A stretch of DNA of 64,000 nucleotides. Origin: Octopus sinensis. Lineage: Eukaryota. The stretch covers positions 146,258,001-146,322,000 of the forward strand of contig NC_042998.1 in the NCBI RefSeq assembly GCF_006345805.1, in the 5' to 3' direction. Under the pieces are notes generated by a model. It saw nothing but the letters and a program-made list of their open reading frames with translations, had not been told where the DNA came from and did no database searches. This document shows, one piece after another, positions 1 to 64,000 of the stretch. Positions within the stretch are counted from its first letter, which is position 1. Each line of letters starts with the position of its first letter. Position numbers and translations under genes: made by a program.

Positions 1-678
1 GTTTATCAATAAATAAACTATAACAGGTAAATAAACAGTGAGACTAGGTCTACATGTATCCTAAGTTATAAGACTATGTATCACTGGTACAGCTGCAATA
101 GGAAGGCTAAGATATGATTCATAACTAGGGTGCTAGAGTAAATTGTGCAAGTGCCAAGTGAAGAAGATAAACCCTAAACAAAATCAAACAAAGACAAAAC
201 AAAACAAAAGCAACAAAAAATAAAATTAAAAATGAAAATAATATGGGGAAAAGTAAAGGAATGGATATATGAAAACAAAGCATAAAAAATATAAAGGATA
301 TCTTCTTATCATCAAATGAACAGAGAGAAGGGACATGGAAAAGGAACCTTCTATAATTCAAACAATTAAGAAAATTGACAATTACCATTTAATTTAAATA
401 TATGTTATTTCTAAACTACTGGACTAGGAAGGTATGCAGGTGTTATCATGTCTATTTGTACATAATTAATTATCAAGGGAATGATCTAAAGGTTTTGCTG
501 TAAAAATGTATCCATCTTATTCAGGATGTTATACTCTGATGTGAGTGTTAACAATGACTCTTCCAGACAAAGTACAGATCTAGTATTCCCTGTCATAAGG
601 AGAAGCAGTGCTTAATATTGATCACTTAATATTATACTTTGTTTTGTTATCTTTAAGCTCTCAAATTAGCTTGCTTAA

Positions 679-1130
679 CCCTATCACACTGTCTTCCTGG
701 TATAGCACCACTATTCCGGAAACATGTAATAGCCTAAACATAATCTCTACTGGATCCCTGTTAAAGCATTAATGAGCAACATACTTAGAAAAAGATAAAA
801 TACTAAAAATAGATGACCAATCACGTTGCTTTGCAGTTAAGTGTGTTTATGACTTGTTGTTAATGGCTTCCCTCATAGCTATTGTTTACTTTCATTTTTA
901 TTTGAAAAAATTGATTTTTGTGATGAAACAAGCATATGATGAACCCAGCACTTCATCTGGTTAATGTGCAAGGCCTAGACCCTTCACAGTTGAGGAAATT
1001 ATTGATGTTTTTATTCTTCAGATGAAGAGTTTATCATTACACAGGCAATGAGAGGGATTTGGACAATCAAATAGGTGAAAGTGATGAAGAATGTGATGAT
1101 TCAGCTGAACAAATACAGTAGTTGAGAGAT
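679..1130 (+). mobile_element. Possible piggyBac-like left end with decayed acidic transposase N-terminus
   Basis: TTAA (675-678) followed by CCCT. About 980-1120 translates, with a frameshift, to FTVEEIIDVF..DEEF..ESDEECDD, an acidic N-terminus of the piggyBac type. No convincing right end. Confidence 0.3.
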
Positions 1131-1815
1131 AGGCCTATTATTGTTATTATCCTGAATTTTTTCATAATTCTGTCTGTTTGTTTGCCTGTAATTGTTCCTT
1201 TTGATCTGTATATGCAAACTATTTATTTTTTTGTACAGGAGCCCAGGTTGAGGATAGACACAGAAGCTCAAGTCTGAGAAGCTTAATGAGGTTGATCTTT
1301 CCTTATTCCTATATATATATAAATGATGGGATGTGGTCATATCAAAACTTGAATGTTGTTGTGCAAATGACTATATAACGGTAAACTATTCTATCTGTAA
1401 CAACTGAGGAACTATAAACTAGATTTTTCTTAAGGCATTATTCATCTAATGGACATGTATTAGGGCTCCTACAGTTACAATTATTATTATAATTATTGTT
1501 GTTTTGTTGTTGTTGCTGTTACTCCTACTTCTAAAATTATGTCTGCTGCTATTATACCTATTGTTATTCGTATCCCCATCACTATTATTATTAACTCTAC
1601 TTTTACTTTCATTACTGCTGACATTGCTATGGTACTTATCCCCATTATTGTTCTTTCCATTATTATCTTTATCACCATCTTGTTTTTTGCGAGTTCTATT
1701 ATGCATAAGCATAATTAGTATTATGTCTTAGTACTGTTTCCAATATAGTTTACGTATTTTGTACCACTGCTGCTAATATTATTATTATTTCAAATACTCC
1801 TATTAGTATTACTAC

Positions 1816-1816
<1 letters not shown>

Positions 1817-1846
<30 letters not shown>

Positions 1847-1976
1847 ATTGTTCTTCTTCCTCTTCTTCTTCTTGCTATTATTATTATTATCATTATCATT
1901 ATTATTACTATTATTATTATTATCTTTGTTGTTGCTATTAATAATGATAATAATAATAATAATAATAATAATAATA
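1817..1976. repeat. Compound (TTG)n/(TTC)n/(TTA)n/(ATA)n microsatellite
   Basis: Read directly; it generates the poly-L/I/N ORFs. Confidence 0.95.
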
Positions 1977-2530
1977 GCCCTGATGCAGTACCAGGCAGTG
2001 GCTCTCATGGCTTCTGATCTTAACTGATTGGAAGTGTTATCATGTACATTGTTTTGTCTTGGTATAAAAGATGGGCTACAGCAAATATTCTACTCAATAC
2101 CACAGATTTGCTTGTCAGTTGTTTGACCTTAACCAGTTGAGCATGTCCCTTAGTGGCTGACGATATGTGCATCTCTGATCACGAGCAGAAGTAGTGGGGG
2201 AGCATCATAGCCATGTATTGAGAGGGATTCTTTGGGGTTTGAATAATTCACCTCTGGAAACATGGGTGGTTCTTTCAACATCCTTAAACAACCCTTATTC
2301 AGGGACCATTTGAGCGGGATGGGCTACTCAACCTGAAGAAAATTCTAACTGGACCCCACCTGCAAGGTCATGTGCTGTTAATCTTGATACGAAATCACCA
2401 TGTCGCGCACATATGGTTGTGGTGCATGTGCCTGGTGTACCTTTATCAGACGGGTAGTCATGATGGGTATATTGGGCTTCGTATATTTTACCCCAGTGTC
2501 ACTTTGATGGCATGAACTGCTCTCTCACTC
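1977..2530 (+). mobile_element. ~550-bp interspersed repeat (family C), AAT-flanked, no tRNA head
   Basis: Collinear with 9719-10269 and 55330-55661. All three end CTCTCACTC followed by (AAT)n. Confidence 0.85.
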
Positions 2531-2557
2531 AATAATAATGATAATAATTATTATTGC

Positions 2558-2960
2558 CTTTGCACAGCTTCTAATGCTGGAGATGTACTACAGTGTCAGC
2601 TGTTCACTACCAGTGAACTAAGGTAACATGTCTTATTTTTCGAGTACCTTCCAGAGTATTTAAGTGGTTCTAAGCAATGCTGTTTTCTGCAAGTGCTCCA
2701 CCCTTGTTGTAGCCCCTATTTTTTCTGTGTACTTCTCAAGATTTTTGCTCACTGTTCCCAGAGCTCCAACAATTATTGGTACTACTGCTACCTTTTTCAT
2801 TGACCACAACTGCTTAACTTCCCAAGCTAACCTGTCATATCTCTTAACTTTTCTTTCTTTCTTATTGCATACCTTGTTGTCCGCTGGGTTGCTATATCTA
2901 TGATCCAGCATAGTTTGTTTTCTTTCTCAATTAAGAATATGTCTAGCTTCCTAGTCTTAA
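2558..2960 (-). mobile_element. R4/Dong-like non-LTR retrotransposon 3' fragment (RLE C-terminus)
   Basis: ORF 2660-2911: KRYDRLAWEVKQLW..VVPIIVGALG..LQKTALL, followed by a short 3'UTR and an AAT tail. Confidence 0.85.
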
Positions 2961-3214
2961 CTGAGAAAGAAAACAAACTATTTCATTTTTGGATTTGGTT
3001 TGCAAGATTCTTTATGTGAGTTCATCTGTTGAAGCATATTCTGTCATGACTATTGAAAAGGTTGCAAGACGCAATGAAAATTTTAGGAAAATAAAAACAA
3101 GTAATAAGTGGAAATTTTATTGGTGAGAATGTTAAATTATAAGGCACAAAAAGAAAATTGCCTTGTGCCTATAGTAGAAAGGATTATTATTGTTGTTGTT
3201 ATTATTATTATTGG

Positions 3215-3515
3215 AAAACATTCCTAACATCATGTTACAACAAGTAACCTTAGACACTGAGAATTTTCCCAAGTAACCTAGCTGTCCCTAATAATGCTGT
3301 TTTTCTAGAGCTGCATTAAAGTACATTTTATGCTTATTTCCTCTATCCATCTGTTCAAATCATTAGGAACAGTCCCTAATGCACCTATAACTACAGGGAT
3401 ACATTTTTTTAGGCAGACTTTCTACAACCTCAGATGCTCAATGGCTATGTCCTGGTACTTTGCTATTTTCTCTATACTTCTCATGTTGACTTTCTAGTCA
3501 TTTGAGACTGTAAAG
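3215..3515 (-). mobile_element. R4/Dong-like 3' fragment, same subfamily as 6185-6820
   Basis: Reverse strand reads SIEKIAKYQDIAIE..CIPVVIGALGTVP..LLGTAR with stops. The 3'UTR TAAGGTTACTTG is shared with the copy at ~6750. Confidence 0.8.
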
Positions 3516-3517
3516 TC

Positions 3518-3524
3518 ATTATTA

Positions 3525-3586
<62 letters not shown>
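3518..3586. repeat. (ATT)n microsatellite
   Basis: Read directly. Confidence 0.95.
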
Positions 3587-3588
<2 letters not shown>

Positions 3589-3801
3589 AGGCAACAAACT
3601 GGCAGAATTGTTTGCACACCAGGCAAAATGATTAGCGGTATTTCATCTGTCTTCACATTCTGAGTTCAAAATCCACTGACATTGACATTGCTTTTCATAC
3701 TTTTGGAGTTGATGAAATAAGTACCAGTTATGAATTGGGGTCAATGTAATCAACTAGTCCCCTCCCACAAATTTTCAGGCCTTGTGCCTTTAGGAGAAAG
3801 G
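3589..3801 (+). mobile_element. tRNA-derived SINE family A
   Basis: A-box-like GGCAACAAACTGGCAGAA, B-box-like GAGTTCAAATCC, tail GCCTTGTGCC..GAAAGG followed by (ATT)n. Confidence 0.8.
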
Positions 3802-3996
<195 letters not shown>

Positions 3997-4299
3997 ACAC
4001 TTTTTTGCTGTTTAGGCTTTTTGTATCTTTAAGCATGAACTCTCTAAGTCAACAGGTGTTGTGAGAAGCTAACGTAAACTTAACTGAGTACTTATTTAAT
4101 AATTTCCTGCATTGGTTTGATGGTAGGAAATACTTCCCTTGGGCCACGAGGAATCTCCTTGGAATATTAGAGGCAATTTGGGCCCTGAATAGTGCATTAT
4201 ACCAGACCACTTGTTTTGATCTATTTCTCCTTTTCTTAAAGTTACTTCATTCACCACTATACCTACGTACTATTTCATTGGGGACTAGTCTGCTTGCAT

Positions 4300-5674
4300 T
4301 ACGAGTAATCCTATTCAGGCAACTGACTGAATATATCTATCCCACTCAGAAGGAGGTCGTGGCCTAATACAGATAGAAAACTACTATAAAATAACAAAAG
4401 TTTGACGAGCAAAGTACTTAGAAACAAAGAGTGGAAGATTACAGTGTGTTGTAAAGCAACATGGGAAAGAGAAAACACTTTTCTCTATACATAAGTAGGT
4501 GACAAAATACAAAGCAGAAGCAATCTACACTGACACACTGACCTCAGATGACAACAACAGAAATGGTCAGAGAGACAGAAAATAACATGAAAACTCAATT
4601 ACAAAAGATACTGAAGAAGAAATGGAGAGAAAAATCACTTCTTGACCAATACTCTGCAAGGCATGATAGAGAAGAAGTGAGCCTAAGTAAAAGCCAACAA
4701 TGTCTCAAAAGCTCTGGACTAAAGCCGAAACGGAAGGACTCACTCTTGCTGTACAAGACCAATGCCTGACTACAAACAAGTGTAAAAACAAAATAATGAA
4801 AACAGGCTTCAACACCAAATGCAGAATATGCAACCAACACAATGAGATAGTTGACTACATCATCTCGGGATGTCTGAATATGTATACAGACACTACAAAG
4901 TAAGCAGTTATATCCACTGCACAATATGTCAACATTACAACATCAAAACTGACAGCAGGTGGTATAAGCATGTGCCAAGCAAGGTACAAGACAATGATCA
5001 GGCCACAATCATCTGGGATATGCTGGTTCAAACCGACAAAGAGATAAAAGCTAATCGCCCAGACACAATAGTCAAGGATTGGGGGGAAAAACATCTGCTA
5101 ACTGATAGTTTGATCAAAATATTGTCAAAAAAGAAGTGGAGAAATTGTTGAAATACATAGACCTCAAAATTGAAGTATTCAAACTGTGGAGCATAAAGGT
5201 AAAAACAATACCAATAATAATTGGAGCATTGGGCATGATAAAAAATCATATAAACAAAAATGTAGAAGCTATACCTGGATCCTCAACACTACACATTATC
5301 CAAAAAATAGCCCTGCTAGGAACAGCCCACATCCTATGCAAGACACTATCAATCCAATAATACAACCTAAACAAAACAACCCACAAATACAAGACACACT
5401 CTATAAAATATTTATCCAGTGAAATAAACCACCACCAGCAAGTTAGAAAACCAAAACATTACACACTCAACACACAATACAAGGAGTAACACAACAAAAG
5501 ACAGCACCACACCTCAAGGAAAAAAACTAACACAATACAGTACCAGGAAGAGTTTGCACACTCCCAACAGCAGAAAAGAACACAATGCTGCACACATCCC
5601 AGCAACATGGAGGTGTAGCAGGTGGTGACGTAGAAATTTGCTTCAATCTACCAAATATTGAATAGTTATACAAT

Positions 5675-5736
<62 letters not shown>

Positions 5737-5756
5737 AATAATAATAATAATAATAG
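4300..5756 (+). mobile_element. R4/Dong-like non-LTR retrotransposon, decayed 3' half (thumb, CCHC finger, RLE)
   Basis: Broken frames read EGGRGLIQIE, AETEGL.LAVQDQCL, KCRIC..EIVDYIISGC, WDMLVQTDKEIKANRPD and IPIIIGALG..QKIALLGTAHIL. Ends in (GAT)n(AAT)n. Confidence 0.88.
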
Positions 5757-5957
5757 TAAAGTGAGTAGCCACATCAAAGTGGAAGCTGAATGTTGCTACT
5801 AGTTTAACCCTGGGTAGATTCTCTGCTAGCTGATTTTTGGTGTAACACTCTACACCCTTTATATACAGTACATCACTAGCAGGGGGAGTGAACCCCTACT
5901 ACTCTCCAGCAGCAAACAGGATCACTTGAAACTGGCCCAGTTTCAAGCTATTTGGCT

Positions 5958-6160
5958 CCTTTTCTACTATAGGTACAAGGCCTGAAATTTGAGGGGAGGG
6001 ATTAAGTTGATTACATCAACCCTGCCCCTTCCCAGTATTCAACTGGTACCTAATTTATTGACCCTGAAAGGATTAAAAGCAAAGTCAACCTTGATGGAAT
6101 TTGAACTCAGAACACAGTGGCAAACAAAATATCGCTAAGGATTCTGCCAGCTCACCGCCT
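5958..6160 (-). mobile_element. SINE family A
   Basis: Reverse complement of the family A head (GAATTTGAACTCAGAA) and tail. Confidence 0.75.
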
Positions 6161-6184
6161 TAATAATAATAACAATAATAATAA

Positions 6185-6820
6185 TGTAGATTATGCAAGT
6201 CAAGAGAGGAAAGCATTACTCACATAGTAAGTGAATTATTCATAGTAAGTGAATGTAGAATACAAGAAAAGACATGACAATCTAGGGAGAGTAATCCATA
6301 GGGAGCTATGTAGAAAGCTAGGATTTGAACATACTGACAAATGGTATGAACATGAACCTAGTAAAGTACTAGAAAGTAAGAAATATAAGATGTTGTGGGA
6401 CTTCAACATTCAGACTGACAGAGTAATAGTAGCTAGGCCTGATTTGGTAGTAGTCGTACGTAAAGAGAATAGAAAGTGCCAGATAATAGACTTTGCAGTC
6501 CCAAATCATGAAAACATTAATAAGAGAAGTATAGAAAAAATAGCAAAGTACCAGGAACTAGCTATTGAATTACAGAGACTGTGGAAAGTGCAGGTAAAAT
6601 GCATCCCAGTGGTTATAGCAGCATTGGGAACTATCCCCAAAGGTATGAACAGATGGATAGAGGAAATAGGCATAAAACCCAGTTTAGTACAGCACCAGAA
6701 AACAATATTATTAGGGACAGCTAGGATACTTAGGAAGGTTCTTGGCATCTAAGGTTACTTGTAGTCTGATGTTAGGATTTTTTCTTTTCCAACAGACTAA
6801 TTTGTTGAGTGTATTTGAAA
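6185..6820 (+). mobile_element. R4/Dong-like 3' fragment with open RLE domain (ORF 6249-6752)
   Basis: RHDNLGRVIH..WYEHEP..LWDFNIQTD..RPDLVV..IIDFAVP..EKIAKYQEL..LGTARILRKVL. (AAT)n on both sides. Confidence 0.92.
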
Positions 6821-6844
6821 ATAATAATAATAATAATAATAATG

Positions 6845-6940
<96 letters not shown>

Positions 6941-6942
<2 letters not shown>

Positions 6943-8274
6943 TATTATTATCATTATTATTTCTACTGAAAATTTTTGGAGAAGGGGCTAGTTGATTACA
7001 TCAACCCCAGTGTGTACTTATTTCATTGACCCCGAAAGGATGAAAGGCAAAGTCAACCTTGAATAATAATAATGATAATGGTTTCAAATTTTGGTAAAAG
7101 GCCAACAATTTTAGGGAGAGGGATTAAATGCCAGTTCTTGACTGGTACTTTATTCATCAACCCCCAAAATGCTGAAAGGCAGAGTTGACCCCAGTATGTT
7201 TTGAATTCAGAAAGTACTGGAAGAAAATGACACTAGGCATTAGTCAGTTGAGCATGTCCCTTAATGGTTGATGATATGTGCATCTCATGTGCTCATGTAC
7301 TAATGATTCTGCCATTTCTTTCCTTTCTTATTATTCACTCTTTCCTTTCAAGTTTCGGCACAAATCAGCAATTTCGAAGGGAAGGGATTAGTTGATTACA
7401 TCAATCCCCAGTACTTGACAGGTAAACTATTTTATCGACCCTGAAAATGATGAAAGACAAAGTTGACTTTGGCGGAATTTGAACTCAGACGGTAAGGAAC
7501 CAGAACAAATAACTGCAAGGTATTTTTGTCTGATGCTCTCACTATTCAGCTAATCCACTCACCATCCTGTTAGTTGGGGCGACTTGGAGCTATACAAACA
7601 TTGATAGCAATATTATCGACAACAATAACAATAATAACTAAGTGAACTATATTATTTGAGAGTTAACTGCCTTTTCCATGAGTAATGTCCTTTGAACCAC
7701 GGCTCTTTTGATCTAAATTCAATGTTCTTTTAATCTAGTGGTTGGAGCTTTGACGGATCAAAACTCAAGTGAATTGTAGTGTAAGGGACACAACTCGTGT
7801 GTCGTTATTTGACTTGCTCAAAAAGCAAGGATTACTTTAGACGTTTAAGAATGTATCAGTGATGCCAGCATGAATAATACTTCTCAGAGATGAATAATAA
7901 TATTATCTTCATTACATAAGATAAAGAATAAAAAGGTTCCAGGTTAACATAATTATCTTACCATAAATAAAATGATGATTAGACATGGAATTTTAAAGAA
8001 TTTTAACAATTGCATTATAGTTATCATTGCTGTACATAGCAGTAATAGTATTCATCTGTAGAAAAACTTAAGAATAAAAAAATTAGAGAATCTTTGTTAC
8101 AAAGGTATTGGCATTTCCTGATGTTGAAGAGGATATTGTATCAAGATAAACCTTAAAGCATTATCTTAATGTAGAGTGGATTAATTATTATATAGACTAA
8201 ATGTCTGAAATGATGATGATGATGATGATGATGATGAAAATAATATAATAATAATAATAGTAATAATAATAATA

Positions 8275-8372
<98 letters not shown>

Positions 8373-9718
8373 TATTATTATCATTATTATTTCTACTGAA
8401 AATTTTTGGAGAAGGGGCTAGTTGATTACATCAACCCCAGTGTGTACTTATTTCATTGACCCCGAAAGGATGAAAGGCAAAGTCAACCTTGAATAATAAT
8501 AATGATAATGGTTTCAAATTTTGGTAAAAGGCCAACAATTTTAGGGAGAGGGATTAAATGCCAGTTCTTGACTGGTACTTTATTCATCAACCCCCAAAAT
8601 GCTGAAAGGCAGAGTTGACCCCAGTATGTTTTGAATTCAGAAAGTACTGGAAGAAAATGACACTAGGCATTAGTCAGTTGAGCATGTCCCTTAATGGTTG
8701 ATGATATGTGCATCTCATGTGCTCATGTACTAATGATTCTGCCATTTCTTTCCTTTCTTATTATTCACTCTTTCCTTTCAAGTTTCGGCACAAATCAGCA
8801 ATTTCGAAGGGAAGGGATTAGTTGATTACATCAATCCCCAGTACTTGACAGGTAAACTATTTTATCGACCCTGAAAATGATGAAAGACAAAGTTGACTTT
8901 GGCGGAATTTGAACTCAGACGGTAAGGAACCAGAACAAATAACTGCAAGGTATTTTTGTCTGATGCTCTCACTATTCAGCTAATCCACTCACCATCCTGT
9001 TAGTTGGGGCGACTTGGAGCTATACAAACATTGATAGCAATATTATCGACAACAATAACAATAATAACTAAGTGAACTATATTATTTGAGAGTTAACTGC
9101 CTTTTCCATGAGTAATGTCCTTTGAACCACGGCTCTTTTGATCTAAATTCAATGTTCTTTTAATCTAGTGGTTGGAGCTTTGACGGATCAAAACTCAAGT
9201 GAATTGTAGTGTAAGGGACACAACTCGTGTGTCGTTATTTGACTTGCTCAAAAAGCAAGGATTACTTTAGACGTTTAAGAATGTATCAGTGATGCCAGCA
9301 TGAATAATACTTCTCAGAGATGAATAATAATATTATCTTCATTACATAAGATAAAGAATAAAAAGGTTCCAGGTTAACATAAATTATCTTACCATAAATA
9401 AAATGATGATTAGACATGGAATTTTAAAGAATTTTAACAATTGCATTATAGTTATCATTGCTGTACATAGCAGTAATAGTATTCATCTGTAGAAAAACTT
9501 AAGAATAAAAAAATTAGAGAATCTTTGTTACAAAGGTATTGGCATTTCCTGATGTTGAAGAGGATATTGTATCAAGATAAACCTTAAAGCATTATCTTAA
9601 TGTAGAGTGGATTAATTATTATATAGACTAAATGTCTGAAATGATGATGATGATGATGATGATGATGAAAATAATAATAATAATAATAATAGTAATAATA
9701 ATAATAATAATAATAATA
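6941..9718. repeat. Tandem direct duplication, unit ~1430 bp (6941-8370 and 8371-~9718)
   Basis: The copies match at offset 1430. I noticed one 1-bp indel (AACATAATT vs AACATAAATT) outside the microsatellites. Junctions lie in (AAT)n. Confidence 0.95.
6960..7560 (-). mobile_element. Cluster of three family A SINE fragments (duplicated at 8390-8990)
   Basis: Repeated GAAAGGCAAAGTCAACC, GTACTT and GAACTCAG motifs on the reverse strand. Confidence 0.7.
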
Positions 9719-10269
9719 GCCCTGATACAATACCAGGCAGTGGCTCTCATTGCTTCTGATCTTAACTGATTGGAAGTGTTATCATGTACATTTTTGTCTT
9801 GATATAAATGATGGGCTACAACAAATATTCTGCTCAATACCCCAGATTTGATTGTCAGTTGCTTGACCTTAATCGGTTGAGCATGTCCCTTAGTGGTTGA
9901 TGATATGTGCATCTCTGATCATGAGCAGAAGTAGTGGGGGAGTATTATAGACATATGTTGGGAGGAATTCTTTAGGGTTTGAATAATTCACTTCTGGAAA
10001 CATGGCTGTTTCGTTCAACATTCTTAAACAACCCTTATTCAGGGACCTTTTGAGTGGGGTGGCTACAACCTGAAGAAAATTCTAACTGGGCCCCCACCTG
10101 CCAAGTCATGCACTGTTTATCTTGATAAGAAATCATTATGTCACACACATATGGTTGTGATGCATGTGCCTAGTGTACTCTTATCAGACATGTAGTCATG
10201 ATGGGTATATTGGGCTTCATATATTTGTACCCTAGTGTCACTTTGATGGCATGCATTGCTCTCTCACTC
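9719..10269 (+). mobile_element. Family C repeat, full-length copy
   Basis: Collinear with 1977-2530; AAT on both sides. Confidence 0.85.
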
Positions 10270-10294
10270 AATAATAATAATAATAATGATAATA

Positions 10295-10500
10295 ACACTT
10301 TCTACTAAATTCACAAGGCCTGAAATTTTGGCGGGGAAAGAATTATTGACCTCAGGGAATTAGTACTTAATTTATCGACCCTGAAAGGATGAAAAATAAA
10401 GTTGACCAAAGCCGAATTTGAACTCAGAAAGTAAAGATGAACAAAATGCAGCTAAGCATTTTGCCTGGTGTGCTAACGATTCTGCCAGCTCACCACCTTA
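10295..10500 (-). mobile_element. SINE family A
   Basis: Reverse complement of family A head and tail. Confidence 0.75.
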
Positions 10501-10549
10501 TTATTATTAACAATAAAAAAAAAAATATAATAATAAACGACGACGACGC

Positions 10550-11870
10550 TAATAATGAACCATGGCAAAAAGCCAGAAGATCAGAAGATTTGTGAACAGA
10601 AATAAGCAGTCTGAGAACAGATTGTTCAAAAATAGCCTGAAGCAATTCTTCCGAATGTTAGAAGGACACAATGGGGAAAATGTTGCACCTGATGCAAATC
10701 AAGCCAAGGAGTTCTGGAGTGGATTATGGGGAAACAATGTGGTGCATAAAAGGGATGCAATGTGGATAGGAACTATCAAGACAAAATTACAAAGAGGAAA
10801 GAAACAAAGGAATATTGTCATAAGCACAGGTGATGTGAAGGAATCTGGCCGAAGAGATGCCACGCAGTGCATGAAAGACTAGCAGCCCAATTGAATGAGT
10901 GTATCCAGAAAGATAAGTCCCCGTGGGGATGGTGACTGGGAGGACAATACTTGTAATGAAAGATAGAAGAAAAGGGAATATTGTGGGAAACTACTGTCCC
11001 AAAGCATGCCTGAACATAATCTGGAAGATACTCACCGGAATATTTGTGGCAAAGACATACACTTTCCTGGGACAGGAAGAAATACAATCAAGGGAGCAAA
11101 GAGAATGTAGGAATAGTTCTCAGGGTACCAAGGATCACCTGGTCATCAGTAAAACAGTTTTGAGGCATTGTAAAAAAACATCATACAAATATGTCTATGG
11201 CTTGGATTGACTTCAAAAAGGTGTATGATATGATGCCTCATTCTAGGATCATTGAATGCTTGCAGATGTTTGGTGTTGCTGACATCACAAATTTTCTGAT
11301 GCATAGCATGAAAGAGTGGAAACCCAAATTGTACTCAAGTAATGCATTTCTTGGAAAAGTTAATATTAAAAGGGGAATTTTCCAAGGTGACTCAGTCCAG
11401 AAGTGTGGTAGGAACATCAGTATGGAATTTGGGATTACCAAATGCTCAGCACTTAATATGAAAAGAGGCAAGAAAGTAGCCTGCAAGGATTGCGGTTACC
11501 ATCAGGATAGACCATGGGTGAACCCAACAGTAGTGAGTATAGATATTTAGGGATTTTGGAGCTGGATGATATTTTACACAGAGAAATGAAAGTCAAGGTC
11601 AGCGAGGTGTATCAAAAAAGGGTGAAGATAGTATTGAAATCCAACCTGAAAGTGATACTAGTGGTGATCAGAGCATTGGGCTCAATCTCATTGAAACATC
11701 AAGACTTCTTAAGGCAACTGGAAATCCCATGCAAGATTGATGTCTTGCAAAAAGCAGCTTTATTGGGCACAGTGCACAGCTTAAGGAAAGTATTATGTCT
11801 GATGTCTTTGTTGTGACTTGACAGATGACTAAAGACTTCATTGCATTTTTACCTACACTGTGTTATGAAG

Positions 11871-11935
<65 letters not shown>
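10550..11935 (+). mobile_element. R4/Dong-like element, internally deleted RT pseudogene
   Basis: TGRTILVMKD..GNYCP..CLN..WKILTGI, GTKDHL, MSMAWIDFKKVYD..PHS, KRGIFQGDS. It then jumps to ISMEFGITKC and later to VVIRALG..LQKAALLGT. (AAT)n tail at 11873-11935. Confidence 0.88.
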
Positions 11936-11936
<1 letters not shown>

Positions 11937-11937
<1 letters not shown>

Positions 11938-12148
11938 CTTTTCTGTTATAGACACAAGGTCTGAAATTTTAGGGGAACAGGGCTAGTCAATTGCATCAAA
12001 CCCAAAGTGCAACTGGTACTTATTTCATCAACCTCTGAAAAGATGAAAGGCAAAGCTGACTACAGTAGAACTCAGAGCATGTAGACATATGAAATGTCAC
12101 TAGACATTTTGCCTGGCATGGTAACAATTCTGCCAGCTCACTGCCTTA
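11937..12148 (-). mobile_element. SINE family A
   Basis: Reverse complement of family A. Confidence 0.7.
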
Positions 12149-12559
12149 ACAATAACAATAATGATGATGATGCTAATGACGACGATGATAATGCTGGTCA
12201 TTTCTGATGACTTCGATGTATGAGTGTTTGAAGGAAAGGATTAAATAAAAAAGAAGCTGCATTTATTTGCGATGGATATGTGAATGTAATTTGGGCCCTG
12301 GTATGGATTTTGCTATGAAGTCACAATTAGGACAATGATGATTTTGATCTTGCCTGGAATTTGACAAATGTGTCCATTGATTACAGAATAAAGTTATTTT
12401 ATTGTTCTGTTTGCTCAACTCAAGTTACTTAGTTGCATTATAACACATTTTACACCACTTAGATCGATCTAGGCAACAACTTTCCCATGATATTAAATTA
12501 AGCTGTAGAGATTATAGTAATTGTTTCAACTTATCCTTACACCCAAGGAGGGGGTCTTC

Positions 12560-13165
12560 CTTTACTGTGGAATCCTTCTTGTTGGCTATACTAAAGAATT
12601 TTCAGAATGCAGTTATCTTGTATTTGAACAACACTTCCTACTCATCTGCACTGAATTCTTAATGGCATACGTTTGATACTGAAGATTTCATGTTTTTCCA
12701 AACTTTGACATTTGATATCTTATCTTGCCCACTTATGCTGCAGATATTGTGCAGACAGTGCTTGTGAAATGTTTCAAGTTTCTTTATGTCTGTAACAGGG
12801 GGTCCATGCTTTTGCCCCATACAAAAGAGTGTTCAACATACAAGATAAACTTATTGTATACAATGCTTAGGTACACTACAACTGTTAGAAAATCTTAATA
12901 GAGGGGACAGAAAGCAGACATATAAGTCAAATAAAGAAAGACAGCAGTGAAAGCTAGAAAGTACATGCACAGTATACAGAACAAAACATAAAAAGTCTGA
13001 AAAGTGAATATTAATGGAGCCATAAAAAGGAAACAGTGTGTAGGCAAATGAGGAGTACTGTTGGAGAATTTTGGGAAGCAGGGATTTATTTTTGAAGGAT
13101 GCTGTGTCATGACAGCTAACAACCAATGAAGGAATTTTATTCCATGTTTTGACAGTTCTGGTTTG
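12560..13165 (-). mobile_element. CR1/L2-like LINE 3' remnants
   Basis: Reverse strand at ~13080-13160 reads RTVKTWNKIPSLVVSCHDTASFKNK, resembling the CR1 RT C-terminal WN.LP..VV motif. A related piece lies at ~15170-15250. Confidence 0.45.
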
Positions 13166-13366
13166 TCATTTGTTATCCTCCATTTTAATTCTCTGTTTAT
13201 AATTCTTATATTTAGTAATCAAAATTTCTCAATTGTTCCCCTCTGAACAATCTCTTTGTAATTGTTGAGAACTTTTAGCTTTTGAAAGTCAAGTTTTATC
13301 TGAATATCAAAATTACAATTTATCCAGATCTAAAAGAAAAGAATTTAGAGTTATAAAAAAGAACTA

Positions 13367-13557
13367 TTGTATTTGATGGGATAAAAAGATCACGGGCATA
13401 TTAGATGCACAAGCAATTTCAACCGCATATATCTAAGAAAAAACGCTTTTAATGATTCAAAGCTTATGGAAGGCCCAATTTTGCATGTAAGATCTGGGAT
13501 GATTTTTAAGACATTTCTTTGGGAAAAAAAGTGCGTCCTATATCCCATCAAATACAG
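13367..13557. mobile_element. pogo/Tc1-mariner-type MITE
   Basis: TIR (T/C)TGTATTTGATGGGATA at both ends, TA on both flanks. A related copy at ~16074-16255 is interrupted by a SINE. Confidence 0.75.
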
Positions 13558-13852
13558 TAACAATTTGAGTTTGGGATGTTATAACTTCACAGGGAGAGAA
13601 GCACCCTTTAGTTTTTGTAAAATCATGTCTCTTGGAGTAGATACTATTATGTTTACAGTCACCCTAGCAGTGTAACTCCGTGGGAATAGTCTGAACTCAG
13701 CAACCTTAGAAGACAGCTAGAATTGGAGGTTAACTTCAATCATAAAACCCTCACTGCCTGCCTGTCAGTGGCTTCTGAGACGAAGGCTAAGGGAGACAAC
13801 CAGGAAGATAAATTAGATCAGAAAACTCGTGGCTTTGAAAACACAACTAATA

Positions 13853-13883
<31 letters not shown>

Positions 13884-13993
13884 GTGACGATGATGGTGAT
13901 GATGATGATGATGATGATGATGGTGGTGGTGGGGGTGGTGGGGGTGGTGGTGGTTCTGGTGGTGATGGTGGTGGTGATGGTGGTGGTGGTGGT
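13853..13993. repeat. (GAT)n/(GGT)n microsatellite
   Basis: Read directly; source of the poly-His ORF. Confidence 0.95.
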
Positions 13994-14267
13994 ATCTGGG
14001 AGCCCTAACCCACAGCAATGAGGTTAGTGATATTTATTAATTCATTAAAGAACTATACCTATTATTTCATAACAGCATTTTCTTAATTAACTCAAAAAGC
14101 TATATATTGGTAAAGAGATAAGTATCATAATGACTTAAACATATTTAATTTTTCTGAAGTAGACATGTTCTTTTGTCAAATTCTTTTCATTTCAATCAAA
14201 TAATCAATTAGTCATTTAGTTAAATGGTTAACCAACTACCTAATAACAATAAAAAAAAATGTGGAGG

Positions 14268-14500
14268 GACATGACTTAGTGGTTGGAGTGATGGACTCAT
14301 GATTGTAAGATTGTGGTTTTGATTCCCAGACCAGACATTGTGTTCTTGAGTAAAATACTTCATTTTACATTGCTCTAGTCCACTCAGCTGTAAAAATGAG
14401 TAATCCTGCGACAGTCTAGTGTCCCGTCCCGGTGAGGAATATTTACGCCACAGAAACCAGGAAACTGGCCCTATGAGTTTATATGACTCAGGAAGGATCT
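14268..14500 (+). mobile_element. tRNA-derived SINE family E (decayed)
   Basis: Head ATGACTTAGTGGTTGGAG..GGTTTTGATTCCC; tail similar to 15768-16073. Confidence 0.6.
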
Positions 14501-14744
14501 TCATCCTCTTTTTTTTTCATCTAATAATATAAAAAATAAAGAAAAAATGAAGTGAAAAAGAAGCAGTATAAGTGTTTATTATTGGCAAAATGACTCTCCC
14601 AGGATACAACAAAATATAATTAAAGATATATCACATTAATTAAGAGTATCTTGTAGAAAGGTAGAGTGGCAGTAATAGTGGAATTGTGAAGCAGTAATTA
14701 AGAGAGCTGATGGGGGCTCATAGTAATGGAGTAATGGCACAAAC

Positions 14745-14925
14745 TAGCAATTTTGGGGAAAGTAAGTAAGTCAATTGCATCGACCTCCCAGTACACAACT
14801 AGTACTTATTTTATCATCTCTTTCAGGGTGAATGGCAAAGTTGACTTCAGTGGAACATAAGGACAGACAAAATGCTGCTTAGCATTTTGCCCAGCATGCT
14901 AATGATTCTGCCAACTTGCCGTCTT
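14745..14925 (-). mobile_element. SINE family A
   Basis: Reverse complement of family A. Confidence 0.65.
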
Positions 14926-15354
14926 ATGTTGAAGGTTAATAATATTAAGTATACATTACCCAGGTGCACTACAACTCATCAGAAAAGGGTAAAAGAGGGG
15001 ACAAAAAATCAAGTAAAAAAAGATATGCAATGATAACCCAAAGTGCATGCACTGTACACAGAATAAAACATAAAAAGACAGAAACATGAACAATTAAAAG
15101 AATCATAAATAGAGAAGAGTGCATAGACAAGTCAAGAGTAGTGTTGGTTGAATTTCATGGAGCATTGAATTTTTGAAGCATGCAGTGTCCTGATAGCTAA
15201 CAACTGATGTGGGTAGTTTATTCCATGTTTAAACACTTCTGGGTGTGAAAAAAATGTCTCTGAAAGAGGGATTCAAGAACTATTTAAAAAAATAATAATT
15301 TTTATCCTTTTGCTCCTAATACCAACCTTGTATTTATAATTGATTGAATTTTAA

Positions 15355-15574
15355 CCTTTTAGCATCCAGATTACTCTGACAAATGTAATGCTTATTTATA
15401 CACATTGTTTTAAATTTACCGTCCATTATCTTGTAGCTTTGAGATTTCAATAATGTGAATGTTTATTTTTAGAATGACATTGCAGGGCAGGTGTGAGAGG
15501 TCTCATCTGCATAGATTGAACATAAAACAGATAGAATATTTGGGCCTGATATGGCTGGTCTGAATACTTAGGGG
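15355..15574. mobile_element. piggyBac-type MITE
   Basis: TTAA at 15351-15354 and 15575-15578. Imperfect TIRs: CCTTTTAGCATCCAGA and TCTGAATACTTAGGGG. Confidence 0.7.
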
Positions 15575-15767
15575 TTAATTTATGGACATACTTATTAAGC
15601 TAATGACTTCTTTCTTCATTATGGGTGTGATTTCAATTAATTATAATTCCTTAATTCATTACATTAAATATTTTTTAACTCCACAAATTATTTAATCCAG
15701 TAATTTCTGTTATCCTTTGTAACCATGAATTTTGAATAATAATTTAATAAACATATGTTTGATGGCA

Positions 15768-16073
15768 GTGGAGGCACATGGCCTAGAGGTTAGAGCAGCG
15801 GACTCACGGTCGAGGGGTTGTGGGTTTGGATCTCAGACCAGGCGATTTGTGTGTTTATGAGTGAAACACCTAAGCTCCACGCGGCTCTGGCAGAAGGTAA
15901 TGGCGAACTTCTGCTGACTCTTTTGCCACAACTTTCTCTCACTCTTTCCTCCTGCATCTTGCAGCTCACCTGCGACGGACCGGTGTCCCATCCAAGTGGG
16001 GAACCTACACGCCAAGGAAACTGGGAAACCGGCCCTTATGAGCAAGGCATGGCTCTAGAAGGAACAAACAATA
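15768..16073 (+). mobile_element. tRNA-derived SINE family E, complete
   Basis: tRNA-like head GGAGGCACATGGCCTAGAGGTTAGAGC..GGGTTTGGATCTC. 10-bp TSD TTTGATGGCA at 15758-15767 and 16074-16083. Confidence 0.88.
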
Positions 16074-16327
16074 TTTGATGGCATGAAAAATGCACAGCCA
16101 TATCAGATGCATCCAGATGTCAGCAGTGCAAAATCAGGAAAAAGTTTGTAGTGCATAAAAGCTTATGGGAAGCCCAGTTTTGTATATAGAAACTAGGGTG
16201 ACCTTTTGAGACATAATTTTTTGAAAAATTGTATGCCATCAAAAATGGAAATTCCAGTAATTAAGTACACCATAATGATACACTAATCTCTATATAATAA
16301 TAATAACCAATATAAATGTTGGTCAAA

Positions 16328-16541
16328 GGCAGTGAGCTGGCAGAAATGTTAGCACTCAAGGCAAAATGCTTAGCAGTATTTCATGTCTTCACGTTCTGAG
16401 TTCACATTCTGCCAAGGATGACTTTTCCTTTGATCCTTTTAGGATCAATAAAATAAGCACCAATTGAGCCCTGGAGTTGATGTAATCAACTTATCCTCTA
16501 ACCCAAAATTGCTGGCCTTGTGCCAAAATTTGAAATCAGTA
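16328..16541 (+). mobile_element. SINE family A
   Basis: GGCAGTGAGCTGGCAGAA head, GAGTTCACATTC B-box, GGCCTTGTGCCAAAATTTGAAA tail. Confidence 0.8.
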
Positions 16542-16587
16542 TAAATGCTGGTTGGTTGGTTGATATCTCCAGTCACTTTTTATACTG

Positions 16588-16590
<3 letters not shown>

Positions 16591-16644
<54 letters not shown>
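16591..16644. repeat. (AG)n microsatellite
   Basis: Read directly. Confidence 0.95.
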
Positions 16645-16646
<2 letters not shown>

Positions 16647-17218
16647 AAAGTGTGATAAAGAAAGAATTAACATAAGTGGTGCAGAATGAGTGATTTATAT
16701 CATTCTGAAAAATACACATTTTGGATGAAATTTTGCAGAGATAGGCTTTTGATGGAGGAGGTTATGATTATATTGATAAAATGTAGAAAAATCACATATA
16801 TTTATTGAAAACATACAAATGAGTAATTTGTTATATTTCATCTAATTTTATTTTGAGTTAACAAATATTTTTCTTTTGAAAATTAGTATTCATTTCATCA
16901 TTTTGTATAAGCACCAAGAAATTTGATAAAAGTTAAATTATAACTATTGCATGTATATCATATCCCCTGATATTACCCTGGATGGCAAAAAAATACTTCC
17001 CAAGTTAGCCTTCCTATGATGGGTAACAGTCCTGTTATATTAAAAAATTTACCATGAAAACTGACAATTTTCATATATGGCAACAGTAGGGCTGATTGAC
17101 TTAAAAACAATGGATAGGCCAGAATTCTATATGCCACTTGGTGAGAAGAGTTGAAAACAGGCAAATACTAGTCAAGGAAATCATTATATATACATAAACG
17201 ATTTTTTATAGTAAACGC

Positions 17219-17251
<33 letters not shown>

Positions 17252-17413
17252 TAGAGAGAGAGAGGGTATGAGATGTATTGATATCTAAAAGACCCAAAGA
17301 GTGGCAGGTAATGATAAGTAAGTGCTATGGACAGATCGTAGTTAAACTCTTGGTTCAATAATGATATGAGTGAGGAGTTTAATGTGGATCTTGTATTAAG
17401 CAAGCATATATAT

Positions 17414-17904
17414 ATTAGAGTGAATGAGATAACAAAGCCAAGGCTGTGAGGAGTTTTCAGGACATTTATAATGAAATTGTCTTACAGCTGGGATATCCCT
17501 TCATCAGAGATGGTGTGAGAAAATATTTGAGTTCACATTATTATGGAAAATAAGGAGATAGGGAATATAGAGGAAAATAAGAGAATGAAAGTAGAAATAA
17601 GATATATGAAGATATTGTAGTTTCAGTTCCATTGTTTGAGTAAAATGGTGTGTAGAATTAGGATTTTCCTCGAACAATGGAACTGCAATATCTTTATATA
17701 ATTTATATCTACTTTCATTCTCTTATTTCCCTTTATATTCCCTATCTCCTCATTTTCCATAGTAATTCGAACTCAAATATTCTCTCACGACTTCTCTGAT
17801 GAAGGGATGTCCATAATATCCCTGAAACAGCTGTAAGACTATTTCATTATAAATGTCCTGAAAACTTCTCACAGCCTTCGCTTTGTTATCTCATTCTTTC
17901 TAAT
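17414..17904. mobile_element. Long inverted repeat of Penelope-like terminal-repeat sequence
   Basis: Arms ~17414-17640 and ~17669-17904 are reverse complements with scattered mismatches around a 28-nt spacer. The right arm carries a hammerhead motif. Confidence 0.85.
17793..17838 (+). ncRNA. Minimal type-I hammerhead ribozyme motif
   Basis: TCT-CTGATGA-AGGGATGT(CCATA)ATATCCCT-GAA-ACAGCTGT-A-AGA: intact core, 8-bp stem II, palindromic stem III, GUA cleavage triplet, 3-bp stem I. Confidence 0.85.
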
Positions 17905-17935
<31 letters not shown>

Positions 17936-18000
17936 AACGATTTTTTACAGCAAACGTACACATATATACATATGTATATATATACACACACATACATATA

Positions 18001-18385
18001 TGGTGTGGTTGTGCAGTAAGAAGTTTGCTTTTCAATCCCATGGTTCCAGGTTCAGTCCCATTGCATGGAATCTTGGGCAAGTGTCTTCTACTATAGCTTC
18101 GACTTGACCGAAGCCTTGTGAATGAATTTGGTAGACAAAAACTGGAAAAAGTCTGTCGCGCGCGTGGTACGTATGTGTGTGTGCGTGTTTTTTGCTTGTG
18201 TTTGTCCCCGACCACTGTTTAACCACCGGTGTTAGTGTATTTATAGCGGTTCGGCAAGAAGAGTTCGATAGAATAAGTACCAGGCTTTAAAAAAATAAAT
18301 ACTGGGGTCGATTTGTTCGGTTAAAATTCTTCAAAGCAGTGCACCAGCATAGCTGCAGCCAAAAGACTGAAGCAAGTAGTAGATA
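18001..18385 (+). mobile_element. tRNA-derived SINE family B
   Basis: Head GGTTGTGCAGTAAGAAG..GGTTCAGTCCC, TTGGGCAAGTGTCTTCTACTATAG box, internal TG repeat, tail CAGCATAGCTGCAG..GACTGAA. Confidence 0.85.
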
Positions 18386-18817
18386 ATATGAAACTGCCTT
18401 AGCGGGATTTAATCTTAAAAACTAAAGAGTCAGAACAGATGCTGCGTGGATTTTTTCTCGATGTTCCAACGATTTCACGAATCGATTGATGCTTTTTTTT
18501 TTTCAAGGGAAGTTATTCAAAATTGAGTTGCTTCCCTTGCAACATAAACCGAATAAAATTCCTATTGTATTTCTGTTTCAAAACACGATTTCACATCAGG
18601 AATCTTGCAAAACAAATTTATAAACCTAAGAAATAAAATTCATCCATATCAAAAATATCTACAACACGAATAATTGGAAAGATATGAAGAAATGATGCTA
18701 AGTTTGAGTTGAATTTACGCCAGTGGTATTGAATTTATTGAGGAATTATATTAAAGTCGAGTTTAGTAAGATTTGAATCGAAATACAAGAATGTCAAAAT
18801 TAAATGTAAATCATTTA

Positions 18818-19329
18818 CCGTAAATCCTCGAGTATAGTCCACCCTGGAGTATAATACGCAGGGAATTTTTAGGGGACTGTACCTCTGAAAAACATAAACC
18901 TTGTGTATAATACGCAACCCTTCTCTAACTTGAGTCAAGGAGGTCTATATAATGCTTTTGGTTTGTAAAAATGTATACGGTAACGTCCTTTATTATTATT
19001 GTATATATAACATAATGCAAACGCGTAGCTTTTTTGTGCATTTTATTTGCAGAAAATAAAGAAATAACAGTAATAACATTTAATAAATGTTGCTTATTGC
19101 AAGTTATGGATGATTCTTTTATGACTTCATTGCTTTCAGGCTTAGCTTGAGGTATTTTCGCGCCCGACATCACAAAATGCGTATAAATAAACATTGCCGG
19201 ACAGCAAACAGAGACTCGGACATTGCTTAGAAAATAATTTTCATTTTTAACCTCGTATATAGTACGCACTAGGGATTTTGACCGTTAAATTTTGGGGGGA
19301 AAATGCGGATTATACTCGAGGATTTACAG
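18818..19329. mobile_element. pogo/Tigger-type non-autonomous DNA transposon
   Basis: TIR C(C/T)GTAAATCCTCGAGTATA at both ends with TA flanks. Second copy at 41188-41689. Confidence 0.88.
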
Positions 19330-20075
19330 TAGTTCGGTGCCGTACTGCCTGTGATATTGTTCTGATAATTCTGTCTCTATTTTAAATTACAACAATAAGC
19401 AATGTTTCAGCATTAGTACATGACGTTAGTCAGAGTGAGTATGTCTGCAAGTGTGTGTTTGAGTGCTCAAATCCGATGAGTAAGTAGTTGAAAGGCAATA
19501 TCACACACTCATTCATGACGTCATAGGCTTTTGATGAAAGATTTCCCATAAATGCCCATTTGACGACGTTTATCTTGAGTTTTCATTGAGTTCAGAGCAT
19601 GAAATATAAATATACTATAAGACAAAATGCCGTTCTATATATATTACAGGTTGTGTTTCCAGCTGGCAGACGACAACCCAACTTCAATTCTTGGCAGAGA
19701 CATTAGACAGTTGGATAGAATACTTCGCAGTATTTATTCTGATAATCTGCGTTCTGAGTTCAAATCCTACCAAGGTCAACTTTGTTTTTTATCTTTTCAG
19801 ACCTGACATTGTTTCAAGTTTAAGAATACCCTCCTCTAACCCACCATCTCGAAGGCCCTGTAAACGAGAGATGGGTAAGCCCTTCCTGTCATTGACCCCT
19901 TCATAGAATCGTTGATAACTTATCCACTCTATCATCATGGACATTTCTAAAATAAAATTAAAAAGTATAATCATAAAAATTTCTTGTTTCTACAAACATA
20001 AAGTCATTCATTCTTTTGTGTCATTACTTCTTTTAAATAAGAAATGTCGAGAGAAATTTTACGAAAATGCATCAC

Positions 20076-20453
20076 GCAGGCGTGGTTGCGTAATAGGAAG
20101 TTTGCTTCCCAACCATATGGTTCCGGGTTCAATTATTCCAATGTATGGCACCTTGAGCAAGTATCTTCTACTATAGCCTCGGGCCGACCAGAGCCATGTG
20201 AGTGGATTTGATAGGTGGAAACTGAAAGAAGCTCGTCGCGCGCGTGTGCGTGTGTGTGTGTGTGTGTTACCATCGCTTGACAACCGGTGCTGGTGTGTTT
20301 ATGTCCCTGTAACTTAGCGGTTCAGCAAAAAAATTCGATAGAATAAGTACGAGGCTTAGAAAAAAGAGAGTAAGTACTGGGGTCGATTCATTCGATAAAA
20401 ATTCCTCAAGGTGGTGCCCAGGATGGCTGCAGTCTAATGACTGAAACAAGTAG
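20076..20453 (+). mobile_element. SINE family B
   Basis: Collinear with 18001-18385. Confidence 0.85.
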
Positions 20454-20993
20454 GAGGTAACAATAAAAATTGAGTCCTTTTATTATATTAATATAGTCGG
20501 ATGATTTAATGTGAAATAAGTATTCAGTGAATAGTAGTTTTTGCATCGATATTTGATTGGAAATTAATGAGTTTTAACCTAAAATTACCCACTCAGTAAA
20601 TAATTCAGCACTGTTAATGCTCAACATCGTTTCAAGTGTCTATCGACCCCTTGGATAGCCACTTAGGGCCACCCCATCCAATGGGGGTCAATATTGGTCA
20701 CTTTCTGTAAAGGGACATAGGCACTGCCTATCCTCCTCACTAAAAGATTAAAATAAAATGAAATTTCGAAAAAAAAAAACACGAAATAGTCACCGATATA
20801 CGCAGTACTATCATCACAAGTTGTACTTGTATATTACACCATCATCCCTCAACAGTACTGAGCGAAATTAATGACAACATACACAATACAGTAAGCATAC
20901 AAATACTAATTAAAATGATTATGTGGTGAAGAAAAGGTAAATATTAATAACTAACATCATTTCAACTATTCTAGCAAGTAAAGGATCACAGTT

Positions 20994-21030
20994 CCCGACA
21001 TGTTTCGTTCTTATTAGACCTCTTCAGGGA
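20994..21030 (-). ncRNA. Minimal type-I hammerhead ribozyme motif
   Basis: Reverse strand TCC-CTGAAGA-GGTC(TAATAA)GAAC-GAA-ACATGT-C-GGG: intact core, palindromic stem III, GUC site, one mismatch in stem II. Confidence 0.75.
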
Positions 21031-21354
21031 TCTGTAGACGTTACCACCCTTGCTGGAAGGTGTCTTGATCATAGACAGATATAGGCTCGGGAACATGGGG
21101 TGCAGGGGACGCAAGCACACGCTCTAAATCCCGTACTTATGCAGACAGAACGTCGTGGTATCATTAATTCGGGAGTATGGCTAGACTCCACCAGACTGAC
21201 TTTCCTTTGACACTTTCAGTGACAGCCTATCCAAACAACTCAACAATGGCTACAGGGGAAAACTGTAGAATTAATGAGTGTTTTGTTTGTTTACACTATA
21301 AAGTAAAAAATCCATCTTTAAGCTGCGGAGAAAAATGGTAAGATTACTAAGGAA

Positions 21355-21585
21355 TATTGGTTTCAAATTTTGGAACAGTACTATCACAAGTTGCACTGGT
21401 ATATTACTAGCCTCCTCCCCCAAGGGGAAGGAGGCTAGTTGATCAGTGCTCAATTGGTACTTATTCTATCGATTCCGAAAGAAGGAAAGACAAAGTTGGA
21501 ATCTGAACTCAGAACATAAAGACTGACATAATGCCGCTAAGCATTTAGCCAGATGTGCTTAATGATTCTGCCAGCTCACTGCCTA
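21355..21585 (-). mobile_element. SINE family A
   Basis: Reverse complement of family A. Confidence 0.7.
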
Positions 21586-21774
21586 AGATTACTAAGAAAT
21601 ATTCAACTAAAGGCGACTTAGAGGAGTTGTTAAAGAATCGGGCAGAATATCTCGCAGTATTTGTACCGACTCTCTGCGTCTGAGTTCAAATCTCGCCGAA
21701 GTTCACTGAACACTTCCCTTGTATTTCAAACCCCCCCCCCTAAATCACAAAATAAGCCGGAGCCACGTGGAGCT

Positions 21775-21868
21775 TTAGGTGTTTTCGCTCAATAAATACT
21801 TATAACGCCCGGTCTGGGAATCGAAACCGCGAGTCCGCTGCCCTAACCACTGGACCGTTGCGCCTCCA
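21775..21868 (-). mobile_element. SINE family E head
   Basis: Reverse strand GTGGAGGCGCAACGGTCCAGTGGTTAGGGCAGCGGACTCGCGGTTTCGATTCCC. Confidence 0.7.
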
Positions 21869-21909
21869 CACAATATATATGTGCATGCATTCATACGAGC
21901 ACACACTCA

Positions 21910-21979
<70 letters not shown>

Positions 21980-22157
21980 AACAAACAATGTGTGTGTAAA
22001 ATCAAAGGTGCCGAAACGACGTACTCCGAAGGAATTTAAAGGTAACGTAATCTAAGGGTTGAGTAAGAAGTCCATGAATCAGGTATTCCACATCAGTTGG
22101 AAGTACGTGGACGGTCAGTGTGAGCATGCAGGGAACAGCCAATTCAAATAAACGAAT

Positions 22158-22408
22158 GAAAACGGACAACATGAGAACGTGCATAAGAAATATATTAGCT
22201 TGACGCTCGGTGAAAGGAGAGAACTTAACGTTTCGAGCATAGCTCTTCGTCATGAAGGAGAAAGGGAAAAGTCCAAAGAAGGAAAAGAAATCGCCAACGA
22301 CACGTGTGTAGTTGCATTGCTTTTTCTCTTTCTCCTTTCCGACGACGAGCTATGCTCGAAACGTCAAACTCTCTCCTTTCTTATACACGTTCTCATGTTG
22401 TCCGTTTT
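22158..22408. mobile_element. Inverted pair of Penelope-like terminal repeats with decayed hammerheads
   Basis: AAAACGGACAACATGAGAACGTG..GAGCATAGCTC on the left is inverted at 22319-22408. Hammerhead-like motifs at 22225-22256 (-) and 22336-22368 (+). Confidence 0.75.
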
Positions 22409-22435
22409 ATTCTTTTATTAGAATTGTTTATTTAA

Positions 22436-22818
22436 TCTCTCTCTATATAAACGGCAGTTTGTCTGTGCGTTTTCTGTGTGTCTGTTTTCTCGTACCCTCA
22501 CTCTGACCACGGCTTTCAACCGATTCTGATGAAACTTGACACACACATAGCCCAATGTCATAATTCAAAACTAACGCAGCGAAAATTTTGAAAAGTTCCC
22601 CCAGTTCTGAAAAAATCGATAAATTCGACATGGGGTCGAGAATCAGAAACCCAAACCACAGACCGTCTAGGGGACGCAACTCCACCTTTTTTAACTCTCA
22701 AAAAAAATTTACCATCATTTTTTTTCCATTTTTTTGCTATTTTTTGGCTATAACTCTCTAAAAATGCTTTATAGTTATTTCCCTTACAAACCTGAGCAAC
22801 GCCGGGCGATACTGCTAG
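22436..22818 (+). mobile_element. Non-autonomous Helitron
   Basis: A|TC start and CTAG|T end, GC-rich subterminal segment GCAACGCCGGGCGATACTG, no TSD. Confidence 0.85.
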
Positions 22819-24202
22819 TCATATATATATAAATTGCAAGCATATATACCGAATGATGTGTACAAAGATACTCAATTAAAATAAATATTTTTTCTGTAGC
22901 GGTACACTCCTTGGAATTAATCCTACAGTGTCAGCAAAAGAGACCAACGGAATGAATACCAGGCTCGAAAAAAAGAAAAAGGACTTGAGTCGATCCATTC
23001 GATTAAAAATTCCTCAAGGTGGTGCCCCAGTATGGCCGCGATCTAATGACTGAAACAGGTAAAATATTTCGAAAGTCACCAGAAATAGTCTTAAATTCGT
23101 AAGAGGTCTTATTTCGCTGTTAGACCGTTAAAAGACATTTATTCTTTTGCTTTCCTCTCGCTATTTGTAGTCCTTCCATCCCTCTCTTGCATATACCATA
23201 TACAAGACAGCAAACGCAGTTCACGTGTCCTTTTCCTATCTCATATATATTATAGAAATATTACACAACAGAGATGATGCCTTTAGAAATATTTTAAAAT
23301 GTTCGTGCTTATGTTCAATTGAGTGAACTTTTCTCCCAATCATTGTAACGGCCTTCTGATACAAAAATGACAACAATAAATATTAGAAAAATAAGTTATT
23401 ATCGTCAGCTTTCAATATGCAGTGTTACAACAACACTATTTTTTTGTCGATGTTTATTCTATACTATTCCCTCTTCGTCGGAGACAGAAAAACAAAACAA
23501 AACCTAACAGTAATTGTTAGCAGCTCTCAAAGAAAAGAGAAAATTATTTCATGAAACTAAGAATTGATTTCATGAAATAAATGTAGATATTTAGGAAGTT
23601 TAGGGGGGGGGGCGATCTTTGTTACGAGGTGATGTGACAACTACAGGCATGTTTCGGCCTCATACACCCTCATTGGTGAAATATTAACAGCTGATAAACA
23701 TTCTGACATTACAGAAGATGTGTTACGAAGACCTTTGACCTGTTGCAGACGAGCTAAGGAAAATTGCAATCAAACTGAATGGCTCCGTGGTCAAGGAAAA
23801 CGGGATGTAGTGGTAATCAAGCTGAATGGCTCCGTGGTCATCACACGAAGACAAACTTTCCGGCGAAGTGCTGCCAACACCCTAATGAGTCATCAATGTT
23901 TCGTATCTTTAGCCCGAGACACAGATCAGCTCTGTAGACCTATCATTCTATCGACTTAGACAAGTATTGCAGAAATATTATTATATATATGTTGCCACGT
24001 CAGAAAATATCAGTCGCTACTGGAAGAGTTGTCTCGAAGTCGACGAGCGTCCTATATAAGGAAAGAGAGAGAAGGAAAGATAGAGAGAAGGAGAGAAAGA
24101 GAGATATGAGTAGAAGGGACAGAAAGAGAAAGATAGAAAAATAGATAGTGGGATGGAAAGGAGAGAGAAGGAAGTATTGATGTGGCACGAAGAGAGACAG
24201 AA

Positions 24203-24249
<47 letters not shown>

Positions 24250-24456
24250 TAGACAGACATACAGTCAGACAGAGAGGTGGTATAAGAATGTGGTAAGGAG
24301 AATGAAAGAGAGAGGGGGAAGCAAAAGAGTGTGTCAAGTAGAGATTAGAGACGGGTAAATGGAGAGAGAGAAAGAGATAGGCAGATTGAGATATAGAGAC
24401 AAAGAAATAGAGACAAGATGAGAAACAGAGAAGGAGACAGAGACAAAGAGAGAGAA

Positions 24457-24494
<38 letters not shown>

Positions 24495-25235
24495 GGTTCT
24501 CCAGTGGTTTTAAACGGAAGTTGGAGGAGCCAAACACATCTCAGTCCCGTGAGAGTGATAGTTTATTGAATCAATGAACTTTACGAAGTTGTGAGTATTT
24601 CCGGTAACCCCCAGAGGCTGGGGATTACTTTTAATAGAAGGCTTTGTCAACATGTCACCCCTACTAATAATAAAGGGGCTGTTATCTCGGAATAATTCTG
24701 GTAGTATCCATTAATTTCTTAACACGCTGTATAACTTCCCTCCTTTTTCCTTCTGGAAAATCGACGTCGTCATTATTGTCGTTAATGTTGTTGTTGTTGT
24801 TTCGCAAGTTGTTTTTGCGACTGATTCCTGTTGCAAAATGTTTTGACATTTAACTGTAACTAGTCACTTCTTGAACTGTTTAAGCACGTTTCACAGCTCT
24901 TTAGTGAACCTAAATAATAACTTAGGCTGTGTCTGTGTTTGTATTTGAGTAGGTTATGTGTCTGTATGTGTTCTGTGGCCATGCGGGTGCGTGTGTAGAC
25001 AGTCATACATGCATTTACTTGCACACACGACTGTTAGTGTGTGTGTGTGGGGGGGCGTGTGTTTTTATTACTGGGACAGTCAACAGACCTTCAAAATAAA
25101 CTTGACCGTTGGAATAATAAAATTGAAGGTAGATTTTTCAACATGCTTCGAATTAGTTACAACCGAATGAATGTAACTACTAACTACTACTACTACTACT
25201 ACTACTACGTTGTTATCAGTTAACATGTAGAAAAT

Positions 25236-26705
25236 ATTTGGCGATGGTTAACATCAGGTGAGGCATATTCCAGGGAGATAGTTTGTCATCATTGTTGTTT
25301 GTGATGTGTATGATACTCCTTACACAGATAATATAGAAAGTGACATCTGGGTACACCGTGAAAAAGGGGAGAAAAGTTGAATCACTTGTATATGATTGAC
25401 TTAAAGGTCTTCGGAAAGAGTGAGCGTGAAATAAATAGTTTGATTTCAACAGTGCAGATATTCGGCAAGGATATAGGGATGGGATTTGGGATTAATAAGC
25501 GTGGTGTAATTATCATAAAAAAAAAGGAAGTAATGCCATCTGATGGTGTAGAACTGCCCATTAGTGAGAAAATTAAGGATGCTGAGGTGGATGGATACAA
25601 GTATCTCGATATTTTGGAGTAAGAAAAAAATCAAGAAGAGTGAAATGAAGGAAAGCTTTAGGTAAGAATACCTCAGAAGAACCAAGTTAATTATGAAGAG
25701 TAAACTCGATGGAAAGAACAAGATCAGGGCAGTGAATGCATTGGGTGTCTCTTTAATGTGATACGGCGCAGATGTAATTAGATGAACGAAGAACGAGCTT
25801 GAGGAAATAGAAAGTTCAGGAAAGTGATGACAATGAACAAGGAACTGCACCCTAAAAGCGATGTCGATAGATTGTATGTGTCTAAAAATAAGGGAGAAAT
25901 CGGGTTCATAGGATGCACGATGTATGTTATCAATGAGGAAAACAGTCAAGGATAGTAAGCTAAACAGCAGATTGAACCTTTAGTTATAGAAACACGATAC
26001 CGAGTGAAAATGTAACACACATAAAAGAATTTAAGAAACAAGATGGAGAGCAAAGATTGAGCAAGTGGAAAAGGAAAGCGGTGCATATGCAATACCTCAG
26101 AGAAATGGAAGGGATGGACAAAATAAATACTTGAAGGTGGCTGAGGAAAAGTGATATGAAAGGATGCACTGAGGCATTGATATGCAGCGTTCAGGAACAA
26201 GCTCTGAGAATCATCCTTTTGAAGGATGTGTGGCATCAGAACTGAAATAGTCTTACATATTGTGAGTCAGTGTAGCAAATTGACTGCAAAGGAATACAAG
26301 GGGAGGCAAAATAATGTAGCTAAGTATGCTCATTGGAGATTGTTAGAAGTATGGTTTTGAAAGGACATTGAAATGATACGAGCATAAGCCAGAACTTACT
26401 ACCGAGAATAATGAATATAAAACCTTGTGGGATTTTACCATCCAGTGTGATTCAGTGATTGATCCTCGGAGACTAGACATTGTTGTAGTTGATAAAATGA
26501 TGAAGGAAACCTAGATCAGAGATATTGCCATAGCTGGTGATGTACGAGTGGATGATAAAGAACTGGAAAAGATCGAGGAGTACAAACCACTAAAAAAATG
26601 AGATTGCACAAATGTAGACAATAAAGAAAGTAACTTTCATCCAAGTAAGAGCATTAACAACCGAGTTTAAGAAATCTGTTGGAGAAATGGAAATTGGCAT
26701 GAAAA
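25236..26705 (+). mobile_element. R4/Dong-like element, decayed RT-to-RLE region
   Basis: VNIR*GIFQGDSLSSLLF, NHLYMIDLK (decayed RT catalytic box), DIGMGFGI.K, GYKYLDILE, DRLYV, WDFTIQCD..RRLDIVVV, KELEKIEEY. Many stops; 3' end cut by a SINE. Confidence 0.85.
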
Positions 26706-26709
26706 GACC

Positions 26710-26935
26710 GCCCAATGGTTAGGATGCTGCACTTATTGTCATAGGATCGTGGTTTGATTCTCAGACAGGGCGGTATGTTGTGTTCATGAGCAAAATACTT
26801 CATTTCAAGTTGGTCCAGTTCATTCAACTGTAAATGAATAACCCTACACCGGACAGGCGTCTCGTTCAGGGGGAATATTGTGATCTTGATCACTTATACA
26901 TCAGGGAAACCGGGTATCTGACTCGATGAATCCTA
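26710..26935 (+). mobile_element. SINE family E (decayed)
   Basis: Similar to 14268-14500. Confidence 0.55.
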
Positions 26936-26971
26936 GAACTTGAGATAGTAATGTCCAGATGTTGATGACAA

Positions 26972-27011
26972 TGATGATGATGATGATGACGACGACGACG
27001 ACGACGATGAT

Positions 27012-27070
<59 letters not shown>

Positions 27071-27084
27071 TGACGATGATGATG
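26972..27084. repeat. (GAT)n/(GAC)n microsatellite
   Basis: Read directly. Confidence 0.95.
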
Positions 27085-27330
27085 AATGAAGAGCACGGTC
27101 ATATTGTAGAATCGAGGTGGGGAAGCTGCAATCTTGGAAATACCAGTTTCAAAAAGGAAATTACACGTATTCTCTCACTTCCGGAAGAAAGCAAATTACA
27201 AGTTCACTGGCATTTTTTGTGATTATGGTCCAAGACTTAAGAATTAAAAATGTCCATTTTGTTCAGTTCGTTTTCGCTAACGTGTAAATTACTTTAAGCT
27301 GTCTGCTCCTCCGTTTGTTGTGGAAATGGT

Positions 27331-27523
27331 TATCTCTTATCTTTTAATTGTTTGTCATTGGACTGCGGCCATGCTGGGGCACCGCCTTCAAGAGTTTAAT
27401 CGAACGAATCGACCCCAGTATTTATTTTTTATGCGTGATACTTATTCTATTGCTATCTGAATTGAACCGCTAAGTTATAGGGACGTGAAAAACGTCACGG
27501 TATGCGTGTTTGTGGGAACAAGC

Positions 27524-27575
<52 letters not shown>

Positions 27576-27780
27576 GCACACGATGGATCTCTCTCTCCTT
27601 CACACACACACACACACACGATGGGTTTCAACACAATTCCCATCTATCAGATTCACTCACAAAGCTTTGACCTGCCTGGAGCTAAGTAGAAGACACTTGT
27701 CCAAAGTGCCACGCAGTTGAACGGAACTTGAAACCTCGTGGTTGCAAAAGAATCTTCTTAACCACACACCCATACCTGCA
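27331..27780 (-). mobile_element. SINE family B
   Basis: Reverse complement of family B with internal CT/CA repeats. Confidence 0.75.
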
Positions 27781-28184
27781 TCAATATAAAGGTTATTGAA
27801 GGTTTTCCTATTCGAATAAAAATCTTTCCATCTTCATTATTTTACTCATTCAAATGAAATGAAAGAGAAAAAAATGGCATCTGTGCGAGCAAATATTTTT
27901 GAAAATAATGCGAAACCCATCAAGAGAACAAAAGTGACTGATATCAATCTGAGTAAAGTCTTGTTATTGGAGCTAAAAAATAAAACACCCAATATAGAGG
28001 TTTCTAACAGCTAATTCACCCGGGATTCCTTAACGACAATATAATCTTCATATAATTAAGGCATCTTCAGTCACATGAGTAGCCAGCTGAGTACCCCTGG
28101 TCGAGTAATTATTACATCAGAGGATCTGCTAAGTTGGAAACATATATAGCCTGGATTTTAGCTGCTCCATTCCCTCAATTTGGA

Positions 28185-28292
<108 letters not shown>

Positions 28293-28344
28293 TATATATT
28301 ATATATAAATACTTTTATTAAAAGCGATGTGTGTGTATGTATGT

Positions 28345-28690
28345 ATACTCTTTTACTTGTTTCAGTCATTTGACTGTGACCATGCTGGAGCACCGCCTTT
28401 AGTCGAGCAAATCGACCCCAGGACTTATTCTTTGTAAGCTTAGTATTCTATTGGTCTATTTTGCTGAACTGCTAAGTTCGGTTGTCAAGCGATGTTGGGG
28501 GGACAAACATATACACACACACATACATATATATACATATATATGACGGGTTTCTTTCCAGTTTCACAAGGCTTTGGTCGGCCCGAGGCTATAGTAGAAG
28601 ACATCTGCCCAAGGTGTCATGCAGTGGGACTGAACCCGGAACCATGTGGTTGGTAAGCAAGCTACTTACCACACAGCCACTCCTACGCCT
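28345..28690 (-). mobile_element. SINE family B
   Basis: Reverse complement of family B. Confidence 0.8.
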
Positions 28691-29671
28691 ATATATATAT
28701 TCATTTATATATATATAAATCCTTAAATCCTTAAAAATGTTTTAGCCCGAAGGCCGTGGCCATGCTGGTATATATATATATATATATATTTACATGTGTA
28801 TTTATGCCAGGCAGGACTGTATAGTAAGAAGCCCCAGAATGGCTGCAAGATAATGACTAAAAGAAGTAAAGTATATACGCGCGCGCACTCACACACGCGC
28901 ATTCTAAATAGAAGAGTAAAACAAATGCAAAATATTATAGCTTGGAAACATACCGACAGATTTAAACACAAACATCGACATTGTGACCTTGATATTAAGA
29001 TGTAAAACCAAGAGCAATTGTTGACAGAAGCAAATGCACACCCGCACAAGTCGAATTACACGAGTTTTTGTATACAAATATGATATTTTGATAGATATGA
29101 AACAACAACAGCAATCAAAAAGAATGGCTTAATGCCAAAATTACTGCAAGAGGAACAGAAATACGTAAACATAAATAAGTAAAAAAATATATTGTTAAGT
29201 AGTAGAGAACTACTGAGAGAAACATTAATGTCAGCTATACGTAAGTACGTGGGTAGATTTGTTTGCGAATGCAATGTTCACGTGCACACATAAACAGACG
29301 CACGTTCGCACATATGTTTATACATACATAGATACATATGTACCTGTATACATACACACACACGCACACATAATTGAAGTACAATATTATATATTTTCGA
29401 ACCATATACGGCCAATGAAAGTTAGCGCAGTTTCATGTGAAATCACACTTATCTAAGCTGAAAGCATGATTAAACAATCGTCAGACATGGCTGATCTGAA
29501 AAGTAAATTTAATTCATTCATTCATTCATTCTGTCTGCCTGTAACGCGCGTTTAGTAGCTCTTATGCTGTTGTATGGCTACACACATATTTATTATACAT
29601 CAAAGTGTTTCCAGTGTGGATATACATGCGGAAAACCTTTCTATGCAGGATTAATAAAATAATAATAATAG

Positions 29672-30150
29672 CCTATAAAGAGCAAAGAAGTGGTATGAGA
29701 AAACCCCAGAAGGAGTCACCGAGAATGAGAATTGCAAAATCCTGTCGGATGCAATGATTCAGTGCGAAAACCTGACCAGACATCGGAAAGTGGACATTGT
29801 TGTGGTGAAAGAAAGAAAAAGAACATGCGTGATAATCGACATAATCCAGTAACCACAGGATCAATGTGAAAGAAGAAAAAATAGACAACTATGACGATTT
29901 GAAGTGGGAAATATGAACGTTGAGGTCAATGAATAGAGTAGACGTGATACCAATAGTAATTGGTGCACTTGGAACTATCAGCACTCAACTACCAGCATGG
30001 CTGAAAAAGATTGGTGTAAGTGTGAAGGTAAAACACCTACAAAAATCAGCATTGCTTGGAACTGGAAGAATTCTTCGCAGAGTTCTTGAAGCATGAGCAG
30101 TAAACAAGTGTCACCTTAGTCTGCTGACACCTTCCATCATATCCAGCAAA
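29672..30150 (+). mobile_element. R4/Dong-like 3' fragment (RLE)
   Basis: KWYEKTPEGVTENENCKIL..DIVVV..EKIDNYDDLKWE..VIPIVIGALGTIS..LQKSALLGTGRILRRVLEA*. AAT repeats on both flanks. Confidence 0.85.
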
Positions 30151-30469
30151 ATAATAATTTTTCCACTACAGGCACGAAGCCTGAAATTTCGAGAATGCTC
30201 GAAATTGCTGAAAATGTGAAGATAGACAGCCGACAACTGATGAAGGGTCGTTTCTCTGTGCTTACTTGTCCTGTTTTCCATTTTTTTCTCTCGTTGTTAA
30301 CGTATTGTAGGTTGTATATACAGTTGGTGACGTCCTGTATCCGCGTATGCATATATATATGTAAAAAAATATATACATGTATGTAAGTACGTACATATAT
30401 GTATGTATATATACATATATATGCATCATATATATAAGCACCCCCCATATATATAAGAATATTTTCCGT

Positions 30470-30810
30470 AATAAGATAAAAAACCAAGGCTGTATAGATA
30501 TTAGAGCATTTGTAGATAGGTCTTACAGCTGTTTCTAGGATATTTGTTAATAATATCCCTTCATTGGAGACGGTGTGAGAGGAAAGTTAAGTCATAGTTA
30601 GTTTAGATGTGATACAAAATAGAGAGTGAGGTGGAAGAAAGAAAATAGATGTAAGATATGTATGGGCACTGAAGTTGTAAATCCATTTTATAGGCATAGT
30701 GGTATATATATGCAATATTCCAATATCCTATGAGTAAAGTCCAAATGTCCAACAGAGTTTAAAATGAGTCCTTCCAAATATAGAGTTTATAAGCAATGTA
30801 AGATTCCGTT
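30470..30810 (-). mobile_element. Penelope-like terminal-repeat remnant, same family as 17414-17904
   Basis: Shares CCAAGGCTGT..GTCTTACAGCTG..ATATCCCTTCAT..GTGTGAGA; carries a decayed hammerhead at 30521-30570. Confidence 0.7.
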
Positions 30811-30861
30811 ATGAGTGAGATCCAGCAGATTTTAAAACTTGGTCATTCCCAGTAGAGAATT

Positions 30862-30916
<55 letters not shown>

Positions 30917-31007
30917 CGAGAGAGAGAAAGACAGACAGACAGACTGACAGGCCGACAAATAAACAGACATGCCGGCAGACAGATAGACAGACAGACAGAT
31001 TGACTGG

Positions 31008-31008
<1 letters not shown>

Positions 31009-31072
<64 letters not shown>
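31009..31072. repeat. (AGAT)n microsatellite
   Basis: Read directly. The complementary (CTAT)n array is at 31709-31806. Confidence 0.95.
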
Positions 31073-31184
31073 GTAACTCCGGATGTGATATAACAGAGTG
31101 TCTGTGTGGAACGTTAGTCCCCTCAAAGGTCTCCGGAGGCCCGTACGAGCAGCATGCTGTTGAACATGAAGAGAGCAGGCACGA

Positions 31185-31470
31185 GGAGGCGAATCCAGGT
31201 AAAAAAAAAATGTCACAGCTAAAAAAGCCACAGGAAAAAAGTCACGGAAAAAAAGTCTCTGGAAAAAAAGTCGCAGGAACAAGTCACAAAGGTTTTGTCC
31301 GGGGAGTGGGGTGTCGTGGGAGGGTTGTCCTAAGGGACTTTATCCTAGGGTAGTTTTGTCCGAATCCCATAAATTAATTGTCACTTTTTTCCCTGTGTCT
31401 TTATTACCGGTTACCATAAATTAATTGTGACTTCTTTTCTAGCCAAAATTGTGACTTTATTACCGGTCAC
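31185..31470. mobile_element. DNA-transposon remnant with subterminal GGAAAAAAGTCAC repeats
   Basis: 4-5 tandem GAAAAAAGTCAC-like units on the left, inverted GTGACTTT units ending ATTACCGGT(T/C)ACC on the right. Confidence 0.5.
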
Positions 31471-31707
31471 CTCAATTCAAATGTAAATTTGCAAGGATTT
31501 TTTCCTGTAATGGAGCACAAAGTTATCTTCTGGTACTTGAATAAGTCGGGCTATTTTTTCTTTGTTCTTGTAGAGGGTGTCCAGAACTCACCCTACCCAC
31601 TAAGCAGGCTTGGTGGTGGTGTTGCTAATTTAGTCACCGATAGTCCGACCATGCACCAGTTTGTAATGAGTTACATGTTATCAGAAACTCTCAAGAACGA
31701 TATGACA

Positions 31708-31790
<83 letters not shown>

Positions 31791-31879
31791 TTATCTATCT
31801 ATCTATGTGAGTGTGTGTATGTGTGCGCGTGGCGTGATGGCTAATAGCTGAATCCGTATTTTATAGTACTCATTTACAC

Positions 31880-31954
<75 letters not shown>

Positions 31955-32254
31955 TTCACACATTAATTAGGCTTCTTTAACAAGTTCCCTATTTTGACAT
32001 CTGATTTCTAACACACGTCTTGGAGTAAAGAAACTATGGACTCTAAATATAAATAAGAACCATTTCTAACTTTAACATAAGGTCAAACATTTTGGGATAT
32101 AGGGCGAGGGTGGTGTAGCAGATTAAATGGATCCCTTTGGTTAGAAATTCCAATTATGAATTTTCGGTTGTTTGATCAACTGAAATACCAGGGTCATTGA
32201 ATTCTAATGTAAATGACCGAGTATTCTGCAGACAGTCTTTTACTAATTTATTCC

Positions 32255-32628
32255 TTTACTTGTTTCAGTCATTTGACTGCAGCCATGCTGGAGCACCGCC
32301 TTAAAGGGTTTTAGTCGAAGAAATCGATCCTCAGGACTGGTTTTTCTTTTGCTGAACCGCTAAGTTACGAGGACGCAAACATACCAACACCAGTTGTTAA
32401 GCGGTGGTGGGGAAACAACACAAAGACACACACACATAGATACACACGCGCACACACACATATACGACGGGCTTCTTTTAGTTTCCGTCCACCTAATCCT
32501 CTCACAAGGCTTTGGTCGTCCCGAGGCCATAGTAGAAGACTTTGCCCAAGGTGTCAAGCAGTGGGATTGAACCCGGGACCATGTAGTTGGGAAGCTAGCT
32601 TTTTACCGCACAGCCACACCTACGCCTA
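32255..32628 (-). mobile_element. SINE family B
   Basis: Reverse complement of family B. Confidence 0.8.
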
Positions 32629-32739
32629 TATGTGTACACTTAATATAATTCTTAGGCGGAATGAGCGTGGCGTTGGTACAATCCACTCGATGAACTTCCA
32701 CATCAAATTTCATTCATAAGGAAAGGCTCGACTCATGGA

Positions 32740-33660
32740 AGTAGAAAATGGTTGAGGAAGGTGGAACAGGTAGCATGAGAGAGTGACAGTGGATGGTAGA
32801 ACTGGTAGAATGTAGAGTGAATGGCAGTGGGTGGTAGATTTGATAGAACTATTAGATGGTAGTGGGCGGTAAAATTGGTAACATGGTGGAGGAATGGTAG
32901 AATTGGTAGAATGGTAGTCGATGGTAGAATTGGTCGACTGGAGAGTGAACGGTAGTTGATGGTAGAATTGGTAGAATGATGATTGGGAAGTTGTAGTCAA
33001 TGGTAGAATTGATTGTTGGAGAAATAGTAGTAGGTGGTAGAATCGGTAGGGTGGTGGAGAAATGTGGGTATTGGGGCAAATGATGTTGGGGTAAAATTGG
33101 TAGAATGGTAAGGAGAAAAGGTAGTGGATGGTAGAATTGATAGGTTTGGTAGACTAGTGGAGGAAGGTAGTATATGGTGGAATTGGTATAATGGTGGAAG
33201 AACTGTAGTTGATGGTAGAATTGGTAAGGTGGTGGTGGAGAATAATGGTAGTTGATAGTAGAATTGATAGAGTGGTGAGAAGGAATGGTAGAATGAGATA
33301 GAATGTTGTTGAATGGTAGTGTGCTGTAGAATTTGTAGAATGGGTAGAATGGTGTGGGAATTGTAGTGGATGACTGAATTGGTAGAGTGGTGATGGGTGT
33401 ATAGTTGTTAACGATAGAAGTGATAGTGGGGAAATGACAGTAGGTGGTTTAATCGGCTGGGTGGTGGGGAAATGGTTGTGGGTAGTAGTATTAGTAGAAT
33501 GTTGGGAGAATGGTGGTGAATGTTAAAATTGGTAGAATGCTGAGGGGGAAATGGTAGTCGTTGATAGAATTGGTTGAATCGTAGGTGAATGGTAGTAGGT
33601 AGTAGAATTGGTAGAGTGGTGGGGAGAATAATAGTGGGTGGTAGAATTGGTAGAGTAATG
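32740..33660. repeat. Degenerate TGGTAGAAT-based minisatellite
   Basis: Dozens of GGTAGAAT(T) units; the plus strand is very C-poor. Confidence 0.85.
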
Positions 33661-34979
33661 AAGAAACGGTTAGAGTTCCTTGCTATATTAAATTACGTTC
33701 CTTTATATTCTAGGTTTCGATTTTGCTGCATCAACTTTGCTTTTATCCCAGTGAAATCAATAAAATAAAGTACCAATAATAATATGCTGAACTTATTCAA
33801 TTGATTATTTCTCTTGTTATCTTTACATATTTGAGGACTTTTTGTAATTCTACAAATCTATATTTATGAATATATTTAACACAATAATGACCTTTGCTTC
33901 AATTTCTCTCTCCCCCTCCGCTGCCCCTTCAGTCATACAAAGACTATTTGATTTTGTGGAGTTTAATAAACTAAAGATTATGTGTAGATTATTAATTAAT
34001 TAAACCAGTTTATTAATTAATCTTAATAACCTTTTATACTCTTGCTACTTTGATAACCTTGATGTCCAAGCTGATAACTACATGGCGTGATCGTTCGACT
34101 CGCGAGAAATAACAACCAAATCCTCTTTAAATCATATGATCTCTTTAAAAACAAGATACATTGGATAATGTAGTCCAGGAGGTAAGGCGTATCTATAAAA
34201 ACAGGGCTCCAACAACAGCAACAACAGCAGGAATGTAATTGAGTCTCTTAAGCTCGAAGTTGTTGTTTAGTCCGGCCTGTTACCAGACTATAGTGCCTTG
34301 GGGTGCTTCAGAATACTCTGAGTAGGCACAAATTTATAATAATGCTAAAGCGAAGTTTCGAAATAAGTGTACCACTGTAAATCTGATGGTGCACTGTTGA
34401 ATAGCGAACGAACAGTGTCATCCAGTGTATCCTCTTAGTGACGGGCATGGTTTAGTCCCAGATCAGCCCTTATTGTACAGATCAAAGGTATTCCAACTGT
34501 GACCATCCCACCTTTTTAGTGGTATATCTTGAAGTACATTACCCAGTATATCCTGCATTTAAAAAGGACAGGTGTGATGTGAGGGAGATTTGGTTGTTAT
34601 TACTAGAGGCTCCACTTTTCAGTAGATATTACCGTTGTAAATAGGAAACGATAAGGAAATGACGAGTGTTTCGACAGTTGTCTATCATGGCGTGGGATGA
34701 GGATATTACATCGTTAACATACCTCTTAAATGTTAAGAAAACCAGTCATAAAAATCAAACCCCAAAATCCATGTGATTTTGATGATGGTAGTGGTGGTGG
34801 TAGGAAATAATTTAGTCTCTGAGTCATATTAAAATAATTTCCTTCTATTGTCGATTAAAAAATCTATTGTTTATAATTTTATATACTATAGTATGAAAAT
34901 AAGTTTCTCTATTTTGGTCCATATTTTCCCCCTCTTTACAAAGGAGAAATTTGTAACAACTTTCTTTTACTTTTTATCC

Positions 34980-35372
34980 TTTATTTATTTCAGTTATTTG
35001 ACTGCGGCCATGCTGGTGCACCACCTTGAAGTGTTTTTAGTCGAACAAATCGACCCTAGGATTTTTTTAAAGCCTGGTACTTATTCTATCGGTCTCTTTG
35101 TCGAACCGCTACATTACGGGGGCGTAAACCACTAAGTTACGATTGTTAAGCAGTGGCGAGGGACAAACACAAACACACTCTCACACATATATACATACGT
35201 CATACATACACAACAGGCTTCTTTCAGTTTCCGTCTACCAAATCCACTCATAAGGTTTTGGTCGGCCCGAGGCTTTAGTAGAAGACACTTGCCCAAGGTA
35301 CCGTGCAGTGGGAATGAACCCGGAACCACGTAGTGTGGAAGCAAACTTTTTACCACACAGTCACGCCTGTGC
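34980..35372 (-). mobile_element. SINE family B
   Basis: Reverse complement of family B. Confidence 0.8.
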
Positions 35373-35872
35373 CTATAAATAAAATAACTAAAATAAATAG
35401 GAAAAGAGAACATTAAAACTGAATAACAACTGGAAAATAAAACTAGAAAACTTGAATCGAATATTTTAACCTTGATTTTATTTCATGATTTGACGAATTA
35501 GTTAAGCTTCCCCTCCCTAGTTAGCCAATGACACTCGTTGACATTTCCTCTAACATACGACACAGCCAGCTAATAAATTTATTGGCATGTGATGTAGCCG
35601 CCTGCGAATATACGTACGTACGCAACTGAATTAGGATTGACTAATACAATATAGATGTTAATATGGATGACCAATATATTAATTATCCCTTAAACCTGTT
35701 CACTCATTTCTTATATAGATATATTTTGTTCCAACAATGCTACCCGTCATAATTTTCACCGCCATGCTACTACTAATTCACACACGTACACACATTTACA
35801 CATGCCGGTCTCTTTTAGTATTGTTATACGACAGTGGTTATCTGACAAATGCTAGCCTCGCCAATACTAACT

Positions 35873-36771
35873 GGATCTTTACCTTCTGATTGACAGATTT
35901 TCTGACTTCAAATTCCGCCGAGGTCGACTTTGTCTATCATCCTTTCGGGGTCGATAAATTAAGTACCAGTTACGCATTGGGTTCGATATAATCGACTTAA
36001 TCCGTCTGTCAGTCCTTGTTTGTCTTCTCTGTGTTTAGCCCCTTGTGGGTAGTAAAGAATTAGATTTAAAAAATATTTTTTTGTAACTAAACACTTTCAA
36101 ACTTCGTATACTGGTAGAATGTGTCGCATAAAACATGTTGAGAAAATTCTGTATTTTGGAAGTTATTTTTTGTTAAAGTTGCCGTATTTCGGTAATTTCA
36201 ACCAATCAATGACGTGTATTTAGCTGAATAAAATTACTGCTGTTGTTTGTCAACAACTTCTGGCGGTGTATATTTCGTTTGTCACTGTTATTTATGACAT
36301 ATTTCATTTCATTTACGTATGTATGAATAAACGAGTGTATCTGAAGCATGTTTACTTCATGGCACCACCATAATCGTTCGTGCTTCATTTTTCATTTGTT
36401 CCGTGACTCTAACCCTAAAACCCCAACCATAACCCCCAAACCTTAACCCTAACCCTAAAACCTTAACCCTAGCTCTAACTCTAAAACCCTAACCGTAACT
36501 CTAACCCTAAAACCCTAGCCCTAACCCTAACCATAAAACCGTAAAACCATAACCTTAAAACCTTAAAGCTAAGACCACTACAAACGCACGAACGATGTCT
36601 AAATAACAGTGACAAACGAAATATAAATAACTTCCAAAATGCAGAATTTTCTCAATAACGGCAAGAGTAAAAGATGTTTTTATATGACACATTCTACAAG
36701 TATACGAAGTTTGAAAGTGTTTAGTTACAGAAAATATTTTTTTAAATCTGTAGGTCAAAAGGTAAAGATCC
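35873..36771. mobile_element. GGATCTTT foldback element with degenerate (CCCTAA)n core; SINE A inserted in left TIR (35901-36060)
   Basis: Left end GGATCTTTACCTT, right end AAGGTAAAGATCC, long inverted arms, CCCTAA-like array at ~36408-36570. TSD not clear. Confidence 0.85.
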
Positions 36772-36811
36772 CTACGACTAAATAATTATTGCTGAAATTG
36801 GTACTGTCTTT

Positions 36812-36848
<37 letters not shown>

Positions 36849-36849
<1 letters not shown>

Positions 36850-37238
36850 TAGCAGTATCACCCGGTGTTGCTTGGGTTTGTTTCGATCCTTTAGAATTGG
36901 AATTTTTGAAAAGTAAAAATTTTGCATTATGCAACTTGTTATTCTCTTCAAGTAAACATTTTTCCAGTTGAAATACACCGAAAAATGGTGACACAGCAGT
37001 CAAAAATCGTAAAAAAATAGGGATTTTCATAGAAAAAAAGCACTTTTTTTATGTAAATAATTTTTGGTGTTAACATGGTCCGATTTGAATTTTATCTTCT
37101 ACAGAATGAAGAGCAAGCCTTCTTCTATCATACTCTCAATGTTGGTCAACTTGCGCTGCAGGATCTCGAAGGAGATAGTGTTAGTTGAAGGCTACCAAAC
37201 CTGCTACACACAGACAACTTCAGCTTTATATATATAGA
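36849..37238 (-). mobile_element. Non-autonomous Helitron
   Basis: Reverse strand A|TCTATATATATAAAG..GCAACACCGGGTGATACTGCTAG|T; 3' end near-identical to that of 22436-22818. Confidence 0.85.
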
Positions 37239-37239
37239 T

Positions 37240-37944
37240 TTGCTACACACTACTTTCCATCTTTAATAATGAAACTTGGTAGATCCAAAAGTTAAACACA
37301 CAGACACACACACAGATACACACACAGACACACAAGTTGAGTTTTATATATATAGATTTCTCAACGGGGATTTCAGGGGAGAATTTCAGGGAGTCGCTGG
37401 CGATGTATCGTGATGATCAAAAATCCGGCCAGCTAAAATTTGGTTAAAGTGATTCAAACTGCAGACTCAACGCAAAATGGTCACATTTAATTCAAAGCGT
37501 TAAAAATGTTATGCAGAAAATTGGTATGTGTTCACAAAGTCCAAACGATTAATACGAAAAAACCCTCCAGGCGACATCCCGAAAATTCATTTCTTTGCCG
37601 AATTTCTACAATGTTTACAGCGATTTGTTTTTATATCTTGATTTTTTATTTCTCATACAATTTACGCATGCTTGCACGCGTGGTGAACACAGTTCACGTC
37701 AAACAGCTGACTGAGTAAAGTTCACTATTCAATGCATGGGATAAGGCCTAAACAAACACATTATCGATCTTTGCACTTGCGAGATGAATTTCGGAAAAGA
37801 AATAGTGCAGTTCAATTTTCATTCGCCTAAACTTTCAGTGACCCATTTTTGGTGGTTCTACGATTTGTTGGCTAGGAGGAGATGTGCCGGGAAGTTAAAC
37901 ACACAGACACACACATAGATACACACACAGACACACAAGTTGAG

Positions 37945-37975
<31 letters not shown>
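37240..37975 (-). mobile_element. Further Helitron-like 5' segments
   Basis: Two copies of TATATATAA(A)ACTCAACTTGTGTGTCTGTGTG on the reverse strand, ending at ~37356 and ~37970. Confidence 0.55.
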
Positions 37976-37978
<3 letters not shown>

Positions 37979-38301
37979 GAATAGACAGAAAAGATTTTGC
38001 TTTCAAAAGAAATGTTATGTTTCTTTCTTCGCCATGGTGAGTTTGAATAAGTTTATAACCACCGAAAATTTTTATCAAACATGGGCAAGATTCCGTTTTT
38101 TTTTTTTAAATCTGCGTCTCCCCACCACTTTCTGTAAGAAACACTGGTATCCGTGAGTCTAAAACGGTTAAAGACACTGTTCTTTTTGTCTTAGTCAAAA
38201 AAAAGAAAGAAAATTCGCGCGCGCAACACACACACATACACATACACAAACAACACGTACACATTTGATAATTGATATAAGTGTATATCCATTTCGTGGT
38301 G

Positions 38302-38361
<60 letters not shown>

Positions 38362-38969
38362 ATACGCTTGTAGTACTCACACGCCAATGTACTAACACAT
38401 TCAAACACGCGCCTGCAATCACACATGCACGCACACATACACACACAAACACACGCACGAACGCATACACATTGAAATGCTAGCATATACATACTCTTTT
38501 GACACTATTTCGTACATTCATAACAACTTATACAAGCATATTATGTGAGTACTACGATCTTTCTTTCCTGTCTTCTTTCTTTTTCTTTCTTTACTTCTTC
38601 CTTTCTTCTTTTTGTTTGCATCTTATTTTTGGTTCTTTCCTTTTTTCCCTCTTTCTCTTTCTGTGTCTCACGCAGACATTCTCATACACATGTACATACA
38701 TACACAAATACTTTTGCATGATATTCCCATAAGTTAAGAGAAATATCAATGAAATGGCGCGACTGAGTGTAAAACGTTAGATAGACGCGATAATGAAAAT
38801 TCAAAACGATGTTCTTTGGCACTGTCATGATCAAACATACTGAGTGAAGTGAAATTCTTCACGTATCTAGGAATTGGAGGTAACGGAAGCGAGATATAGA
38901 GCAAGTCAAACCGCAAATATGTTAAGCCGATCTTGAAACCAAGATCTCTGTGCAGAGATCTTGGTTTCT

Positions 38970-39200
38970 AGCTGAGAAGTTCTATAAGCTGAGAATTTCG
39001 AATAGCATAGTCAAATTCGTCCTGCAATATGGTACCGAGTCATGGGAAAATAGACATAGATATCGTCAGAGAGTTTCTAACGTTCAGGATTAGGTGTCTC
39101 CGAAAATATCAAAGCATTGAATATCCTACGATTGTGAGCAACAAAGACATCTCGATCAAACCTGCCGATCAACAAATAACTGAATATAAATAGAGATAGT
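38970..39200 (+). mobile_element. Decayed RTE-like RT C-terminal fragment
   Basis: Broken frames read KLRI.NSIVK.VLQYGTESW..FRIRCLR..VSNKD. Confidence 0.5.
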
Positions 39201-39324
39201 CACATGTCACCCCGACATTTTAAGTGCTCCTATTTCCTAGTTGGTAACTTGTTCTTTTACTCCGTCCTACTACTTTTCTGACTCAGTGAGGGTGTGTAGC
39301 ACCTGGTGTGACTCAGTTGTAGTT

Positions 39325-39520
39325 CAGTTGTCAACAAATCTCAGAGCAATTATTGCAAGACTGTTGCCCTCAACTGCAGCTGCAACAGCCTCTACCACCT
39401 CACAGTCATTACAAAGCCAGGCAAAGAGATGTGCATTTTGTGTCAGGTCAAAGGATTGAAACATGTTTGAGTAATCACAATAAAATAACTGTGATTTGCA
39501 CAAATTACAAGAATGTAGCA
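39325..39520 (+). pseudogene. piggyBac-like transposase C-terminal Cys-rich domain remnant
   Basis: LSTNLRAIIARLL..KRCAFCVRSKD followed, in a shifted frame, by CLSNHNKITVICTN. Confidence 0.5.
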
Positions 39521-39567
39521 ACCAGTGGTGAATACGAGTGAACGGTAATATCTATATAATGAGTGAA

Positions 39568-39800
39568 GGCGGCGAGCTGGCAGAATCGTTAGCACGCCGG
39601 GCGAAATGCTTAGCGGTATTTCGTCTGCCGCTACGGTCTGAGTTCAAATTCCGCCGAGGTCGATTTTGCCTTTCCTCCTTTCGGGGTCGATTAAATAAGT
39701 ACCAGTTACGCACTGGGGTCGATATAATCGACTTAATCCGTGTGTCTGTCCTTGTTTGTCCACTCTATGTTTAACCCCTTGTGGGTAGTAAAGAAATAGG
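39568..39800 (+). mobile_element. SINE family A variant with 19-bp TSD
   Basis: GGTAATATCTATATAATGA at 39544-39562 and 39799-39817; tail ..GTGGGTAGTAAAGAAATAGG. Confidence 0.92.
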
Positions 39801-40279
39801 TAATATCTATATAATGAATTCACATTGATTTTTCTTTCCATTTCAATTCATGGAAATACATTGTGGCTATTTTGATGAATAAAACTTTTTTTCTATTATA
39901 GTACTGGTGTGTTTCATCTACAATTTACAGTTATTTATGCAACAAATTTATTATAATTTTCATCTCAGTTTTGATTTAATGTATATTGTAACGGAGATTG
40001 CCTGTTATGCTATTTTTTCAGCAGTATGACAATATTTTACATAATTGTAACACTATAAACATTTTTGTATTGGGGTATGTAAACACCCGAAGGGACTATC
40101 AGTTTTCGGAAATCCGAGGTGACTAAATCAGGGTTCATAAGACCAAGGTGATAATTGGAATCCAATAGGCGAAAGGCGGAATGAAATGACTGGGTGCCAC
40201 TCTTTGGACACTGAGGATTTGGCGCAGCTGGCTGGACGTTCAGTCTGTTTTGGTGACAGTGCATATTAGCAAAGGAGAT

Positions 40280-40321
<42 letters not shown>

Positions 40322-40399
40322 CACACACACACACAACACACCACACACACATACCCAGTGTACGCAGAAATATACACATACAGTTACAACACACACGCA

Positions 40400-40475
<76 letters not shown>

Positions 40476-40781
40476 TAAATGCTCACACATATCAACAGAA
40501 AGAGGACAAGGGAGAGAAACATTAAAATGTCTGAGGTTAAGTCCGCGTCGAATCAGCGGCGCCAAAAAGCCACCTCATCCAACGGAAATAAAGAAGGCAT
40601 CCGAAGACCACTATACGAAGATCAACAGAAGATGATCGGGATGACATAGAAATAAAAGCATGGAAAAAAAAACCCAGCTGCACCAGGAATCCAAAGAGAA
40701 AAACGATTAAGCGAACGCTGATATATTTTGTTTGTATTTTATTACCACACACTTCTGTTGTAGCTTTTCTATAACGCTCAC

Positions 40782-41180
40782 GGATCTTTTCCTTTTGAAC
40801 GGCAGTTTTCAACACAATTTCTACTTAACTAAACTCTTTTAAACTTCGTATACTGGTAAAATGTGTCAAAATAAAACATTTTTTTCTCTTGGCTTTCTTG
40901 AGAAAATTGTAATTTGTAAGTTTAACGTAGTTTAATTTTTCGAATTTTAACCAATCAATGGCCTCTATTGAGCTAAAATCATTTGCTGCGTTTAAAACTG
41001 AGACAACATCCTGTCACTAACCCTAACCCTAACCCTAACACTAACCCTAACCCTAACCTTAAATTTTAGCCTTTCGTTTTTTTTTCTTAATTGTTAAATT
41101 AATTTAATTGTTACGCGTGTGTCTAAAATTATTCGTTTTGTTTTTGTTTCGAGTTTTTGTTTTGAGATACACGTGTATAC
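40782..41180. mobile_element. GGATCTTT foldback element, one end, with (CCCTAA)n at ~41018-41060
   Basis: Near-identical to 58828-59190; interrupted by the pogo-type element. Confidence 0.85.
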
Positions 41181-41187
41181 TCGAGAT

Positions 41188-41689
41188 ACTCGAGTATAGT
41201 CTGCCCTTGAGTATAATACGCAGGGGATTTTTAGGGTGCTGTACTTCTGAGAAACCTAAACCTTGTGTATAATACGCACCCCTTCTCTAACTTGAGTCGT
41301 ACGTAATTAAGCCAGTAGCACCTAGTCGAACAAACACTTCCGTGCATGCGTAATACAATAATAGTGATGTTCTTAACTGTTATATGGGAATGTAAATATG
41401 TTTGCAAATTGTTTTGTTACATGTTCTGAATACTTTTATTTTCATAAATGTTGCTTACTGCAAGTTATAGATGATTCTTTTATGACTTCATTGCTTTCAG
41501 GCTTAGCTTAAGGTATTTTCGCGCCCGAGATCACAAAATGCGTCTGAATAAGCATTGTCGGACAGCAAACAGAGACTCGGACATTGCTTAGAAAATATTT
41601 TTCATTTTTAACCTCGTATATAGTACGCACTAGGGATTTTGACCTTTAAATTTTGGGAAAAAATGCGGATTATACTCGAGGATTTACGG
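41188..41689. mobile_element. pogo/Tigger-type element, second copy
   Basis: Collinear with 18818-19329. Right TIR TATACTCGAGGATTTACGG plus TA; left end clipped. Confidence 0.85.
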
Positions 41690-43132
41690 TATTTATAAAA
41701 AAACTCAACATAAAATACTCTCTATAGCTTCTTCACGGTCTGCTGGAGTAATTCTCCTTATGATATATTCGCATATCATAAAGAAATTGTTGAAATTAGT
41801 CATTACTCATTTTGCCCCAGTTTAGACATAATTTTTTGAGAACTGGAAATTATCAAATTAGACATTAATGCGGGAAAAATTGACTTGGAATCCAACAGAG
41901 AAAAGAATATTGATTGTAAAACATCAAAAATTATCCAGATATTTCATTAGCAACTTCAATTATTATACAAACGGGTCAAAGATGAGGAAAAATTTCTTGA
42001 AAAAACGTATCTAATTCTCACAACTCCAACAGAAGCAACTATGCTGAAAAGTGTTTACTCCCAAAGGTGGTGCCACAATGCAACATGATGATGCAAATTC
42101 TGCAACATAACAGGTAGTAGGGAAGAAATAATAAGAAATCAGAAATTGCTCATTTTGCCCCAGTTACCAATTTTGCACCCCACTCCGTCAATCGAATATA
42201 GATTTAATAAATGATTTAAACTATCGAAATGGAATATTTTACTTATTTGTAGCTTAAGAATAAACGATATTTTTGTTTCCACACGTACGAACGCTAATGG
42301 CGTGTGCACATATGTTCATATCACCCACTCTCTCCTTTACAAAAACACACACACATGCATACACAGATAATTGTCGTGTGTGTGTGTGTGTGGGGGGGGG
42401 TTGAAGTATGTGCATGTGTGCACGTGCTAGTAATGTTCGTTTGAATCTCTTTCTCTCCTGCACATATACTTTTACCACTCCTTTTTCCCAGTAGGACAGA
42501 TTGTTTACACTACAGGATTTTATCGCAAGCACTTTAATATAACAGATAAATGCTAGATCGTGGGATCTCGAAAATTTACGAAAGATTTATAGAGTACAGT
42601 AAAAAAATTTAATTTATAAAAATAGTAACGGAAAGTGATAACGTTGTGACCTGGATATGATAAATAAAACAAATAGATTTAACAAAACTGAAGACTTTAG
42701 TTGAAACTGATCGAAATATTTCAAGGACTGGTTCAAGGTGATGATGTGACAGATAAAATTAATTGTTTATTTCTATTTATATACATGAGGTGAAATGTAA
42801 TCTACATGAAACAAATATGGTTTGACTTTTAAATGTATAATGTAAACAGCATGATAGACTCTAGCCATTTGTATTCGTTATCTGAACTATAGATATCGAA
42901 GGAAAGAGAGTGTTGACAAAATAAATTAGCTACTTCTCTACATATGTTGCTGAGCGAATTTCACTTGAAACATGCATTAGTAGGTCCTCAATCGGGGTTC
43001 ATATGACCCCTAGGGATCTAATGTAAGATTTTTGATGTCCATGCAAGCAAAATGGTAAATTGGAGATCCATGGTAGTATTTTAAGAGTCCATGAAAAAGT
43101 TTTGCTTTAGACGTATTTTTGCAAGAAACAGC

Positions 43133-44041
43133 GGATCTTTTCGCTTTGACCGGCAGATTTTAAAATAATTTCTTTGTAACTAAACACTTTTAAACTTCGT
43201 ATACTGGTAGAATGTGTTTATAAAAAATATTTTTCTCTTGGCTTTCTTGAGAAAATTCTGTAGTTTGTAAGCTATTTGTTGTTTAATTTCTTGCATTTCG
43301 GCAATTTCAACCAATCAATGACGTCTATTGAGGTGAATACAATCTCTCTGGATCTTTGTCAACAACAATTATTTGCGGTGTCATATGAATTTGTCACTGT
43401 TATTTATAAGAAAAAAGATACCCTGTGACCATAAACTGAGGGGTCACTCGTAAACAGAGCTGGATAACAAAACCGTTCCCTCTTTAGTGTCCACCAATAA
43501 TTATGACCCTAATATCGATCTATTGCATTTCAATCTGGGTTAGGGTTAGGGTTGGGTTAGGGTTATGGTTATGGTTAGAGTTAAGGTTAGAGTTAGGGTT
43601 AGGGTTAGAGTTAGGGTTAGGGTTGGGTTAGGGTTAGGGTTAGGGTTAGGGTTAGGGTTAGGGGTGGGGGGAAGGTATATTTTTTTTCTTCAGAAATGTA
43701 AATAAACCCAATCTGTTTCTTAGGGAAATTAAAACTGCATATGTTGTGAACTCAGAATATGTGTTTATTAATAAAAGTTTAATAACGATAATCTTTTATT
43801 CATACGAACGTAACTGATATGAAATATGTCATAAATAACAGTGACAAATTCATATGACACCGCAAATAATTGTTGTTGGCAAAGATCCGGAGAGACTGTA
43901 TTCACCTCAATAGTTGTCATTGATTGGTTGAAATTGCCGAAATGCAAGAAATTAAACAGCAAATAAATAGCTTACAAACTACAGAATGTTTAGTTACAAA
44001 GAAATTATTTTTAAAATCTGCCGGTCAAAGCGAAAAGATCC
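43133..44041. mobile_element. Complete GGATCTTT foldback element with (TTAGGG)n core
   Basis: TIR GGATCTTTTCGCTTTGACCGGCAGATTTT at both ends. 8-bp TSD GAAACAGC at 43125-43132 and 44042-44049. TTAGGG array at ~43548-43642. Confidence 0.93.
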
Positions 44042-44051
44042 GAAACAGCTC

Positions 44052-44653
44052 GGATCTTTACCTTTTGACCTACAGATTAAAAAATAATTTTTTGTGACTA
44101 AACACTTTCAAACTTCGTATACTGGTAGAAAGTGTCACATAAAACATCTTTTACTCTTGGCGTTGTTGAGAAAATTCTGTAGTTTGGAAGTTATTTCTTG
44201 TTAAAATTTTCGCATTTCGGTAATTTCAACCAATCAATGACGTGTATAAAATTACAGCTGAATAAAATTACTGCCGTTGTTTGTCAACAACAACTATCGG
44301 CGGTGTATATTTCATTTGTCACTGTTATTTATGACATTGTTCGTGCGTTTGTACTGGTTCTAGCTTTAGGGTTTTACGGTTTTACGGTTAGGGTTTTAGG
44401 GTTAGGGCTAGGGTTTTAGGGTCAGAGCTAGGGTTAGGGTTTTAGAGTTAGGGTTAGGATTTTAGGATTAGGGTTAGAGTTACGGTTAGGGTTGGCGTTT
44501 TAGGGTTAGAGTTACGGAAAAAAATTAAAAATGAAGCACAAACGATTATGGTGGTGCCATGAAGTAAACATGCTTCAGATACACTCATTTATTCATACAA
44601 CCGTAACTTAGATGAAATATGTTATAAATAACAGTGACAAACGAAATATACAC
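44052..44653. mobile_element. GGATCTTT foldback element, right arm mostly deleted, degenerate TTAGGG core
   Basis: Starts GGATCTTTACCTTTTGACC; same subfamily as 35873-36771, in opposite orientation. Confidence 0.85.
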
Positions 44654-44869
44654 AGCTCAATTTCTTTTTCTAACCTTTTACATAGTTGAAACTACACATG
44701 AGAATGTGTGATGAACAAAATAGGAATTTTGAAAAAAGTATCTATGAAACTAGTTTTTAATCACCGAATGACTGTTGGACCATCAGAATAGAATAGCAAT
44801 CAAAGGCGTCCATAGCTAAAAAACGGTTGAGACTGCGACGCCGTCGATGGTTCTACTAAAGATTTTTTT

Positions 44870-45060
44870 CTTTCTACTACAGGCACAAAATTTGAACTTT
44901 CGACGAGCGGGAGGTGGGTGACTAGTTGATTACATCGAGCAAACACTCAACTGGTACTTATTTTCAATCTCCGCGGAATTTGAACTCAGAATGTATTGTC
45001 AGAAGAAATGCGGCAAAGCATTTTGTCTGGCGTGCTTACGGTTCCGCCAACTCGCTGCTT
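44870..45060 (-). mobile_element. SINE family A
   Basis: Reverse complement of family A. Confidence 0.65.
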
Positions 45061-45195
45061 TGCTTGACCTAAAATTAGCAGCAATATCTCCTTCAAATTA
45101 CTATCTAAAATAAAATACCGTTTGGATGATGGTATCCTTGACCTATAGTGACAAATGAGATGTGGTGGTCATGGATGATGCATTATTGATCACAA

Positions 45196-47737
45196 GTCAG
45201 TTTATGATATAGGCAAGAAAGTTCTGGGATTGATACAAAGAAAACATCAAGATTGGTTTAAAGAAAATGATGAACATATAGATGATTTATTGACTGATAA
45301 AAGACGTACTTTGTCACGCTATTTGTCAGCAAAGCCACAGGAAAGGGAAGTGTTGCATAGGGAACTCAAGGACGTAAAATCACGTGTGAGACAAAGGCTC
45401 TCTCAGATGAGGGATACGTGGTGGAGTAAGAAGGCTGATGAGATACAGGCGGCATCAGATTCCAATAACACAAAGCTGTTGTATGGTCTCTTGCGAAGAG
45501 TTTATGGACCGACGTCTTCCCTGATGACACCACTTCGGAGCAGGCATAGTAAAGAACTTCTTCGTGTTTCACAAGGAATTCTGCGAAGGTGGCAAGAACA
45601 CTTTGATGAACTTTTGAATCAGCAGTCTGTAGTCAGTGAGGATGTTCTCAATCTCATCCCTGGATTACCTGTGAAGGCAGAAATCGCAGAACCACCAAAG
45701 TTGGAAGAAGTTGCGATGGCTGTCTCAAAGTTGAATAATGGGAAATCTCCGGGTATGGATGGCATACATGCGGAGTAGTTACAGCATGTGGTGAGAAACT
45801 TCTGCAGAAACTTCACTCTTTGTTTGGTAAGATATAGACTAGTGAATCTGTACCTGAGGACTGGAGAGATACAGTAATGGTGGTCCTGTATAAGGGAAAG
45901 GACAACAGGAATGATTGTGGTAATTATAGGGGAGTATCATTACTGTCTGTCGTAGGAAAGGTTTTATGCAGGGTACTTCTGGATCGTCTGCTGAAGTACG
46001 TTGCAGTTTGTGTTCTTCCAGAAAGTCAATCTGACTTTCGTGTGGGATGTGGCACTGCTGATATGATCTTTTCAGCTAGACAGCTTCAGGAGAAGTGTGT
46101 GGAACAGGGTCTGGATTTGTATCAGGTTTTTGTCGATCTGACAAAAGCCTTTGATACCGTCAATAGAAAAGCATTGTGGAAAGTCCTCCAGAAACTTGGG
46201 TGTCCTGAAAAGTTCCTTGCTTTGCTTAGGTCTTTTCATGAAAACATGAATGGTAGGGTGAATGTTAGAGGGAAAATGTCGGAGCCCATTTCAATACAAA
46301 ATGGAGTGAAACAGGGGGATATTCTGGCACCGACCCTATTTTCCATATATTTTGCGATGGTGTTCTGTATTGCATTCAAAAACTGCAGATACGGTGTTTA
46401 TATCCATTATCGAACCTCTGGCAGCATATTTAATATCAGGCACTTTGCTGCAAAAACAAAGTTATTTACCTCTATTATAAGAGACCTTTTGTATGCAGAT
46501 GATTGTGAGCTAGCAGCACACACAGAGATTGATATGCAACACATTTTGAATGCATTCTCTGATGCTTGCACTGCCTTAGGATTGACGGTCAATCTCAAGA
46601 AAACTGTTGTCATGCATCAACCAGCCCCTGGTAAGCAGTATAGTGTACCAAATATCGATGTGTATGCTAAACGACTTGATGTAGTTGATCAGTTTGTCTA
46701 CCTGGGAAGTACTATTAATAGATATAGCAATTTGGATGATGAAATTCCATATAGAATTAGGAAAGCAAGTGTTGCTTTCGGAAGGATAGAAAAGCGCCTC
46801 TGGAGTCGACGAGACATATGCAGAAAGACAAAGACAGAGGTGTACAAGGCATGTGTGATCCCTTCTCTTCTCTATGCCTGCGAGACGTGGGTCACATATC
46901 GATACCACCTTAAACAACTGGAACGTTTCCATCAGATGTGTCTCAGACGGATCTATGGCATTAAGTGGAAGGACCGCATCAGTGATCTTGAAATATTGGA
47001 AGGCTCTCGGTATGAAAGTATAGAAGCTCTTGTGTTAAAGCAAAGGCTCAGATGGAGTGGTCATCTGGTCAGGATGAAGGATTCAAGGATGCCAAAACAA
47101 CTCTTTTATGGAGAGTTAGCTAAAGGAGAACGACCTCCACATAAACCAAAAAAGAGGTATAAGGACTTGCTGAAGGCTTCATTAAGAGATGCTTGCATCT
47201 CTCCTGACACATGGGAAGGCATAGCTATTGATCGTAGCAGGTGGAGAAGGATTGTGAACGAGGGGACAGCCACTTTTGAGAAATCTCGAGTTGCACATGA
47301 GAAAGTAAGGAGGGATGTCAGGAAGGGCATCGCTGTTACACTTCCAGATGGGAAGGGTCTTCCTAAGATGCTGACATGCAGTGTCTGTGCAAGACCCTGC
47401 CTCAGTAAAGCTAGACGCAAGAGTCATCTTCGTAGTCATAAAGCGAGACAGATGACAACCTGGCCACTGGTGGTGGTGTAACACACCATACTACTAATCA
47501 TATCTGTCGGGCATGTGGAAGAGAGTGTAATTTGGCAGGAGGACTTAAACGACATGCAAAGGTACATGAAACCCAGTTACAGCTACAGCCGGCTATTTCC
47601 GGTAAAGGTTTTAGTTGCCAATTCTGTACGATACATTGTAGATCTTTAGCTGGGCTAAAAAGTCACATTCGATCACAGCACCAGTAACAGTTAAGCTTCG
47701 TGCAATGGCCATTACTCGTTAACGAGGGGGCAGCCAT
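45196..47737 (+). mobile_element. 5'-truncated RTE-clade LINE
   Basis: RKHQDWFKEN, NGKSPGMDG, NYRGVSLL, QS.FR, FVDLTKAFDTV, GVKQGDILAP, LLYADD, YLGS, LRWSGH..RM..R.PKQL.YG. Short 3'UTR followed by TA-rich repeat. No APE domain present. Confidence 0.95.
45230..47687 (+). pseudogene. RTE reverse transcriptase ORF with three C-terminal C2H2 fingers
   Basis: ORFs 45230-45778 and 45877-47481 are linked by a stop, a frameshift and a second stop. A further frameshift near 47460 continues to TAA at 47685-47687. YADD at 46492-46503. Confidence 0.9.
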
Positions 47738-47749
47738 AATATATACATA

Positions 47750-47773
47750 CACACTCATATATATATGTGTGTG

Positions 47774-47865
<92 letters not shown>
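47750..47865. repeat. (TA)n microsatellite at the RTE 3' end
   Basis: Read directly. Confidence 0.95.
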
Positions 47866-47872
<7 letters not shown>

Positions 47873-47955
47873 ACACATTTGTGTGTGTCTGTAAAGGGAA
47901 TGCGAGTAAGCCGCAGACTCACTATTAACCGTTTCCTAGTTTAATAAGTATGTAA

Positions 47956-48023
<68 letters not shown>

Positions 48024-48087
48024 TGCACATACACACACACAGAGGAAGAAACGAATTTAAACAATATCCAGCATTTAAAAAAGGTTG

Positions 48088-48966
48088 GGATCTTTTCAAT
48101 TCTGAAGCCAGTTTTTTCAAATTTTTCCTACTGAACCAAACAATTTGAAACTTCGTATACTGGTAGAATGTGTCAAAAGTAAACTTAATTGTAAACCAGA
48201 ATGAAAACGGAATTGTAACTTCTAAGTTTAACGTTGTTTAATAATTAGAATTTTAACCAAGTCATTCGGCTTTATTTTATTTACTCCGTCTCGACCACCA
48301 ATTTGGTGACGTATTAAACATCTTAAATGTAAACAAGCCGCATGTCTCCGTGAAATCTCCTTCTAATTATTTAACGTACTCATGTTTCCAGGATCCTATA
48401 GTCAGCCACCTTCTAATAACAATATTTAAAACTAGTTAATAAGCCACATGTATTAAATTGAAAATGTTTCCATTCTGTTAGTACTTGCTTTCGTTTGCTA
48501 TTAAGAAGTGGCATCTCAGTGACGAGGCTTCTAACAAGATTTCGTTTCTAAGCTAATGCGTTTCATTTCACTTATTGTATTTATTTGTGCAAAAGGCAAG
48601 AAATTTAATATTAAAAAAGCAAAGAGCTGGCAGAAACGTTAGCACGCCGGGCGAAATGCGTAGCCGTATTTCGTCTGCCGTTACGTTCTGTGTTTGTTTA
48701 CAGTTTTCCGAACGTTAGTACGTCACAAAAGCGCTTTCTACGTCACACTAATAGAATGAAGTCAAGTTTTACACATGAAAACAAACAATCTGATTGGTTA
48801 AAATTCGCAGTTTTAATCTACGATTAAAGTCATAAAATAGATTTTTCTCAAATAAACTAGTTCCAACCTGTGTCTTGTTTTGCTAGACTCTATCAGCATA
48901 CGAAGTTTCAGAATATTTAGTTAAGTAGAAAGATCTGTGGTCCTGGCTTCAGAATTGAAAAGATCC
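48088..48966. mobile_element. Complete GGATCTTT foldback element without telomeric core
   Basis: Perfect 24-bp terminal match GGATCTTTTCAATTCTGAAGCCAG. 8-bp TSD AAAGGTTG at 48080-48087 and 48967-48974. SINE A head inside at ~48620-48690. Confidence 0.93.
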
Positions 48967-50509
48967 AAAGGTTGTATTGCAAAATCGCGAATCATCTAGC
49001 ACTTCTTTTTAAATCAGTTTTTAATATCACCACATTCAAGGTAGGAAATTTCTGTAAACTTTACTGAGGTTGTTCATTCTCCAACCTCTTTTTTAGTAGA
49101 AAAGAGACACACCTTGTAGACAAGCCACATAAGTATCTTTACACTATTGTAGGTCGCCTTTTAGCCGGCAATTTCCTGATTGTTTTAGCTAGCGAGTTCT
49201 TTTTGCATGTATTAACTGTGTAGTTTTTCCATGTACAACTGTTGAACATCTTGTGGGTTCAACATCTGCTATGATCTAACTGACATTTTTAGAGCAATTA
49301 AATGGTTTTCATTAACGAAATTAACTCTTGTTTTAACTCTATATTACATCATTCACTTCCCTTCTCACTACAAAAAAGACCTTGCTTGCTTGTATTAAAC
49401 ACGAAACATCATTCGCCGAAAGGCGCACACGCACATGGTCGCACACATACAATTACATATACACACATACACAAACCATTGATAGGCACTTTATTTTATC
49501 GATCCCGGTGAGATGAAAGGTAAAGATGACCTTCGTGGAGAGTAAACTCAGAACGTAAAGAGCCAGAAGAAATTCTGCCAACTCGCCGCCTTAAAACGGT
49601 TTATCTATAATAAAATATGATTATGTGAACAAAGCCTAAGCGTTCCGCTTGATTTGAACCACATTCCAAGGGATTGTAAAGAAGACACCACAAATCAGAA
49701 GTGTGTGTTAATCAAAGAAAGATACGATGATTGGATTGGTTGAAAAGACTTGAAGCAAAAATCGAAACTGCATTGTAAACAAACTTTCTGTGAGTTTACA
49801 GCGTTCAGAGAATTGAAATAGCGAAAACACCTCACATAGGTTATGTCTGCTTCAGTATGGCTGCAGTCCCATGACTACAGGAAGTAAAAGAGTAAAACAA
49901 TGCAGAAGGATGTAAACCACGTTGGAGTTTCTATTTACTCACGAATGGACTGTGCTTGTTATAAGAAAACAGTCTTCACAATGTACACAGCACAATGTTT
50001 CTTAGGTTAATTGACTTCTGCCCTATCAAATCGGTCAATTACATTTCTGTGGGCTCAATACTTTTTAACATCTCTCTTCATATAAATTGTTGACTTATAG
50101 GTATCAACGTATCAACGTTTATTAATACTTCATCACACTACGGTCGTTAACCACTGAGAATAGATTTCTTAACCTTGACCTAACCGTTTACTTATATACA
50201 ATTTACTGATCATTGATAGGGAAGCAAAGGTTAATGGCCGTTACATAAATTACGATATCCCAAAATAACTATCTTGTGCTGCTCGATTGGCGCAACCATC
50301 TGCTCCAAACATGAATTAAAAGATAGATGATAGCATAACATGATTCATTTTGGATTGCATGTCATCTTCACTGATAATAAATAAATACCGATATATTTAA
50401 GATACTACTTGGCTTTCAATGATACCTTAACAAGATCTCATAGTCACAAACATGTGTTCATCGTATGCAAATATTCGATAATAATAGCTGCATTATCTGT
50501 TGCTTTGAA

Positions 50510-50820
50510 GGCGGCGAGCTGGTAGAAACGTTAGCACGCCGAGTGAAATGCGTAGCCGTATTTCGTATGCCGTTACGTTCTGAGTTCAAATTCCGCCGAG
50601 GTCGACTTTGCTTTTCATCCTTTCGGGGTCGATAAATTAAGTACCAGTTACGCACTGGGGTCGATGTAATCGACTTAATCCGTTTGTCTGTCCTTGTTTG
50701 TCCCCTCTGTGTTTAGCCTCTTGTGGGTGGTAAAGAAATAGGTATTTCGTCTGCTGCTACGTTCTGAGTTCAAATTCTGCCTAAGTTATCTTCGCCCTTT
50801 CTCCTTTCGAGCTCGATAAA
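50510..50820 (+). mobile_element. SINE family A variant plus start of a second tandem unit
   Basis: After AAAGAAATAGGT the sequence restarts at ATTTCGTCTG..GAGTTCAAATTC. Confidence 0.85.
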
Positions 50821-52536
50821 AAGAACCCCCCCCCCCAATGGTGAAATAGAGGAGCTGCAATAATCTCGGACTGGGTGCTTTTTACTATCTACCCCGGTCT
50901 TTTTAGTTCTAAGTTCAAATCTCGTCATGGCTTAGTTGGGTGGTAGACGTAATCCCTCGCCCAGTTTAACGCCACCCTGGCCTCATGGGTACCTTTAGCG
51001 AGTACACTCTGTTGCAAGCATTCAGGCCATGTCTTTGATTGAAGATACCGCCCTCCTACTCCCTCCAATCTCAAAGACCCTGCAATGGGTGTTCCCTCCT
51101 GACTAAAATATAAAATTAAAAAGAAAGGTGCGGACTTGATAAATGAAATTATATTAGATCTGTAGCGAATCTTGCATGCATGAAGTAGATTCGATCCACT
51201 ATAGCAAAATTTAAACTAACACTGCTACAGAACTTTTCCCACGGTGGAACAATGGTTTTTCTCTGACAGCAGTTTTACATCTTCCAGATGCCTTTAGCTA
51301 GGCCGAAATAATGTCGTCACCACTTGACCCTTTCAAACCTCTTCTACTTCACCAAAAGCTAGAATAGTGATAACAAGACCACCAACTAAATCTATTGTTC
51401 TCAATGATATATCTATCCTTCTGGATCTTAATATAAGCAAGCACATCCCAAGCAAAAATCAGTCAATCACATCGTGACGACTCAACGAGTCCGGCTGACC
51501 AACCTTGATCAGAGGGGAAAATGAAGTTTACTGTCAGACAACGTCCCACACTCTCTCACTCTCACTCGTTCGAATTCTGTTCTCTTATAACATCATTCTA
51601 TCTCTCTCTGTATTAACTACATTAATCAGATCTAAAGATCGTTACAGATATTGCCACATCATAAGTCATCTTCTACTCACTGATAACACAACGTACCACT
51701 CATATTTTAATCTTGACAAATATATTTTTGAAAATGTTTAAGATGCAAGCATTGTACGTGGTTTAAATCACAGTCGCCCGGAGCCCCGATAGAGTGCTCT
51801 TGATATATGCCGTTCTTTTATAACCTTACAACGCCCCTCCCCAACAGATTGCTATCACCCGGGCTAATGAGTTCTGATCTAGAATTTTAGTCCAAGTGAC
51901 GCCGGACTCACTTTTGTGAGCCTCTTCAGGCTCTATAAATACAGAACCCTTTGCCCCCATATTTTACATGGCTATTAGTGTGACGTTAGTAAAGTGAGGC
52001 GGGTGGTAATCACGTCTTCATGTAGCTAATATTTTACCGTTTTCTTTTCAGTTAGCATTATGCTTTGAACTACTGCATATTGTCTGTTTGCTTTTGAAAC
52101 GTTTTGCTGCACTCTGTATAATATCCTTATACTAAAATACAGCATTAGATGAAATAACGATGTGTATAACATTTGCAGTATATATACAAATATATTGTAG
52201 AATGGCGCTAGCTGTAATATTTTGACTAAGAGAAACTTATCAAAGAGATCTGTACATAAAAAATCCAGAGCACGTTCATAATGTCGTCGAAGAGCGTCAG
52301 ATACAGTGCTTCGACTTTACTCGCTATCTCCAGCTATGAACCCCACGAATCTATGTTTACATATTCATTATAGATGTTATACACATCATTATTATAATCT
52401 CATACTGCTTCTAGCGTGTATATTAATTTAATTCTTACATGGCCAGTTTTATCACAAATCGGTGAATGTTTTGTTTATTGATTTCTTTATGAAAACAAAT
52501 ATCTTTCGGTTTAGTTTATAATATCTGGTGGTGTTC

Positions 52537-52578
52537 GTCACTGAGGAAAGCAAATGTGTTTGAAACGCCGTGTCGGAC
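52537..52578 (+). ncRNA. Minimal type-I hammerhead-like motif
   Basis: GTCA-CTGAGGA-AAGCA(AATG)TGTTT-GAA-AC(GCCGT)GT-C-GGAC: core intact, A.G mismatch at the base of stem I. Confidence 0.6.
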
Positions 52579-53664
52579 AATCTGCTTACAACATTCTGAA
52601 CGAGCTCTGAGCTTTTTTTTAACACTCAAGTTTCTAATGAAAGTTTCTCAGTGAGATATCACAACTAGCGCCATTTTGTGTTTATGTATATGTTGTGGAT
52701 ATTATACACTTCGTTGTTTAATACAATATCCAGTTTCCTTGACCAATTCCATTGTAGAATATCATGCGATCTTTTTGAAAAATCTTTCGTAGTCTACGGT
52801 TTTTTCGTCACAAAATAAGAAATAACTGTAAACTTGTCAAGGAGCAGGATAAAAATAACGAAATCCCGGATAGAGAAAAGGAAGTGTTTAAACCGGAAAT
52901 TTCTTTTATATGGGAGAGGATAAGTAAAAATAATGTTAGCACAAGGAAATGAGTTTGTGGGGGAGTAAGTAAAAATATCCATTTTAGGAGTTGTTTTAAG
53001 TGGTCGTCTACACAACATACGTGTCCGGTTGTCGTTGCTGTTGCGTATGTTTTGTAGTTGTCCATTATTTTAAATGAATTTTTTTTTTGTTAACGGTTAG
53101 TTCCTGGATAAGTTCACCGTTAGATTCATGGACATCGTTCAAATGACGCTGATTATAATGAGGGGCTTCTGATTCAGTTGCCGCCGGATATGAAACCCCA
53201 CTCTGGATTTGGAGCTTTGATGAAGCTACTGCTGTTATTGATGATGATAATGTGTACACACACACACACACACACATACACACACACACACATTAATAGA
53301 TAAATGATAGAAAATGGAAAGAACGAAATTATTTAAAATGACTACAATTGATTCAATACATTTTTACACCTGTAGTACATTGGTGAGTTTATAATCATTA
53401 TCATACAAATAAGGTGTAAAATGCACTTCCTCTGGTTGTTTAAATAAGTCCTTCGTTAGATGTTCTCGTCATTTCTTTCAGTGTGAGAATACATACTCTA
53501 AGTAATGTGTCATTTTCTAGAGTTTACAGACAAAATTTTTTGTCTGTAAACTTTCATCAATGTACTACGGCTGTAAAGATGTGTAGAAACGATTGCAGTG
53601 ATTTTAAATAAAGAATGTCGTTCATTCTTTTATTATTTATCCATTTATATAAACTCCACGGATA

Positions 53665-53686
53665 ATATATATATATTATATATATA

Positions 53687-53728
<42 letters not shown>

Positions 53729-53763
53729 TATTATATATATATATATTATATATATATATATAT

Positions 53764-53797
<34 letters not shown>

Positions 53798-53845
53798 ATA
53801 TATACATACATACATACATACATACATACATACATACATACATAG
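53665..53845. repeat. (TA)n/(CATA)n microsatellite
   Basis: Read directly. Confidence 0.95.
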
Positions 53846-53954
53846 TAGTGCTCTAGTTTAAGCCTCTTGAGCACTAAGTTTATTCTATACGGAGAATATC
53901 TGATCTCATCTATGAACTATATATATATGTATGTGTACACACACACACACACAC

Positions 53955-53995
<41 letters not shown>

Positions 53996-54684
53996 ACACA
54001 TATATATATATATATATCAAAAGTTATACAGAGAAGGGAAAAATAGATAAAACCTGGGCGAAACATATCGGATAGAAAAGGGAGACAAAACACGATACAA
54101 GGAACATTCGCAGTTGACTTTATCATCAGTTGGTGTCCGAGACCTCATAATCTTGGATGCCAACTGTTTACAAACAAAAAAATTTGTCTGCAAACTCCTG
54201 AAAATGACACATCACTTAGAGCATGCATTCTCACACAGAGTGAAATGACGAGAAGAAACCAAGACCACTGTTATCTACCGGGAGCGCCAGAGCATAGAGC
54301 TACAGGAAAAAGCTGACGAATATATGTGAGGACAGGACAAAATAACATTGCGTGTACAATAAGAAATAATGACAAGATATAACAGGCAAGGAAGGGTATA
54401 TACACAATAGAAAATGCCTTGTGACTGTACAATATGCAAAAAGAATGATTATACGTATACAGTACAATACAAACAAAAAAAGCTTTTTCGGCTATCAAGA
54501 CAAGCGTAGTGAGGTAGCGCAAAGAAATGTAAAAAGTTTTTGACGGACGGAACACAGACGTGTCTGGCTGGGTCAGCAGCAGGCCGAAAATGAACGACGC
54601 CCTTTGACTGTCCACTGGTCACGTGCTAGGAGAGAGGAAGAGTAGGGGAGGGAGTAAGGGATGAGAGAGGCAGAAGAGTAAGAC

Positions 54685-55050
54685 CATTTGACTGGCCATG
54701 CTGGATATCGTCTTCAAGAATTTTTAGTCGAATGAGTTGACCTCACTCCATATATTTTTTACAGGCTGGTACTTATTCTATTAGTCACTTTTGCTGAGCC
54801 GCTAAGTTACGGGGACGTAAACAAACCAATACCGGATGTCAAGCGGTGGTGCGGGACAGACAGACAGACACACACACACACAGAGAGAGGCTTCTTTCAG
54901 TTTCCATCTACCAAATCTACTCATAGGGCTTCGGTCGGCAGGAGGCTATAGTAAAAAGCACTTGCTTATGATATCATACAGTGGGGACTGAACCTGAAAC
55001 TATGTGGTTCGGATGTAAGCTTCTTACCACACAGCCACGCCTACTCCTAT
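54685..55050 (-). mobile_element. SINE family B
   Basis: Reverse complement of family B. Confidence 0.8.
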
Positions 55051-55329
55051 GTGTGTGTGTGTGTGTGTGAGCGTGTGCGCATGACATTTTGTTAGAATTT
55101 TCTGTCTAATCTCGATATGGGACGAAGTGTATTTGATGCCTTGGTTAATAAACTTTATTGATCAATTATCGAGTCATGTGCATATTTGTATTTTGTATAC
55201 AAGCTTCATCTACGGCAGACGAAGCTTGTACAGAAAACAGAGACTAACTTTTTGAGTTCAAAAAGTAATGGGTCGGAAGAAATGCCGCTAAGCATCGTGT
55301 TCGGCACACTAACAATTCTACCAGCTTGC

Positions 55330-55661
55330 GCTGACGATATGAGCATCTCTGACCACGCGCAGGAGTAGTGAGGAAGCATCATGGCCATGTGTTGAGAGGA
55401 ATTCTTTAGGGTTTGAATAATTCACCTCTGGAAACATAGGTGTTTCGTTCATCATCCTTAAACAACCGTTATCCAATGAACTTCTGAGTGGGACGGTCAA
55501 CTCAACCTCAAGAAAATTCTAACTGGGCTCTGTTTGCAAAGTCATGCGCTGTTTATCCTGATATGAGGTTACCAAGCCGAGCACATATCGTTGTGATGCA
55601 AGTGCTTGGTGTACCCTTATACCCCAACATCACTTTGATGACGTGCGCTATTCTCTCACTC
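55330..55661 (+). mobile_element. Family C repeat, 5'-truncated copy
   Basis: Matches the 3' part of 1977-2530; AAT/AAC tail. Confidence 0.8.
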
Positions 55662-55809
55662 AATAATAACAACAACAACAACAACAACAACAACTAGAAA
55701 AGCACTTGCTCAAGGACACAAAGCATTATTTGGTTCAAGAATTGAATCTAGGACCTCATGCCTGTGACCCCCAACACCTTAACCACTACGCCATACACCA
55801 CTGCGCATA

Positions 55810-55995
55810 TAAGCACTACACCGATACGTTGCCAAAGTATCTCGCCCCCGGATCATATCTCTGCACACTGCTATCGGAACGGAAGTGGCTATGCGCAAGT
55901 GCGAGCCCCATGAATTAAAGTGGCTGTTCCAGCGCATCTCCCTCACCATCATCCAGGGCAACACCTTTTCCATTTTGTCTGCTGGGAGCATGAGG
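55810..55995 (+). mobile_element. CRE-clade-like non-LTR C-terminal remnant
   Basis: ELKWLFQRISLTIIQGNTFSIL resembles the LFQRIS..QRGNA.S.L end of CRE-type RLE ORFs. Confidence 0.55.
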
Positions 55996-56620
55996 CTGCG
56001 TTACAGGAAATAGTGAGTGTAAGAATTTCGTAGCTTACTACACGAACAATAAACCTGTAGAAAGATGAAGTGTAGTTCTACACACGTAAGCATCATTTTT
56101 CGATCGAAAAGAACCGATAAACCTAGTTATAGGAATTAAACTGGTTCTTCGGTCTGAGGTTAGGTCAATATTTTAGTGCACAGTTTCCTATTACAAATAG
56201 CAACATTTGAGTCCCGCGCTTTCCTCTCCTACTTCATTCACACCACTCCCACAAAAAGGTTACAAACTCCACTCTTCCTTTTATGACTAAGGCATAACGA
56301 ATCTAAGTCTAGTCAACCACATGAGCAGTTTATATCACATCACAATGTGTGAGGAAACATTAACGAAAGGAGCCTAACTTCGCGCAGTGTGAGTAATCTC
56401 ATTTGCATAATCTATTCAAGTTTGACAACCGTGTTAAATGTTATTCTCTCTATAACAAACACCACATGAAAACTGATAATTCAGTCGACTAAAGAATATT
56501 TATATATCTTATTGAGCTGCAGACTATCGGAGTTAAACGGAAATTGACCCTGAAACCAATTTTCCGTTAACATTGTGGTAAGAACTTGGAGATACACTCC
56601 CAATTCACATCAACACTATG

Positions 56621-56696
<76 letters not shown>

Positions 56697-56910
56697 TGTG
56701 TCTGTGTTTGTCCCCTACCACTGCTTGACAACCGGTGTTGGTATGTTTACGTCTACGTAAATTAGCGCTTCGGCATAAAGACTGATACATTAAGTACCAA
56801 GCTTTAAAAATATTAGAAATAAGTACTGGGGTCGATTTATTTGACTAAACCTTTCCAGACGGTGCCCCAGTATGGCCGCAATCAAATGACTGAAACAAAT
56901 AAAAGATAGA
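56697..56910 (+). mobile_element. SINE family B 3' half
   Basis: GTGTTTGTCCCC..GGTGCCCCAGTATGGCCGCA..GACTGAAACAA. Confidence 0.75.
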
Positions 56911-57656
56911 TATGGCAAACTTTTAGTTTTTATGCTGTGGTTTGTTGTCAAGACAGGTTTATCGCTAATGATTATCTTTTTCTTGTTTTAGTCATTGGAC
57001 AGCGACCATGCTGAAGCAGTGTTTTAAAAAGTTTAATTGAACAAATCGGCCCTAATAATTATTTTTTAAAGTGTGGTACTTATTCTATCGTTTTCTTTTG
57101 CCGAACGGGTAAGTTACGGGGACGAATACTGCCAATCCGATGCTCTACTGATTCTGCAAATCGACATGGTGATTGTCATATTTAAGTCACTGTCACATGT
57201 ATAAGGATGTTTGTCCCAATAAACACCTATGGGAAGATAGGCAGGAGTGTAGTTAGGGAGAGTGAGGGGGTGTCACCAAATTTATGACGGTGACACTTTG
57301 TTTTGCTGTATAAACTTGTATAGGCTTGGGGGTTCAGGGAATAGGAAACCCAAGGACTGTCCCAGGCGGCTTACATTCCCGCTACGTCACAAAGTGGGCG
57401 GGGTAGAGGGAATTATATCCGGAATTTAAAAACGTCATTGAAGAAATAAAATATAAGCCTCTGTCACGTGTATTAGGAAGTTAGTCCCAGTAATTACCTG
57501 CGAACAGAGAGAAAGGGGCAGAAAGTGAAAGATATAATTTTCTGGGACTTAACTAAGGACGTCCTTTAAACAATAAAATATGGCTGAATCCCCATTTGTT
57601 GAGATTAATGCAATGAACGACAGCAGACGTTAAGGAATGTCACGAAGGAGTGAGTC

Positions 57657-57718
<62 letters not shown>

Positions 57719-57974
57719 GAAGAAGAGAAGATTACGGAATGACCGATCCTATGGTGATAAGGAAAAGGTGGGGGAGTGTATGATAACTGTATATGATGAT
57801 GGTTGGGTGCGGTGTTTTATATGGATTGGATTCATTGTCACCTGAGCTGACACACATACAACCACACAGTAACGTCAGATACAAACTATGAAGATTAAAT
57901 GTAACGGAGATGAGAGAAAATAAAATAAATAGAGAGTGGGAAAGAAAGGGGAGAGAAAACGAGGAAAACAGGAA

Positions 57975-58026
<52 letters not shown>

Positions 58027-58400
58027 AAATGGGAAGAGAAAATACAAAGCGATCGAAAATTTCGGAGTGTGTGTGTGTGAGGGGGTGTATGTAGGTGTGC
58101 GAGCACATTGGCTTGAAAGGCGATGTAGTTTGTGAATTCGTGTGTGTGTGGGGGGTAAGAGAGTTTTTCTTTATTCACCATAAGGTTGAGAAAAAGAGGG
58201 GACAATACGGGGACAGACAAAACAAACGTTGGGGGTCAGGGTATCGAATGAGACGAAACGTATGAATAAACAAACAATTAAAATATATACAATTAAATGA
58301 GAATGAGTTATTAACAAAAAATGAAGCGGAGGACACGGTTGACCCCACAAACCACATACTCACACTGGAGACTTTGCTTTCTCCTTTTTTACATTCTCGA

Positions 58401-58827
58401 TTAAACAGGTTCTTTCACTCGCAACATACTTGCTATAGACTTCCATCTTTTACGAAACACACTTTGCGACAGGCATTTCTTCTCCAGCCTTATTTTCCGT
58501 TTCATGGGGAAAACGAAAAAGTCAATGAGCTCGAGACTGTTGCAATTCCTTTCACTCTCGTCTTCCATACTACTTCTTTCGCAACAGCAACTACCGAGAG
58601 AAAACAGACTCACTCCTCCCTATTCAAGGAGGCCGGCGGAACTATCTTAATTACAGATTCGCTCGACAGTTGTACTCTTCTCGAATGCGACAGCAACTGT
58701 TCAACATAAGCCCAGAGTCAGTCACCTTGGGGCATTGCACAATCGCGTGCAGGACAGTTTAACTGTCCCTCTCACATCTTGCACAAACCGACGAAGGTGC
58801 ACACCCATGTCTAAAGAGCTTATCTCG
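58401..58827 (-). pseudogene. Tx1/L1-type ORF2 C-terminal zinc-binding region
   Basis: RDKLFRHG..CARC..*TVLHAIVQCP..WAYVEQLLS..VAVAKEVVWKTR..LIDFF..KIRLE..FRKRW, with two stops and two frameshifts. Confidence 0.8.
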
Positions 58828-59340
58828 GGATCTTTTCCTTTTGAACGGCAGTTTTCAACACAATTTCTAGTTAGCTAAACACTTTTAAACTTCGTATACT
58901 GGTAGAATGTGTCAAAATAAAACATTTTTTCTCTTGGCTTTCTTGAGAAAATTGTAATTTGTAAGTTTAACGTAGTTTAATTTTTCGAATTTTAACCAAT
59001 CCTATCGCCTCTATTGAGCTAAAATCATTTGCTGCGTCTAAAACAGACAACATCCTGTCACTAACCCTAACCCTCACCCTAACCCTAACCCTAAATTTTA
59101 GCCTTTCGTTTTTTTTTCTTAATTGTTAAATTAATTTAATTGTTACGCGTGTGTCTAAAAGTATTGGTTTTGCTTTTGTTTTGAGTTTTTGCTTTCGTTT
59201 TAACCTTTCGTCTTTTTTTTCTTAATTGTTAAATTAAGATTATTTTCCATTGCTTTCGTTTTAGTCTTTCGTTTTTTTTCTTAATTGTTATCCTTAAATT
59301 AATTTAACAATTAATAAAAAAAAATTGAAAGGCTAAAATG
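58828..59340. mobile_element. GGATCTTT foldback element, one end, with (CCCTAA)n at ~59061-59093
   Basis: Near-identical to 40782-41180; internal inverted repeat 59095-59140 vs 59297-59340. Confidence 0.85.
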
Positions 59341-59482
59341 TGTGCTTTTTCCAGTGTGTGTGTTTTTTTGGCTACGTGTGTGTTTGCGACTGTATTTGTG
59401 GGTGTGGGTATGCTTGTCTGTCTCGGAGCATAGTCCTGTGTATCCGAAGAGGGTGGGTTTTTTCCGTTTCCGTCTTTTTTTT

Positions 59483-60514
59483 TTAAGGTTCCACGGTGAC
59501 CCACTCCTTGTTGTTGTTGTTGTCGTTGTTGTTGTTGTTTTCTCCCGCTGTCGGCTGTACTTCGGCAAATGGTGTGCGCGACGTGGCTGCTATTTCTAGC
59601 GGTGTGGTCGTTGTCTTCGGCGTCGTGCTTGCCTCTTCTGCTGTGTTTTCTTTGGCTGTCTTCTTCTTACAGCTCGACCTTATGTGGCCTTTCTCGCCAC
59701 ATTTGTAACATCTGGGCTTTCTCTCCTCGACTACCACCATCAGGCTGGTATTTTCTCCAATTGTAAGGGAACTGGGCATTTTTTCTAAGTCTGAGGGGTT
59801 TGCTTGGATGACAAGGTCTAAATCTTGTCCAACCCAGTTCATGTGCTGGTATCTCTTAGACTGAAGAATTGAAATTTCTTCTTCTTTGCCTATGAGAATA
59901 GCGGCTATCACCCAGGCCACATCTATTTCGGGTGGTATATCCGTGACTGTGACTTTTGAAGTTCTCTTTCCTAAGTAAGTCGGCAGGAGAACTACTTCCT
60001 CCGACTTCAATGTCATTGTTGAATGTTTCTTAGCTTTTTCTTCGCTAGGGAAATGTACCTCTACAGTGCCGAAGCGACTACCTCTCGTTATGTAGCTTGT
60101 TTGTTGCCATATCAGCCTCAAGCATTTTTCTATCGCTTCCCTCGGTACGAAGTCGATTTTTAAATTTTTTACATGATATGTTTTGTATATCACAGTTTTT
60201 CTCTCCGGCGCGTAAATTAATTCACTGGGAGGGAGAAACTTCACATTATCACCTTCTTTTTTTATTAGTCCTTGATATTTCTTTAAATCTTCCTTGTTAA
60301 TGACTATATTTTCACAGGGGCAAGTTGCTGCACTCGCAAAATTTATTTTTGATTTTTCCTCTTGTTTAGCCTCGCAAGACATCTTGTCGTTTGCTTTTGT
60401 AACAAGCGCGTGAGACGCCTCTATGCCTTTACCTTTCTCCTCCCACATATTCACCTTTATGCCTTCAAACAAATTTTCAAAGTTTTCCTCGGACTCGGAA
60501 GAAATTGGTGGCAA
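59483..60514 (-). CDS. gag-like ORF1 protein with CCHC zinc knuckle (retrotransposon-derived)
   Basis: 343 open codons. CYKCGEKGHIRSSC knuckle after an RRM-like region (GTVEVHF..KVTVTDIPPEI). Annotated start is TTG; first ATG is at codon 23. Confidence 0.75.
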   Translation of the reverse strand: MPPISSESEENFENLFEGIKVNMWEEKGKGIEASHALVTKANDKMSCEAKQEEKSKINFASAATCPCENIVINKEDLKKYQGLIKKEGDNVKFLPPSELIYAPERKTVIYKTYHVKNLKIDFVPREAIEKCLRLIWQQTSYITRGSRFGTVEVHFPSEEKAKKHSTMTLKSEEVVLLPTYLGKRTSKVTVTDIPPEIDVAWVIAAILIGKEEEISILQSKRYQHMNWVGQDLDLVIQANPSDLEKMPSSLTIGENTSLMVVVEERKPRCYKCGEKGHIRSSCKKKTAKENTAEEASTTPKTTTTPLEIAATSRTPFAEVQPTAGENNNNNDNNNNKEWVTVEP

Positions 60515-60676
60515 ATTGATGTTTTTCGTCGCTTCCCCCTTGTTTCAAGGGGGAAACAACAGCAAAACTCTGCTGCAACAGCAGAAAAGAAGTGGTCTCG
60601 ACGAACAAAACAGCAAATTTTCACAATTTTCTGCACAAAAACAATCTTTCACTGCGGAGCAAAGAATAACACGACC

Positions 60677-60679
<3 letters not shown>

Positions 60680-60749
<70 letters not shown>
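60680..60749. repeat. (GA)n/(TC)n microsatellite at the Tx1-like 5' junction
   Basis: Read directly. Confidence 0.95.
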
Positions 60750-60752
<3 letters not shown>

Positions 60753-61168
60753 TGTATTTGCGTGAAAGGGAACGAGAGAAAATGTGTTTGAGATCATGGA
60801 ATAATTACTTCTAAATGAAGATGGCTCATCTGGTTACATATTGGTGAATGTAGCGCTTGGTGAATTGTAACGTTTTTGAATGTTAACGTTTGATAAATTT
60901 AGCCTTAACCTCGATGTCGCCAGACGATGGCAATTGATGCTTTAACTCCTGTTGGCGTGTTAACAGTGGCGACCTGATCACTTCCCACCTCCTCCTTCTG
61001 GCTTTCAGCTCAGCTCTCTCTCTCTCTCATTCCATACAAGAACTTTTTGCATCCCCACCTGTAGCAAGCAGTTGTGGTTGTGTCTTTTAAACATCTTTTC
61101 ATGTCATCCCAATGGCTATGAGCATTCTCCGTACTGATTGGATAGGCGGGGGGGGGGATCCTCTAGAA

Positions 61169-61476
61169 CACTGGTTCTCAACCGGGGTCCATATGGTCCC
61201 TGATTTTGGGAGGTTCATGCAACAAAATAGTAATTTGGGGATTCACAATAGTATTTTTAGGGGACCCGAAAAATTTTTGCTTTATATGTATATATTGCAA
61301 AAACCAGCTAGGTTTCTAATATCTTACATAATTTAACCTACACAAGTTAATGTGAGAAAAATAAAATAGGAATTTTGAAAGAAATTTCTATGAAACTAGG
61401 TTTTAAACATCGAATGGTCATGGGGTTCCACCAGAATAAAATAGTAATCAAAGGTGTCTATAGATAAAAAATGGTT
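61169..61476 (+). mobile_element. hAT (Charlie-like) MITE, right TIR clipped
   Basis: CACTGGTTCTCAACCGGGG start preceded by CTCTAGAA (NTCTAGAN-type target); body matches 42978-44834. Confidence 0.75.
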
Positions 61477-62161
61477 AACGTTTGGTGAATTTAGCCTTAA
61501 CCTCGATGTCGCCAACAGCAACTGGGAATAGGCACATCCACCACTTTTATCCCCGCAAACCCGAAAAAGGACCTGATGGTTCGGCCTTCTTCTGTTGAAA
61601 GGCTTCAGTGCACCTTTCTTCCCATGAAACTGCAAGGTTGATGAAAATGATCATTTTCATTTCCCCAGAACAACATCTGTTCTCAAGGTTGCTTAGACAA
61701 CCAGCCTTCCTCTCTAATTTCATATCCTCTCATTACATCTTTTATAGTTTAGTTTTATCGTTTTAATTGTTAATTAATTGTTTTATAGTTAACGAGTCTC
61801 AAAATAATGCAGAAATCCGTCCTGATCAAGAGGCTTATCGGTCGGGGAAGATATGGCCTGACATGGAGTAAACAGAAAATGAAAGACATTCTATTTTGAA
61901 AATTGTCCAGCAACGACGGCCTACTCAGCTTGTGTGTGTGTGTGTATGTGTGTGTGTGCGTGTGTGTACAAGTGTGCGCGCGCGCATGTGTGTGTGGGTG
62001 TTTGTCTGAGTTTCTTACTCCTCACACGCGCCACCACATGACAACCTGTTCAGCAAAAGTGACCAACAAAACAAATATCAGATAAAAAAAAAAAAGAAAA
62101 AAAACTAGTGGAGACTGAAACCCTTGAAGAAGTAAAAAGATATATAATATATATTAATCAA

Positions 62162-62900
62162 AGGCGGCGAGCCAGGCAAAATGCTTTGCGTTATTTCGTC
62201 CGTCGCTGCGTTATGAGTTCAAATTCCGCCGAGGTTGACTTTGCCTTTCATCCTTTCGGGGTCATTAAATTAAATACCAGTTACGCACTGGGGTCGATGT
62301 AATCGACTTAATCCGTTTGTCTGTCCTTGTTTGTCCTCTCTGTGTTTAGCCCCCTGTGAGTAGTAAAGAAATAGGTATTTCGTCTGCCGCTATGTTCTGA
62401 GTTCAAATTCCGCCGAGGTCGACTTTGCCTTTCATCCTTTCGGGGTCGATTAAATAAGTACAAGTTACGCACAGCGGTCGATATGATCGACTTAATCCGT
62501 TTGTCTGTCCTTGTTTGTCCTCTCTGTGTTTAGCCCCTTGTGGGTAGTAAAGAAATAGGTATTTCTTCCGGCTCTATATTCCGCCGAGGTCGACTTTGCC
62601 TTTCATTCTTTCGGGGTCGATTAAATAAGTACCAGTTAACACTGGGGTCGATGTAATCGAATTAATCCGTTTGTCTGTCCTTGTTTGTCGTCTCTGTGTT
62701 TAGCCCCTTGTGGGTAGTAAAGAAATAGAAATAGGTATTTCGTCTGTCTTTATGTTCTGAGTTCAAATTCCACCGAGATCGACTTTGCCTTTCATCCTTT
62801 TGGGGGTCGAATTAAGTACCAGTTGCGTACTGGAGTCGAGCTAATCGACTGGCTCCCTCCACCCAAATTTTGGGTCTTGTGTCTTGAGTAGAAAAGAATA
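62162..62900 (+). mobile_element. Head-to-tail array of four SINE family A units
   Basis: Units at ~62162-62373, 62374-62557, 62558-62733 and 62734-62900. Only the first has the A-box end; only the last has the standard tail. Confidence 0.9.
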
Positions 62901-63929
62901 TATATTAATTACTGAGCACACTCCTTTAATGTTTAAATACCGAATAAATATATCCTATAAATATGTTCACTTTGGCGTATTTAGAGGCCAAAGCACGTGC
63001 AAAATACAGGCGCGCGCACATACACACTCACAGACAGACAGTCACACACACCCACACACATACACACACGCACATACACACACACACAGTGCAACAGAAA
63101 TACACATTTTCTTTGTGTCCCCTCTCTCACTTTTTTTCAGACTCAATCCTTGTCACGCGAACATATACAAAACACACATTCACAGATGATAGACGCACAC
63201 ATACGCACACACACACACATACACTCGTATACACACACATACACACACACATGTACACAAAACGCAAACGGGGGCGAATCACACTAACACACACACATAC
63301 ACACATTTAGAAAATAGAATTACATTAACATACACATACACACATCCATACACTCGGAAGCAGACGACAGAAATAGCTCTTCTCACTCACTTATACTCTC
63401 TCTCTCTCTTTCTCTCTCTCACACACACACTCTCTCTTTCATAGACACGCAAGCACAAAAACAGACATACACACATACATATTTATTAGCAGACACAAAA
63501 TATACTCACACAAGATATTTGCACACAACACGCACATACTTAAGAATCAAGAATCACACTACTAGCACACTTACAGAAGGACACTCGTCGACATAAATAT
63601 TTAATTAGAAGTGCTAAAATATAGAACTGTAACTCTCTTCACGCCTCCATCCTGTTGCTACACCGCCTCATCGGAAAAATTCGTTAATCATCGTCAGACT
63701 ATGAGAAAAATCAGATATATTTAGGGGAAATATCAACAGGTATGACGTCAATATACGGGAAAGAGGTGCGGGTGTGTGTGTGTGTGTGTGTGTGTATCTG
63801 TATGTATGTACGTAAGGGATTTAAATTGATTCAATGAAATGGAAAAGTACCCTTTAATCCATTTCTGAAAGCACGTTGGATGTGATCGTGTGTATGTATG
63901 TGTGTGTAAGCTTGCATACACACACGTAC

Positions 63930-64000
63930 ACGGTACTGGGTTCAGTTCAACTGCGTGGCACTTTGGGCAAGTGTCTTCTCCTATAGCCTCCTATAGCCTC
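63930..64000 (+). mobile_element. SINE family B head (runs off window)
   Basis: GGGTTCAGTTCAACTGCGTGGCACTTTGGGCAAGTGTCTTC. Confidence 0.7.

What the first reader, a model, noticed from the sequence alone, without database searches (positions are those of the whole stretch)
35873..59340. Foldback DNA-transposon family that carries telomeric repeats
Six copies (35873, 40782, 43133, 44052, 48088, 58828) in at least four subfamilies start GGATCTTT. They have arms of up to ~250 bp sharing an AAACTTCGTATACTGGTAGAATGTGTC box and an AACCAATCA box. Two complete copies have perfect 8-bp TSDs. Five carry pure or degenerate (TTAGGG)n internally, so this family disperses interstitial telomeric sequence. 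GG termini with an 8-bp TSD and long TIRs point to MULE- or Merlin-like transposases, but no transposase is in the window and I cannot name the family.
Basis: partly seen in the sequence, partly recalled or inferred. Interest (0 to 1): 0.72.

Follow-up and report, generated by a model that had tools for sequence, protein, structure and literature searches.

The report
Mobile DNA element carrying telomere repeats
A small family of hairpin-shaped, non-coding "jumping" DNA elements in what looks like a cephalopod genome carries telomere-type (TTAGGG)n repeats in its centre, so each time it jumps it plants a piece of telomere-like sequence inside a chromosome.

Summary
Six copies of one repeat family lie between 35.9 and 59.3 kb. 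All start GGATCTTT and all carry the 27-nt box 58-85 nt from the end.

- Three copies are complete (A, B, E) and three lack the right arm (C, D, F).
- B and E have perfect 8-bp target-site duplications. C keeps 7 of 8.
- A paralogous empty site at 61.2-61.5 kb shows that B and C are insertions.
- Five copies hold a telomeric or degenerate telomeric array.
- All 16 perfect TTAGGG dimers in the 64-kb window lie inside the copies, which cover 6.5% of it.
- In A/C, and roughly in B, the array sits at the centre of the palindrome. Junctions are shared within subfamilies, so the array travels with the element.
- No transposase is in the window.

My reading is a non-autonomous, long-TIR, cut-and-paste DNA transposon. 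It is Merlin-compatible: 5'-GG termini, 8-bp TSD, TIR length in range. The superfamily is unproven. It is not a Foldback/MULE element in the strict sense, because the TSD is not 9 bp and the arms are not built of tandem repeats.

The genome-wide claim, the autonomous partner and a Dfam/Repbase match could not be tested, because the source genome was unreachable with these tools. Interest is moderate. It is a concrete case of transposon-borne interstitial telomeric sequence, based on six copies.

The parts
35873..36771 (.). Copy A (subfamily 1), complete, 899 bp. Left arm is 35873-35900 plus 36062-36300, interrupted by a nested SINE fragment at 35901-36061 (6-bp TSD AGATTT). Right arm is 36595-36771, with an internal deletion of about 100 bp.
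   Evidence: The arms are 87% alike. There is no recognisable TSD (TACTAACT vs CTACGACT, 3 of 8).
36409..36566 (-). Degenerate telomeric array of A, with the G-strand on the minus strand. It is bracketed by a short extra inverted repeat, ATCGTTCGTGC at 36373 and GCACGAACGAT at 36586, so it lies at the centre of symmetry.
   Evidence: TRF finds periods of 6, 20 and 26 with 68-78% matches. There are 7 perfect hexamers.
40782..41163 (.). Copy D (subfamily 3). It has the left arm, a (CCCTAA)7.7 array at 41017-41062 and about 100 bp of internal sequence. The right part is lost. It abuts another MITE-like element (41186-41694) that lacks its own left tip.
   Evidence: It is 96% identical to F over 367 aligned bases, K2P 0.039.
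43125..43132 (.). Left TSD of B (GAAACAGC).
43133..44041 (.). Copy B (subfamily 2), complete, 909 bp. Arms are 43133-43407 and 43831-44041. The right arm has lost the 27-nt box through a deletion of about 70 bp. The outer 54 bp of the two arms are essentially identical (53/53 aligned positions plus one 1-bp gap; 98% by blastn) and the inner parts are 95.5% alike.
   Evidence: (I1). As single-stranded DNA it folds as a hairpin at -253 kcal/mol, z = -33.8.
43537..43663 (+). (TTAGGG)21 array of B, roughly central in the 423-bp spacer between the arms.
   Evidence: TRF finds 21.5 copies with 88% matches. There are 13 perfect hexamers and the longest run is 6.
44042..44051 (.). Right TSD of B (GAAACAGC, 44042-44049), overlapping the left TSD of C (AACAGCTC, 44044-51).
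44052..44650 (.). Copy C (subfamily 1, internally inverted relative to A). It has the left arm, a degenerate (TTAGGG)n array at 44366-44517 and the U segment. The right arm is deleted from the terminus inwards.
   Evidence: (I2). It is 89% identical to A(rc) over 494 bases.
44651..44658 (.). Retained right TSD of C (CACAGCTC, 7 of 8 against AACAGCTC), lying exactly where homology to A stops.
   Evidence: The empty-site paralogue confirms a single copy of this motif before insertion.
48080..48974 (.). Copy E (subfamily 4), complete at 48088-48966, with a perfect TSD AAAGGTTG on both sides. It has a 24-bp perfect TIR and its arms are otherwise about 64% alike. It has no telomeric array. A SINE-head fragment lies at 48624-48694.
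58828..59339 (.). Copy F (subfamily 3). It has the left arm, a (CCCTAA)5.7 array at 59061-59094, and an internal 45-bp unit repeated in direct and inverted orientation up to 59339. No right arm was found up to the end of the window. It abuts the 3' side of a gag-like retroelement ORF.
61202..61476 (+). Paralogous empty site. The left flank (43027-43132) and right flank (44667-44828) of B+C are contiguous here, whereas at the B/C locus they are about 1.5 kb apart.
   Evidence: 77% and 79% identity, with a 4-bp gap between the two matches.
36099..36125 (+). The 27-nt box AAACTTCGTATACTGGTAGAATGTGTC. Other copies are at 36686-36712 (-), 40841-67, 43192-218, 44110-36, 48148-74 and 58887-913. It is the most conserved 27-column stretch of the arm alignment.
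   Evidence: 7 matches against 0 expected; conservation 0.95 against an arm mean of 0.82.

Best explanation
This is a family of non-autonomous class II (cut-and-paste) transposons of about 0.9 kb.

STRUCTURE
- Each unit has long terminal inverted repeats of up to about 280 bp, ending 5'-GGATCTTT...AAAGATCC-3'.
- Each arm has a strongly conserved subterminal 27-nt box about 58-85 nt in from the end. I take this to be a transposase binding site.
- Each arm has a CCAAT-type box about 185 nt in.
- The central spacer holds a (TTAGGG)n array in three of the four subfamilies.

MECHANISM
- A transposase supplied in trans binds the ends, excises the unit and re-inserts it at an 8-bp staggered cut, which produces the 8-bp TSD.
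- Best guess for the transposase is a Merlin/IS1595-type DDE enzyme. A MULE is second.
- The telomeric array is cargo at the tip of the hairpin and is copied to every new site. The family therefore seeds interstitial telomeric sequences.

ORIGIN OF THE ARRAY
- Most likely it entered once, in an ancestor of subfamilies 1-3, at the centre of the palindrome.
- Two routes are plausible: telomerase-type repair of a centre break, or capture of telomeric DNA between two ends.
- It has since expanded, contracted and decayed by slippage and mutation.

SHOWN
- The copies, TIRs, TSDs and empty site.
- No coding capacity.
- The arrays lie inside the copies, at the centre, with junctions shared within subfamilies.

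INFERRED
- The trans-acting transposase and its superfamily.
- The role of the 27-nt box.
- How the array was acquired.
- The genome-wide impact.
For: - Six copies with unrelated flanks share precise GGATC termini.
- B and E have perfect 8-bp TSDs, and C has 7 of 8.
- The flanks of B+C are contiguous in a paralogue at 61202-61476.
- The 27-nt box has 7 matches against 0 expected and is the most conserved part of the arms.
- B forms a long hairpin, z = -33.8.
- No transposase domain was found in the 30 longest ORF pieces. Only RVT_1 and zf-CCHC from other elements were found.
- All 42 near-perfect telomeric 12-mers and all 16 perfect dimers of the window lie inside the copies, which are 6.5% of the window.
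- The array junctions are identical in D and F, and in A and C. B shares with A/C the segment on one side of the array, in the same orientation relative to the G-strand.
- In A the array is bracketed by an extra short inverted repeat, so it lies at the centre of symmetry.
- Array orientation along the chromosome is mixed: A, D and F have the C-strand on +, B and C the G-strand. This is what insertion in either orientation predicts.
- Merlin is defined by TIRs of 24-462 bp, a terminal 5'-GG and 8-9-bp TSDs (PMC8101967). Merlin families are annotated in Octopus vulgaris (PMC13282606).
Against: - There are only six copies, all within 23.5 kb. No copy from elsewhere in the genome could be examined.
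- No autonomous element or transposase was found, so the superfamily is unproven.
- A has no recognisable TSD.
- Three of six copies lack the right arm. For D and F the complete form of the subfamily has never been seen.
- Array junctions differ between subfamilies, so more than one acquisition cannot be excluded.
- E has no array.
- The host is identified only weakly. The best hit of a neighbouring gag-like ORF is an Octopus bimaculoides protein at 32% identity.
Confidence: 0.8

Rival explanations
1. The elements are transposons, but the telomeric arrays are not inherited cargo. Telomerase or DSB repair adds TTAGGG repeats again and again at breaks in the fragile hairpin centre, independently in each subfamily or copy.
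For: - The arrays sit at or near the centre of symmetry.
- The array junctions and neighbouring sequence differ between subfamilies A/C, B and D/F.
- The youngest-looking copies have the purest arrays. B has a run of 6 perfect units, and D and F show 92% matches.
- Insertion of telomeric repeats at double-strand breaks during repair is documented in mammals (PMC2246262 and PMC7215372, listed).
Against: - D and F share both junctions, and so do A and C, so within subfamilies the array is clearly inherited.
- B and A/C share the flanking U segment on the same side of the G-strand. This fits one ancestral array better.
- E, also a palindromic copy, has none.
Confidence: 0.12
2. The TTAGGG-like tracts are ordinary microsatellites. 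They grew by slippage from a chance proto-motif inside the element, in a very microsatellite-rich genome, and have no historical link with telomeres or telomerase.
For: - The window is full of simple repeats: 102 TRF rows, including AAT, ATG, AC, AG and AT.
- The A/C arrays are mixtures of TTAGGG, TTTTAGGG, TTACGG and TTAGAG with higher-order periods of 20 and 26.
Against: - The motif is exactly the telomere repeat reported for Mollusca (PMC6410037).
- It is present in three diverged subfamilies.
- No other TTAGGG dimer exists in the remaining 60 kb, although that sequence holds dozens of other microsatellites.
Confidence: 0.08
3. The family is mobilised by a superfamily other than Merlin that also gives an 8-bp TSD: a MULE/Mutator, hAT, P, Zisupton or Novosib transposase.
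For: - An 8-bp TSD is not unique to Merlin.
- MULE foldback families such as Tm1 give 8-10-bp TSDs, mostly 9 (PMC3169594).
- hAT, Mutator and unclassified TIR families are far more numerous than Merlin in O. vulgaris (Table 1 of PMC13282606).
Against: - All three TSDs here are 8 bp, not 9.
- The termini are GG, not the hAT-type (C/T)A(G/A)NG or the P-type CA (from my own knowledge).
- None of the three TSDs fits the hAT nTnnnnAn pattern.
- The arms contain no tandem subrepeats of the FB/Tm1 kind.
Confidence: 0.4
4. These are not transposons. They are pieces of a subtelomeric or segmentally duplicated block that contains degenerate telomere tracts.
For: - All copies cluster within 23.5 kb. The chance of that range for 6 uniformly placed points is about 0.03 (my calculation).
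- Subtelomeres commonly hold interspersed telomere-like tracts.
Against: - Homology ends precisely at GGATC and GATCC, and the flanks are unrelated.
- There are 8-bp TSDs and a paralogous empty site.
- The telomeric strand orientation is mixed.
- No terminal telomere array lies within the window, and ordinary LINE, SINE and retroelement content surrounds the copies.
Confidence: 0.03

Closest known systems
Merlin superfamily non-autonomous elements (Feschotte 2004; summarised in PMC8101967)
   Same: Terminal 5'-GG, an 8-bp TSD, and a TIR length inside the published 24-462-bp range. Merlin families are annotated in octopus.
   Different: No DDE_Tnp_IS1595 transposase has been linked to these termini. 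No Merlin element with an internal telomeric array turned up in my literature searches.
Foldback-type MULE elements (Drosophila FB; Tm1 of root-knot nematodes, PMC3169594)
   Same: Long inverted arms make up most of the element. Many copies are MITE-like and non-coding. Hairpin potential is strong, and copies with missing ends are common.
   Different: FB and Tm1 arms are built of short tandem repeats and give mostly 9-bp TSDs. Here the arms are unique sequence and the TSDs are 8 bp.
Tandem-repeat-containing MITE-like elements of molluscs (bivalve families such as those of Donax and Crassostrea; from my own knowledge, discussed in the review PMC6947457, which appeared but which I did not read)
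   Same: A short non-autonomous mobile unit with a tandem-repeat core that spreads repeat arrays around the genome.
   Different: Those cores are family-specific satellites, and many of those elements are Helitron-like, without TIRs or TSDs. Here the core is the telomere repeat itself, inside a TIR element.
Ciliate telomere-bearing transposons (Oxytricha TBE1, Tetrahymena Tel-1; from my own knowledge)
   Same: DNA transposons physically associated with telomeric repeats at internal chromosomal sites.
   Different: In ciliates the repeats sit at the extreme termini of the element. Here they are at the centre, and the termini are GGATC.
Short interstitial telomeric sequences inserted at double-strand breaks (PMC2246262, PMC7215372)
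   Same: Short TTAGGG tracts of 5-25 units at internal sites. This is a plausible origin for the first array, at a break in the hairpin centre.
   Different: Those are single, non-mobile insertions in unique DNA. Here the tract is part of a repeated mobile unit with TIRs and TSDs.

Membership tests
Non-autonomous TIR (class II) transposon / MITE-like element | Terminal inverted repeats with precise, shared termini | tested here: met
   GGATCTTT...AAAGATCC in A, B and E. The same left terminus is present in C, D and F.
Non-autonomous TIR (class II) transposon / MITE-like element | Target-site duplication of fixed length | tested here: met
   8 bp: GAAACAGC (B), AAAGGTTG (E), and AACAGCTC/CACAGCTC (C). 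None is recognisable for A.
Non-autonomous TIR (class II) transposon / MITE-like element | Empty site lacking the element | tested here: met
   Paralogous empty site at 61202-61476. It is a paralogue, not an orthologous or allelic site.
Non-autonomous TIR (class II) transposon / MITE-like element | No coding capacity; small size | tested here: met
   No ORF longer than 80 aa lies inside the copies and there are no Pfam hits. Complete copies are 879-909 bp, at the upper end of the MITE size range.
Non-autonomous TIR (class II) transposon / MITE-like element | High copy number across the genome | not testable with these tools
   Pattern scans of the metagenome, prokaryote-genome and viral collections gave nothing real. 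The source genome is not in the protein collection.
Merlin superfamily | 8-9-bp TSD | tested here: met
   Three TSDs of 8 bp. Definition from PMC8101967.
Merlin superfamily | Conserved terminal 5'-GG; TIR of 24-462 bp | tested here: met
   All nine arms start GG. TIRs range from 24 bp (the perfect part in E) to about 280 bp (B, C).
Merlin superfamily | Autonomous partner encoding a DDE_Tnp_IS1595 transposase with the same termini | not testable with these tools
Foldback (FB) / MULE foldback elements | TIRs composed of short tandem subrepeats of variable number | tested here: not met
   TRF reports tandem arrays only in the central telomeric tracts, none in the arms. Arm alignment shows unique sequence.
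Foldback (FB) / MULE foldback elements | 9-bp (8-10) TSD | tested here: not met
   All three TSDs are 8 bp. Tm1 gives mostly 9 bp (PMC3169594). 8 bp is at the edge of that range, so this is weak on its own.
hAT superfamily | 8-bp TSD, with short TIRs starting (C/T)A(G/A)NG and a target pattern nTnnnnAn (from my own knowledge) | tested here: not met
   The TSD length fits. The termini are GGATC, the TIRs are long, and 0 of 3 TSDs have T at position 2 or A at position 7.
Telomere-bearing transposons of ciliates (TBE/Tel-1) | Telomeric repeats at the extreme ends of the element | tested here: not met
   The arrays are 235-405 bp inside the termini.

The most novel reading that the evidence does not exclude
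The palindrome centre of this family is a preferred substrate for telomerase-type healing, and the family is the main source of interstitial telomeric sequence in this (probably cephalopod) genome. Its copies would then act as dispersed binding sites for telomere proteins, as fragile sites, or as seeds for new telomeres. Inward-facing CCAAT boxes in both arms might drive convergent, TERRA-like transcription of the repeat. This would link one transposon family to the extensive chromosome reshuffling reported for coleoid cephalopods.
Probability: 0.08. Interest if true: 0.75.

Novelty: new variant of a known kind. Interest (0 to 1): 0.42.

Why it matters
[quoted passage not shown] Documented origins are chromosome fusion and repair-associated insertion.

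A TIR transposon whose inherited core is the telomere repeat would be a clean, sequence-level example of that third route. It comes from a lineage, cephalopods, whose genomes are repeat-rich and heavily rearranged.

It would also give a practical caution. In such genomes, ITS maps cannot be read as relics of fusions without first masking this family.

The value is limited until the copy number, the share of all ITS inside the family and the autonomous partner are known.

Tried and rejected
1. Looked for copies outside the window.
- The exact or degenerate 27-nt box found 0 hits in metagenome contigs and genome contigs.
- The gapped pattern GGATCTTT-N40-62-AAACTTCGTATRC found 0 hits in viral contigs and 13 in metagenome contigs.
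- All 13 are chance matches. None hits the arm profile at E <= 1.

2. Tried to reach the source genome through proteins.
- The LINE RT ORF is not on record and its best homologues are only 55% identical.
- The gag-like ORF has two weak hits. One is Octopus bimaculoides at 32%, with no locus on record. The other is a 1.8-kb Logan contig.
- The 167-aa TE ORF has hits of 61% or less on long ENA contigs. The one I fetched (L015) shares only that ORF, with no SINE and no arms, so it is another organism.

3. Looked for more diverged copies in the window with an nhmmer arm profile. None was found.

4. Looked for a transposase in the window. Pfam on the 30 longest stop-to-stop ORF pieces gave only RVT_1 and zf-CCHC.

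5. Ran Rfam on the window at gathering thresholds and on the 35.8-59.4 kb region at a permissive E-value cut-off. There was no real hit and no telomerase RNA. Sub-threshold miRNA-model hits are hairpin or low-complexity artefacts.

6. Looked for right ends of D and F by searching for their left-flank 8-mers downstream. None was found. A 6-of-8 match near 59419 was rejected as chance.

7. Searched the literature for a described transposon with internal TTAGGG arrays in molluscs or other animals. No such family was found, but Repbase and Dfam are not searchable here, so prior description cannot be excluded.

8. Considered the 11-nt identity of the box (AACTTCGTATA) with the loxP arm. There is no second inverted half-site, and the TSDs speak for a DDE enzyme, so I treat it as coincidence.

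Full report
CONTEXT

The window is AT-rich, at about 0.31-0.43 GC. It is packed with microsatellites (102 TRF rows) and has no tRNA or Rfam genes.

It carries typical animal retroelements:
- a LINE reverse-transcriptase ORF at 45179-47481 (+);
- a gag-like zinc-knuckle ORF at 59483-60514 (-);
- a SINE-like repeat of about 184-240 bp in a dozen copies.

The only named relative of any ORF is an Octopus bimaculoides protein at 32% identity. Molluscs use TTAGGG telomeres (PMC6410037). The host is therefore probably a cephalopod, but this is weakly supported.

GGATCTTT occurs seven times in 64 kb. Six occurrences are the stated starts and one is internal to copy B. The 27-nt box AAACTTCGTATACTGGTAGAATGTGTC has seven matches with up to 3 mismatches, where shuffles give none.

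blastn of each copy against the window and an nhmmer profile of the arms find exactly six copies, all between 35.9 and 59.3 kb.

Arm identities define four subfamilies:
- A/C, about 90%;
- B;
- D/F, 97%, with K2P 0.039 over 367 bases;
- E, about 60-70% to the others.

Every arm starts GGATCTTT(T/A)C. The 27-nt box lies 58-85 nt in and is the best conserved 27-column stretch of the alignment, at 0.95 against a mean of 0.82. An AACCAAT (CCAAT-type) box lies about 185 nt in.

ANATOMY OF THE COPIES

B (43133-44041)
- It is the cleanest copy. Its arms are 275 and 211 bp.
- The outer 54 bp are essentially identical (53/53 aligned positions plus one 1-bp gap; 98% by blastn) and the inner parts are 95.5% alike.
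- The right arm has lost the box through a deletion of about 70 bp.
- As single-stranded DNA it folds into one long hairpin, -253 kcal/mol, z = -33.8.

E (48088-48966)
- It has a 24-bp perfect TIR, but its arms are otherwise only about 64% alike.
- It contains a SINE-head fragment.

A (35873-36771, ending 2 bp earlier than I first assumed)
- It is complete but older, with arms 87% alike.
- Its apparently long left arm contains a nested SINE fragment (35901-36061) with its own 6-bp duplication AGATTT.

C, D and F have only the left arm.
- D stops at 41163-41185, where it meets another MITE-like element (41186-41694, a relative of 18817-19331) that has itself lost its left tip. This points to a secondary deletion.
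- F runs into the 3' side of the gag-like retroelement.

EVIDENCE FOR TRANSPOSITION

B is flanked by GAAACAGC on both sides and E by AAAGGTTG on both sides.

C starts 2 bp after B's right TSD. Its left flank is AACAGCTC, and CACAGCTC lies exactly where its homology to A stops (44651-44658).

The DNA flanking B+C belongs to another repeat with a paralogue at 61202-61476. There the two flanks are contiguous and the target motif occurs once:
- paralogue: ...TTGCAAAAACCAGCTAGG...
- reconstructed B/C site: ...TTGCAAGAAACAGCTCAATTTC...

So B and C are two insertions whose targets overlap by 6 bp. I estimate the chance of two copies landing within 10 bp of each other in this window at about 0.005.

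C lost its right arm through a deletion that runs from the transposon end inwards and keeps the TSD. The junction shows a 2-nt AC microhomology. That pattern is what a break at the element end, followed by one-sided resection, would leave. This step is inference.

A has no recognisable TSD (3 of 8).

THE TELOMERIC ARRAYS

TRF and pattern searches find five arrays:

| Copy | Coordinates | Strand / form | Perfect hexamers | Notes |
|---|---|---|---|---|
| A | 36409-36566 | C-strand on + | 7 | degenerate, periods 20 and 26 |
| D | 41017-41062 | 7.7 units | 5 | 92% matches |
| B | 43537-43663 | 21.5 units, G-strand on + | 13 | run of six perfect units |
| C | 44366-44517 | G-strand on + | 10 | degenerate |
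| F | 59061-59094 | 5.7 units | 4 | 92% matches |

All 42 near-perfect 12-mers and all 16 perfect dimers of the window fall inside the six copies, which make up 6.5% of it. None lies in the other 60 kb.

Evidence that the array is inherited:
- A is the internal inverse of C (I2), and the two share both array junctions. D and F do too.
- B shares with A/C a segment of about 57 nt on the same side of the G-strand (89%).
- In A the array is bracketed by an additional short inverted repeat (36373 and 36586), so it lies at the centre of symmetry. In B it lies mid-way in the 423-bp spacer.

The simplest reading is that the array is inherited cargo at the hairpin tip, present in the ancestor of three subfamilies. 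It has since changed by slippage and decay. The older copies A and C are the most degenerate.

Mixed strand orientation along the chromosome fits insertion in either orientation. It argues against subtelomeric relics.

WHAT MOBILISES IT

No transposase is present. Pfam on the 30 longest ORF pieces gives only RVT_1 and zf-CCHC.

The three testable Merlin features are all met (PMC8101967): an 8-9-bp TSD, a terminal 5'-GG and TIRs of 24-462 bp. Merlin families are annotated in Octopus vulgaris (PMC13282606).

Strict Foldback/MULE membership fails on two features. Those elements have arms built of tandem subrepeats and mostly 9-bp TSDs (PMC3169594). Here the arms are unique sequence and the TSDs are 8 bp.

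hAT fails on the termini and on the target pattern.

I therefore call it Merlin-compatible but unassigned.

HOW THE ARRAY GOT THERE (INFERENCE)

Long palindromes break at their centre, and telomeric repeats are known to be inserted at breaks during repair (PMC2246262, PMC7215372). A spacer also stabilises a palindrome. Alternatively, two ends flanking telomeric DNA moved together. The adjacency of B and C shows that such configurations arise. Neither route can be tested with six copies.

NOVELTY AND LIMITS

My literature searches found no described TIR transposon with a telomeric core in molluscs or other animals. Reviews mention transposon-borne ITS only as a possibility.

Repbase and Dfam could not be queried, and uncurated cephalopod libraries may already contain this family.

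Everything rests on one 23-kb cluster. I cannot say whether the family is abundant, whether arrays are the rule, or whether it accounts for much of the genome's ITS. Hence the moderate interest score.

Noticed in passing
window 62192-62850; also 3576-3755, 6041-6112, 10363-10510, 16325-16412, 21444-21582, 39564-39802, 44964-45061, 50506-50821: A SINE-like repeat of about 184-240 bp (core ...TTCAAATTCCGCCGAGGTCGAC...GGGGTCGAT...) occurs in a dozen copies. At 62192-62850 it forms a head-to-tail array of 3.6 units, which is unusual for a SINE. No tRNA or Rfam hit was found for its head.
   Followed up: partly
window 6820-8287 and 8250-9718: A very recent tandem duplication of a 1.43-kb unit (99.5% identity over 1471 bp). 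It includes (ATG)n(AAT)n microsatellites and SINE fragments.
   Followed up: partly
window 18817-19331 and 41186-41694: A second, unrelated MITE-like family of about 515 bp with TIRs ACCGTAAATCCTCGAGTATA. The copy next to D has lost its left tip, which marks a deletion that also removed the right part of D.
   Followed up: partly
window 44042-44058: Copies B and C were inserted into targets that overlap by 6 bp (GAAACAGC and AACAGCTC). This suggests insertion next to a resident end, through local hopping or end targeting, or a strong local target preference.
   Followed up: partly
window 36099-36111 and the other 27-nt boxes: The start of the conserved box (AACTTCGTATA) is identical over 11 nt to the 13-bp arm of loxP (from my own knowledge). 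There is no second inverted half-site, so it is probably coincidence.
   Followed up: no
window 59095-59339: Inside F a 45-bp unit (ATTTTAGCCTTTCGTTTTTTTTTCTTAATTGTTAAATTAATTTAATTG) occurs twice in direct and once in inverted orientation. This forms a secondary small palindrome next to the telomeric tract. D has the unit once.
   Followed up: no
window 32856-33390: A G-rich minisatellite region (GGTAGAAT-type units, periods 19-47) coincides with a strong GC-skew peak.
   Followed up: no
L015 (ENA ERZ25073825, contig ctg117732): Many long ENA contigs (up to 3.4 Mb, GC about 0.33) carry relatives, at up to 61% identity, of the 167-aa TE ORF at 6249-6749. They come from some other AT-rich eukaryote stored among the metagenome assemblies. 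The organism was not identified.
   Followed up: partly
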